Positions 1 to 43,087 are shown, counted from the stretch's first letter. The stretch: DNA of 43,087 bases from an uncultured Phenylobacterium sp. (GCA_966434565.1 CBJNAS010000001.1:1-43087); one strand, 5' to 3'. Notes: generated by a model from the letters alone, not told the origin. A program made the numbers and translations.

Positions 1-689
1 TAGGCCCAGACGCTGCCAGCGGTGATGCCGACGGTGAGGAAGATCCAGGAGGTCAGCACCCAAGGCCGGACCCAGCGCGCCCAGCTCGCGTCGACCCGTC
101 CGTCGATCAGGGCGGCGAGCGCGAAGGAGAAGGCCATGGAGAAGCCGACGTAGCCCAGATAGAGCACCGGCGGGTGGAAGATCAGCCCGGGATCCTGCAG
201 CACCGGATTGAGCTCGGCGCCGTCCGCCGGCGCCGGCCAGAGGCGCGTGAAGGGATTGGAGGTGAACAGCAGGAAGCCGATGAAGGCCGTGCCGACGAGC
301 GCCTGGACGGCGAGAACCCGCGCCTGCAGCGTCGGCCGCAGCCCGCCCCCGAACACCGCCACCGCCGCGCCGTAGACGGCGAGAATCGCCACCCACAGAA
401 GCATGGAGCCTTCGTGGCTGCCCCAGGTCGCACCCAGCCGGTAGAGAAGGGGCTGGGCGGCGTTCGAATGCTGGGCGACGAGGGCGACGGAGAAATCGTT
501 GCTGAGGAAACAGTCCGTAAGCGCTGCAAATCCGAGCAAAATGAAGAGCAGTTGAAGGTAAGCCGCTGTTCTGGCGAGTCCCACCAAGGCCGGTTCGACC
601 CTGGAGGCGCCGTAAAGACCGGCGCCGGCTTGGATGAGGGCGATGACGAGGGCCAGAATCAGTGAGAGCTGCCCAATTTCCGCTGTCAT
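1..689 (-). CDS. ccmF: Cytochrome c-type biogenesis heme lyase CcmF/NrfE family, 5' part (runs off the window edge)
   Basis: Not in the ORF track because it has no stop in the window. Manual translation from ATG at 689: MTAEIGQLSLILALVIAL...NDFSVALVAQHSN...WGSHEGSMLLW...FTSNPF...LNPVLQDPGLIFHPPVLYLGYVGFS...WARWVRPW...GITAGSVWAY. These are characteristic CcmF segments. GGAGG lies upstream. Confidence 0.93.
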   Translation of the reverse strand, partial: MTAEIGQLSLILALVIALIQAGAGLYGASRVEPALVGLARTAAYLQLLFILLGFAALTDCFLSNDFSVALVAQHSNAAQPLLYRLGATWGSHEGSMLLWVAILAVYGAAVAVFGGGLRPTLQARVLAVQALVGTAFIGFLLFTSNPFTRLWPAPADGAELNPVLQDPGLIFHPPVLYLGYVGFSMAFSFALAALIDGRVDASWARWVRPWVLTSWIFLTVGITAGSVWA

Positions 690-815
690 CAGCCCCTGTT
701 CCTCCGTACTCTGCTTCGCAGCTTAGCGACTTGTCTGCTTCCGTCGACGAGGAAATTGACGCCGCACCGAAGGTGGCGCCTATTGGGCTGAACTAGCGGC
801 GCGTGCGGGGGGCGT

Positions 816-3266
816 ATGGCGCATCGATATCGTGTCGCGATCGTCGGCGCGGGGCCTGCCGGCCTCAGCGCGGCCGCGCACGCCGCCAAGATCGGGGTGG
901 ACCACATCCTGATCGACCGGGCGCCGCAGATCGCCGACACGATCTTCCACTACCAGCGCGGCAAGCACATCATGGACACGCCGGCGCGGCTGCGCCTGCG
1001 GTCCGATCTGGACTTCTCCGCCACCAGCCGCGAAGCCCTGCTGGAGCTCTGGGACGAGCAGACCTCGGCCCTGAACGTGCAGGTCCGCCTGGGCGCCGAG
1101 CTGAAGTCCGTCACCGGCGCCCGGGGCGACTTCACCCTGCACCTGGCCGACGGGGACACCGTCCTGGCCGAGGCGGTGGTGCTGGCGATCGGCACCCAGG
1201 GCAACCCGAACCTGCTGCGCTGCGAAGGCGGCGACCTGCCCTTCGTCCAGTACCAGCTGGACGATCCCGAAGCCTATATCGACGAGCACATCCTGGTGGT
1301 CGGCGGCGGCGACGCAGGGATCGAGAACGCGCTCGGCTTGGCGGCGGACGCCGCGCAGGGCAACCGCGTGACCCTCAGCAACCGCTCGGCGGAGCTGTCC
1401 AAGGCGAAGGACGCCAATGTCCAGGCCCTGCTCGCCGCGCGCGACGAGGGCCGCGTCTCGGTGGTGATGCCCGCCGTGCCGGCGCGGGTGGAGAAAGGCT
1501 GGGTGACCCTGAGCACCGCCGAGGGGGACCTGCGCCTCCCCTGCGACCGCGTCATCGCGCGCCTCGGCTCCTCGCCGCCGCGGGCGTTCGTCAAGTCGCT
1601 GGGCCTGGGCTTCACCAGCGAGGCCAAGGACTCCTTCCCGGCGCTCACCTCCCAGTTCGAGTCGACGGTGCCAGGCATCTATGTGATCGGCGCGCTCGCC
1701 GGCTATCCCCTGATCAAGCACTGCATGAACCAGGGGCTGGACGTCGTCGAATACCTCATGGGCAACAGCCTGTGGAAGCCGGCCGACGAGGCGATGCTCG
1801 CCGAGAAGCTGCAGAGCCTCCCCGGCGACTATTCGGTGAGCGACTGGCTGGAGTTCCTGCGCGACAGCGTTGCGATCCTCAATCCGCTCTCGACGCTCCA
1901 GATGCGCGAGTTCCTGCTGGATTCTGAGGTGCGGGCCTACCGGCCGGGCGAAGTGGTCTTCCGCCGCAACGACGTCGGCTCGTCGCTGTTCGGCATCGCC
2001 TCGGGCAAGGTGCTGATCGAGGTCGATTTGCGCGATCCCAATGTCACCGCGCCGATCGGCGCCGGCTCCATCTTCGGCGAGGTGGGGCTGATCTCCGGGC
2101 GGCCGCGGGGCGCGACCGTGCGCGCCGCCGAGGATTGCATTCTGATCGAGGTCCCGAGGAATGCGGCGCTCAAGCTGATCTCCTCGGTGGAGGAGATCCG
2201 ACAAATCGTCGAGCGCACCACCACCGAGCGCGAGCTGCTGCAGATCTTCAGCTCCGGCCTGACGCGGGACGACATCGCCGAGCTCCTGTCGCGCGCGGAG
2301 GTGCTGGAGGTCGCGCCGGACGAAGCGGTGGTCCGCGAGGGCGAGACCAGCCGCGACATGTACGTGGTGCTCTCGGGCAGCATGGTGGTGGAGCGCGAGA
2401 TCGCCCGCCGCCCGGTGTTCCTGTCCTACATTCCGGCGGGCTCCTACTTCGGCGAAATGGCGCTCTTCGAGCGCTCGCCCCGGACCGCAACCGTGCGCGC
2501 GGCGATCCGCTCCAAGGTGATCCGACTGGACGGCCAGGCCTTCGACCTCCTGCTCAACCGAAAGCCCGAGCTGGTGGCTAAGTTGCGCGAGGACATGGCC
2601 TCGCGGCGCGAGCTCAACGCCTACATCGAGCAGAAGAAAGAGAGCTTCAGCGACGTCGTGGAGATGTACTCTTTGGTGAGCCGCTTCCTCGTCGAACAGG
2701 GGCTGGGCGAGGCCACCGACGTCCTGCTGATCGACGAGAGCCTCTGCATCGGCTGCGACAACTGCGAAAAGGCCTGCGCCGACGCCCACGACGGCCTGTC
2801 GCGGCTGAACCGCGAGGCCGGGCGCACCTACGACGACCTGCACGTGCCGACCTCCTGCCGGCACTGCGAGCACCCCTACTGCATGACCGACTGCCCGCCG
2901 AACGCGATCCGCCGCGGGCCGGACGGCGAGGTTTTCATCGACGACACGTGTATCGGCTGCGGCAACTGCCAGCGCGCCTGCCCCTATGGCGTGATCCGCA
3001 TGGACGCGCCGCCGCCGCGCAAGCCCCCGCTGTGGTCCTGGCTGCTGTTCGGCCGCGGCCCCGGGCCCGGCGAGCCGGATAGCGGCTGGAAGAAGCGGGC
3101 CTACGCCAAGGGCGAAGCGCCGCACAACAAGGCGATCAAGTGCGACATGTGCGCGGGCAAGGCGGGCGGGCCCGCCTGCGTACGCGCCTGCCCAACCGGC
3201 GCGGCGGTCCGCGCCTCGCCGGAGGACTTCCTGTCAGTCACCCTTATGAACCGCGACCGGGGCTGA
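816..3266 (+). CDS. Multidomain flavo-iron-sulfur protein: TrxB/FNR-like FAD/NAD(P)H oxidoreductase + two cNMP-binding domains + 4x[4Fe-4S] ferredoxin
   Basis: GAGPAG and GGGDAG Rossmann motifs. Two phosphate-binding cassettes (FGEVGLISGRPRGATVRA, FGEMALFERSPRTATVRA). Four Cys groups: CIGCDNCEKAC, CRHCEHPYCMTDCP, CIGCGNCQRACP, CDMC...CVRACP. Confidence 0.92.
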   Translation: MAHRYRVAIVGAGPAGLSAAAHAAKIGVDHILIDRAPQIADTIFHYQRGKHIMDTPARLRLRSDLDFSATSREALLELWDEQTSALNVQVRLGAELKSVTGARGDFTLHLADGDTVLAEAVVLAIGTQGNPNLLRCEGGDLPFVQYQLDDPEAYIDEHILVVGGGDAGIENALGLAADAAQGNRVTLSNRSAELSKAKDANVQALLAARDEGRVSVVMPAVPARVEKGWVTLSTAEGDLRLPCDRVIARLGSSPPRAFVKSLGLGFTSEAKDSFPALTSQFESTVPGIYVIGALAGYPLIKHCMNQGLDVVEYLMGNSLWKPADEAMLAEKLQSLPGDYSVSDWLEFLRDSVAILNPLSTLQMREFLLDSEVRAYRPGEVVFRRNDVGSSLFGIASGKVLIEVDLRDPNVTAPIGAGSIFGEVGLISGRPRGATVRAAEDCILIEVPRNAALKLISSVEEIRQIVERTTTERELLQIFSSGLTRDDIAELLSRAEVLEVAPDEAVVREGETSRDMYVVLSGSMVVEREIARRPVFLSYIPAGSYFGEMALFERSPRTATVRAAIRSKVIRLDGQAFDLLLNRKPELVAKLREDMASRRELNAYIEQKKESFSDVVEMYSLVSRFLVEQGLGEATDVLLIDESLCIGCDNCEKACADAHDGLSRLNREAGRTYDDLHVPTSCRHCEHPYCMTDCPPNAIRRGPDGEVFIDDTCIGCGNCQRACPYGVIRMDAPPPRKPPLWSWLLFGRGPGPGEPDSGWKKRAYAKGEAPHNKAIKCDMCAGKAGGPACVRACPTGAAVRASPEDFLSVTLMNRDRG

Positions 3267-3267
3267 G

Positions 3268-4128
3268 ATGAGAGCAGGGGCCCGGACCGAGCGGTTCCGC
3301 CATGAAGGCTTTCTGCGGCACCGCAACGGCCGCTGGCTCTGGATCGCCCTCGCCCTCTGCGTCGCCGCGGCGGGCGTCTATGCGATCGCCGATTTCCGGC
3401 CGCAGCCGCGCGGCGACACCTGGTACGGCTACGCCACCGGCGTCCTGGGCGCGGCGATCATCGTCTGGCTGGCGCTGCTGGGCCTGCGCAAGCGGGTGAT
3501 CACCGACGGGCGCTGGTCGCTGAAGGCCTGGGTCTCGGCCCACGTCTATCTCGGGCTGGCCCTGGTGGTGATCGCGACCCTGCACACCGGGCTGCATCTC
3601 GGATGGAACGTCCACACCCTGGTCTATGTGCTGATGATGCTGGTGATCGGCTCCGGCGTGGTGGGCGTGGTCGCCTACGCCCGCCTGCCGCGCCTGCTCA
3701 GCGCCAATCGCGGCGAGACCACCCAGAGCCAGTGGCTGGTGATGCTGAAGTCGATCGACGAGCGGCTGCTGGACGCGGCCCAGCCACTCGACCGCGCGGG
3801 GGCCCAGACGGTGCGCCTGGCCGTCGAGCAGACGGTGATCGCGGGTGGCTTGTGGCAGCGCCTCTCCGGTCAGGTGGAGGGCTGCGCCACCGCCCGCGCG
3901 CTGGCGCAGATCGAGCAGCTGCGGGGCGGCGGTGACGAGAAGCGGGCGGCCGCTCTCACACAGGTGGCCGCACTGCTCGCGCGCAAGCAGGAGGTGCTCG
4001 CCAAGGTGCGTCAGCACATCCGCCTGCGCACCACGCTTGAGCTGTGGCTGTACGTCCACGTCCCCGCCACCTTCGCGCTCCTTGCGGCGCTGACGGCCCA
4101 CATCGTCAGCGTTTTCTTCTACTGGTAG
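3268..4128 (+). CDS. Integral membrane protein, probable di-heme b (ferric-reductase-like) electron carrier
   Basis: About 5 hydrophobic helices and two H-X13-H pairs (HVYLGLALVVIATLH, HVPATFALLAALTAH). Starts 1 nt after the upstream stop. Confidence 0.8.
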   Translation: MRAGARTERFRHEGFLRHRNGRWLWIALALCVAAAGVYAIADFRPQPRGDTWYGYATGVLGAAIIVWLALLGLRKRVITDGRWSLKAWVSAHVYLGLALVVIATLHTGLHLGWNVHTLVYVLMMLVIGSGVVGVVAYARLPRLLSANRGETTQSQWLVMLKSIDERLLDAAQPLDRAGAQTVRLAVEQTVIAGGLWQRLSGQVEGCATARALAQIEQLRGGGDEKRAAALTQVAALLARKQEVLAKVRQHIRLRTTLELWLYVHVPATFALLAALTAHIVSVFFYW

Positions 4129-4136
4129 AGGCGCGC

Positions 4137-6035
4137 GTGGCCTTTCTCGTCCGGACCATCACCCGCAGGGCAGGAGGCGGCGCGATCGTGCGGCCGCGCA
4201 CATTCGAGGCCGACGAGCTGCGGATCGGCCGGGGCGCAGATTGCGATATCCGCCTGCCAGACCTGGCGGTCAGCCTGAATCACGCCGTGATCCGACGGGA
4301 GGCGTCCGGGCGGGTCACCGTCGCGGCGGTGGAGGAGGACGGCTTCGACGCCGACGGCGTCTTCACGCGCGAGGCGAGGCTGGACCTCGCATCGCCCCAC
4401 ACCCTGACCTTCGGCAGCCATGTCCTGACCGTCGCGGCCGCGCACGGCGGCGACGTCGCCATCGAGGTGGTGCGCAAACAGGCGGACGCTGCGCCGCAGG
4501 ACGTGGCGGAGGCGCGGTCGTTCACCCTCGCCTCGACCTGGCTGGACAAGCGGCGCACGGCCTGGGCGCTCGCAGTGGCGATCCTGCTGGTCGGCCTGCT
4601 GCTGCCCGCGGGCCTGTATTACCTCGGCCAGCCGCGCATCCACCTGGACCAGCAATGGTCGACCGGACGGCTATCGGAGGCGCATGCCTTCCTGAAGGGC
4701 GATTGCACGGCCTGCCACCGGCACGCCTTCGTCGCCGTCGAGGACCACGCCTGCCTGAGCTGCCACGGCCCGGCGCGGAGCCAGGCGCCGATGCTGCGCG
4801 CCGCAGCCGAGATCCGCGCCTGGGGAGGACCGGCCAAGGTGGCCGTGGCCCCGGACCATGCGGACCCGCGCCGCCTCGCCGACGCCATACCGCCGCCGCA
4901 AGACCACGGACGCAAGATCACCGCGGCCTTCGAGCAGGCCTTCCACCATCCAAACGACCGCTGCGCGAGCTGCCACTTCGAGCACCTCGGCGCGCGTCCG
5001 ACGACCGGCGAAGCCGGGGCGCTCGCGCCGGGCGCGCCCGCGGTGGTGATCGCCCACAGCTGCGTCGAATGCCACTCCAGTCTGCGCAGCCGCCTGTCTG
5101 ACACGGCGCTGCGCGACGCGCCCGACTGGCGCCACCACCCCGAGTTCAAGGCGCAGGTCGCTCAACCGCCGACGGGCGGGACCATCGTCGCGCAGCGCAT
5201 CTCCCTGACCGAACGGCCGGTGGAGTACACCGGCCTGACCTTCTCGCATCAGATACACCTGGATGTCGCCGGCGGCGTCGCCCGCATGGCCCGTGACCTG
5301 CACATCGCGCCCCGCGCGCTGCCCTGCGCGGCGTGCCACCATTCGAATGACGGCGGCCGGACCTTTGCGCCGGTGCGCATGGAGCGCGACTGCGCGGCCT
5401 GCCACTCGCTGGCCTTCGGCCAGCAGCCCGGCGGCCAGCCTCTGACCCTGCCGCATGGCGATCCCTTGGCGGCGGCGCGCGTGCTGCGCGCCTACTACAG
5501 CCACGGCGGGGCGCAGCTCGGTTTGGGGGAGTCCACGCGCCGCGCGCCCGGCTTTCTGATCACGGACCGCTCGTCCGGCAGCGGCGGCATGGCGTCCGCG
5601 GCGCGCGTCGCCGCGGTGCTGGGGCGGGGCGGGATCTGCAGCGAGTGCCACGTGGTCGGCATGATCCAGGATCGGGCGACGCTCGCTTTCACCGTCGCGC
5701 CGACGCGCCTGACGCGGCGCTATCTGCCGCTCGGCGGCTTCGACCACAGCGTTCGCGCCCACCGGCTGGACGCCTATGGCCGCCCGACCTGCGAGACCTG
5801 CCACAAGGCCGAGGCGTCCGGCAGCGCCTCGGACGTCATGATCCCCCGGGTGTTCCAGTGCGCCCAGTGCCACGGACGCTCGAAGGCGACGAGCCTGACG
5901 CCGGCCTCGGCCGATTGCGCCGAGTGCCACGCCTTCCACGCGCCCGGCGCGCCGGGCCGCCGCGACCCGGCCGCGGCCAAGGCTGGCGAAACGGCTGCGA
6001 TGCCGTCATCATGGTCCGGTGGGGGCGCGGGCTGA
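4137..6035 (+). CDS. FHA-domain, membrane-anchored decaheme cytochrome c
   Basis: GTG at 4137, 8 nt after the upstream stop, is preferred to the track start at 4044. FHA-like IGRGADCDIRLPDLAVSLNHA, one TM helix (WALAVAILLVGLLLPAGLYYLG), then 10 CXXCH motifs. Confidence 0.88.
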   Translation: MAFLVRTITRRAGGGAIVRPRTFEADELRIGRGADCDIRLPDLAVSLNHAVIRREASGRVTVAAVEEDGFDADGVFTREARLDLASPHTLTFGSHVLTVAAAHGGDVAIEVVRKQADAAPQDVAEARSFTLASTWLDKRRTAWALAVAILLVGLLLPAGLYYLGQPRIHLDQQWSTGRLSEAHAFLKGDCTACHRHAFVAVEDHACLSCHGPARSQAPMLRAAAEIRAWGGPAKVAVAPDHADPRRLADAIPPPQDHGRKITAAFEQAFHHPNDRCASCHFEHLGARPTTGEAGALAPGAPAVVIAHSCVECHSSLRSRLSDTALRDAPDWRHHPEFKAQVAQPPTGGTIVAQRISLTERPVEYTGLTFSHQIHLDVAGGVARMARDLHIAPRALPCAACHHSNDGGRTFAPVRMERDCAACHSLAFGQQPGGQPLTLPHGDPLAAARVLRAYYSHGGAQLGLGESTRRAPGFLITDRSSGSGGMASAARVAAVLGRGGICSECHVVGMIQDRATLAFTVAPTRLTRRYLPLGGFDHSVRAHRLDAYGRPTCETCHKAEASGSASDVMIPRVFQCAQCHGRSKATSLTPASADCAECHAFHAPGAPGRRDPAAAKAGETAAMPSSWSGGGAG

Positions 6036-6062
6036 CGCCGTTCGCCACAGAGTACGGACACC

Positions 6063-6896
6063 TTGATCAGGACCATCGCCCAGATCACCGACCTGCACAT
6101 CACCACCGAGCAGGATCCGGTGAACGCCGCGCGCAACCGCGCTCGCCTAGAGGCGACCCTCGCCGCCATCCATCGGCTGCGGCCGCTCCCCGAGGCGATC
6201 ATCGCGTCCGGCGATCTCGTCGACCGCGGCGGGCTCGCCGAGTACCAGGCGCTGCGCCCGCTGCTCGAAAGCTCGCGCATTCCGCTCCATATCGCGGTCG
6301 GCAACCACGACCGGCGAGCGCCCCTGCTGCAGGTGTTCGGGGCGCCCTGGCTGCAGGTCGACCCCGACGGGTTCGTGCAATATGTCGTCGAGGCGGGCGG
6401 GCTGCGCCTAGTGGTCTGCGACACGCTCGACGAAGGCCGCGAGGGGGCGGGCTTCTGTGAGCGGCGCGCCGCCTGGCTCGCGCGGACGCTGGACGAGGCC
6501 CCGCAGACGGCGGCGATCGTGATCATGCACCATCCGCCGATCCCGAGCGGCATCGGCTGGATGGACCCGCCTCCCAACGCGCCGTGGCTTGCCCGGCTCG
6601 CCGCGGTCCTGGCGCCGCGCCCGCAGGCGTTGACGCTCGCCAGCGGCCACGTCCACCGCGCCTTTCTGGGCGTATTCGCCAGCCGGCCGGCGGTGGTCTC
6701 GCCCGCCACCGCGGTCCAGCTCACCCTCGACCAGACGCCGCTGGACCCGAAGGCGCCGGACGGGCGCGAGCTGCTGACCGAGGAGCCGCCGGGCTTCGCC
6801 CTGCACAATTGGGACGGCCACCAGCTCGTCACCCATTTCTGCCCGGCGGGAGACTACGCGCCGGCGGTGCGGTTCACCTTCCCGCTGAACGCCTGA
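6063..6896 (+). CDS. Metallophosphoesterase, CpdA/Icc-like 3',5'-cyclic-nucleotide phosphodiesterase
   Basis: Motifs QITDLH, SGDLVD, GNHD, MHHPP, GHVH. No signal peptide. Confidence 0.85.
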   Translation: MIRTIAQITDLHITTEQDPVNAARNRARLEATLAAIHRLRPLPEAIIASGDLVDRGGLAEYQALRPLLESSRIPLHIAVGNHDRRAPLLQVFGAPWLQVDPDGFVQYVVEAGGLRLVVCDTLDEGREGAGFCERRAAWLARTLDEAPQTAAIVIMHHPPIPSGIGWMDPPPNAPWLARLAAVLAPRPQALTLASGHVHRAFLGVFASRPAVVSPATAVQLTLDQTPLDPKAPDGRELLTEEPPGFALHNWDGHQLVTHFCPAGDYAPAVRFTFPLNA

Positions 6897-9800
6897 CCGA
6901 GGGCGCTGGGCCCGGCAGAGGCGGGCCGGTCCAGCTGTCCGGATCTGGTAGGTCGGTCACGGCGTAGAGCCGACCGGCGGAATCCAGGAACAGGTGCTCC
7001 ATCTCCTGCCGGTTGAACGGCCGCGAGCCCTTGCGGCCGAAGATGGCGATCTGGTGCCCGGTCTCGTCCACCGCCCGGTCACGGTCGAGCCCCTTGGACA
7101 GCGCGAGCGCCGGTGAGGGCGTGCGCGCCCAGGCGATCAGCTGCGGCTTCGGCTCCGGTGAGAAGCCGTAGAAGTTGGGCTGGCTCTCCGGGCTGGTGAG
7201 CTGCAGCACCTTCAACCCGTTGCGGCCATCGGCGACATAGGCGAACAGCGAGGCGTTGGTGGAGCCCACGATTACGTCCTCGGCGTCGTCGAGCGCCCCG
7301 TTCAGGGTCACCTGCATGTAGCGTTGGGGATGTTCCGGCCGGGTGACGTTGAGAATGACGAGGCCGTCGGACTTGGCCGCCACATAGGCGTATGTGCGGG
7401 CCACATAGATCCGGCGCGCGTCGCGGATCGGATAACGCGCGCCCTCCACCAACTGCGGCCGGTCGAGACGCGTGACGTCCAGCACGTCAAGGCCGGCTGC
7501 GTCGGTGACGAACAGATAGCGGAACTGCAGGGCCGAGGCGCGTACGTCCGGCAGCGGCACGATGCTCGCCACCTTCGGCTTCAGCGGATCGTCGAGGTCG
7601 ACCACGACGAGACCGGCGTGGGCGGCGACATAGGCGAAATGGCCGCCCAGGGTGACGTGACGGGCGCCGTCGAGCACATGCGCCGGGTTCCAGGTCAGCG
7701 CGCGGCGCAGGTTGTTGTTGCGCGGGTCGCGGTCGGCCAGGGTGGTCACATCGACGAGGATGAGACCCTCTTCGGCGTCGGTCACCACGGCGTAGTTGTA
7801 GAGCGGGTGGAACGGCTGCTCGGCGTTCTCCAGCCGCATGGCCTCGGTGTTCCGCCGCGGATCGATCGGCTGGTTGGTGGGCAGGGCCATGCAGGTCGCG
7901 TTGCGCGAGGACACGTGCATGTTCTGGCCCAGCGGCGAAAACGGCCCGGTGAGGATCCGGTCCGAGACGCCCTTGTTGGCGATGCTGGCCACGTCGTAGA
8001 CGCGGAACCCATCCTTGCCGCCGGCGGCGAACATATACTCGCCGCGCAGCTGCAGGCAGCGGATCGCGTCCGGCGCGGCGTGGCTCACATTGCGGATGTC
8101 CTCGGTCTCGGGCTTGCCCTGCTTGCCGTGGAAGGTGTCGCCGCGCACCCAGTCGATCAGCTCCCGGTGGTTTCGCTCGACGTGCAGCTTGTAGTAATCG
8201 GGATAGGCGTAGCGATGCAGGTAGGAGCCGAAGACCGCCTGCGGCTCGCTCCATTCCGTGACGCGCACCGCCTCGAGGCCGCGCTCGAGGCCGACCCAGG
8301 CGTTCACGCCCACGAAATTCACGAAATTGGTCCCCAGCGTCAGCAGCTGGGCCATGATGGCGTTGTTGTCGTTGTCCGCCGAGACGTGGCAGTCCGAGCA
8401 GGTTTTAGTCTCGGTCTTGCGTACCGTGTGCGGGAAGTGCGGCGCGAACGCCTGGCTGGAGAAGCCGATGGCGGAGATCGGCGGCTGCTGGACGTAGATC
8501 CGCTCTCGGTTGGCGTTGGTCGACGACAGCACGAGCGCCGAGGACGACCGGACCGGCGCGATCTCGGCGCCCTTGGTCGTCATGTGCCGCCCGAGCTGGA
8601 ACATGTCGTCACGCGCGACCTGCGGGTTGTAGGTCGCGAAGTTGCGCGTCTCCTCGCCCTCGTACTTGTGCGCCGTCGTCTTCCAGTTGGACTCGATCGG
8701 CAGGTGGCACCCGCCGCAGGAGGTCATCCACGACGTGTGGCAGGTGAAGCAGGCCATCTCGCTGTCCTTGTGCGCGAGATCCTTTTCCGCGACGCCCGGT
8801 CCCCAGGCGAAGGGCCGGCCAGAGGCGTCGAGGCGGGCCATCAGCTTCGCCCGCGCGGCCTTCGGATTGAACTCCGGTCGGGCCGGGTCGACCGAGTCCT
8901 TCACGAGCGAGACCTGCCACTCCAGAGAGGAATCGGCGATCGAGCGCTGGATCAGGACGCGATAGCCGTTGCGCTCCTCCCACTCGAAGCGCGGCCGGCC
9001 GTCGGGATTGCGTAGCAGGGTGAGGTCCGTACCGCCGGGCGGCGCCGCGGGGCCGGAGGTCTTCAGCGTCGGATAGGCGCGCGCCGACCCGTGGCAATCC
9101 TTGCAGCCGATCTCCACCGCATTGGCGACCTCGCCGTAGATCAGGCCGCTGCCGTGGCTGTCGCGGGCGAAGTGGCAGTCGGCGCACTGCATACCCCTTT
9201 CGGCGTGGATGTCCATCAGCTGGACCGCCTTGCCGGGATTGACGCCCGGCGCGACGAACTTGCCTTCGCCGTTGCGCCGCCAGATCTCCGGATCGCCCGA
9301 CGGGATCACCTTGCCGTCGGCGTCCAGCAGCCGTCCCTCTCGGTCACGTTTGAAGATCGCGCGGAAATTCCAGCCGTGGCCGTGGTAGTCGGCGAACTGG
9401 GTGTCCTTCAGCTTCGGATTGAGGTCGTAGACGTTGCGCAGGAAGTCGAGGTCCGCCCACTTGCCGCGCGGCGAGGCGCCCTCGGGATTACGGTCCAGAA
9501 CCTTGCGGATTTCCTCGTCCGACGGATAGCGCTGCTGCTCCGGCCACATGAACGGCGCATCGGACTCGTAGTCCCACATGGTGTAGCCGAGATAGCTGTT
9601 CAGGAACATGTTCGGCTGGTGCATGTGGCAGTTCATGCACTGGGAGGTCGGTATGGCGCGCGTGAAGGCGTGCTCGATCGGATGGCCGGATTCGTGCTTG
9701 TCGATGGTGGGGTCCGCCGTCGCGCTCTGGCCGTCGCGGCCGTAGCGGGCGTAGACGAGGCTGTGCCGGGGCTCGCGGTCGTTGGCGTAGACCACATGGC

Positions 9801-10821
9801 AGGAGGCACAGCCTGAGGATCGGTAGTCGCCGGGCTGGTCGTTGGTGCCCAGGAACCAGGTGAAGGGATCGTTCAGGCGGGTCTTGTGGATGTTGAGGAC
9901 CGGGATCGCCACGCGCAGCCCGGTGCCCGGGCCCCGGTTGGACTGGCGGATGTCGGGGCGGCCGGGCTCCTCCAGCCGCTGCAGCTGGCCGGTCGCATCG
10001 GGCAGGCCGAACTCCGGGAACTGGGAGCCGTTGTTGCGGCCGCCGCGCTCGAAGACGCGGAACACGTCCGCCGGCGGGGTCACGTTCCAGATCGGCAGAG
10101 GCCAGAGCCGCGCAAGCGCGCCGCGCGCCTTCTGCGCCGGCGTGACCGTTCCGGGCGGGGATCCGGGCGAGGCGATGCTCGCGGGTTTGCCGTCGCGCGT
10201 ATAGGCCTCGCCCAACACATAGTTCTTCGTCGGCACGATGCCGTTATTGTAGGACGCGCCCCCCAGCAGCATGGCGCCGGTCGCCATAAGCGAGCGTTCC
10301 GAGGCCTGGATCTCCGCGAGGTGACAGGCGCCGCAGGATTCCCGCGCCACGCGGTAATCCGACGGATTGACGAAGCGGACGAACTCGGGCGCCTCCCGGT
10401 TTAGGAGGGTGTAGCTCTCGCGCGGCTTGGCCGAGCGGGGATAACCCCAGCTCTGCGGATAGCGCGGCAGGACGTGGGCCCTGTCGCGCAGCTGGGCGTA
10501 GGCGGCGGTGGACCTGTCGAGGCCGGCGGGAGCGGCGACGCTGGGGTCGCCGCCATGGCAGTCGGCGCAGCCCAGCACCACCGCGTTCGAGCGGTGCATG
10601 GAGGGCGCGTCGGAGGCGGTGTGGCAGGTGCGGCAGCCGGCGCTCTTGGCCTCGGCCTGGGCGGGGGTTTCGCTGGCGGGCGCGGGCGGGGCCGTGACAT
10701 AAGTCCGCGCGACCGGCGCTTCGCGCTCTCCGGCATGCGGCGGGCTCGCCGTGAGCAGGGTGAGGGAGAGCGCCGCCAGCGCCGCTTTGAGACCAGTCCA
10801 GACGTAGCCGCGCACGCCCAT
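6874..10821 (-). CDS. Secreted decaheme cytochrome c with C-terminal LVIVD-repeat (beta-propeller) region
   Basis: Signal peptide (...PPHA|G), 10 CXXCH motifs, and C-terminal repeats GFRVYDV, GLILVDV, GLVVVDL, GLDVLDV, GLVILNV, GLKVLQL, each preceded by an aromatic-rich strand such as YAYVA. Confidence 0.9.
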   Translation of the reverse strand: MGVRGYVWTGLKAALAALSLTLLTASPPHAGEREAPVARTYVTAPPAPASETPAQAEAKSAGCRTCHTASDAPSMHRSNAVVLGCADCHGGDPSVAAPAGLDRSTAAYAQLRDRAHVLPRYPQSWGYPRSAKPRESYTLLNREAPEFVRFVNPSDYRVARESCGACHLAEIQASERSLMATGAMLLGGASYNNGIVPTKNYVLGEAYTRDGKPASIASPGSPPGTVTPAQKARGALARLWPLPIWNVTPPADVFRVFERGGRNNGSQFPEFGLPDATGQLQRLEEPGRPDIRQSNRGPGTGLRVAIPVLNIHKTRLNDPFTWFLGTNDQPGDYRSSGCASCHVVYANDREPRHSLVYARYGRDGQSATADPTIDKHESGHPIEHAFTRAIPTSQCMNCHMHQPNMFLNSYLGYTMWDYESDAPFMWPEQQRYPSDEEIRKVLDRNPEGASPRGKWADLDFLRNVYDLNPKLKDTQFADYHGHGWNFRAIFKRDREGRLLDADGKVIPSGDPEIWRRNGEGKFVAPGVNPGKAVQLMDIHAERGMQCADCHFARDSHGSGLIYGEVANAVEIGCKDCHGSARAYPTLKTSGPAAPPGGTDLTLLRNPDGRPRFEWEERNGYRVLIQRSIADSSLEWQVSLVKDSVDPARPEFNPKAARAKLMARLDASGRPFAWGPGVAEKDLAHKDSEMACFTCHTSWMTSCGGCHLPIESNWKTTAHKYEGEETRNFATYNPQVARDDMFQLGRHMTTKGAEIAPVRSSSALVLSSTNANRERIYVQQPPISAIGFSSQAFAPHFPHTVRKTETKTCSDCHVSADNDNNAIMAQLLTLGTNFVNFVGVNAWVGLERGLEAVRVTEWSEPQAVFGSYLHRYAYPDYYKLHVERNHRELIDWVRGDTFHGKQGKPETEDIRNVSHAAPDAIRCLQLRGEYMFAAGGKDGFRVYDVASIANKGVSDRILTGPFSPLGQNMHVSSRNATCMALPTNQPIDPRRNTEAMRLENAEQPFHPLYNYAVVTDAEEGLILVDVTTLADRDPRNNNLRRALTWNPAHVLDGARHVTLGGHFAYVAAHAGLVVVDLDDPLKPKVASIVPLPDVRASALQFRYLFVTDAAGLDVLDVTRLDRPQLVEGARYPIRDARRIYVARTYAYVAAKSDGLVILNVTRPEHPQRYMQVTLNGALDDAEDVIVGSTNASLFAYVADGRNGLKVLQLTSPESQPNFYGFSPEPKPQLIAWARTPSPALALSKGLDRDRAVDETGHQIAIFGRKGSRPFNRQEMEHLFLDSAGRLYAVTDLPDPDSWTGPPLPGPAPSVRRSAGR

Positions 10822-10822
10822 C

Positions 10823-12625
10823 TCAGAACGCCGCCACGGCTTCGAGAAGCACGGAGTAGTAGGCCCGCCCGCCGCGGCTGGTGGTGAACAGGTGGCCGAA
10901 GCCGGGGCCGGGCGCCAGGGCGGCGGCCGACAGGCGGTAGACCAGGTTCTGGGTCATCCGCGGACGCCAGATCACGGCCAGGGAATAGTCGCCGCCGATC
11001 CGACGCGGGATCGAGCCCTCCTGGCGCAAGGTTTGCAGCACGGCGGTGTCGGCGAACCACAGCTGGTTGAAGTTGGCGCTGAGCCGCAGGGTCGGCAGGA
11101 GATCGAAGTCGGCGCCGACGCCGAGCAAGGCAGTGCCGGGATTGTTGAAGTTGGACTGCCCTTCCTCCTTCGAGGAACGCAGCGCGTTCAGTATGGCGTT
11201 GCGGCCGTTGACGCCCAACGCCCGCCCGCCGCCCGCGAAGGGAATGCTCTGGCGGATCCAGTAGCTCGTGTCGGCACCGGCGAATTGCGGGTTCTCGAAG
11301 ATGGCGTCGAACCCGGTCTCGACGTTGTCGTTCGGATTGCGGTCGCCCGAGGCGTAGAGGCCCGACAGCCGCACCCGCACCCAGTCGAAGTCCATCGCTG
11401 GCTCAGCGGCGACGAACCAGGCGCGGATTCGCGCCGGCCGGTTGGTGAAGATGCTGTCGCGGTCCTCGCCGAAGGCGAAATAGGCTGAGGCCGTCAGGTT
11501 CAGCCGCCCGAAGTGGCCGTCGCCGTTGTAGCCCAGGTAGGCCACGTCGTAATCGCGCGCGCGGATGTCGCCGATCAGGGCGGGCCGGGCCGGGAAGCCG
11601 TTGGTGTCGACGTGGATCTCGCCAGCCTCGCGATTGGCGTTGTAGACCAGCGTGACCTGCGAGGTGAACCCGGGGACCGGAAGATCCTGACGGTAGAGGT
11701 TGGCCGCCGCGACATAGTCGCGCCGCACCTTCTGGGTGAGGTCGTTGAGCCCGGAATTCGTGTCCTTCTCGAGCCGGGCGAAGGCGGCGAGGTTGTACTG
11801 GTAGCGGTTGTTGTCGCGGGTGCCGAAGAGGCGCACGCCGAGCTGGTTGTCCTGGAACAGGAAGCCGCGGAAGTCCGTCGAGAACGGCTGGATGCCGAGC
11901 CGCAGCGTGTCGAAGTCGTAGCGCGCCGAGACATTGCGCAGGTGGTAATCGAGGAACAGCTCCTGGACGCCGATGAAGGCCTCGCTGCGCCGCGGCGGCG
12001 CGGTCGGCTTCACCGACAGGATGCGCCGCTCGGAGACGGTGACGTAGTTGTAGTTGAAGGCAAGACTCGCCCGGAGTTCGATCTCCGGCGGCTTGAAGGT
12101 GGTTGCGCCCTTGATCAGCTCCGCCCCGACGAGGAAGGTCTGAGACGCGGCCATGCTGCGCGCGCGCCCGAACACGTCGAGGCTTCCGGGCCGCGAGGTC
12201 GTCTGCACCCCCACCGGCGTCGGAAAAGAGCGCGGCTCGACCACCGTGTCGGAAATCCCGCTGAGCACGAAGAACCAGTCCTTCGTCCCCTTGATCGGCC
12301 GGTCGCCCTTGAGGGTGTTCTGGTTGTAGGGATCGAACCACCGGCTGTGCGCCAGCCCGAGAGTCTCGATCAGCCGCCAGCGGTCGGGGATCGGCAGCTG
12401 GTCCGTCGGGAAGCTTTCGGGCGGCGGCGTCTCCACGGCCCCGGGGTTCACCTGCACGGTGGGCACCGGGTAGGAGGGCTGCTCGCCGGGCTTGCGCCGG
12501 GCCTCGGCATCATCGGGCTGCGGGCTCGCGGCTTGGGCGGGGTCGGCCGCCGGCTCGGCCGCACGGGCCGGCGCGGCGGCCAGCACCGCGGCGAGGCAGA
12601 GGGCGAAAGGCGCGGCCGGCCGCAT
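10823..12625 (-). CDS. Predicted outer-membrane beta-barrel protein
   Basis: Signal peptide ending ARA-A, Pro-rich N-terminus, many alternating amphipathic strands rich in F/Y/N/D, and a C-terminal Phe (YSVLLEAVAAF). Tightly packed in the operon. Confidence 0.75.
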   Translation of the reverse strand: MRPAAPFALCLAAVLAAAPARAAEPAADPAQAASPQPDDAEARRKPGEQPSYPVPTVQVNPGAVETPPPESFPTDQLPIPDRWRLIETLGLAHSRWFDPYNQNTLKGDRPIKGTKDWFFVLSGISDTVVEPRSFPTPVGVQTTSRPGSLDVFGRARSMAASQTFLVGAELIKGATTFKPPEIELRASLAFNYNYVTVSERRILSVKPTAPPRRSEAFIGVQELFLDYHLRNVSARYDFDTLRLGIQPFSTDFRGFLFQDNQLGVRLFGTRDNNRYQYNLAAFARLEKDTNSGLNDLTQKVRRDYVAAANLYRQDLPVPGFTSQVTLVYNANREAGEIHVDTNGFPARPALIGDIRARDYDVAYLGYNGDGHFGRLNLTASAYFAFGEDRDSIFTNRPARIRAWFVAAEPAMDFDWVRVRLSGLYASGDRNPNDNVETGFDAIFENPQFAGADTSYWIRQSIPFAGGGRALGVNGRNAILNALRSSKEEGQSNFNNPGTALLGVGADFDLLPTLRLSANFNQLWFADTAVLQTLRQEGSIPRRIGGDYSLAVIWRPRMTQNLVYRLSAAALAPGPGFGHLFTTSRGGRAYYSVLLEAVAAF

Positions 12626-12628
12626 GCC

Positions 12629-14581
12629 CTACTTGCCCTCGCAGACGCTCTGGTCGTTCGTCGCCAGGAAGGGCGCGAACGGGCAGTTCACATAGCGCAG
12701 CCTGACCCCGCCGGCGCCCCGGTTCACGACGATCTGGTCGGAGCGGATTGCCGCCGGCGCCTCGCCGATCCCGCCGACGCGCTGGCCTGCGTTGTAGACG
12801 GCGAGGAAGGAGATCATGTCGTCCTGGTCGATGCCGTCGCCGGAGACGCCCACCGCCCCGACCAGCACGCCGTTGCGATAGATCGGCGTGGAGCCGGGGA
12901 AGATCTGGATCCCGTTCCTCAGCGGGTTCTGGCCAGAGCGGGCGTCGACCACGCCCGTGCACGCCCGCGGCGGATCGCCTTGCAGCAGATTGCTGCGGAT
13001 CAGGGCGAACTGGAGGCCGGTGTTGAACGGGCTCCATTGGCTGATCGGCAGGGAGAAGGGCCCGTTCGGCTGGCCATCCTGACCGTCGGGGAAGAACGGC
13101 CGCGCCAGATTGCCGATCGCGCGGGCGGTGAAGGCGGTTTTGCCGGTGAGCGCCGCCGGATCGCCCAGGAAGTCGCGCGTGTTCTGCACCACGCTGCTCA
13201 GGTAGCGCTGCGTCGCCGGGTCGGGGTCGCGCACGGCGGTCAGGTCGTCGGCGGCGTGAGCGCTCGAGAAGAAGGCGGCCGTGCGCGCCTTCTGCACCGC
13301 CACGTCGGTCCCGAAGACCGGGGCGTCGGGCGCCCGCACGAGGCCCAGCACCGCGCCCCGGGTGTCGACCACGGCGACGCTGACCTGGGCGCGGCTGTCG
13401 AGCGGCCGGCGAATCTGCGCCCGCGAGGCGCTCATCACCTTGAAGCCCTCTTCCAGCAGGGCGGTCACCTCGGCCGCGCTCAGAGGCTGCGGCGTTCCAT
13501 CGGCTGCGTCGCCCCCCGCCTGGATCGGAAAGCGGTTCGCGCCGTGGCCGTCGGTGAGCACGAAGGCGTCCGAGTTCGAGAACTCCGCGGCCGTGGCCCG
13601 GCGGATGCCGGAGTCCTCCGTGCCGTAGACCACGCCGGCGTGAACGCCCGCGCCGTCATAATAGCCGGGCGCCGCCACGAAGGCGCCCGTCGAGGGGGGC
13701 AGGCCGGAGAGGGCCGGCGCCGAGGCCGGATCGCTCTTCAGCCCGCTGCGGCCCACGTCGCTATAGCGCAAGGTCGTGCCGTCGACCGTGACCTGGTCGG
13801 CCTGGATGCCGGCCGGCGCGTCGAAGCCGACGGTGGCGGCGAACGCGATCGCCTCGTCGGTGACGTCGGCGTCGGTGTCCTGCACATTGGTGTCGAAGCC
13901 GTAGATGCCGTCGGCGAGCACGCCGACACCGCCGACAAGGGTCCCGTTCTTGTACAGCGGGAAGCCGCCCGGGTCGGCGGCCAGGCCCAGCGGCGAGCGC
14001 TTCGGGCCTATGAAGGCGTCCGACTGGCGCGGCGCCACGTCCGAGCAGGGCAGCTGGCTGAACTGCACGCCGAACAGCGGCCCGCTCTCCAGGCCCGTGG
14101 TCGCCGGGCTGGGCGGAAAGTGCTGCTGGACGATCATGCTGGCCGTGCGCGTCGAGAACGCGTTGCCGCCGGAGGAGAGATAGGCGCCGGTGATCGCCTT
14201 GGCGATCGCTGCGGCCGCGGCCGGCGGCTTGAGGCCCTGCGGGTCCGGATCGGCGCCGTCCGTGGCCGGGCCTGCGAAGCTGGCGGTCGCCGGGGCGCCG
14301 GCCATGGCGTAGACGGCGAGCACATTGCCCACCCGGTCCGTGACGGCGATCGTCGCAGGCTTGCCGCGGGCCTTCGCCTCCGCGACCGCCTGGGCGAGGA
14401 TCTGCTGCACGTCGGCCACGCTCAGCGACACGGCGGCCGGCGTGGCGTAGAGGCTGCCCGCCCCTCCGCCGGCAGACGGCCCGCCGCCGGCGGAGCCTGC
14501 GGAGCTTCCGCCGCCTCCGCCACCGGAGCACGCGCCGACCATCAGCGCCAGGGCGAGCGCCCAAGCCTTACGCCGCTTCAT
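12629..14581 (-). CDS. Lipoprotein with two GlcG/HbpS-like heme-binding domains
   Basis: True start is ATG at 14581 (ATGA overlap with the upstream stop). Lipobox MKRRKAWALALALMVGA-C, then a Gly/Ser linker. Two copies of the GlcG/HbpS pattern: IAVTDRVGNVL...AIAKAITG...GGFPLYKNGTLVGGVGVLAD and VAVVDTRGAVL...AVQKARTA...GSTPIYRNGVLVGAVGVSGD. Confidence 0.85.
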   Translation of the reverse strand: MKRRKAWALALALMVGACSGGGGGGSSAGSAGGGPSAGGGAGSLYATPAAVSLSVADVQQILAQAVAEAKARGKPATIAVTDRVGNVLAVYAMAGAPATASFAGPATDGADPDPQGLKPPAAAAAIAKAITGAYLSSGGNAFSTRTASMIVQQHFPPSPATTGLESGPLFGVQFSQLPCSDVAPRQSDAFIGPKRSPLGLAADPGGFPLYKNGTLVGGVGVLADGIYGFDTNVQDTDADVTDEAIAFAATVGFDAPAGIQADQVTVDGTTLRYSDVGRSGLKSDPASAPALSGLPPSTGAFVAAPGYYDGAGVHAGVVYGTEDSGIRRATAAEFSNSDAFVLTDGHGANRFPIQAGGDAADGTPQPLSAAEVTALLEEGFKVMSASRAQIRRPLDSRAQVSVAVVDTRGAVLGLVRAPDAPVFGTDVAVQKARTAAFFSSAHAADDLTAVRDPDPATQRYLSSVVQNTRDFLGDPAALTGKTAFTARAIGNLARPFFPDGQDGQPNGPFSLPISQWSPFNTGLQFALIRSNLLQGDPPRACTGVVDARSGQNPLRNGIQIFPGSTPIYRNGVLVGAVGVSGDGIDQDDMISFLAVYNAGQRVGGIGEAPAAIRSDQIVVNRGAGGVRLRYVNCPFAPFLATNDQSVCEGK

Positions 14582-15972
14582 CTGATCTTCCCGGCGGTGA
14601 CGCCGATGCGCTGCAGAGCCTGGCGCAGCACGGCGGGCTGGAAGGTGTTGGGATCGCGCACCGCCGCATAGGCGCTGGCGACCGCCTGGCTCAGGCCCGG
14701 CGGGGCGTTTCCGCCGGACTGCGCCAGGAGCGCGGTGACCAGGGTGTCGGCGGCCATCACCGCCTGAGCGCCGCCGGCATAGTCGGTATAGCGCGCCGCG
14801 CCGTCGGGCGCGGTGATGCGGCTCAGGATGGCCATGGTGTCGGAGCGGCCGAAGGCGCGGGGCGCGAACGCGGCCTCCAACGCCTGGGTCGAGCCCTGCA
14901 GCCTCGCCGCGGCGGCCACCGTGGCCTCGCGGCCCTGGGCGAAGGCGGTATGGAACGCGCGCGCATCGGCGTCGAACCGGTCGGCATCCTGCGGGGCCAG
15001 GGCGTGCGCGGCGGCCGTCAGCATGATCATGTTCTCGTCGTTGAACGGCGGAAAGCCGCGCGGCAGCGCCCGACCGGGATTGGGCTCGGCGGTCAGGGGC
15101 GTGGCGGGATCGTCCGAGATCCGTCGATGACAGCTGTGGCAGTCGAAGAAGGTGAACTCGGGAAAGGCGCCGCGCACGGCTAGGGCCGGGGCCTGGTAGA
15201 GCGCGAGCGCCCGCTCGAGCGCGGCCGTCTGGCCGAGCGCCCAGGTCTTGGTCCCATTGCGGATCGTCTTGCGGGCCGCGTAGTCGGCGTCGAGGTCGTA
15301 GTGCCGCTGCAGCTCGGTGAATAGGTCGAGCTCGAAGGACAGGCGCGGGTGCCCCGCCGCCATCATCTCGTGAGTGACGAATCGGCCGTCCTGGCCGCCG
15401 AGGTGGCAGCCGAGGCAGACTCGCGCGCGCACCGCCGGATCCTCCAGCGGCCGCAGGCCTCGGGCCACATTGTCGGCGTGGGTCGCGTTCAGCGCGCGGT
15501 GGCTGGCCAGCCAGTCGCCGGCGCCGCCGTGGCAGGCCTCGCAGCCGACGCCGTCGGAGATCTGGAAGCGGGTCCGGGGCTGGCCCGGCGCGGGCCGGTC
15601 GGCGTGGCAGGCGAGGCACACGGGGGCGGCCTCTGCGCGGCCGATTCCCATGCGCGCGGCGATCGCCTGGCCGCGCCGCCCCTTGAGCACCGCCCAAGCG
15701 CGGCTGTGCGCCCCCTCCGGGCCGGTCGGATCCTGCCAGGTGCGCAGTTCGTCGCCCCGGATATGCACGCCGCTGGCGACCTGCCGGCCGTGGCAGGTCG
15801 ATCCTGCGCAGGACGCCACGCCTTCGTGAACATGCGCCGTCTCGCCCTGAGCGCGCGCGGGCGTCGAGCGCCCGGCCGCCAGACAGGCGAAAATCAGCAT
15901 GCAGAGTATGGTCCCGCCATGCCGCAGGACGACACCCCGCAAGAAGCGCGCACGATTAAGGAACGCCCCCAC
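14578..15972 (-). CDS. Secreted multiheme cytochrome c (c554-like), 4 CXXCH + 1 CX4CH
   Basis: Signal peptide ending PARA-Q. Motifs CAGSTCH, CLACH, CEACH, CLGCH, CHSCH, followed by a helical C-terminal region. Exact start uncertain. Confidence 0.85.
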   Translation of the reverse strand: MGAFLNRARFLRGVVLRHGGTILCMLIFACLAAGRSTPARAQGETAHVHEGVASCAGSTCHGRQVASGVHIRGDELRTWQDPTGPEGAHSRAWAVLKGRRGQAIAARMGIGRAEAAPVCLACHADRPAPGQPRTRFQISDGVGCEACHGGAGDWLASHRALNATHADNVARGLRPLEDPAVRARVCLGCHLGGQDGRFVTHEMMAAGHPRLSFELDLFTELQRHYDLDADYAARKTIRNGTKTWALGQTAALERALALYQAPALAVRGAFPEFTFFDCHSCHRRISDDPATPLTAEPNPGRALPRGFPPFNDENMIMLTAAAHALAPQDADRFDADARAFHTAFAQGREATVAAAARLQGSTQALEAAFAPRAFGRSDTMAILSRITAPDGAARYTDYAGGAQAVMAADTLVTALLAQSGGNAPPGLSQAVASAYAAVRDPNTFQPAVLRQALQRIGVTAGKIR

Positions 15973-16158
15973 GCTAAAATCCCGGCCCTCTACAGAGCCA
16001 TAATGCCAAGCTGCATCTCGCTTGTCTTTCGCTTAAATAGCCTTTGCACGGCTTCCTCGCCTGGAGCGTGCATACTGATCAACAAATGGACAGGGCGGCG
16101 CGCGGCGATCTTCGGCTCCCGGGCGGCGCGGCCGTGGCGAGCGCAAGCGACGCCGTGA

Positions 16159-16186
16159 CGCATCCGCGAGGTGCGGCGGTTCGTAG
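16159..16186 (+). promoter_or_regulatory. Putative ECF sigma promoter CGCATCC-N16-CGTAG upstream of the OmpA-domain gene
   Basis: Same bipartite motif and 16-nt spacer as the copies at 20405-20456 and 24175-24202. Lies 49 nt before the ATG. Confidence 0.6.
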
Positions 16187-16235
16187 CCTCGTTCACATGC
16201 TGTAAGCTGGACCACGGCTTCTGGGGGATCAGGTT

Positions 16236-16901
16236 ATGCGAATCGGGGGTGCGATCTTGGGAGCGGCCGTTCTCGCGGCCGCGGGGGTGGCCGTGGCCGC
16301 GCAGCCCACGGCTGACGACTGGGTACAGGCTATTCTGGCCGACCACTCGGCCGACACCAGCGCCGGGGGGGCGCCGGCGACCACAGAGACGCCCGCCGAG
16401 CCAGCCAAACCGCGCATGCGCGGCCTCAGCATTTCCACCAGCGCCTACGGGGCCATCGCCGTGCTGAGCGACGCGAACAAGGCCCAGCCGGCGCCGGCCG
16501 ACATGAGTAAGATCCCGCCGAAGGCTCAGGTGAAGCCCTCCTCGCTGATCCAGTTCAAGGACCATGCGACGGACCTCCAGGTTCACTTCCTCAAAGGCTC
16601 GTCCATGCTCGCGCCGGAATCGGCCGCCGGCCTGGCCCAGCTGGCCACGGCGCTGCAGGATTCGCGGCTCTCCGGCGCCTCGCTGGAGCTGGCCGGCCAC
16701 ACGGACCTCAGCGGGCGGCGCGAGGCCAACATCATCCTGTCGCAACGGCGCGCTGAGAGCGTGAAGAGCTTCATCGTCGAGCGCGGCGTGGACCCCAAGC
16801 GGGTCACGGCCAAGGGCTACGGCCCGGACAACCTGCCCCACCCCGAGGCGCCCTACGATCCGCGCAACCGCGTCGTGCAAGCGCGTGTGGTCTGGCGCTA
16901 G
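16236..16901 (+). CDS. Secreted OmpA-family peptidoglycan-binding domain protein
   Basis: Signal peptide, then HFLKGSS, LAGHTD, NIILSQRRAESVK, KGYG and RNRVV motifs of the OmpA C-terminal domain. Confidence 0.88.
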   Translation: MRIGGAILGAAVLAAAGVAVAAQPTADDWVQAILADHSADTSAGGAPATTETPAEPAKPRMRGLSISTSAYGAIAVLSDANKAQPAPADMSKIPPKAQVKPSSLIQFKDHATDLQVHFLKGSSMLAPESAAGLAQLATALQDSRLSGASLELAGHTDLSGRREANIILSQRRAESVKSFIVERGVDPKRVTAKGYGPDNLPHPEAPYDPRNRVVQARVVWR

Positions 16902-16906
16902 AAAAG

Positions 16907-18118
16907 TCAGCCGGGCGCCCGGAGCGCGGCCTGCAGCACATCGGTGCGGCCGGTGCGGAAGCCTGCCTCGCAATAGGCTAGGTAGTAGCGCCACAACCGC
17001 TCGAAGCGCCGGTCGAAGCCGAGCCGGGCGATCAGCGGCCAGGCCCCCGCGAAACGCGCGCGCCAGTCGGCCAGGGTGCGCGCATAGTCGCCGCCGCACC
17101 GCAGCAGGCTCGACGGCTCCACGGAGAGCCCCGCCTTCTCCGCCGCGCCGGTGAGACGCCGCTCGGTCGGCAGCATGCCGCCGGGAAAGATGTGCAGCTG
17201 GATGAAATCCGGCCGCCGCATGTACTCTGCGAACAGGTCCTCGCGGATGACGATGACCTGAAGGGCTGCGTACGCGCCCGGTTTCAGCCGCTCGCCGAGG
17301 CGGGAAAAGAACAGCGGCCAGTAGGCCTGGCCGACCGCCTCGAACATCTCGATCGAGACCACCGCGTCGAAGCGCCCTTCCACGTCGCGGTAGTCGACCA
17401 GCCGCACCTCCACCCGCTCGGCCAGCCCGGCGCGGAACATCCGCGCCTCAGCGAAGGCCTTCTGCGCGGGCGACAGGGTGATTGCGGTGACCTTGGCCCC
17501 GAGTTCGCCGGCGGCGTACTCCGCGAACCCGCCCCAACCGCAGCCGATCTCGAGGACGTGGTCGTCGCGGCCGATCCCGGCGATCTCGGCCATGCGCTGG
17601 TACTTGCGGCGCTGGGCCTGGTCCAGGGACCCGTCGCCGCCGTCGAACAGGGCCGCGGAGTAGGTCATGCTGTCGTCGAGCCAGGCGCGGTAGAAATCGT
17701 TGCCCAGGTCGGAATGGCTGAGGATGTTGCTGCGCGCCCCGCGGCGGTCGTTGCGGTTCAGCGCATGGACCAGGCCACGCGCCGCCGCCAGCAGCTTCAG
17801 CCCGCGCGGGGCGAGGCCGTCATAGTTGCCCGCGAGCACGGTCAGCAGCGCCGCGAGGTCCGGCGTCTCCCAGTCCCCGTCGATGTAGCCCTCGGCGAAG
17901 CCCAGGTCCCCCTCGGCCAAGAGGCGGCCGAGCGCGCCCCAGCGGCGCAGGGTCAAGCGCCCGACGGGCTCGCCCGAGCCGCCGACGCAGATCGCCTCCG
18001 GCGTTCCGGGCAGGTCGATGATCAGGCCGCCCTGCCCCCACCCGCGGGAGACCTGGCGAAGCAACGGCCGCACGAAAATGGGGAGTGGGCGCGGCGAGGA
18101 AGCGACGTCTGCGGTCAT
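16907..18118 (-). CDS. Cyclopropane-fatty-acid-synthase-family SAM methyltransferase (UfaM/CfaS-like)
   Basis: N-terminal lipid-binding region (LGFAEGYIDGDW), LGNDFY, MTYS, VLEIGCGWGG, SIEMFEAVG, IFPGGMLP, WRYYLAYCEAGF. Confidence 0.9.
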   Translation of the reverse strand: MTADVASSPRPLPIFVRPLLRQVSRGWGQGGLIIDLPGTPEAICVGGSGEPVGRLTLRRWGALGRLLAEGDLGFAEGYIDGDWETPDLAALLTVLAGNYDGLAPRGLKLLAAARGLVHALNRNDRRGARSNILSHSDLGNDFYRAWLDDSMTYSAALFDGGDGSLDQAQRRKYQRMAEIAGIGRDDHVLEIGCGWGGFAEYAAGELGAKVTAITLSPAQKAFAEARMFRAGLAERVEVRLVDYRDVEGRFDAVVSIEMFEAVGQAYWPLFFSRLGERLKPGAYAALQVIVIREDLFAEYMRRPDFIQLHIFPGGMLPTERRLTGAAEKAGLSVEPSSLLRCGGDYARTLADWRARFAGAWPLIARLGFDRRFERLWRYYLAYCEAGFRTGRTDVLQAALRAPG

Positions 18119-18122
18119 GCTG

Positions 18123-18545
18123 TCATGGATTCCGGCGGACTAGGGGACGAAGGGCGGCTGTGGCGGCCAGGGAGCTCACCCCGGTGACGGTCGCGCCCCA
18201 GGCGAGATCGAGGAGGGTCACGCGGTCCGCCCACACCGCCAGCGTCGCCTGGTTGGTCAGATCGTAGGTGGCGTAGGCGACGACCCCGAAGGCCGCGCCG
18301 CGCGCGAAGGCGGCCAGCGGGCCGCCCGCCTTCAGGGCGGGAACGACGCAGAAGCCGGTCAGGCCGGCGATGTAGATCAGATAGAACAGCACCGCCGGCC
18401 CGATCCGCGGCGCCGGCGCGAGCAGGGGCGCAAGCTCCGCACGGTAGAGCCGCTCTCCCGCCAGCGTCAGCCAGACGGAGTCCATGGCCACGAACACCAC
18501 GGCGGCGATCAGCCAGGCCACCGGATAGATGCGCCAGCCGCTCAC
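18123..18545 (-). CDS. DUF2177-family membrane protein
   Basis: GTG at 18545 (GTGA overlap with the upstream stop). DSVWL, FYLIY and YATYDLTNQATL...DLAWG motifs. Confidence 0.8.
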   Translation of the reverse strand: MSGWRIYPVAWLIAAVVFVAMDSVWLTLAGERLYRAELAPLLAPAPRIGPAVLFYLIYIAGLTGFCVVPALKAGGPLAAFARGAAFGVVAYATYDLTNQATLAVWADRVTLLDLAWGATVTGVSSLAATAALRPLVRRNP

Positions 18546-19570
18546 GCGGGCGCCAGGCGGTAGTGGCTCACGCCCCACTCCCGCCCTCCCGCATGGCCGA
18601 ACAGCCCCTCGGTCGCCATAAAGAACAGCCGCCAGCGGCGCCCCCAGAGGGCGGCCTGATCGCCGTACACCTCGGCGACGATGGCGCGGATCTCGGCGGC
18701 GTGGCGGTCGTAGTTGGCGAGCCAGTCGCGCGCCGTGCGGGCGTAGTGCTCGCCGCTCCATCGCCATTCCTCCTCGACCTTGAAGAGGTCGTCGAAGCGG
18801 TGGATCAGCCCGTGGCTGGGCATCACCCCGCCGGTGAAGAAGTGGTGGGCGATCCAGTCGGCCGGATCGCTTACGTCGAAGCGATAGGGCGCCGCGCGGT
18901 GGCTGAAGACGTGGATGAAAAGCCGCCCCTTGGGATCGAGCCAGCCGCGGACGCGCGATAGCAGGGCGCGCCAGTTCGCCATGTGCTCGAACATCTCCAC
19001 CGAGACGACGCGGTCGAACGCCTGCACAGTGGCGAAGTCGTTCATGTCCGCCGTGACCACGCGCAGGTTGGTCAGTCCCTCAGCCGCGACCACGGCCTCG
19101 ATGTGCGCCCGCTGCGAGGCCGAATTGGAGACACTCAGGATGCGCGCGCGCGGATAGGCGCGGGCCATCCACAGGCTGAGCGAGCCCCAGCCGCAGCCGA
19201 GCTCCAGGATGCTCTGGCCGTCCGCGAGGTCCGCATGCTCCGCCGTGAGCCGCAGGGCCTCGGCCTCGGCCTGGGCCAGGGACAGGCCCGCGCGGCCGTA
19301 ATGACAGCAGGAGTATTTCCGGTGGGGCCCCAGCACCCGCTCGAAGAAGCGCGCAGGCAGCTCGTAGTGCTGGGCGTTGGCGGCCTCGGGATGTTCGGCG
19401 ATGCGGAACTCGGCCATGGTGCGGGCGAAATCCGCCTCGGCGGCCGGGTCGCCGGCGGCCAACCGCCGCCGCGCCCCGCTCACCAGGAGGTTGACCGCCG
19501 CGCGCCGGGCGGCGTCCGGCAGGGGCGCGCCCTCGAACGCGCGGATCGCTAGGGCTGTGGCTGGGCTCAC
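18542..19570 (-). CDS. Second CFA-synthase-like SAM-dependent methyltransferase
   Basis: GTG at 19570 (GTGA overlap). ANAQHYEL, KYSCC, ILELGCGWGSL, SVEMFEHM, FFTGGVMPS. Confidence 0.88.
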   Translation of the reverse strand: MSPATALAIRAFEGAPLPDAARRAAVNLLVSGARRRLAAGDPAAEADFARTMAEFRIAEHPEAANAQHYELPARFFERVLGPHRKYSCCHYGRAGLSLAQAEAEALRLTAEHADLADGQSILELGCGWGSLSLWMARAYPRARILSVSNSASQRAHIEAVVAAEGLTNLRVVTADMNDFATVQAFDRVVSVEMFEHMANWRALLSRVRGWLDPKGRLFIHVFSHRAAPYRFDVSDPADWIAHHFFTGGVMPSHGLIHRFDDLFKVEEEWRWSGEHYARTARDWLANYDRHAAEIRAIVAEVYGDQAALWGRRWRLFFMATEGLFGHAGGREWGVSHYRLAPA

Positions 19571-20379
19571 GCACGGGCTCCTGGCTTGGCGAAAGGGAAG
19601 AAGGCGGGAACACGGGCTTGGTAGGCGCGGTAGGCCTCGCCACGGCTGGCGAGCATGGCCCGCTCTAGCGGCGGCACGCCGCTCACGCGGGTGAGCAGCC
19701 AGTACATCATGCCCGGCGCGGCGAGCGCCAGCCAGGGCCACGGGCGGCCCGGGCCGAAGGCGAAGGCAGCCAGCGGATAGGCGGTCCAGATCAGCCACTC
19801 GAAGACGTAGTTGGGGTGGCGCGACCACGCCCAGAGGCCCTCGTCGCAGACCCGGCCGCGATTCTCCGGACGGGCTTTGAACCGCGCCAGCTGGCGGTCC
19901 GCCAGCCCCTCGCCGGCGATCGCGACCGCCAGCACCGCCAGCGCCGCCAGGTCGTAACGCCCGAGCGGCTCGGGGGCGTGGGCGGCGATCAGCACGGCCA
20001 GAGCCAGAATCGCCCCGATCGGCGCCTGCACCAGCATGAAGCCCAGCATGGTCCGCTGGAACCGCGAGCCCAGCTCACGCCGCATGGTTGCATAGCGCGC
20101 GTCCTCGGCGCCGTGCGTCATCCGGGCGGCGATGTGCCCCCCGAGCCGCAGACCCCAGGCGGCGCAAAGCGCGCCCACGATGGCGCGCCGGGCGGGCGCG
20201 GCGGGCAGCGCCTCGAACGGGGTGATGGCCAGCGCTGAGCCGGCGGCGCCCACGCCGAAGCTCCAGAACACGTCGGACCAGCCGGCGTCGCCGACCCGCG
20301 CCTGGAACACCCATCCGACGAACATCAAGGCGGCCAGGAACGCCAAGGCGCCGGCGACCGCAATCAGCACCTCGACCAT
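19567..20379 (-). CDS. DUF1295-family (steroid 5-alpha-reductase-like) membrane protein
   Basis: DVFWS, WGLRL, EDARY, ADRQLARFK, GLWAWSRHPNYVFEW, SGVPPLE. Confidence 0.88.
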   Translation of the reverse strand: MVEVLIAVAGALAFLAALMFVGWVFQARVGDAGWSDVFWSFGVGAAGSALAITPFEALPAAPARRAIVGALCAAWGLRLGGHIAARMTHGAEDARYATMRRELGSRFQRTMLGFMLVQAPIGAILALAVLIAAHAPEPLGRYDLAALAVLAVAIAGEGLADRQLARFKARPENRGRVCDEGLWAWSRHPNYVFEWLIWTAYPLAAFAFGPGRPWPWLALAAPGMMYWLLTRVSGVPPLERAMLASRGEAYRAYQARVPAFFPFAKPGARA

Positions 20380-20404
20380 CGCCCCCTGCCTCGCTCCCCA
20401 CCAT

Positions 20405-20432
20405 ATACGATCAGATTGCTACCGCAGATGCA
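20405..20432 (-). promoter_or_regulatory. Putative ECF sigma promoter TGCATCT-N16-CGTAT for the DUF1295-methyltransferase operon
   Basis: The reverse complement reads TGCATCT, a 16-nt spacer, then CGTAT. Ends 25 nt before the ATG at 20379. Confidence 0.7.
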
Positions 20433-20456
20433 TCCAGCCGATCCGCGCTCTCGTAA
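20429..20456 (+). promoter_or_regulatory. Putative ECF sigma promoter TGCATCC-N16-CGTAA for the FAD oxidoreductase-DUF1365 operon
   Basis: Direct match to the repeated motif. Shares the ATGCAT palindrome with the divergent copy. Confidence 0.7.
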
Positions 20457-20503
20457 ATATAAGATAAGAGCAACCTCAGCCGTTCGGCCAAGGGGGATGG
20501 GGC

Positions 20504-21835
20504 GTGGGACAGCGGATCGCCGTAATCGGCGCGGGCATTTCGGGCATGAGCGCGGCCTGGCTTCTCTCTGGCAAGCATGAGGTCACGGTCTTAGAACGCG
20601 ACGGGCGGCTGGGCGGGCATTCGAACACGGTCGAGGTGAGCTGGCCGGACGGCAGGCGGACGCCAGTCGACACCGGCTTCATCGTCTACAACGAGCTTAA
20701 CTATCCGAACCTGACCGCCCTCTTCGCCCACCTTGGCGTGGCCACGCGCAAGGCCGAGATGGACTTCGCCGTCTCCCTCGACGGCGGCGCGCTGGAATAC
20801 GGCAGCGCCAGCCCGACCGCGATCTTCGCCCAGAAGCGCAACCTTGTGCGGCCGCGATTCTGGGCCATGCTGCGCGACCTGGTGCGGTTCTACCGGCAGG
20901 CGCCGAAGGACGCGGCCCTGCGCGAGGACGCCCGCATCTCGATCGGCGAGTACATGCGCTCGGGCGGGTACTGCTCGGCCTTCCTCGACGACCACCTGTT
21001 TCCCCAGGCCGCGGCGATCTGGTCGGCGTCGGTGTGCTCGATCCGCGAGTATCCGGCAGCGGCCCTGGTCCGCTTCTTCGAGAACCACGGCCTGCTCAAG
21101 CTCGCGGGGCGCCCACAGTGGCGCACGGTGGACGGCGGCTCGGCCAACTATGTCGCGCGCCTGACCGCGGCCTTCCGCGACCGCGTGCGGCTGGGCTGCG
21201 GCGCCCGCAGCGTGCGACGGGACGGCGCCGGAGTGGTCGTCGAGGATGCGACCGGCGGGGAGCAGCGGTTCGATCAGGTGCTGATCGCCACCCACGCCGA
21301 CCAGGCGCTCGCGCTGCTGCGTGATCCGAGCGAGGCCGAGCGACGGCTGCTCGGCGCCTTCCGCTACAGCCGCAACACCGCCGTCCTGCACACCGACGGC
21401 TCGCTGATGCCGCAGCGGCGGGGGGCTTGGTCGAGCTGGAACTACATCGGCGACCGCGCCGACGCCGACGGCGGCTGCGTCACCTATTGGATGAACCGGC
21501 TACAGAGCCTGCGCACGCCGCAGCCGCTGTTCGTCACCCTCAACCCGCATCAGGCGCCGGACCAGGCCCGCGTGATCCGCGAGGAGGCGTACGAACATCC
21601 CCTGTTCGACACCGCAGCCCTCACCGCCCAGCGTGAGCTTTGGAGCCTGCAGGGGAGCCGACGCACCTGGTTCTGCGGCGCGCACTTCGGCGCCGGCTTC
21701 CACGAGGACGGCCTGCAGTCCGGCCTTGCCGCGGCGGAGGCGATGGGCGGGGTCCGCCGCCCCTGGTCGGTGGACGACGAATCCGGCCGCATCTTCCTGC
21801 CGCCGCGGGACGCCCGGCTGGAGCTCGCCGCCTGA
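20504..21835 (+). CDS. FAD-dependent oxidoreductase, UfaD-like fatty acid desaturase
   Basis: IGAGISG, RLGGHSNT, VDTGFIVYNELNYPNL, AWSSWNY, YEHP, CGAHFGAGFHEDG. Adjacent to DUF1365. Confidence 0.85.
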   Translation: MGQRIAVIGAGISGMSAAWLLSGKHEVTVLERDGRLGGHSNTVEVSWPDGRRTPVDTGFIVYNELNYPNLTALFAHLGVATRKAEMDFAVSLDGGALEYGSASPTAIFAQKRNLVRPRFWAMLRDLVRFYRQAPKDAALREDARISIGEYMRSGGYCSAFLDDHLFPQAAAIWSASVCSIREYPAAALVRFFENHGLLKLAGRPQWRTVDGGSANYVARLTAAFRDRVRLGCGARSVRRDGAGVVVEDATGGEQRFDQVLIATHADQALALLRDPSEAERRLLGAFRYSRNTAVLHTDGSLMPQRRGAWSSWNYIGDRADADGGCVTYWMNRLQSLRTPQPLFVTLNPHQAPDQARVIREEAYEHPLFDTAALTAQRELWSLQGSRRTWFCGAHFGAGFHEDGLQSGLAAAEAMGGVRRPWSVDDESGRIFLPPRDARLELAA

Positions 21836-22641
21836 TGCGCTCGGCGGTGTTCCGCTGCGAGGTGATGCACGCCCGCATGCGGCCGAAGCGCCATCGCCTG
21901 CGCTACCGGATCTTCCAGGTGCTGCTCGACCTCGACGAGGCGGAGGAGCTTGCCGCGCGCTCGCGCCTGTTCTCGCTCGGACGCGCCAATCTGTTCAGCT
22001 TCCGGCCGTCCGACCATCTCGGCGGCGACCGGCCGCTCGCAGATCAGGTGCGCGAGTTACTCGCCCGCGCAGGGCTCGAGCTTCGCGGCGGCCGTATCCA
22101 GGTGCTGTGCATGCCGCGGGTGCTGGGCCACGCCTTCAACCCGCTGACCCTGTTCTTCTGCCACGCCGCCGACGGCGGGCTCGCGGCGATCCTTTACGAG
22201 GTGAACAACACCTTCGGCGAACGCCACATCTACGTCGCGCCCGTAGGCGGCGGGCAGTGGCGCGGAGCCTGGGTCCATCAGGCCTGCGACAAGGCCTTCT
22301 TCGTCTCGCCCTTCATGCCCATGGAGCTCGCCTACCGCTTCCAGGTGCGCGAGCCGGGCGAGACGGTGGGCGTGCGCATCGGCGTGAGCGACGCGGAAGG
22401 CCAGGTGCTGACCGCGACCCTGACGGGCGAGCGCGAGCCCTTCAGCGACGCCGCCCTCCTGCGGGCGGCGCTGTCGGCGCCGCTCCTGGGGCTGAAGGTG
22501 CTCGCCGCCATCCACTGGGAAGCCCTGCGGATCTGGCTCAAGGGAGTGCGCCCGCACCGCCGCGACCCGGCCCGCACGCTCGGCGTGACGGTGGTTCGCC
22601 CGACCGAGGCCCAGGCGCTCACACCCGCCGGTAGTCCATGA
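21835..22641 (+). CDS. DUF1365-family protein (UfaO-like)
   Basis: ATG overlaps the upstream TGA (TGATG). MHARMRPKRH, PRVLGHAFNPL, EVNNTFGERHIY, KAFFVSPF, IHWEALRIWLKG. Confidence 0.88.
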   Translation: MRSAVFRCEVMHARMRPKRHRLRYRIFQVLLDLDEAEELAARSRLFSLGRANLFSFRPSDHLGGDRPLADQVRELLARAGLELRGGRIQVLCMPRVLGHAFNPLTLFFCHAADGGLAAILYEVNNTFGERHIYVAPVGGGQWRGAWVHQACDKAFFVSPFMPMELAYRFQVREPGETVGVRIGVSDAEGQVLTATLTGEREPFSDAALLRAALSAPLLGLKVLAAIHWEALRIWLKGVRPHRRDPARTLGVTVVRPTEAQALTPAGSP

Positions 22642-23272
22642 TCGAGTGATCGTTCAGGCGGCCCGACAGGGCGATCCAGGCGCCGGCCTGATCGTACCAA
22701 TCGTCGATCTGCGCATCGCCGCGCAGCACCCAGTGGGTCGCCGCGCCGACGGCTGCGCCCGGGGGGCTGTCGCCGGTCCGCCGCGTGGCCTCCAGCCGCA
22801 GCAACTTTCCAGTCTGGGGATTGAACAGAGGCCGCCGGAAGACATCGGCGTTCCAGTGGGTGAGCGGCGCGGCCTCCGCCGGCGCCTCCACGCGGCCGCC
22901 GAGGGTCTCGATGGTCACGCCGGATGCGGTGCGCACGGCGTGGACGCGCTCCAGCTTGCCGTTGCTCGAGGTCCGCGTGTCCAGGCTGACGAACGCGCCG
23001 TCACGCCAGACCTCGGTGGCATGATGGGTGTAGCGGAACACCGGGACCGGACCGAGGTTGACGGCGAGGGAGACGTTGGTCTCGACGGTGACCGCCCCGG
23101 GCGCCGGCGTGGCGAAGGCCATGTCGTGCTCACCCAGGCGCGCGCCGTTGCGCAGCACCAGGAAGCGCAATCGGCCGCCCGGAGGGATGGCCGCACAAGC
23201 GGGCCGGGCGAGGAGGGCTCCCGCCGCGCCTAGAACGGCCCGGCGGCTCAGAGGCGACGCGTCGGCGATCAT
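22619..23272 (-). CDS. Tat-exported beta-rich protein (DUF6134-like)
   Basis: Twin-arginine signal SRRAVLG. FLVLRNGARLGEH, FRYTHHATEVWRDG and DWYD patterns. Confidence 0.7.
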   Translation of the reverse strand: MIADASPLSRRAVLGAAGALLARPACAAIPPGGRLRFLVLRNGARLGEHDMAFATPAPGAVTVETNVSLAVNLGPVPVFRYTHHATEVWRDGAFVSLDTRTSSNGKLERVHAVRTASGVTIETLGGRVEAPAEAAPLTHWNADVFRRPLFNPQTGKLLRLEATRRTGDSPPGAAVGAATHWVLRGDAQIDDWYDQAGAWIALSGRLNDHSIMDYRRV

Positions 23273-24138
23273 GCGGCGGTCTCCAGCGCTCGCGCCGCCG
23301 CAGCGTGCAGAAAAGCGGTGCTGTCGCGCAATACGGGAATACGCATTTTCAACGGCCAGGCCAAGGCGAGCACGAGCTCGGCGTGGCCGGTGTCCGCATA
23401 GACCCGCTGCTCGACGGCCACGCCGGCGGCGGCGAGCTGAGCGCTGAGCCGCGCCGTGTTATGCAGGGCCACCAGGGTGTCGCAGTCGCCGTGGGCGAGG
23501 AATGCGGCCGGGCAGCCGGGGCGCACATTCTTGATCGGCTGAGTGGCCTCCAAGTCTGCGACCCGCCCGAAGGTGCGCTGCCCGGGCCCCGGCGTCAGCG
23601 GCAGGAAATCGTAGGGGCCCGCCAGGCCCGCCCAGGCCGCGATCGCCGTCCCCGCGCCTGCCTCGCGAAGCCAACGCGGGTCGAGGGCCAGCATGGCGGC
23701 GTTGTAGGCCCCGGCCGAATGCCCCGCCAGGACCGTGGCCGAGGGATCAGCGCCGAAGTCGGCCGCGTGCGCCTGGGCCCAGGCGACAGCGAGCGCGCAG
23801 TCCTCCAGGAAGGCCGGATAGGCGGCCTCGCCGGTCAGGCGGTAGTCGGGAACCGCGGTTACGAACCCCTGCGCGGCGTAGGCACGTCCCGCGAAGGCGT
23901 AGTCGCGGGGCGTGCCGCCCTCCCAGCCGCCGCCGGAGAAGAACACCATCATCCCGCGCGGGCGAGCGCCGGCCACCGGCAAGTAGACGTCTGCTTTGTG
24001 GCGGGGCGCGGGTCCGAACGGCAGCCCCTGACGAACGCTCACGCCCCACGGCCGGGGCGTGACGGCGTTGAAAAGCGCCAGGCCCGCGCTGGCCCGTCTG
24101 GCCTCGCGCGCGGCTGCGGTCGCGGGCGGCGTCCTCAT
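23269..24138 (-). CDS. Alpha/beta hydrolase (esterase/lipase)
   Basis: ATG at 24138. FFSGGGW, PDYRL, nucleophile GHSAG, HGDCD and GH catalytic motifs. Confidence 0.85.
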   Translation of the reverse strand: MRTPPATAAAREARRASAGLALFNAVTPRPWGVSVRQGLPFGPAPRHKADVYLPVAGARPRGMMVFFSGGGWEGGTPRDYAFAGRAYAAQGFVTAVPDYRLTGEAAYPAFLEDCALAVAWAQAHAADFGADPSATVLAGHSAGAYNAAMLALDPRWLREAGAGTAIAAWAGLAGPYDFLPLTPGPGQRTFGRVADLEATQPIKNVRPGCPAAFLAHGDCDTLVALHNTARLSAQLAAAGVAVEQRVYADTGHAELVLALAWPLKMRIPVLRDSTAFLHAAAARALETAA

Positions 24139-24174
24139 GAGATTCGACAGTGCTCCGTGCTGGATACAGGCCCT

Positions 24175-24202
24175 ATACGATTCTTCCCGCCCGGCGGACG
24201 CA
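24175..24202 (-). promoter_or_regulatory. Putative ECF sigma promoter TGCGTCC-N16-CGTAT upstream of the hydrolase-DUF6134 pair
   Basis: One mismatch to TGCATCC and an identical 16-nt spacer. Lies 36 nt before the ATG. Confidence 0.62.
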
Positions 24203-24509
24203 AGGCGGCGCCCGCCGCCCACGCGCGCGAGCCTCAGACCGTCTCGGCGTGTTGGCGTACATGGCGACGATGTCGCCGGAACTGACCAGGTGCGGCTTGA
24301 CACCCGCTGTGAGGGCGCGGCCCCGGCGGTTAAGATCAGGCTCGTGTCCGCGTCGGCGGCAGGGTCGCATCGTTGAAAACAACCGTTCAGCTTCGCTTGT
24401 ATTGCTAAAGCCGAAAGTCATCGACCGCGTCCCATGGTCGCGAGTACGTTCGCCAAACCGAGCTAATAATGATCCCTTGGGGGCCAGCAATCGGCCGAAC
24501 TTGGCCAGT

Positions 24510-25352
24510 AGCACTGTCAAAGCAATTAGGGGCGTCGTAACCGGCGCTTAGCAGCCTGGGCGCATGCGCCCCGCAAAGAGCCCGTTCCGCTACTTCAACT
24601 CGTCGCCGGAGGTGATCCAGCTGGTGGTGATGATGTACGTCCGCTATCCGCTGTCGCTGCGAAACGTCGAAGACCTGCTGTTTGAGCGGGGCATCGACAT
24701 TTGCCACGAGACCGTGCGGCTGCGGTGGAACCGCTTCGGCCCGATGTTCGCGGGCGAGATCCGCAAGAAGCGCGCCGCGCACCTGCGCCAGCACACCCAG
24801 TGGCGGTGGCATCTCGACGAGGTCTACGTGAAGATTAACGGCCAGATGCATTACCTCTGGCGCGCCGTGGATCACGAAGGCGAGGTACTGGAGTCCTTCG
24901 CCACCAAGGCGCGCGACAAGGCCGCCGCGCTCAAGATCATGAAAAAGCTGATGAAGCGCTTCGGCCGACCCCAGCAGGTCGTGACCGATGGGCTGCGCTC
25001 CTATGGCGCGGCCCTGAAGGAGTTCGGCATGGCGGAGCGCCAGGAGGTGGGCCGTTGGCGCAACAACCGGGCGGAAAACTCACACCAGCCGTTCCGACGA
25101 CGCGAGCGGGCCATGGAGCGTTTTCGCCGCATGCAAACGCTCCAGAAATTCGCCGCCGTCCATGGCGCCCTCCACAACCACTTCAATCAGGAACGCCATC
25201 TCACCATCTCACCCGCCGCGAGACCTACAAACAGAACCACTGAGCCACCCTGGCTGAGTGGCGCTCGCTTCTGGCCTGACGCGGCCTCTCCCCCTCTCCC
25301 CTGCCCGAGGTGCGCCAAAGCGGAGACAAGTTGCCGTTAGACTGACAGCACC
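24510..25352 (+). mobile_element. IS6-family insertion sequence, decayed
   Basis: 843 bp bounded by imperfect inverted ends (AGCACTGTCA... / ...TGACAGCACC) resembling IS6-type GGCACTGT ends. Contains a DDE transposase. No target duplication visible. Confidence 0.8.
24564..25279 (+). pseudogene. IS6-family transposase with damaged 3' end
   Basis: PLSLRNVEDLLFERGI, WHLDEVYVKING, YLWRAVD, VTDG, NNRAENSH. An 8-bp tandem duplication (CCATCTCA x2, 25196-25211) shifts the frame. The original frame also has TGA at 25241 before ...LAEWRSLLA-stop (25279). Confidence 0.8.
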
Positions 25353-25528
25353 GCCATGCATCCAATTGTCCAGCCCGATCGCAACTTAAGAACGCCGCGA
25401 CGGTCGGCGGTTGGAGCCAACCCGAGCTTCGCCGCAGAATGGCTCCGACATGCCCTTAGCTGACGTGGGGAACGTTCGGTGTGGGCGTGACTCCGAGCTT
25501 CACCACCCGCAGCCGCTAGGGTGCGGCC

Positions 25529-26878
25529 TTAGCCGCATCCGGCCGGGATAGCGCCCGCCGCCATGGCGAGACGTCCGCTCACGTAGGTCGAGTGCACCGC
25601 CCTGTCGTCCCCGAGCATCTGCAGGGCGAACAGCCGCTCGGCGAGGTCCCCACGGGCTGTGCGGCGCGCCAGAAGCGGCGTGCTGGCAGGGTCGAGCACC
25701 AGAAAATCGGCCTCCATACCGGGTTCGAGCGAGCCGATGCGGTCGCTCAGTCCGAGGATGGCCGCGCCGCCGGCCGTGGCGAGATGGAGGGCGCGGAAAG
25801 GGTCCAGGGCCTCGCCGCGCAGTTGGCAGACCTTGTAGGCCTCCCGGAGCGTCGCCAGCATGGAGAAGCTGGTCCCGGCGCCGACGTCGGTGCCGAAGCC
25901 CATACGGACTCCGGCCGCGTCCAGCGCGGCCAGATCGAACAGTCCCGACCCCAGGAAGAGGTTGGAGGTCGGGCAGAGGGCCACACCGGCGCGCGCCGCC
26001 GCCATCCGCGCCAGGGCTGTGGGTTCCAGATGGATGCAGTGCGCGAAAATCGAACGCGGGCCAACGAGGCCGAAACGCTCATAGACACCGAGATAGTCCG
26101 TCAAGTCACCGAATCGCTGCGCCACGGCCGCGACCTCAGCCAGATTCTCGGCCAAGTGGGTGTGCAGGAGGGCGTCGGGATGGGCGGCCAGCAGGTCGCC
26201 AGCCAGCGCCAACTGCGCGTCTGAGGAGGTGAGGGCGAAGCGGGGGATGATCGCATAGCCCAGCCGACCACGGCGGCGCCAGCGGGCGATCAGACCTTCG
26301 CTCTGGGCCCGGCCCTTGTCGTCGTGGTCGCGCAGGTGCTCGGGGCCCAGGTCCATCAGCACCTTGCCGGATATGATCCGCATGTCGCGTGCGTGCGCGG
26401 CTTCGAACAGGGCGTCGACCGAGGCTTCGTGCACGGTCGCGAAGACAAGGGCGGTCGTGGTGCCATTGCGCAGCAGTTCTTCGAGAAAGAAGTCAGCCGT
26501 GGCGCGGGCGTGGGACGGCGCCTCGAACGCCGCCTCCGCCGGGAAGATGTGATGGTCCAGCCAGTCGAGCAACTGGCGGCCATAGGAGGCGATACGGTCG
26601 ACCTGCGGATAGTGGATGTGGGTGTCGACGAAACCCGGGACGATGAGCTTGCCCGGAAAATGCTGCACGGCGAGGCCCGGAAAGCGCGGCGCGACGTCCG
26701 CGAGCGCCCCGACCGCGACGATCACGCCGTTCTCCACCACCAGCAACCCGTCGGCATGGTGGACGACGGCCTCTTCAGCGGCCTGACGCGGATCGTGGGG
26801 GACGCTGAGCAGTTCGGCACGATACCCGTTCAGCCCGCGGCCTTGCTTGAACGGCGCTGAGATACGTGAGGAAGGCAT
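25529..26878 (-). CDS. guaD: Guanine deaminase
   Basis: PGFVDTHIHYPQ, LLDWL, RNGTTTA, PRFA, HTHLAEN, FAHCIHL, CPTSNLFLGSG, GTDVGAGT, LGDDR. Start uncertain (26878 chosen; the track gives 26974). Confidence 0.92.
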   Translation of the reverse strand: MPSSRISAPFKQGRGLNGYRAELLSVPHDPRQAAEEAVVHHADGLLVVENGVIVAVGALADVAPRFPGLAVQHFPGKLIVPGFVDTHIHYPQVDRIASYGRQLLDWLDHHIFPAEAAFEAPSHARATADFFLEELLRNGTTTALVFATVHEASVDALFEAAHARDMRIISGKVLMDLGPEHLRDHDDKGRAQSEGLIARWRRRGRLGYAIIPRFALTSSDAQLALAGDLLAAHPDALLHTHLAENLAEVAAVAQRFGDLTDYLGVYERFGLVGPRSIFAHCIHLEPTALARMAAARAGVALCPTSNLFLGSGLFDLAALDAAGVRMGFGTDVGAGTSFSMLATLREAYKVCQLRGEALDPFRALHLATAGGAAILGLSDRIGSLEPGMEADFLVLDPASTPLLARRTARGDLAERLFALQMLGDDRAVHSTYVSGRLAMAAGAIPAGCG

Positions 26879-27040
26879 TCGTAACCGGGCCGTTCTCGAA
26901 CCTGCACTAAGCGCACAGACGCACGTCCGGGTTAGCGCACGATCATGCGGCGTCAAAACGCATCTTCCCGCCATCGCGGTCGTGCCCGTTGTGCGCCGGC
27001 AATCCAGCCGCTGTATGACGCAGACACGATCAACTCAACT

Positions 27041-27086
27041 GCTCTGTATTTTGCAACGCCTCGTCCCGATCATTGCGTTGGATCGG
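27041..27086 (+). promoter_or_regulatory. 46-bp conserved upstream element, copy A (probable LysR operator)
   Basis: 39/46 identical to 28341-28386 and 31/46 to 40512-40557, without gaps. Confidence 0.65.
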
Positions 27087-27188
27087 GTGCTTGTTTCCAA
27101 GCATCTTCCGCTGCCGTCCGAACGCCGCATTGGACCGGTGCGCCGCCGAGGGGGCGGTGTCGCGGCGCCAATGATTCAAGGATGACTG

Positions 27189-28331
27189 ATGGCGACTGAC
27201 CTGAATATGCGAGCGCGGGCCGTGAGGGCGCTTCGGTTCCTGCTTGTCGGCCTCTTGGCCGCGATGACGGCAGGGATCGCCCATGCCGGCGAGGCGAAGC
27301 GCAAGGTCATAATCGACGACGAGGGTTTCGGCCTCATGCATATGATGCTGATCGAGGCCGACGACGTCGACGTCGTCGGACTGACGACCGTGTCCGGAAA
27401 TGTCTGGGTTAACCGTGCGACGGCTTATGCGCTGCGAGGGCTGGAGATCATAGGGCGCACCGACATCCCGGTGGCCCAGGGCGCCACCTATCCGCTGCTC
27501 AACTCCGAGGCGCTGACGGCCCGCTGGGAGTCGCTTTACGGTAAGCTCACCTGGAAGGGCGCCTGGATGAAGCAGTGGGTCGAACCGACCGTCCAGGACC
27601 CGCCCCCCTATCATGGTCCGAACGATCCAGTCGTGCTGCCGTGGGGCAATCCCACGACCAAGCCGGTTGACGAGGTCGCGGCCAATTTCCTGATCCGCAT
27701 GGTTCACAAGTATCCGGGCCAGATCACGATCGTCGAAGGCGGGCCGATGACCAACCTCGCGCTCGCCCAGCGCCTCGACCCGGAATTCGCCGGACTCGCC
27801 AAGGAACTGGTTGTCATGGGCGGCAGCCTCAATCCTCAGCAGGTGCTGGACAACCGCTCCGCCGCCGACTTCGCCCGCGAATACGTCAACTCGCCCCGGC
27901 GCGAGTTCAACATCCGCTTTGACCCCGAGGCCGCGAGCATCGTGGCGCACAGCCCCTGGCGAAAGATCACCGTGGCGCCGGTGGATCCTTCGACCGCCAC
28001 ACAGCTGTCGCCCGAACTCATCAGCCGACTGGCGAAGGCGGCCCGGCCGGACATCGGCGCCTTTCTCGCCAAGTGGGAGCCCGGCTTTCCGCTGTGGGAC
28101 GAGGTCGCGGCGGCCGTCTGGCTCGACCCCGGTCTCGTGACGAAGCAGGACACCTTGTTCATCGACTTCAACACCCAGTTTGGCGCTGGTTACGGCGACA
28201 TGGTCACCTGGCGGGCCGGTTATCAGCCGGGGCTCGGCGAGCAAAGCGCGACCGTGGTGCGCGCGATCGACCCGAAACGGATGGAAGTCCTGATGGTCAA
28301 GCTGGTTGGGAGCACCGCGGCGAAGAAGTAA
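27189..28331 (+). CDS. Secreted nucleoside hydrolase (IUNH family)
   Basis: Signal peptide ending AHA-G. GLTTVSGN, DIPVAQGA, GPMTNLALA, VMGG, EFNIRFDPEAA, WDEVAAA. Confidence 0.85.
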   Translation: MATDLNMRARAVRALRFLLVGLLAAMTAGIAHAGEAKRKVIIDDEGFGLMHMMLIEADDVDVVGLTTVSGNVWVNRATAYALRGLEIIGRTDIPVAQGATYPLLNSEALTARWESLYGKLTWKGAWMKQWVEPTVQDPPPYHGPNDPVVLPWGNPTTKPVDEVAANFLIRMVHKYPGQITIVEGGPMTNLALAQRLDPEFAGLAKELVVMGGSLNPQQVLDNRSAADFAREYVNSPRREFNIRFDPEAASIVAHSPWRKITVAPVDPSTATQLSPELISRLAKAARPDIGAFLAKWEPGFPLWDEVAAAVWLDPGLVTKQDTLFIDFNTQFGAGYGDMVTWRAGYQPGLGEQSATVVRAIDPKRMEVLMVKLVGSTAAKK

Positions 28332-28340
28332 CCCCTCCCC

Positions 28341-28386
28341 GCGCTGTTTTTTGCAACGGCTTGTTCCGATCATTGAGCTGGATCGG
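28341..28386 (+). promoter_or_regulatory. 46-bp conserved upstream element, copy B
   Basis: Near-identical to copy A. Lies in the gap before the permease-catabolism operon. Confidence 0.65.
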
Positions 28387-28433
28387 CCGGCCCTTTCCAG
28401 CCCATCCTCGATCCCGAGGCTAGGCCAAGACCG

Positions 28434-29849
28434 TTGGGGGAATCATTGGTGGATCGCGGGGGAGAGGAGGAGCTTGTTCCTTACGCGCCGGCGAAGCCGG
28501 AGCGTCGCGGGGCGGCATCGGTCCGGGCGACATTCGAGCGCGTCTTCGACCTCGCGGCGCGCGGAACGACGGTCAGGACGGAGTTGCTGGCCGGTGCGAC
28601 CACCTTCGTCACGATGGCTTATATCGTCCTGGTCAATCCGACGATCCTGGGACAGGCCGGTCTGCCGGTCGCCGCGGTCGCGGCCGCCACCTGCTTCGCC
28701 GCCGGCTTCGCCTCCATCGTGATGGGCCTCTTCGCCAACGTTCCCCTGGCTCTGGCGCCGGGGATGGGTCTGAACGCCTATTTCGCCTTCACCGTCGTCC
28801 AGCAGATGGGCGTCCCCTGGCCGGTCGCGCTCGGCTGCGTCTTCGTGTCGGGCCTGGCCTTCCTGATCCTGACGCTGACCGGCGTGCGCCAGTTGATCGT
28901 GGGGGCCATCCCGCCGCATCTGTTCGCCGCGGTCGCCGGCGGCATCGGCCTGTTCATCGGCTTCATCGGCCTGAAGAACGCCGGCGTGATCGTCGCCAAT
29001 CCCGCCACATTCGTCGCCCTGGGCGACCTGCATGCGCCGAGCGCCGCCCTGGCCGTTTTCGGCCTGCTGGTCATCGCGGCGCTAAGCGTCTGGCGGGTTC
29101 ACGGCGCCATGCTGATCGGCATCGTCGTCACGACCCTCGTCGCCTGGCTCACCGGCCAGATCGCGCTCAAGCCCGCGGCCTATGACCTGGCGGCCCTCAG
29201 CCAGACCGCGTTCAAACTCGACTTGGCGGGGGTCTTCGGCCTCGGCGGCAAGCACGGGCTCGGCCTGTTGGAGGTTCTGTTCGTCTTCCTCTTCGTCGAC
29301 CTCTTCGACAACATCGGCACTCTGGTGGCGGTCACCAAACGGGCCGGCCTGATCGACGCCGCCGGGCGCATTCCGGGGCTCAACCGCATCCTGCTCACCG
29401 ACGCGATCTCGACCATGGTCGGCGCCATGGCGGGGACCAGCACGGTCACGAGCTATGTGGAGAGCGCCGCGGGCGTCCAAGCGGGCGGCCGCACTGGCCT
29501 CACCGCGGTGGTCACCGGCATGCTCTTCCTGGCCACCATGTTCGTGGCCCCCTACGCCCAGGTAGTTCCGGTCGCCGCCACTGCGCCGGCGCTGATCATC
29601 GTCGGCGGCCTGATGCTGCTGCCTCTGGCCGAGGTCGCCTGGGACGACCCGATGGCGGCGATCCCCGCCTTCCTCACCGTGGCGTTAATTCCTCTGACCT
29701 TCTCGATCGCGAACGGTCTGGCGTTTGGCCTGACCGCGCACGCCCTGCTCAAGGCCGCGCGCGGCCAGTTGCGCCAGCAAGACTGGCTGCTCGTGGCGCT
29801 GGCGGGGCTGTTCATTTTCCGCTTCATCTGGCTGTCGGGCGCCGGCTGA
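28434..29849 (+). CDS. NCS2/AzgA-type purine nucleobase permease
   Basis: TELLAGATTFVTMAYIVLVNP, APGMGLNAYF, FDNIGT, TSYVESAAG, GGRTGLT, PLTFSIANG. Start approximate. Confidence 0.92.
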   Translation: MGESLVDRGGEEELVPYAPAKPERRGAASVRATFERVFDLAARGTTVRTELLAGATTFVTMAYIVLVNPTILGQAGLPVAAVAAATCFAAGFASIVMGLFANVPLALAPGMGLNAYFAFTVVQQMGVPWPVALGCVFVSGLAFLILTLTGVRQLIVGAIPPHLFAAVAGGIGLFIGFIGLKNAGVIVANPATFVALGDLHAPSAALAVFGLLVIAALSVWRVHGAMLIGIVVTTLVAWLTGQIALKPAAYDLAALSQTAFKLDLAGVFGLGGKHGLGLLEVLFVFLFVDLFDNIGTLVAVTKRAGLIDAAGRIPGLNRILLTDAISTMVGAMAGTSTVTSYVESAAGVQAGGRTGLTAVVTGMLFLATMFVAPYAQVVPVAATAPALIIVGGLMLLPLAEVAWDDPMAAIPAFLTVALIPLTFSIANGLAFGLTAHALLKAARGQLRQQDWLLVALAGLFIFRFIWLSGAG

Positions 29850-31117
29850 TGGCGAGCGCCTCACCTCTCGATGCGGCGTCCTCAGCCGGCGCCCGAGCGG
29901 TCGAACGCTGCCGTCGCCTCAGCCGGCCGCCTTACAGCGACGCGCCGTCCGCGCTCTATCGGGCCTTTCTGACCCCGGCCCATGCCGCGACGCGCGACAA
30001 GCTCGCAGAGTGGATGGGCGAGGCTGGCCTTGAGACCCGTATCGATCCGGCGGGCAACCTGGTGGGGCGCTATCCCGCCGCAGCGGGCGATGCGACGGAC
30101 GCACCGGCGCTGCTGATCGGCAGCCACATCGACAGCGTGCGCGACGCCGGCGCCTTTGACGGGCCGCTCGGCGTCATGCTCGGCATCGAATGCGCCGCCG
30201 TCCTGCAGGCGCAGGGGCGACGGCTGCCGTTTGCCATCGAGGTCATCGCCTTCGGGGACGAGGAGGGATCGCGCTTTCCCGCCTCGATGCTAACCAGCCG
30301 TGCGGTCGCCGGCGTGCTGGATCCGGAGGATCTGGACATCCGCGACGGCGCCGGTGTCGCCCTGGCCGACGCCCTGGCCGCCTTCGGCCTCGACAGGGAC
30401 CGGTTCGCGTCCGCCCGGCGCCCGCGCGGAAGCGTGCTCGGCTATTTCGAGGCGCACATCGAACAGGGACCGCTGTTGGAGGCGGAGGGGCTGGCGCTTG
30501 GCGTGGTCACCGCCATTGCGGCGCAGAAGCGCTTCGCCGTTATCCTGACCGGCAAGGCTGGCCATGCCGGCACCAGTTCGATGGCGCTGCGTTGCGACGC
30601 GCTGACCGCTGCGGCGGAGGCGGTGCTCGCGGTCGAACGGGTGGCGCGAGAAGGCTCGGCCGACCTGGTTGCAACGGTGGGACGCCTCACCGCCGCGCCG
30701 GGCGCGCCAAACGTCATTCCCGGGCGGGTCGAGTTCACCATCGATGTGCGCGCGGGCAGCGACGCCGACTGCGACGCGGCGGCCTCGCGCATCCAGGAGG
30801 CGATCGCCGTCATCGCCGCAGGCCGCGGCGTGGGCCTGGAGGTTCGCCAGACCCAGGCGCTAGGCGCCAGCCCCTGCGATCCGGGGCTGACGGATCGACT
30901 GGCCGCGGCGGTCGCCGCCACCGGGCAAGAGCCGCGCCGGATGGTGAGCGGCGCCGGCCACGATGCCATGATCATGGCCGCGCTGGCGCCGACGGCCATG
31001 CTTTTCATCCGCTGTGCCGGGGGCGTCAGCCATAATCCGCTCGAAGACGTTGCAGTGGAAGATGCTGAGCTCGCGGTGCAGGCCATGCTGCGGTTTATCG
31101 AAGGGTTATCGCCATGA
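29849..31117 (+). CDS. allC: Allantoate amidohydrolase (M20 family)
   Basis: GSHIDSV, DGPLG, DEEGSRF, EAHIEQG, GHAG, SGAGHDA, SHNPLE, in a purine-catabolism context. Confidence 0.85.
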   Translation: MASASPLDAASSAGARAVERCRRLSRPPYSDAPSALYRAFLTPAHAATRDKLAEWMGEAGLETRIDPAGNLVGRYPAAAGDATDAPALLIGSHIDSVRDAGAFDGPLGVMLGIECAAVLQAQGRRLPFAIEVIAFGDEEGSRFPASMLTSRAVAGVLDPEDLDIRDGAGVALADALAAFGLDRDRFASARRPRGSVLGYFEAHIEQGPLLEAEGLALGVVTAIAAQKRFAVILTGKAGHAGTSSMALRCDALTAAAEAVLAVERVAREGSADLVATVGRLTAAPGAPNVIPGRVEFTIDVRAGSDADCDAAASRIQEAIAVIAAGRGVGLEVRQTQALGASPCDPGLTDRLAAAVAATGQEPRRMVSGAGHDAMIMAALAPTAMLFIRCAGGVSHNPLEDVAVEDAELAVQAMLRFIEGLSP

Positions 31118-31998
31118 GCCGTGACCTGGTCGGCTATGGGCCGAGGCCGCCGGAGGCCCGCTGGCCGAGCGGCGCCCGCATCGCCGTGCAGTTCGTCATC
31201 AACTACGAGGAAGGCGCCGAGCGCAGCGTCGAGCTCGGCGACGCCGGCTCCGAGGCGTTCCTCTCCGAGATGGTGGGGGCGCAGAGCCACGCCGGCGCCC
31301 GGTCGATGGCGATGGAAAGCCTCTACGAATACGGCAGCCGCGCAGGCTTCTGGCGGCTGCACCGGCTGTTCAGCTCGCGCGGGGCGCCGGTCACCGTCTT
31401 CGGCGTGGCGATGGCGCTGGCCGCAAACCCCGAGGCGGTCGCCGCCATGCAGGCCGCAGACTGGGAGATCGCGAGCCATGGGCTTCGCTGGATCGACTAC
31501 CAGAGCGTGCCCGAGGAAGTGGAGCGCCTCCACGTCACCCAGGCGATCGCCCTGCACAGCGAGGTGACCGGCGCCCGCCCGCTCGGTTGGTATCAAGGCC
31601 GCACGAGCCCCAATACCGCGCGCATCGTCGCCGAGGAGGGCGGCTTTCTCTACGACGCCGACAGCTACGCCGACGACCTGCCCTATTACGACCGCCGTTA
31701 CGGCCGCGCGCAGCTCGTCGTGCCCTACACGCTCGATGCGAACGACATGAAGATGGTCGCCTACAACGGCTTCACCGAGGGCGAGCAGTTCTTCCGTTAC
31801 CTGCGCGACACCTTCGAGATGTTGCGCAGCGAAGGCGGGCGGATGATGTCCGTGGGCCTGCACGGGCGCATCGCCGGCCGGCCCGCGCGCGCGGCGGCCG
31901 TGGCGCGCTTCCTCGACCATGTGCAGGCCTGTCCTGACGCCTGGATCGCCCGTCGCATCGACATCGCCCGTCACTGGCTGGAGGCGCATCCGGCATGA
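31114..31998 (+). CDS. puuE: Allantoinase PuuE (polysaccharide deacetylase fold)
   Basis: RDLVGYG, QFVINYEEG, ESLYEYGSRAGFWR, ASHGLRW, DSYADDLP, PYTLDANDM, MMSVGLH. Confidence 0.93.
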   Translation: MSRDLVGYGPRPPEARWPSGARIAVQFVINYEEGAERSVELGDAGSEAFLSEMVGAQSHAGARSMAMESLYEYGSRAGFWRLHRLFSSRGAPVTVFGVAMALAANPEAVAAMQAADWEIASHGLRWIDYQSVPEEVERLHVTQAIALHSEVTGARPLGWYQGRTSPNTARIVAEEGGFLYDADSYADDLPYYDRRYGRAQLVVPYTLDANDMKMVAYNGFTEGEQFFRYLRDTFEMLRSEGGRMMSVGLHGRIAGRPARAAAVARFLDHVQACPDAWIARRIDIARHWLEAHPA

Positions 31999-32486
31999 GC
32001 GGCGATGAGATTATGGCGCTGTCCGACGACGCCTTCGCCGACCGCCTCGGCTTCCTTTTCGAACACAGCCCCTGGGTGGTCGAGCGCGCCGCCCGGCGCC
32101 GCCCATTCGCCGACCTGCACGCCGGCCTGATGCAGGTGGTCGTCGAAGCGTCGCACGACGAGCAGCTGGCGTTGGTCCGCGCCCACCCGGAGCTCGCCGG
32201 CAAGGCCGCGGTCGACCGCGCACTGACCGTGGCTTCAGCCGCCGAACAGGCCTCGGCCGGCCTGGACCGGCTCTCGCCGGCGGAGTTCGACCGCTTCCAT
32301 GCGCTGAACGCCGCCTACCGCGAGCGCTTCGGCTTCCCGTTCGTGATCTGCGTACGCAAGACCGATAAGGCCGGCATCCTGGCGGCCATGCAGCGCCGCC
32401 TCGCAAACGACCGCGACGCCGAGCTTGCCACGGCGCTCGCCGAAGTCGGCGAGATCGTCCGGTTACGACTGGAGGACCTCGGATGA
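31995..32486 (+). CDS. uraD: OHCU decarboxylase
   Basis: FEHSPW, AHPELAG, EQASAGL, LNAAYRERFGFPFVICV. Confidence 0.93.
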   Translation: MSGDEIMALSDDAFADRLGFLFEHSPWVVERAARRRPFADLHAGLMQVVVEASHDEQLALVRAHPELAGKAAVDRALTVASAAEQASAGLDRLSPAEFDRFHALNAAYRERFGFPFVICVRKTDKAGILAAMQRRLANDRDAELATALAEVGEIVRLRLEDLG

Positions 32487-33922
32487 GCTGGGCTCCGCCT
32501 GCGAGCCTCGCCGAGCTGGAGGTCGAGCTCGCCCGCCAGCTTGCCCTGATCGGCCACGGCGGGCCGGACTGGACCCGGCCCCGCGTCCACGCTGAGGGCC
32601 ATGTATTCGACGTCGTGATCGTCGGCGGCGGCCAAAGCGGCCTGGCGGCGGCTTTCGGGCTGATGCGGGAGCGCGTCTCCAACCTGCTCATTCTCGACGA
32701 GAATTCCGCGGGTCTTGAAGGGCCGTGGGAGACCTACGCCCGGATGATCACGCTGAGGACTCCCAAGGAGCTCAATCCGATCGATTTCGGCGTGCCCGCG
32801 CTCAGCTATCGCGCCTGGTGGGAGGCCCAGCACGGCCCGGGCGGTTGGGAGGCGGTCGACAAGATCGCCCGAGGGGGCTGGATGTCCTACCTGCGCTGGT
32901 ACCGGCGGGTCCTGGAATTGCCTGTGCGCAACGATACGCGGTTGGAGCTCATCGAGCCGCTTGGCGAGGGCCTGCACCGGCTGCACGTCGCTGCTGGCGC
33001 GCCGCTGCTGGCGCGCAAAGTGATCCTGGCGACGGGGATCCAGGGCGGGGGCGAGTGGCATGTCCCGCCGATGGTCCGCGACGCCTTGCCCCGTCGCCTC
33101 TACGCCCACACCAGCGAGGCCATCGACTATGCGGCCTTGGCCGGTCGGCGCATCGCCATCCTGGGGGGCGGCGCCTCGGCCTTCGACAACGCCAACGCGG
33201 CGCTCGCGGCCGGCGTGCGGGAGGCGCACGTCTTCATCCGCCGCAACAGTCTGCCGCGCATCAACCCCATCCGCTTCATGGAGCGGGTCGGCTTCACCGG
33301 GCGCTATCCGGCCCTGGACGATGCGGCGAAATACGAGGTCATGGCCTGCTTCCTGGGCCATAACCAGCCGCCGACGAACGACACCTTCGAGCGGGCCGCC
33401 GCTTGGCCGGGTTTCGACCTGCACCTAGGCGCGCCGTGGCGGACGGTGGCGCCGTGCGACGACGGCGTTCGCGTGACCACCCCGAAGGGCGACCATCAGT
33501 TCGACTTCCTGGTGCTCTCGACCGGTCTGGTGAGCGATCCCGCGCTCAGGCCGGAACTGCGGCTGGTCGGCGATCAGGTCGCCCGCTGGGGCGACCGGTT
33601 CACGCCCCCGTCCGGCGAAGCCAACGCCATGATCGACGCCCATCCTTATCTCGGCCCGGGCTTCGAGCTCCTCGCCCGCGACGCGGCGGGAGCCGAGGCG
33701 CTGCGTGGCCTCTTCGCTTTCAACTATTCGGCCCTGATCAGCCTGGGGCTCTCCGCCGCCGCGCTGTCGGGCCTGAAGACCGCCCTGCCCCGTCTCGTGC
33801 AGGGCGTGACCAACCAGCTCTTCATCGACGACAGCGGGCCGCTGCTGGCCGACTTCCTCGCCTATGACGAGCCCGAATTCCTGGGCCAATGGCCGCCGCA
33901 GGAAGAGGACGCCGCCGCATGA
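32483..33922 (+). CDS. hpyO: FAD-dependent urate hydroxylase, HpyO type
   Basis: VGGGQSG, GPWETYARMITLRTPK, LATG, GGGASAFD, HPYLG. Lies between uraD and uraH. Confidence 0.78.
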   Translation: MSWAPPASLAELEVELARQLALIGHGGPDWTRPRVHAEGHVFDVVIVGGGQSGLAAAFGLMRERVSNLLILDENSAGLEGPWETYARMITLRTPKELNPIDFGVPALSYRAWWEAQHGPGGWEAVDKIARGGWMSYLRWYRRVLELPVRNDTRLELIEPLGEGLHRLHVAAGAPLLARKVILATGIQGGGEWHVPPMVRDALPRRLYAHTSEAIDYAALAGRRIAILGGGASAFDNANAALAAGVREAHVFIRRNSLPRINPIRFMERVGFTGRYPALDDAAKYEVMACFLGHNQPPTNDTFERAAAWPGFDLHLGAPWRTVAPCDDGVRVTTPKGDHQFDFLVLSTGLVSDPALRPELRLVGDQVARWGDRFTPPSGEANAMIDAHPYLGPGFELLARDAAGAEALRGLFAFNYSALISLGLSAAALSGLKTALPRLVQGVTNQLFIDDSGPLLADFLAYDEPEFLGQWPPQEEDAAA

Positions 33923-34248
33923 GCAGCCTCTCCACCCATGTGCTCGACACCTCGCACGGCCGCCCCGCCGCGGGCGTGATGCTGCGCCTCCTCGCCGAGG
34001 GGAAGGTGCTGTTCGAAGGGCGCACCGACGCCGATGGGCGGCGCCGCGACCTGCCGGCGCTGCCGCCCGGACGGTACGAGCTCGAGTTCGCGGTCGCCGA
34101 CTATTTCCGCGCCCTAGGCGTTGCGCAGAGCGATCCGCCCTTCCTCGACCTGGTCTGCATCCGCTTCGGCCTTGCCGAGGCCGACGCCCACTATCACGTG
34201 CCGCTGCTGGTCTCGCCCTACGGTTACTCGACCTACAGGGGCAGTTGA
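33919..34248 (+). CDS. uraH: 5-hydroxyisourate hydrolase (transthyretin-like)
   Basis: ATG at 33919 (ATGA overlap). LSTHVLD, GRPA, HYHVPLL and C-terminal YSTYRGS. Confidence 0.95.
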   Translation: MSSLSTHVLDTSHGRPAAGVMLRLLAEGKVLFEGRTDADGRRRDLPALPPGRYELEFAVADYFRALGVAQSDPPFLDLVCIRFGLAEADAHYHVPLLVSPYGYSTYRGS

Positions 34249-34249
34249 G

Positions 34250-35692
34250 ATGACGAAGGACGCCGCCACGGTCCGCTTCTTTCTCGATGATGAGTTGATC
34301 GAACTGCACGAGGTGGATCCGACCGCCACCCTGCTCGACCTCCTGCGCTACCGGCTACGACGCACCGGAACCAAGGAGGGCTGCGCCGAGGGCGACTGCG
34401 GCGCCTGCACTGTGCTGGTGGGCGAACTGGCCGGTCCAAAGATCGCCTGGCGCGCGGTCAACGCCTGCATCCTCTTCCTGCCGATGCTCGACGGCCGCGC
34501 CCTGCTGACGGTCGAGAGCTTGTCGCCTGGGGGCAAGCTGCATCCCCTGCAGGCGCAGATGGCCGCGAGCGGCGCCTCCCAGTGCGGCTTCTGCACGCCG
34601 GGCTTCGTCATGTCGCTCTATGGCCGCAGTTGCGGGGCCAGCGGCGCCGACCTGCCGGTGGCCGACGTGATCGCCGGCAACCTTTGCCGTTGCACCGGCT
34701 ATGGCCCGATCCTGGAGGCGGGCGCGGCGATCGAGCCGTGCGCGCGCGACGACGGCGCTCTGGTCCAGGCGCTGGCCGCGCTGCAGCGGCCGAACGGCGC
34801 GCGTGGCCGCCACGGCTGGCGGCTCTGGTTCGCCCCGCGCTCGGTCGAAGAGCTGGCGGAAATCCTCGCCCAGCATCCGGACGCGCTCCTCGTCGCCGGC
34901 GCGACCGACGTCGGGCTGTGGGTGACCAAGGAGCTCAAGGTCCTGCAGAAGGTGGTGTTCCTCGCCGACGTGGCCGAGCTTGGCCGCATCGAGGAGGCGC
35001 CGGGCGGCCTGCGCCTCGGAGCGGGGGTTCGCTACGCCGACGCCCACGCTGCGCTCGGCCGATTGCATCCCGACCTTGGCGAGCTGGTACGGCGGATCGG
35101 CGGCCTGCAGGTTCGCAACGCCGCCACCGTCGGCGGCAATATCGCCAACGGCTCGCCGATCGGCGACGGCCCGCCGGCCTTCATCGCCTTGGGGGCCGAG
35201 CTGACGCTCTGCAGCGCCCAGGGCCGACGCACCCTGCCGCTGGAGGACTTTTTCCTCGAGTACGGCAAGCAGGACCGGCGTCCTGGCGAGTTCGTCGAAA
35301 GCCTCTGGACGCCGCGGCCAAAGCCCGACGACGTCATCCTGGTCTCAAAGCTGTCCAAGCGCTTCGACAGCGACATCTCCGCCGTCTGCGGCGCGATCGC
35401 GCTGTCGGTCGCGGACGGCCGAATTGAAAGCGCGCGCGTAGCCTTTGGGGGAATGGCGGCGACGCCGCGGCGCGCGCGGGCCTGCGAAACCGCCCTGATC
35501 GGCCAGCCGTTCACCTTTGCGACGATCGAAGGCGCCGCTTGGGCCCTGCGGCAGGATTATGCGCCGCTCAGCGACCTCCGCGGCTCGGCCGCTTATCGGC
35601 TGGAAACCGCGGCCAACCTCCTGCGCCGGCTCTGGCGCCGCGCGCAGGGCGAGGCGGTTTCGGTGCTGGAGGGGGAGAGGGCCCATGGCTGA
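34250..35692 (+). CDS. xdhA: Xanthine dehydrogenase small subunit (2Fe-2S + FAD)
   Basis: ATG at 34250. GTKEGCAEGDCGAC, QCGFCTPG, NLCRCTGY, AGATD, GGNIANGSPIGD, KLSKRFDSDIS. Confidence 0.95.
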   Translation: MTKDAATVRFFLDDELIELHEVDPTATLLDLLRYRLRRTGTKEGCAEGDCGACTVLVGELAGPKIAWRAVNACILFLPMLDGRALLTVESLSPGGKLHPLQAQMAASGASQCGFCTPGFVMSLYGRSCGASGADLPVADVIAGNLCRCTGYGPILEAGAAIEPCARDDGALVQALAALQRPNGARGRHGWRLWFAPRSVEELAEILAQHPDALLVAGATDVGLWVTKELKVLQKVVFLADVAELGRIEEAPGGLRLGAGVRYADAHAALGRLHPDLGELVRRIGGLQVRNAATVGGNIANGSPIGDGPPAFIALGAELTLCSAQGRRTLPLEDFFLEYGKQDRRPGEFVESLWTPRPKPDDVILVSKLSKRFDSDISAVCGAIALSVADGRIESARVAFGGMAATPRRARACETALIGQPFTFATIEGAAWALRQDYAPLSDLRGSAAYRLETAANLLRRLWRRAQGEAVSVLEGERAHG

Positions 35693-37991
35693 CTCCGGTC
35701 TCGAAGCCCTGGTGTCGCGCGCGCGACCGCACGACAGCGCCGTCCTGCACGTGACCGGGGCCGCCCGCTACGTCGACGACGTCCCAGAGCCTGCCGACCT
35801 GCTGCACCTCGCCTTCGGCCAGAGCGCGAGGGCGCACGCCCGCATCGTGTCGATGGACCTGTCGGCGGTGCGCGCGGCCGAGGGCGTCGTCGCGGTCTTC
35901 ACCGCCGCCGACATCCCCGGAGCCAACGATGTCAGCCCCTTCGCGGGCGACGACCGGCTGCTCGCCGACGGCGAGGTGATCTGCGTAGGCCAGGCGCTGT
36001 TCCTGGTGGCCGCAACCAGCCGGACGGCGGCGCGCAAGGCCGCGCGCCTCGGCAAGGTCGAATACGCCGAGCTGCCCGCCTGCTTCACCATCGAGGAGGC
36101 CGAAGAGGCCGCCTCGCTGATCGAGCCGGCGCAGCGGATGGCCCGTGGAGACGCCGCCGGCGCTTTGGCGACCTCGCCCCACCGGCTGTCCGGCGTCTTC
36201 GAGATTGGCGGGCAGGAACATTTCTATCTCGAAGGCCAGGTGGCCCTGGCCACGCCGATGGAGCAGGGGCAGGTCCACATCCTGTCCTCGACGCAGCATC
36301 CCAGCGAGGTTCAGCACCTGGCGGCCAAGGCCCTGGGCCTCGCCGACGCCGACGTGACCGTCGAGGTCCGGCGGATGGGCGGCGCCTTCGGCGGCAAGGA
36401 GACCCAGGCGGCCCTCTTCGCCGTGGCGGCGGCGCTCGTGGCCAGCCGCACCGGCCGGCCGGCCAAGTTCAGGGCTGACCGCGACGACGACATGGCGCTG
36501 ACCGGCAAGCGCCACGAGTTTCGCGTGCGCTACGACGCGGGTTTCGACGACGATGGGCGCATCCTGGCGCTGAGGCTGGAGCTCGCCTCGCGGTGCGGCG
36601 CGACGGTCGACCTGTCGCCGGCGATCAACGACCGGGCGATGTTCCACGCCGACAACTGCTACTGGCTGCCCGACGTCGAGATCGTCTCGCACCGGCTGAA
36701 GACCAATACGGTGTCCAACACCGCCTTCCGCGGCTTCGGCGGGCCGCAGGGGATGATGGCGATCGAGCGGGTGATCGACGCGGTCGCGGCCCACTTGGGC
36801 CTGGATCCCCTCGCCGTGCGGCAGGCGAACCTCTACGGGCCCGGGCGGGATGTCACCCCCTACGGGATGACCGTCACCGACAATATCGCGCCGGAATTGA
36901 TCGTCCGCCTGCGAGCCGATGCGCGCTACGACGCGCGGCGGAAGGAGGTCGAAGCCTTCAACGCCCGCAACGAGGTTCTCAAGAAGGGGATCGCCCTGAC
37001 GCCGGTCAAGTTCGGCATCAGCTTCACCACCACCCATCTCAACCAGGCAGGCGCCCTGGTGCTCGTCTACGCGGACGGGACGATCCAGGTGAACCACGGC
37101 GGCACGGAGATGGGGCAGGGCCTGATGGTCAAGGTCGCCCAAGTCGTCGCCGACGTCTTCGCCGTGCCGCCTGAGACGGTCCGCATCACCTCCACCCGCA
37201 CGGACAAGGTGCCCAACACCTCGGCCACGGCCGCCTCCTCGGGGGCGGACCTCAACGGCATGGCGGCGCACAATGCGGCTACAACCATCCGGGAGCGGCT
37301 CGCGGACTTCCTGGCGCGCACCTTCGCCTGTGCAGAGGCCGACGTCCGCTTCACGCCCGAGGGCGTGCTGGCGGGCGGCGAGCTGATGTCGTTCGCCGAG
37401 CTCTGCCGCAAGGCCTATCTCGGCCGGGTCTCGCTGGTCGCTAGCGGCTTCTACGCGACGCCCAAGATCGCCTACGACCGCGCTGCGCACAGGGGCCGGC
37501 CCTTCTATTATTTCGCCTACGGCGCGGCGGTGTCGGAGGTGGTGATCGACACGCTCACCGGAGAACATCGCGTCCTCGCCGTCGACATCCTCCACGACGT
37601 GGGACGCTCGTTGAACCCGATGATCGATATTGGCCAGATCGAGGGCGGCTTCATCCAAGGCCAGGGCTGGCTGACCACCGAGGAGCTGGTATTCGACGGG
37701 GGCGGACGGCTGCTGACCCACTCCCCGGCCACCTACAAGATCCCGACGGCTTCCGACCGGCCGGCGCGAATGAGCATCGCTCTCTGGAAGGCCGACAACG
37801 TCGAGCCGACCATCCGTCGGTCGAAGGCGGTCGGCGAGCCCCCGTTCATGCTGGCGATCTCGGTCTTCTCGGCCCTGACGCAGGCCGTGGCCGCGGTGGC
37901 GCCTGAGGTGCGTGCGCTGCCTAGCCTGGATGCGCCGGCGACGCCGGAGCGCATCCTCGCCTCGATCGCCGCTCATCGGAGCCCTCCGTGA
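35685..37991 (+). CDS. xdhB: Xanthine dehydrogenase molybdopterin-binding subunit
   Basis: ATG at 35685. HDSA.LHVTG, QEHFYLE, STQHP, RMGGAFGGKE, AFRGFGGPQG, GTEMGQG, SKAVGEPP. Confidence 0.95.
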   Translation: MADSGLEALVSRARPHDSAVLHVTGAARYVDDVPEPADLLHLAFGQSARAHARIVSMDLSAVRAAEGVVAVFTAADIPGANDVSPFAGDDRLLADGEVICVGQALFLVAATSRTAARKAARLGKVEYAELPACFTIEEAEEAASLIEPAQRMARGDAAGALATSPHRLSGVFEIGGQEHFYLEGQVALATPMEQGQVHILSSTQHPSEVQHLAAKALGLADADVTVEVRRMGGAFGGKETQAALFAVAAALVASRTGRPAKFRADRDDDMALTGKRHEFRVRYDAGFDDDGRILALRLELASRCGATVDLSPAINDRAMFHADNCYWLPDVEIVSHRLKTNTVSNTAFRGFGGPQGMMAIERVIDAVAAHLGLDPLAVRQANLYGPGRDVTPYGMTVTDNIAPELIVRLRADARYDARRKEVEAFNARNEVLKKGIALTPVKFGISFTTTHLNQAGALVLVYADGTIQVNHGGTEMGQGLMVKVAQVVADVFAVPPETVRITSTRTDKVPNTSATAASSGADLNGMAAHNAATTIRERLADFLARTFACAEADVRFTPEGVLAGGELMSFAELCRKAYLGRVSLVASGFYATPKIAYDRAAHRGRPFYYFAYGAAVSEVVIDTLTGEHRVLAVDILHDVGRSLNPMIDIGQIEGGFIQGQGWLTTEELVFDGGGRLLTHSPATYKIPTASDRPARMSIALWKADNVEPTIRRSKAVGEPPFMLAISVFSALTQAVAAVAPEVRALPSLDAPATPERILASIAAHRSPP

Positions 37992-38935
37992 TCGACTGGC
38001 TGCAATGGCTGCGAGACGCCACCGGCGAGGGCCCCGCCGCCATGGTCTCGGTGCTGGCGGTCGAGGGGTCCGCCCCGCGGGATCCGGGAACGCGGATGAT
38101 CGTCACAGCCGAGCGCGTCTTCGGCACGATAGGCGGCGGCAATCTCGAATTTCGCGTCCTTGACCAAGCGCGGGCTATCCTTGGGCATCCGCCCGGCGCC
38201 TGGCGGGTCCAGGATTACCCGCTAGGCCCTCTGCTTGGGCAATGCTGCGGCGGGCGGGTGCGGCTGCTGGTGGAACACGTCGATTCCGTACGGCTCAGCT
38301 GGGTCGGGTCGGCGCAAGACGGTCGGGCGTTGGTCACCACCCTCAAACGCGCCCACGTCGAGCGGCGCGTCGTCGACGACCTTGCGCCGACCCCGCTGTC
38401 CGTCCGCGGCGAGGCGCTGCGGGAGGGGGCGAGCTTCGCCGAGACCCTCGGCGGGCGGCGGCGAACGATCTACCTGTTCGGCGCCGGCCACGTGGGCCAG
38501 GCGATTGCCCGCCACGCCGCCAGCCTGCCTTTCCGCCTCGCATGGTTCGACACGCGCCCGGTGTTCGGCAGCATCGACGGCGTGACGATCGTACCGGAAA
38601 CGGCGATGGCGCAGTGCATCGCCGAGGCGCCCGCGTCGGCGGCGGTCGTCATCATGACGCACGACCATGCGCTGGATTTCCACCTGACCGAGGCCGCATT
38701 ACGCGGCTCCTCGTTCGCCTTCCTCGGCCTCATCGGCTCGGCCACCAAGCGCGCGCGCTTCCTGTCGCGACTGGAGCGGGCGGGCGTGTCCGAAGCGGCG
38801 CGCGCGCGCCTGACCTGCCCAATCGGCGTGGAGGGCGTCGCCGGCAAGGAGCCAGACGTCATCGCCATCGCGGTCCTCGCCCAATTGCTCCAACTGCCGG
38901 CGCGGGACCTGGTTGGCGAAGCGGGGACGCTCTAA
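37988..38935 (+). CDS. xdhC: Xanthine dehydrogenase accessory protein XdhC
   Basis: GSAPR, GTIGGGNLE, LGQCCGG, FGAGHVG, MTHDHALD, GLIGSATK, CPIG. Confidence 0.93.
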   Translation: MIDWLQWLRDATGEGPAAMVSVLAVEGSAPRDPGTRMIVTAERVFGTIGGGNLEFRVLDQARAILGHPPGAWRVQDYPLGPLLGQCCGGRVRLLVEHVDSVRLSWVGSAQDGRALVTTLKRAHVERRVVDDLAPTPLSVRGEALREGASFAETLGGRRRTIYLFGAGHVGQAIARHAASLPFRLAWFDTRPVFGSIDGVTIVPETAMAQCIAEAPASAAVVIMTHDHALDFHLTEAALRGSSFAFLGLIGSATKRARFLSRLERAGVSEAARARLTCPIGVEGVAGKEPDVIAIAVLAQLLQLPARDLVGEAGTL

Positions 38936-38975
38936 GGCCGAGGGGGCCATGAGCCACGGCGCCGGCCGAGCTATC

Positions 38976-39398
38976 CTATGCCACAGCGAGGGTAAAACGG
39001 ATCTGCTGCGCGCCTTCCCAAAGAGTCAGTTTGCCAAGTGCGGCCAAATTCTCCTGGCCCTCTACAATGGTCAGGAAATGATTGCCGGACAATTGGCCTG
39101 CCTTGCTGGCGAAACGCACGCCACCGTAGGCCAATAGTATCTCGGTCTCACTGATCCCCTTGGGGTAAAAGATGAACTGCCCAGGCGCTGGGTAGCTGGT
39201 GTTGTTCTCCCAGGGGAGGTCGAACCCCCGGTCTCCCATCGGAATCCAGACGCCCTCGCCGCTCCATCGGACATGGATGACCCGCTCCTCGTAGGGGAGC
39301 AGCGCGCGGAAGGCGGCGCACGTCGCGGGCGCGAGTTCATCCTCAAGGCGCCCGCGGAACGAGAACGGGCCGGCGTCGATCGTGAGAATGCTGCTCAT
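38976..39398 (-). CDS. DUF3830-family protein
   Basis: ATG at 39398. APATCAAF, HVRWSGEGVWIP, ENNTSYPAPG, SETEILLAYG, GQLSGNHF, LWEGAQ. Confidence 0.82.
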   Translation of the reverse strand: MSSILTIDAGPFSFRGRLEDELAPATCAAFRALLPYEERVIHVRWSGEGVWIPMGDRGFDLPWENNTSYPAPGQFIFYPKGISETEILLAYGGVRFASKAGQLSGNHFLTIVEGQENLAALGKLTLWEGAQQIRFTLAVA

Positions 39399-39474
39399 AA
39401 GGGGTCTCTGAATCTGGATTGAGGCGATTAGGTCCTGCCGCCACGTCGCCACAAGCGTCGTTTGTGCGCCACGC

Positions 39475-39492
39475 CGTTCGAAAAATGAGGTC
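39475..39492 (-). promoter_or_regulatory. Partial copy D of the conserved element (GACCTCATTTTTCGAACG) upstream of the DUF3830 gene
   Basis: Matches the first box of copy C (GTCCTCTTTTTCGCAACG). The second box is weak. Confidence 0.45.
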
Positions 39493-39558
39493 AGGCTTGC
39501 CCGGATCGAAAGGCTTGCCGGCAAGGCGCGTTGATGATCGCGATCACCGCCTCGCGAG

Positions 39559-40503
39559 TCAGGCGACCCGCTTCGCAACAGGCCCCTCGATCGAGGTTGG
39601 ATAGCCTAGCTGCGGAAAGCTGTTCTCGATCTCGTTGAGCACGATGCTGCAGGCATGCGAGGGCGTACGCGCCGAAGCGGTGCACAAGGCCAGGGTCATC
39701 GGGCGCAGGATGGAATCAGCGATCCGGGTGAAGCAGAGCTGGCCGCTCGTAACCTCGGGAATCACGTCTATCGATGTCAGGACGCCGACGCCGACGCCCT
39801 CCATGACCAGGGAGATGATCATCTGGATGTTGTCGCAGGTCACGACCTTGTTTATGGCGACGCCCGTGACTCCCTCGAGCACGGCGACCTGCTCGTGCAC
39901 GGCCAATGGGTTGGCTGGAACCACCAACATTTCCTCTGCACACGCGGAAAAGCGGGCCTCGGGCTGCCGGCCAAAGGGATGGTCTCCGGGTGTCACGAAA
40001 CCCAACACGACATCGACGAAGGCGCGGACGGTAAGATCCTTGTATGACTGCGGCTCGAAAAAGATGCCGAAATCGACGTCGCCTTGCGCAATCGCCAAGC
40101 GCACACCGTCGTTCTCCAGCACCTTCAGCCCGATCGTAATGCCCGGGTGGCGGGCTTGGAGCGACTTGACCATGCTGGGGATGTAGCCCTTGGCCAAGGC
40201 ATCGATCACGGCAATGTCGACGTGACCGCGCTTGAGGCCCCGCAGGTCCTCGATCTGGGCCGTCACGTCGCGAAGATTCTTCTGCCAGCGACCGCCCGCG
40301 GCCATCATGATCTCGCCTGCAGCTGTGAGCCGTAAGCCGGTCGGTAACCGCTCGAAAAGCGGCACGCCAAGGTCAGCTTCCACACGAAGGATCTGCCGAT
40401 CGATCGCGGACGACGACACGTTCAGCTCTTCCGACGCCTTCCGGATTGAGCCAAGCCGCCCGACAACCATGAAGTATCGTAGGAATCGTGAGAATGCGGG
40501 CAT
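39559..40503 (-). CDS. LysR-family transcriptional regulator
   Basis: N-terminal HTH (LRYF...GSIRKASEELNVSSSAIDRQI...LGVPLFERLPTGLRLTAAGE) and a LysR substrate-binding domain. Confidence 0.93.
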   Translation of the reverse strand: MPAFSRFLRYFMVVGRLGSIRKASEELNVSSSAIDRQILRVEADLGVPLFERLPTGLRLTAAGEIMMAAGGRWQKNLRDVTAQIEDLRGLKRGHVDIAVIDALAKGYIPSMVKSLQARHPGITIGLKVLENDGVRLAIAQGDVDFGIFFEPQSYKDLTVRAFVDVVLGFVTPGDHPFGRQPEARFSACAEEMLVVPANPLAVHEQVAVLEGVTGVAINKVVTCDNIQMIISLVMEGVGVGVLTSIDVIPEVTSGQLCFTRIADSILRPMTLALCTASARTPSHACSIVLNEIENSFPQLGYPTSIEGPVAKRVA

Positions 40504-40511
40504 TCACGCCT

Positions 40512-40557
40512 GTCCTCTTTTTCGCAACGCTCCGTGGAATTCATTGCGTTTGGTTGG
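40512..40557 (+). promoter_or_regulatory. 46-bp conserved upstream element, copy C, in the lysR / TonB-receptor divergent gap
   Basis: Shares TTTT.GCAACG and TCATTGCGTT with copies A and B at identical spacing. Lies 8 nt from the lysR start codon, the classic position for a LysR autoregulatory site. Confidence 0.65.
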
Positions 40558-40692
40558 TCGCCTTAGCGCAATTACGGTCCCGCCCCGAAAAGGCAATCGG
40601 GGGACTAAGCTATGTTTGGGGGACTTCTGACGAGACCGCTTAACGCGGCGCCTTGCATGGCCTCTGCTGATTTTACAGTCGCGCCTGGCGCC

Positions 40693-42963
40693 ATGCCGTC
40701 GACGCGATGCGCGACACGCTCGGCGCTTGCGCAACGCGCCAGCATTGCAGCGCTCTCGCTCGCGGCCTTCGTCTGCGCCGCCCATAGCGCTCGAGCCGAG
40801 GAGGCCGCGTCGGCGGCCGCGGGCGTCGGTCAGGTCGCCGAACTGGTGGTCACGGCCACCCGCCGAACGGAAAAGGAGCAGAACGTGCCGGTGTCGACGA
40901 GCGTCATCGGCGAGGCGCAGGTGAAGACGATCTTCACCTCGGGCGGCGACGTTCGCGCCCTGGCCAACACCGTGCCCAGTTTGAACATCGAGTCCTCGAA
41001 CGGCCGGACTTTCCCGCGCTTCTACGTCCGCGGCTACGGCAACACCGACTTCAACGCCTTCGCCTCCCAGCCCGTGTCGCTGGTCTACGACGACGTCGTG
41101 CAAGAGAGCCCAGTCCTGAAGGGCTTCCCAATTTTCGACATCTCCGATGTGGAAGTGTTGCGCGGGCCGCAGGGGACGCTGTTCGGACGCAACGCCCCGG
41201 CGGGCGTCGTCCATGTGCAATCCGCCAAGCCCCAGCTGGGCGCCTTAACCGGCAGCTACAGCCTGTCGGAGGCGACTTACAACACCGCCAACTTCATCGG
41301 CGTCCTGAATGCGCCGGTGAACGATGTCGTGGCCGTGCGCCTGTCGTTGCAGGAGCAGCACCGCGGCAACTGGGTCAGCGACCCGATCAACAAAACCAAG
41401 CTCGAAGGCTATGACGACTTCGCCGGACGATTGCAGGTGCTCTATCAGCCGAGCTCCGACTTCAACGCGCTCTTCAATATCCACGGGCGTCATCTGAATG
41501 GCTCGGCGCGGCTGTTCCGCGCCAACGTCATCCAGCCCGGCACAAACGACCTCGTCCCTGGCTTCGACCCGGCGAAATTCTATGCCGACGGCAAGAACAC
41601 CCAGCAGTTGGGGAGTATCGGCGGCAGCGCGCGGCTGACCTGGAACTTCGGCGACATTTCGGTCGTGTCCATCACCGGCGTCGAGAAGATACTCAACTAC
41701 TTTACTCAAGGCGACATCGACGGCGGCTTCGGCGCGTCCTACGAACCCACCATGGGCCCCACGGTGACCAAGCCCGATGGGACGATTGTGGGCATTCCAT
41801 TCGCCGTGGAGACCGCCGGCGGCACGACCGATCACACGCAGATCACCCAGGAGGTGCGCGCCCAGTCGAACTATGCGGGGCCGATCAACTGGTTGGCGGG
41901 CGCCTACTTCTTCCACGAGACCGCGAGCGGGCCGAATCTCGACTTTGACCAGCTCGGGAACACGGTCACCGACTACAACATCGCCCGCCAGAAGAACGAC
42001 GCCTACGCGGTGTTCGGCTCGCTGACCTACAGGCCGACCGAAAGGTGGGACCTGCGTGGCGGCCTGCGCTACACCCACGACCACAAGGACTTCGACATCA
42101 TCGCCGCGGTGAACCAGACCTTCGCCCAGACCTCGGCGAAGGCGACCGGCGACAATCTGAGCGGCGACGTCAGCGCCACCTACAAGGTCGCGCCGGACTT
42201 CAACCTCTACGGCCGCTTCGCGACCGGCTTCCGCGCCCCGAGCTTTGGCTCGCCCTCGGCCACGGTCGGCATCCAGGTCGTCAAGGCGGAGACCAACCGC
42301 TCGGTGGAGCTGGGCTTCAAGTCGTTCCTGGCCGACCGTCGCGTGAAGCTGAACGCCGACGCCTTCTACTATGTGGTCAAAAACCAGCAGCTGACCGCGG
42401 TCGGCGGCACGGATAACTCGACCCGGCTGTTGAACGCCAAGAAGACGGTGGGCTACGGCGGCGAGGTCGAGCTGGGGGCCCAGATCACCGAACACCTCCA
42501 GTTCGCCGCGGCCGCCAGCTACAACGTGACCCGCATCGAGGACCCAACGCTGTCGGTCGGCGTCTGCGCCTCGTGCACGGTGCTGGATCCCATCAACGCC
42601 CAGGGCAACGCCCTGATCGACGGCAATCCGCTGCCTCAGGCGCCGAAGTGGACGGTCGATCCCTCGATCACCTACACCTTGCCGCTGGCCGGCGGGCGCG
42701 AGGTGTTCTTCAACAGCGACTTGGCCTGGCGCAGCCAGATCAATTTCTTCCTCTACCAATCGAAGGAATTTTCCGGCCAGCCCTTCGCCGACCTCGGGAT
42801 CCGCGCGGGCGTTCGCTGGGGCGACGGCAAGTACGAACTGGCCGGCTTCTGCCGCAACTGCCTGAACCAGGTTCGCCTCGTCGGCGGCATCGACTTCGAC
42901 AACCTGACCGGCATGATCAACGATCCGATTATCGCGGGCGTGCAGTTCAGCGGGAAGCTCTGA
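40693..42963 (+). CDS. TonB-dependent receptor
   Basis: Signal peptide ending ARA-E, TonB box region ELVVTATRR, plug motifs YVRGYG and EVLRGPQGTLFGRNAPAG, and barrel strands. Start uncertain (40612, 40657 or 40693). Confidence 0.93.
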   Translation: MPSTRCATRSALAQRASIAALSLAAFVCAAHSARAEEAASAAAGVGQVAELVVTATRRTEKEQNVPVSTSVIGEAQVKTIFTSGGDVRALANTVPSLNIESSNGRTFPRFYVRGYGNTDFNAFASQPVSLVYDDVVQESPVLKGFPIFDISDVEVLRGPQGTLFGRNAPAGVVHVQSAKPQLGALTGSYSLSEATYNTANFIGVLNAPVNDVVAVRLSLQEQHRGNWVSDPINKTKLEGYDDFAGRLQVLYQPSSDFNALFNIHGRHLNGSARLFRANVIQPGTNDLVPGFDPAKFYADGKNTQQLGSIGGSARLTWNFGDISVVSITGVEKILNYFTQGDIDGGFGASYEPTMGPTVTKPDGTIVGIPFAVETAGGTTDHTQITQEVRAQSNYAGPINWLAGAYFFHETASGPNLDFDQLGNTVTDYNIARQKNDAYAVFGSLTYRPTERWDLRGGLRYTHDHKDFDIIAAVNQTFAQTSAKATGDNLSGDVSATYKVAPDFNLYGRFATGFRAPSFGSPSATVGIQVVKAETNRSVELGFKSFLADRRVKLNADAFYYVVKNQQLTAVGGTDNSTRLLNAKKTVGYGGEVELGAQITEHLQFAAAASYNVTRIEDPTLSVGVCASCTVLDPINAQGNALIDGNPLPQAPKWTVDPSITYTLPLAGGREVFFNSDLAWRSQINFFLYQSKEFSGQPFADLGIRAGVRWGDGKYELAGFCRNCLNQVRLVGGIDFDNLTGMINDPIIAGVQFSGKL

Positions 42964-42977
42964 GGCGTTGACCTGGG

Positions 42978-43087
42978 ATGCGGCGGGTCGTCATCCTGGC
43001 GCTGGCGCTCGCGATGGCTCATCCGGCGTCGCCGGCGAACGCCGAGCCCTTGGCCGAGCATCGCGCGGCCATCCTGTTCGACGAGGC
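42978..43087 (+). CDS. N-terminus of a secreted protein, truncated by the window edge
   Basis: MRRVVILALALAMAHPASPANA-EPLAEHRAAILFDE is a Sec signal peptide, 14 nt after the receptor stop. Confidence 0.6.
   Translation, partial: MRRVVILALALAMAHPASPANAEPLAEHRAAILFDE

Follow-up and report, generated by a model that had tools for sequence, protein, structure and literature searches.

The two convergent operons that open the window (the whole stretch of DNA analysed, 43,087 nucleotides from an uncultured Phenylobacterium sp.) are one co-inherited and widespread system. By sequence comparison, its inner chain (a cNMP/Fe-S protein, the membrane protein B, a decaheme cytochrome and a c554-like cytochrome) is homologous to the core of the predicted PCC4/ptd clusters. 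Two features are new relative to those clusters: the flavin domain is TrxR-type and fused, and the outer module is another one, made up of a decaheme-propeller protein, a barrel and a double-DUF336 lipoprotein.

Gene content of the locus

The inventory of the original prediction, eight genes plus ccmF with 24 CXXCH motifs and one CX4CH, was borne out, with every gene recovered at its predicted span (Table 1). With the CX4CH, which is conserved, positions 1-15972 hold 25 heme-c sites. A six-frame count used as a control for chance gave 24 CXXCH motifs in 1-15972, and none elsewhere in the window; outside it, the genome has 0.24 per 16 kb. The start codon of C was picked by eye from the ribosome-binding site 3' of the B stop codon, and the cell compartments of all products are predictions read off signal and transmembrane (TM) motifs.

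Table 1. Genes of the multiheme locus, with positions counted from the first nucleotide of the window.
Gene	Position	Strand	Features
ccmF, 5' part	3-689	-	Pfam Cytochrom_C_asm; reading frame leaves contig end
A	816-3266	+	Pyr_redox, two cNMP domains, 16 conserved Cys in a four-cluster arrangement
B	3268-4128	+	ferric-reductase-like inner-membrane protein; two WX3HX13H motifs
C	about 4137-6035	+	FHA, one TM, 10 CXXCH
D	6063-6896	+	SpdA/CpdA-like metallophosphoesterase
E	6874-10821	-	exported; 10 CXXCH and LVIVD beta-propeller
F	10823-12625	-	outer-membrane barrel, 18 strands in model
G	12629-14581	-	lipobox and two DUF336 (GlcG/EfgA/HbpS) domains
H	14578-15972	-	c554-like cytochrome; 4 CXXCH and CX4CH

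A second ccmF paralogue (49%) is found on contig C358 of the same genome, separate from the locus copy, and contig C526 begins with the following stretch of ccmF. The locus ccmF is part of a second, probably dedicated cytochrome c maturation set, which likely continues as ccmF-G-H on C526 and ccmI on C112. Among 80 loci, ccmF adjoins the cluster in 8 and a CcmH-type TPR gene is found in 27.

Co-inheritance of the two operons

In a 251-genome alphaproteobacterial sample, all 12 F-bearing genomes besides this one carry a close B on the same contig, within about 7 kb. B was also located in each of the 17 E-bearing genomes whose fetched locus was without it, and a further co-occurrence count of both operons gave 5/5. 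Loci with enough upstream DNA contain F in 59/59 cases, G in 59/59 and H in 57/59, with the barrel F and the decaheme protein E adjacent and co-inherited in all 59 informative loci. H is present in 26/26 selected genomes, and the seven core genes are complete in 29 of the 48 loci having both flanks. A single-direction order, A-B-C-G-F-E, occurs in loci L068, L072, L074, L095-L099, L101, L107 and L119, and this one-operon arrangement is seen in several distant phyla. These counts and the single-operon order support the original treatment of both operons as one system, and they largely refute the reading that the operons are unrelated and neighbours by chance in this genome. We regard that reading as highly improbable, even though certain genomes carry the operons at separate sites (in Novosphingobium sp. 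BL-8A, for instance, the distance is 1.7 Mb) and each half pairs with ptd parts as well. The named carriers belong for the most part to the Sphingomonadales and Caulobacterales, which are aerobic heterotrophs.

The predicted inner-membrane chain

A is the predicted cytoplasmic input protein. Its N-terminal part is a TrxR/YpdA-type FAD/NAD(P)H domain without CXXC, and its four [4Fe-4S] sites are of the NrfC/DmsB type. A PtdE profile matched the C-terminal half (residues 369-800) at E = 8e-53, with a pairwise E of 5e-40, and the N-terminal third matched the FeS-TrxR gene adjoining PCC3-type loci at E = 6e-38. Such a gene, nearby and divergent, is found in 6/8 PCC3-like loci and matches the flavin domain of A at E = 1e-57 to 1e-66.

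The four histidines of B (H92, H106, H264 and H278) are invariant in 28 alignment rows, and two WX3HX13H motifs and an (S/T)GXXG motif are present in 41/41 rows; the consulted part of PMC5566968 defines the WX3HX13H and SGXXG motifs of the IMP family. B is predicted to be a di-heme b membrane protein homologous to PtdF and the PCC4 IMP. Its match to Pfam Ferric_reduct is weak (E = 0.003), and in the phylogeny it falls in a clade of its own (support 99/98), outside the PCC3-type clade. Fusions in Myxococcota join the cNMP/FeS part of A to B-like domains (cNMP-FeS-B in L121, FeS-B in L120). An NAD(P)H flavoprotein at the cytoplasmic end recurs in all three B clades with two unrelated folds, being TrxR-type in the window type and beside most PCC3-type loci and FNR-type (PtdC) in ptd loci.

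C consists of an FHA domain, one TM helix and a decaheme part with a wire-like 41 aa per heme; the FHA domain is predicted to be cytoplasmic and the decaheme part periplasmic. A PtdG profile matched C at E = 2e-9, a weak match in which heme motifs account for some of the score. H, with 46 aa per heme, gave profile matches to cytochrome c554 1BVB (E = 2e-8) and to PtdD (E = 6e-12; pairwise 1e-8), and is predicted to be a periplasmic shuttle related to PtdD. The natural reading of A-B-C would be an NAD(P)H/FAD-FeS-heme b-heme c chain over the inner membrane.

Candidate cyclic-nucleotide and FHA inputs

Both cNMP pockets of A are intact, with GE..R kept in each of the two domains, in the window protein as in 41/41 full-length homologues. 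In 27/80 loci (raw count), a gene of the CHASE2-cyclase family is found no more than 10 kb from E. Adenylate cyclases are distinguished by a Lys and a Thr/Ser, and all 16 aligned cyclases carry these residues, which makes the neighbouring cyclases adenylate-type. The orthologue in this genome is on contig C53, outside the window; it and seven relatives are without the catalytic Asn. None of the nine close-type loci (16-20 kb each) in an even alphaproteobacterial sample had a cyclase. The best NCBIfam match of D is SpdA (E = 2e-36, under that family's cut-off); D occurs in 45/80 loci, confined to sphingomonad/caulobacter-type loci, in 1/9 close-type loci of the even sample and in 0/20 of a further locus set. 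The phosphodiesterase is accessory rather than core, and the cyclase is likewise accessory. Of the cyclic-nucleotide switch in the original prediction, the intact pockets and the frequent adenylate-type neighbours stand while the phosphodiesterase drops out of the core; a cyclase travelling with the genes was found in the raw count and failed to appear in the even sample and in the window.

Conserved boxes for FNR, CRP, Clr, CtrA or Irr, which would hint at a condition, were not found. CHASE2 cyclase, ShlB/TPS, FecR, Crp and CHAT genes border many loci.

Phosphothreonine-binding FHA domains have the motif G-R and S-x-x-H. In C the G-R is kept and the Ser is found in 12/43 rows, the window's C among these (hand count). 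With the Ser kept in so few rows, the FHA input of the original prediction, read as a phospho-input, is weakened.

The outer module

E is a decaheme part fused to a seven-bladed LVIVD beta-propeller. It has 75 aa per heme, compared with about 33 in MtrA-type wires, and 12 invariant extra His for its 10 hemes. E is a candidate terminal enzyme, and the 12 His could also complete the ten hemes as bis-His carriers. Sequence searches retrieved no solved relative of the heme part, and its structure model is of low confidence, so no active site was seen there. By eye, E has no lipobox.

The AlphaFold2 model of F is an 18-strand barrel (mean pLDDT 74), in agreement with the predicted beta-barrel nature of this 600-aa protein. 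Its best Foldseek match is AlgE (E = 2.6e-17), followed by OprD/Occ channels, with no MtrB entry among the matches listed, and in the ESM Atlas it falls in alginate-export-like clusters. Conservation is strong in the loops and at the residues that face the lumen, and an N-terminal arm is conserved too.

These features bear on an outward conduit over both membranes, in which E or H would thread or dock on F and reduce Fe(III), Mn(IV), humic quinones or electrodes under a cAMP switch. The co-inheritance of barrel and decaheme neighbours is consistent with it, as is the conservation of the F lumen and loops, as if a specific partner sat inside. PCC3, which has the same B family, has true wire cytochromes, and the descriptions of the homologous PCC4/ptd clusters, as far as consulted, propose porin-cytochrome conduits. 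Against it stand the 18 strands of F, where MtrB has 26, the missing MtrB match noted above, and the wide heme spacing and lipobox-free start of E; we consider such a conduit unlikely. As such, the NAD(P)H-linked wire across both membranes that had been predicted survives in part. The natural reading of A-B-C and the Myxococcota A-B fusions favour its inner-membrane stretch, and its outer-membrane crossing is weakened by the AlgE-like, 18-strand form of F and the enzyme-like heme spacing of E.

HbpS-type heme binding by DUF336 proteins presumably needs a conserved His ligand. No His of G reaches 95% conservation in 37 rows, so the HbpS label originally given to G should not be taken as heme binding. 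The closest relative of G is the formaldehyde sensor EfgA (E = 1.7e-11). Of the two domains, the second alone retains the EfgA ligand pocket, with K431 and S580 invariant and D587 and R416 at least 90% conserved; the EfgA residues are K57, S114 and D121 (and R42) in the consulted part of PMC8153426. The EfgA triad is widespread among DUF336 proteins, and so the pocket does not name the substrate of G. The lipobox is missing from some G homologues.

The DUF336 proteins studied so far, EfgA and HbpS, are sensors, which lends some weight to a redox-sensing or signalling device. G and E would read an envelope ligand or oxidant, the hemes would report inward, and A would combine that report with a cAMP signal made by a CHASE2 cyclase, itself linked to secreted surface proteins. 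The bordering genes listed above and the FHA domain on C point the same way. However, the seven-gene core has no output domain (kinase, HTH or cyclase), the FHA Ser is seldom kept, and 25 c hemes with a second ccm set would be costly, leaving this reading improbable.

Relation to known clusters

PCC4 is a predicted cluster proposed as a porin-cytochrome conduit (He, Barco, Emerson and Roden 2017; PMC5566968), and ptdABCDEFG is a predicted cluster from the Elbon preprint (bioRxiv 10.1101/2023.11.21.568154). From the consulted parts of both descriptions we infer that these are two names for one cluster. Loci L082-L088, which their gene order, numbers of hemes and the 5ZE8 match assign to ptd, stand in for the published sequences. 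Common to PCC4/ptd and the locus are the IMP with two WX3HX13H motifs and SGXXG (PtdF, B), a cNMP/4Fe-4S protein upstream of it (PtdE, A), a decaheme protein downstream (PtdG, C), a tetraheme cytochrome (PtdD, H) to which H adds the fifth heme site CX4CH, an NAD(P)H flavoprotein and a barrel. The ptd flavoprotein is a separate FNR-type PtdC, whereas in the locus a TrxR-type domain is fused in A, and a PtdC profile had no match among the window proteins. Where ptd has PtdA and PtdB, the locus has G-F-E. A profile of PtdA (pentaheme, c552-like, with a beta-sandwich) matched no window protein below E = 0.2, and E occupies its place; a relative of PtdA is a soluble c552, the L084 pentaheme matching 5ZE8 at E = 1e-8. 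Between F and PtdB the profile search was negative (E above 0.2) and the pairwise search gave a weak 89-aa stretch (E = 9e-4). Natural hybrid loci exchange the G-F-E module and PtdA/PtdB both ways. Unlike ptd, the locus has FHA on C, and a phosphodiesterase and cyclase are often added.

A Ferrigenium straubiae trio (FHA-nonaheme, 5-TM, [4Fe-4S]) is expressed in all tested conditions according to the accessible part of a preprint (bioRxiv 10.64898/2026.01.22.701106), and Supplementary Table 6 of He 2017 (PMC5566968), as far as consulted, lists Gallionellaceae iron oxidisers with a 9-heme protein, an IMP and an about 800-aa redox protein. The parts correspond in order to C-B-A (FHA-TM-multiheme, 5-TM protein, FeS redox protein of 796-805 aa), and their architecture and lengths suggest homology. 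The trio differs in its nine hemes and in having no porin in the cluster, and cNMP and flavin domains go unmentioned in the accessible text.

The accessible parts of the PCC4 (PMC5566968) and F. straubiae papers draw an inward or quinone-linked flow, in which E/H would oxidise an external or periplasmic donor and pass electrons through B to quinone, or through A to NAD(P)+; possession of the trio by the Gallionellaceae iron oxidisers fits this. However, if B fed quinone, the recurring FeS-flavin partner would be superfluous. Reduction of NAD(P)+ from c hemes is thermodynamically uphill unless the donor is very reducing, and most named carriers are not known to be lithotrophs. We hold inward flow to be decidedly unlikely.

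PCC3 (He 2017) has an IMP of the same family as B and no cNMP domains. Its wires are repeat cytochromes, periplasmic ones with 21 hemes and larger extracellular ones, and its barrels reach 42 strands, compared with 10, 10 and 5 heme sites and 18 strands in the locus. MtrCAB, MtoAB and PioAB with CymA resemble the locus in that one genome region encodes decahemes, a barrel for the outer membrane and a carrier for the inner one. No MtrA, MtrC or CymA family matched the window proteins above cut-off, with the MtrA/DmsE-family model TIGR03508 far below it for C, E and H, in keeping with the predicted dissimilarity to the Mtr families. The Mtr feed is quinol, and that of the locus is predicted to be NAD(P)H-flavin-FeS. 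EfgA, HbpS, AlgE and SpdA, the single-part relatives of G, F and D, are not known within a multiheme system in the literature searched. Since PCC4/ptd and the Ferrigenium trio are all uncharacterised, the original claim of a composition without characterised precedent holds in that literature; its novelty is narrowed by the shared PCC4/ptd core and by the trio in the 2026 preprint.

Proposed mechanism

From the motifs and their conservation, the co-inheritance, the barrel model and the PCC4/ptd homology, we infer an electron path, a control step and an output. Our tentative preference, held at slightly less than even confidence, is a chain, gated by cAMP, that carries electrons from NAD(P)H to the periplasm and supplies a reductase associated with the outer membrane. 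Electrons would pass from NAD(P)H to FAD and the four [4Fe-4S] clusters of A, then to the two b hemes of B and the ten c hemes of C, and from there over the five hemes of the shuttle H to the ten of the propeller protein E. Binding of cAMP to the two domains between the flavin and Fe-S parts would open or close the FAD-to-FeS step. E would reduce a small soluble substrate entering via the AlgE/OprD-type channel F, and the lipoprotein G may bind or sense that substrate. In NOX/ferric reductases and Fre-MsrQ-MsrP, NAD(P)H and flavin feed a di-heme b membrane domain of the ferric-reductase type and, through it, an extracytoplasmic acceptor. The proposed logic, with cytoplasmic reductant spent outside the cytoplasm, resembles these more nearly than mineral respiration. 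An Fe-S relay, the cNMP domains and the 25 c hemes are what the locus has beyond them. Papers on related clusters propose the opposite, inward direction in their accessible parts.

A rather less probable alternative is that a flavo-ferredoxin under allosteric cAMP control drains NADPH via the di-heme protein and the 25 c hemes, with a new type of outer-membrane complex at the end of the chain. This complex, formed by the 18-strand barrel, the decaheme-propeller protein and the DUF336 lipoprotein, would reduce extracellular acceptors without an MtrA-in-MtrB sleeve. The outer module would then be a plug-in that can trade places with PtdA/PtdB while the inner chain stays the same. If true, this would mean second-messenger-gated electron export in ordinary aerobes.

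The cluster and its probable maturation genes

The window is the entire contig C1 of an alphaproteobacterial assembly (3.9 Mb, 70% GC, 80% complete), and reading its genes and domains recovered every gene named in the original prediction: a ccmF truncated by the contig start, A-B-C-D on one strand, and H-G-F-E on the other, with the ends of D and E overlapping. The predicted 24 CXXCH motifs and one CX4CH were also counted; a six-frame count over the remainder of the genome gave a background of 0.24 CXXCH per 16 kb, and no frame in the whole assembly other than C, E, and H has more than two. The window ccmF likely continues on contigs C526 (ccmF-G-H) and C112 (ccmI). As this set is separate from a paralogous ccm set on contig C358, the cluster probably has its own maturation genes. 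In our by-eye reading of C112:1299-8829, ccmI is followed by virB-like (type IV secretion) genes on the opposite strand.

Features of the window, with cluster genes lettered A to H
Feature	Position	Strand	Assignment
A	816-3266	+	flavin/cNMP/Fe-S protein
B	3268-4128	+	predicted di-heme b membrane protein
C	4137-6035	+	FHA-TM-decaheme
D	6063-6896	+	metallophosphoesterase
E	6874-10821	-	decaheme with LVIVD propeller
F	10823-12625	-	barrel
G	12629-14581	-	double-DUF336 lipoprotein
H	14578-15972	-	c554-like cytochrome
OmpA-domain gene	16236-16901	+	divergent from H
Lipid cluster	16907-22641		two cyclopropane-fatty-acid-synthase-like methyltransferases, DUF2177, DUF1295, amine-oxidase-like FAD protein, DUF1365 (domain matches)
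Transposase	24564-25340	+	IS6-family DDE, between lipid and purine clusters
Purine degradation region	25529-42963		amidohydrolase, xanthine/uracil permease, M20 hydrolase, deacetylase-like gene, OHCU decarboxylase, xanthine dehydrogenase FAD subunit, XdhC, LysR, TonB-dependent receptor (domain matches)

The OmpA-domain gene was rejected as a cluster member, with matches in 0 of 80 loci, and longer readings of G (1022 aa) and C (663 aa) were set aside as upstream in-frame extensions unlikely to begin at the true start. No regulator box stood out clearly from shuffled sequences in the DNA preceding A at 45 loci or H at 65. The sequencing runs listed as containing the cluster include no RNA run, and the best DNA runs among them may come from the source sample.

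Distribution and co-inheritance

Scanning GTDB with E gave at least 448 confirmed relatives and a total estimate of about 2400 stretches (stretches, not genomes). Among the best 80 of these, a locus set biased toward close kin, F was found at 74 loci, G at 68, H at 62, D at 45, C at 40, B at 37, and A at 35. Where enough upstream DNA was present, F and G were each found in 59 of 59 loci and H in 57 of 59, and all seven core genes occurred in 29 of the 48 loci having both flanks. Every one of the 17 E-bearing genomes without B at the fetched locus carries B elsewhere.

F is present in 13 genomes (about 5%) of an evenly drawn set of 251 Alphaproteobacteria, source genome included; in each of the other 12, a close B shares the contig with F, and 12 of the 13 other close-B genomes carry F. 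Among 201 Gammaproteobacteria, strong-F genomes have a close B in 5 of 5 cases, a figure that excludes the seed and one unpublished genome (the raw tallies, 33 and 8 of 201, include the latter), and two close-B genomes are without F. All 26 selected genomes contained H and 24 of them A, the fragmented A of G551 being counted as present; the two without A use a split PtdC and PtdE input instead. Beyond the sphingomonads and caulobacters, the commonest order is a single run, A-B-C-G-F-E. That the two operons are chance neighbors is thus very improbable: the co-occurrence (12/12, 5/5, and 17/17, as plain counts, not tests, among carriers related by kinship) and the single-run order make them operons of one system, as predicted. 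The cluster is real and of ordinary frequency, with carriers also in Gammaproteobacteria, Myxococcota, and Verrucomicrobiota. D, found in 1 of 9 close-type loci of the even alphaproteobacterial sample and 0 of 20 in a further locus set, is accessory.

Some loci are irregular. A and E at L102 (genome G551) and the decaheme at L089 (genome G191, with transposases adjoining the locus) are broken over several frames, through decay or assembly error. One 2.8-Mb genome (G530) holds two full B-C-G-F-E-H copies, L103 and L104, each with an A gene further away, and loci L106 (16672-19384) and L107 each have two H paralogues.

The outer module

F was expected to be a beta-barrel, and its predicted structure has 18 strands (pLDDT 74) vs. 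26 in the MtrB barrel, the nearest folds being AlgE and then Occ/OprD channels. In our own topology reading of the model, the best-conserved stretches of F are the long outer loops and the N-terminal arm, a pattern known from substrate channels with inward-folding loops. The E propeller is confidently modeled with seven blades (Z 28.8, rmsd 2.6, 290 aligned). The 790-residue heme region of E was modeled at low confidence, no solved protein matched it by sequence, and fold comparisons of E with Foldseek and VIA-align matched the propeller alone. E has 75 residues per heme, vs. about 33 in MtrA and a median of 26 in the wires of PCC3 (a cluster of He 2017 sharing the B family), and 12 invariant His outside its motifs. 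A complex prediction of F(75-600) with E(45-509) scored 0.04 against a mark of 0.32, uninformative either way.

No His is conserved in G, and the HbpS side of the label first given to it should not be taken to mean heme binding. Among solved proteins, EfgA is the best relative of G (E-value 1.7e-11), and the second G domain retains the residues lining the EfgA formaldehyde pocket, a triad common across the DUF336 family. At 22 of the 80 loci a TPP enzyme and aldehyde dehydrogenase pair adjoins the cluster, which is notable given this EfgA-like pocket, and a glutamate dehydrogenase does so at 19 of 80; either may reflect shared ancestry. H is c554-like, with its fifth heme site conserved.

Together, the small barrel F, the enzyme-like E, and the ligand-pocket G point to a reductase with a small substrate, which would work at the inner face of the outer membrane; we hold this reading tentatively. 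A true extracellular conduit, as originally proposed, would set the same barrel and multiheme proteins to carrying electrons out of the cell, and we regard it as unlikely.

The inner chain

In A, a TrxR/YpdA-type flavin domain lacking CXXC is joined to two cNMP domains, and 16 Cys are conserved. Both cNMP domains of the window A and of 41/41 full-length homologues keep an intact G-E...R cassette; the eight PtdE-type proteins each have one detected cassette, also with G-E...R intact. The four invariant His of B fall within two WX3HX13H motifs, whose His are interpreted in the accessible part of He 2017 (PMC5566968) as ferric-reductase-type ligands for two b hemes. In Myxococcota loci, cNMP-FeS or FeS domains are fused to a B-like domain, which supports direct FeS-to-heme b transfer. 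The fusions at L121:8100-10358 and L120:9632-11590 adjoin 15-30-heme cytochromes and a partly E-like protein. With 41 residues per heme and nine conserved extra His, C looks like a short wire. Its proposed FHA input is weakened: the G-R is kept, but the Ser is present in just 12 of 43 rows.

Proposed cyclic nucleotide input

The idea that a nucleotide cyclase travels with the cluster found support only in some lineages. A CHASE2 protein cluster occurs within 10 kb of E, at varied positions, in 27 of 80 loci, and 8 of 8 scanned members have a cyclase domain, but no cyclase was found in the DNA fetched around each of the nine close-type loci of the even sample. At three gammaproteobacterial loci in two genomes the CHASE2 cyclase is directly divergent from B or adjoins G; L103 and L104 each have one divergent from B. 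Lys and Thr/Ser residues mark adenylate-type cyclase specificity, and both are present in 16/16 aligned cyclase domains. The catalytic Asn is absent in 8 of the 16, including the copy on contig C53 of the source genome (L122, C53:1-8283), which adjoins a caspase/FGE-sulfatase-domain protein and two large Pfam-negative proteins. Judged from these residues, cAMP is the likelier ligand of A; the cyclase link, counted with no chance control, is lineage-dependent. We consider it improbable that the cluster is a sensor.

Relation to PCC4/ptd and other systems

Loci of distant B matches run pentaheme, porin, FNR-type oxidoreductase, tetraheme, cNMP/FeS, B, decaheme. The same parts are described as PCC4 in the available portion of He 2017 (PMC5566968), and one of the pentahemes matches Thermochromatium c552 5ZE8, to which PtdA is likened in the portion seen of bioRxiv 10.1101/2023.11.21.568154. 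Profiles of ptd-type loci find three of the window proteins (A, C, and H), and B is matched in pairwise comparison, whereas PtdA, PtdB, and PtdC profiles match no window protein. We class the cluster as a variant form of the predicted PCC4/ptd clusters and not as a full member, because it lacks PtdA and PtdC and its PtdB is unproven; nor is it an Mtr system, in agreement with the original prediction. A tree of 41 B proteins has three supported groups (PCC3-like, ptd, and window type), with a long-branch warning on the junction of the first two. Hybrids occur: two Verrucomicrobiota combine a ptd-clade B and PtdC/PtdE with G, F, E, and H, and two Proteobacteria combine window-type A-B-C with PtdB, one (L100) also with PtdA.

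A divergent FeS-TrxR gene, whose product is a homologue of the A flavin domain, is frequent at PCC3-like loci. Two of these loci, L117 (860-5971) and L090 (3348-7556), hold single frames of 69 and 55 CXXCH, respectively, beside such a gene, which goes unmentioned in the accessible PCC3 section of He 2017 (PMC5566968). Likened to C-B-A by description alone are an expressed FHA-nonaheme, 5-TM, and FeS trio of Ferrigenium straubiae (2026 preprint, bioRxiv 10.64898/2026.01.22.701106, in part) and like trios with 796-805-aa redox proteins in the part seen of Supplementary Table 6 of He 2017 (PMC5566968).

Three other identifications were rejected. H is not PtdA, as a single-sequence search gave no 5ZE8 match, the profile match was weak (E-value 2.5e-4), and H matches PtdD; Tenderia uetA-J has different parts and no cNMP or FHA; and the Verrucomicrobia octaheme porin clusters (PMC5615132, accessible part) do not fit, judged by description alone. 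Neither the G-F-E module nor experiments on the family were found in the literature searched, subscription papers being largely outside its reach.

Proposed mechanism and significance

From the observed motifs, conservation, linkage, modeled barrel size, and homologies, we infer a direction, a gate, and an output. The cluster would work like a NOX/Msr-type transmembrane reductase chain lengthened by multiheme relays. The cytoplasmic end repeatedly has an NAD(P)H flavoprotein, of two folds unrelated to each other, and electrons run downhill from NAD(P)H to c hemes without an energy input; together these favor electrons passing outward. Inward or quinone-linked flow seems a little less likely than the extracellular conduit and a little more so than the sensor. 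The cNMP domains sit between the flavin and FeS parts, a natural site for an allosteric gate, and may act as one. The reductase module would then deliver the electrons to its small substrate.

The organisms behind the PCC4 and ptd proposals are uncultured or difficult to work with. Cultured strains of Novosphingobium, Sphingomonas, Sphingobium, and Qipengyuania carry the window-type variant, which makes the function of the whole PCC4/ptd-related family testable. Within the literature searched, an electron-transfer enzyme gated directly by a cyclic nucleotide would, if true, be new biochemistry, as would a ten-heme E domain without a solved sequence relative and swappable outer modules upon one inner chain.
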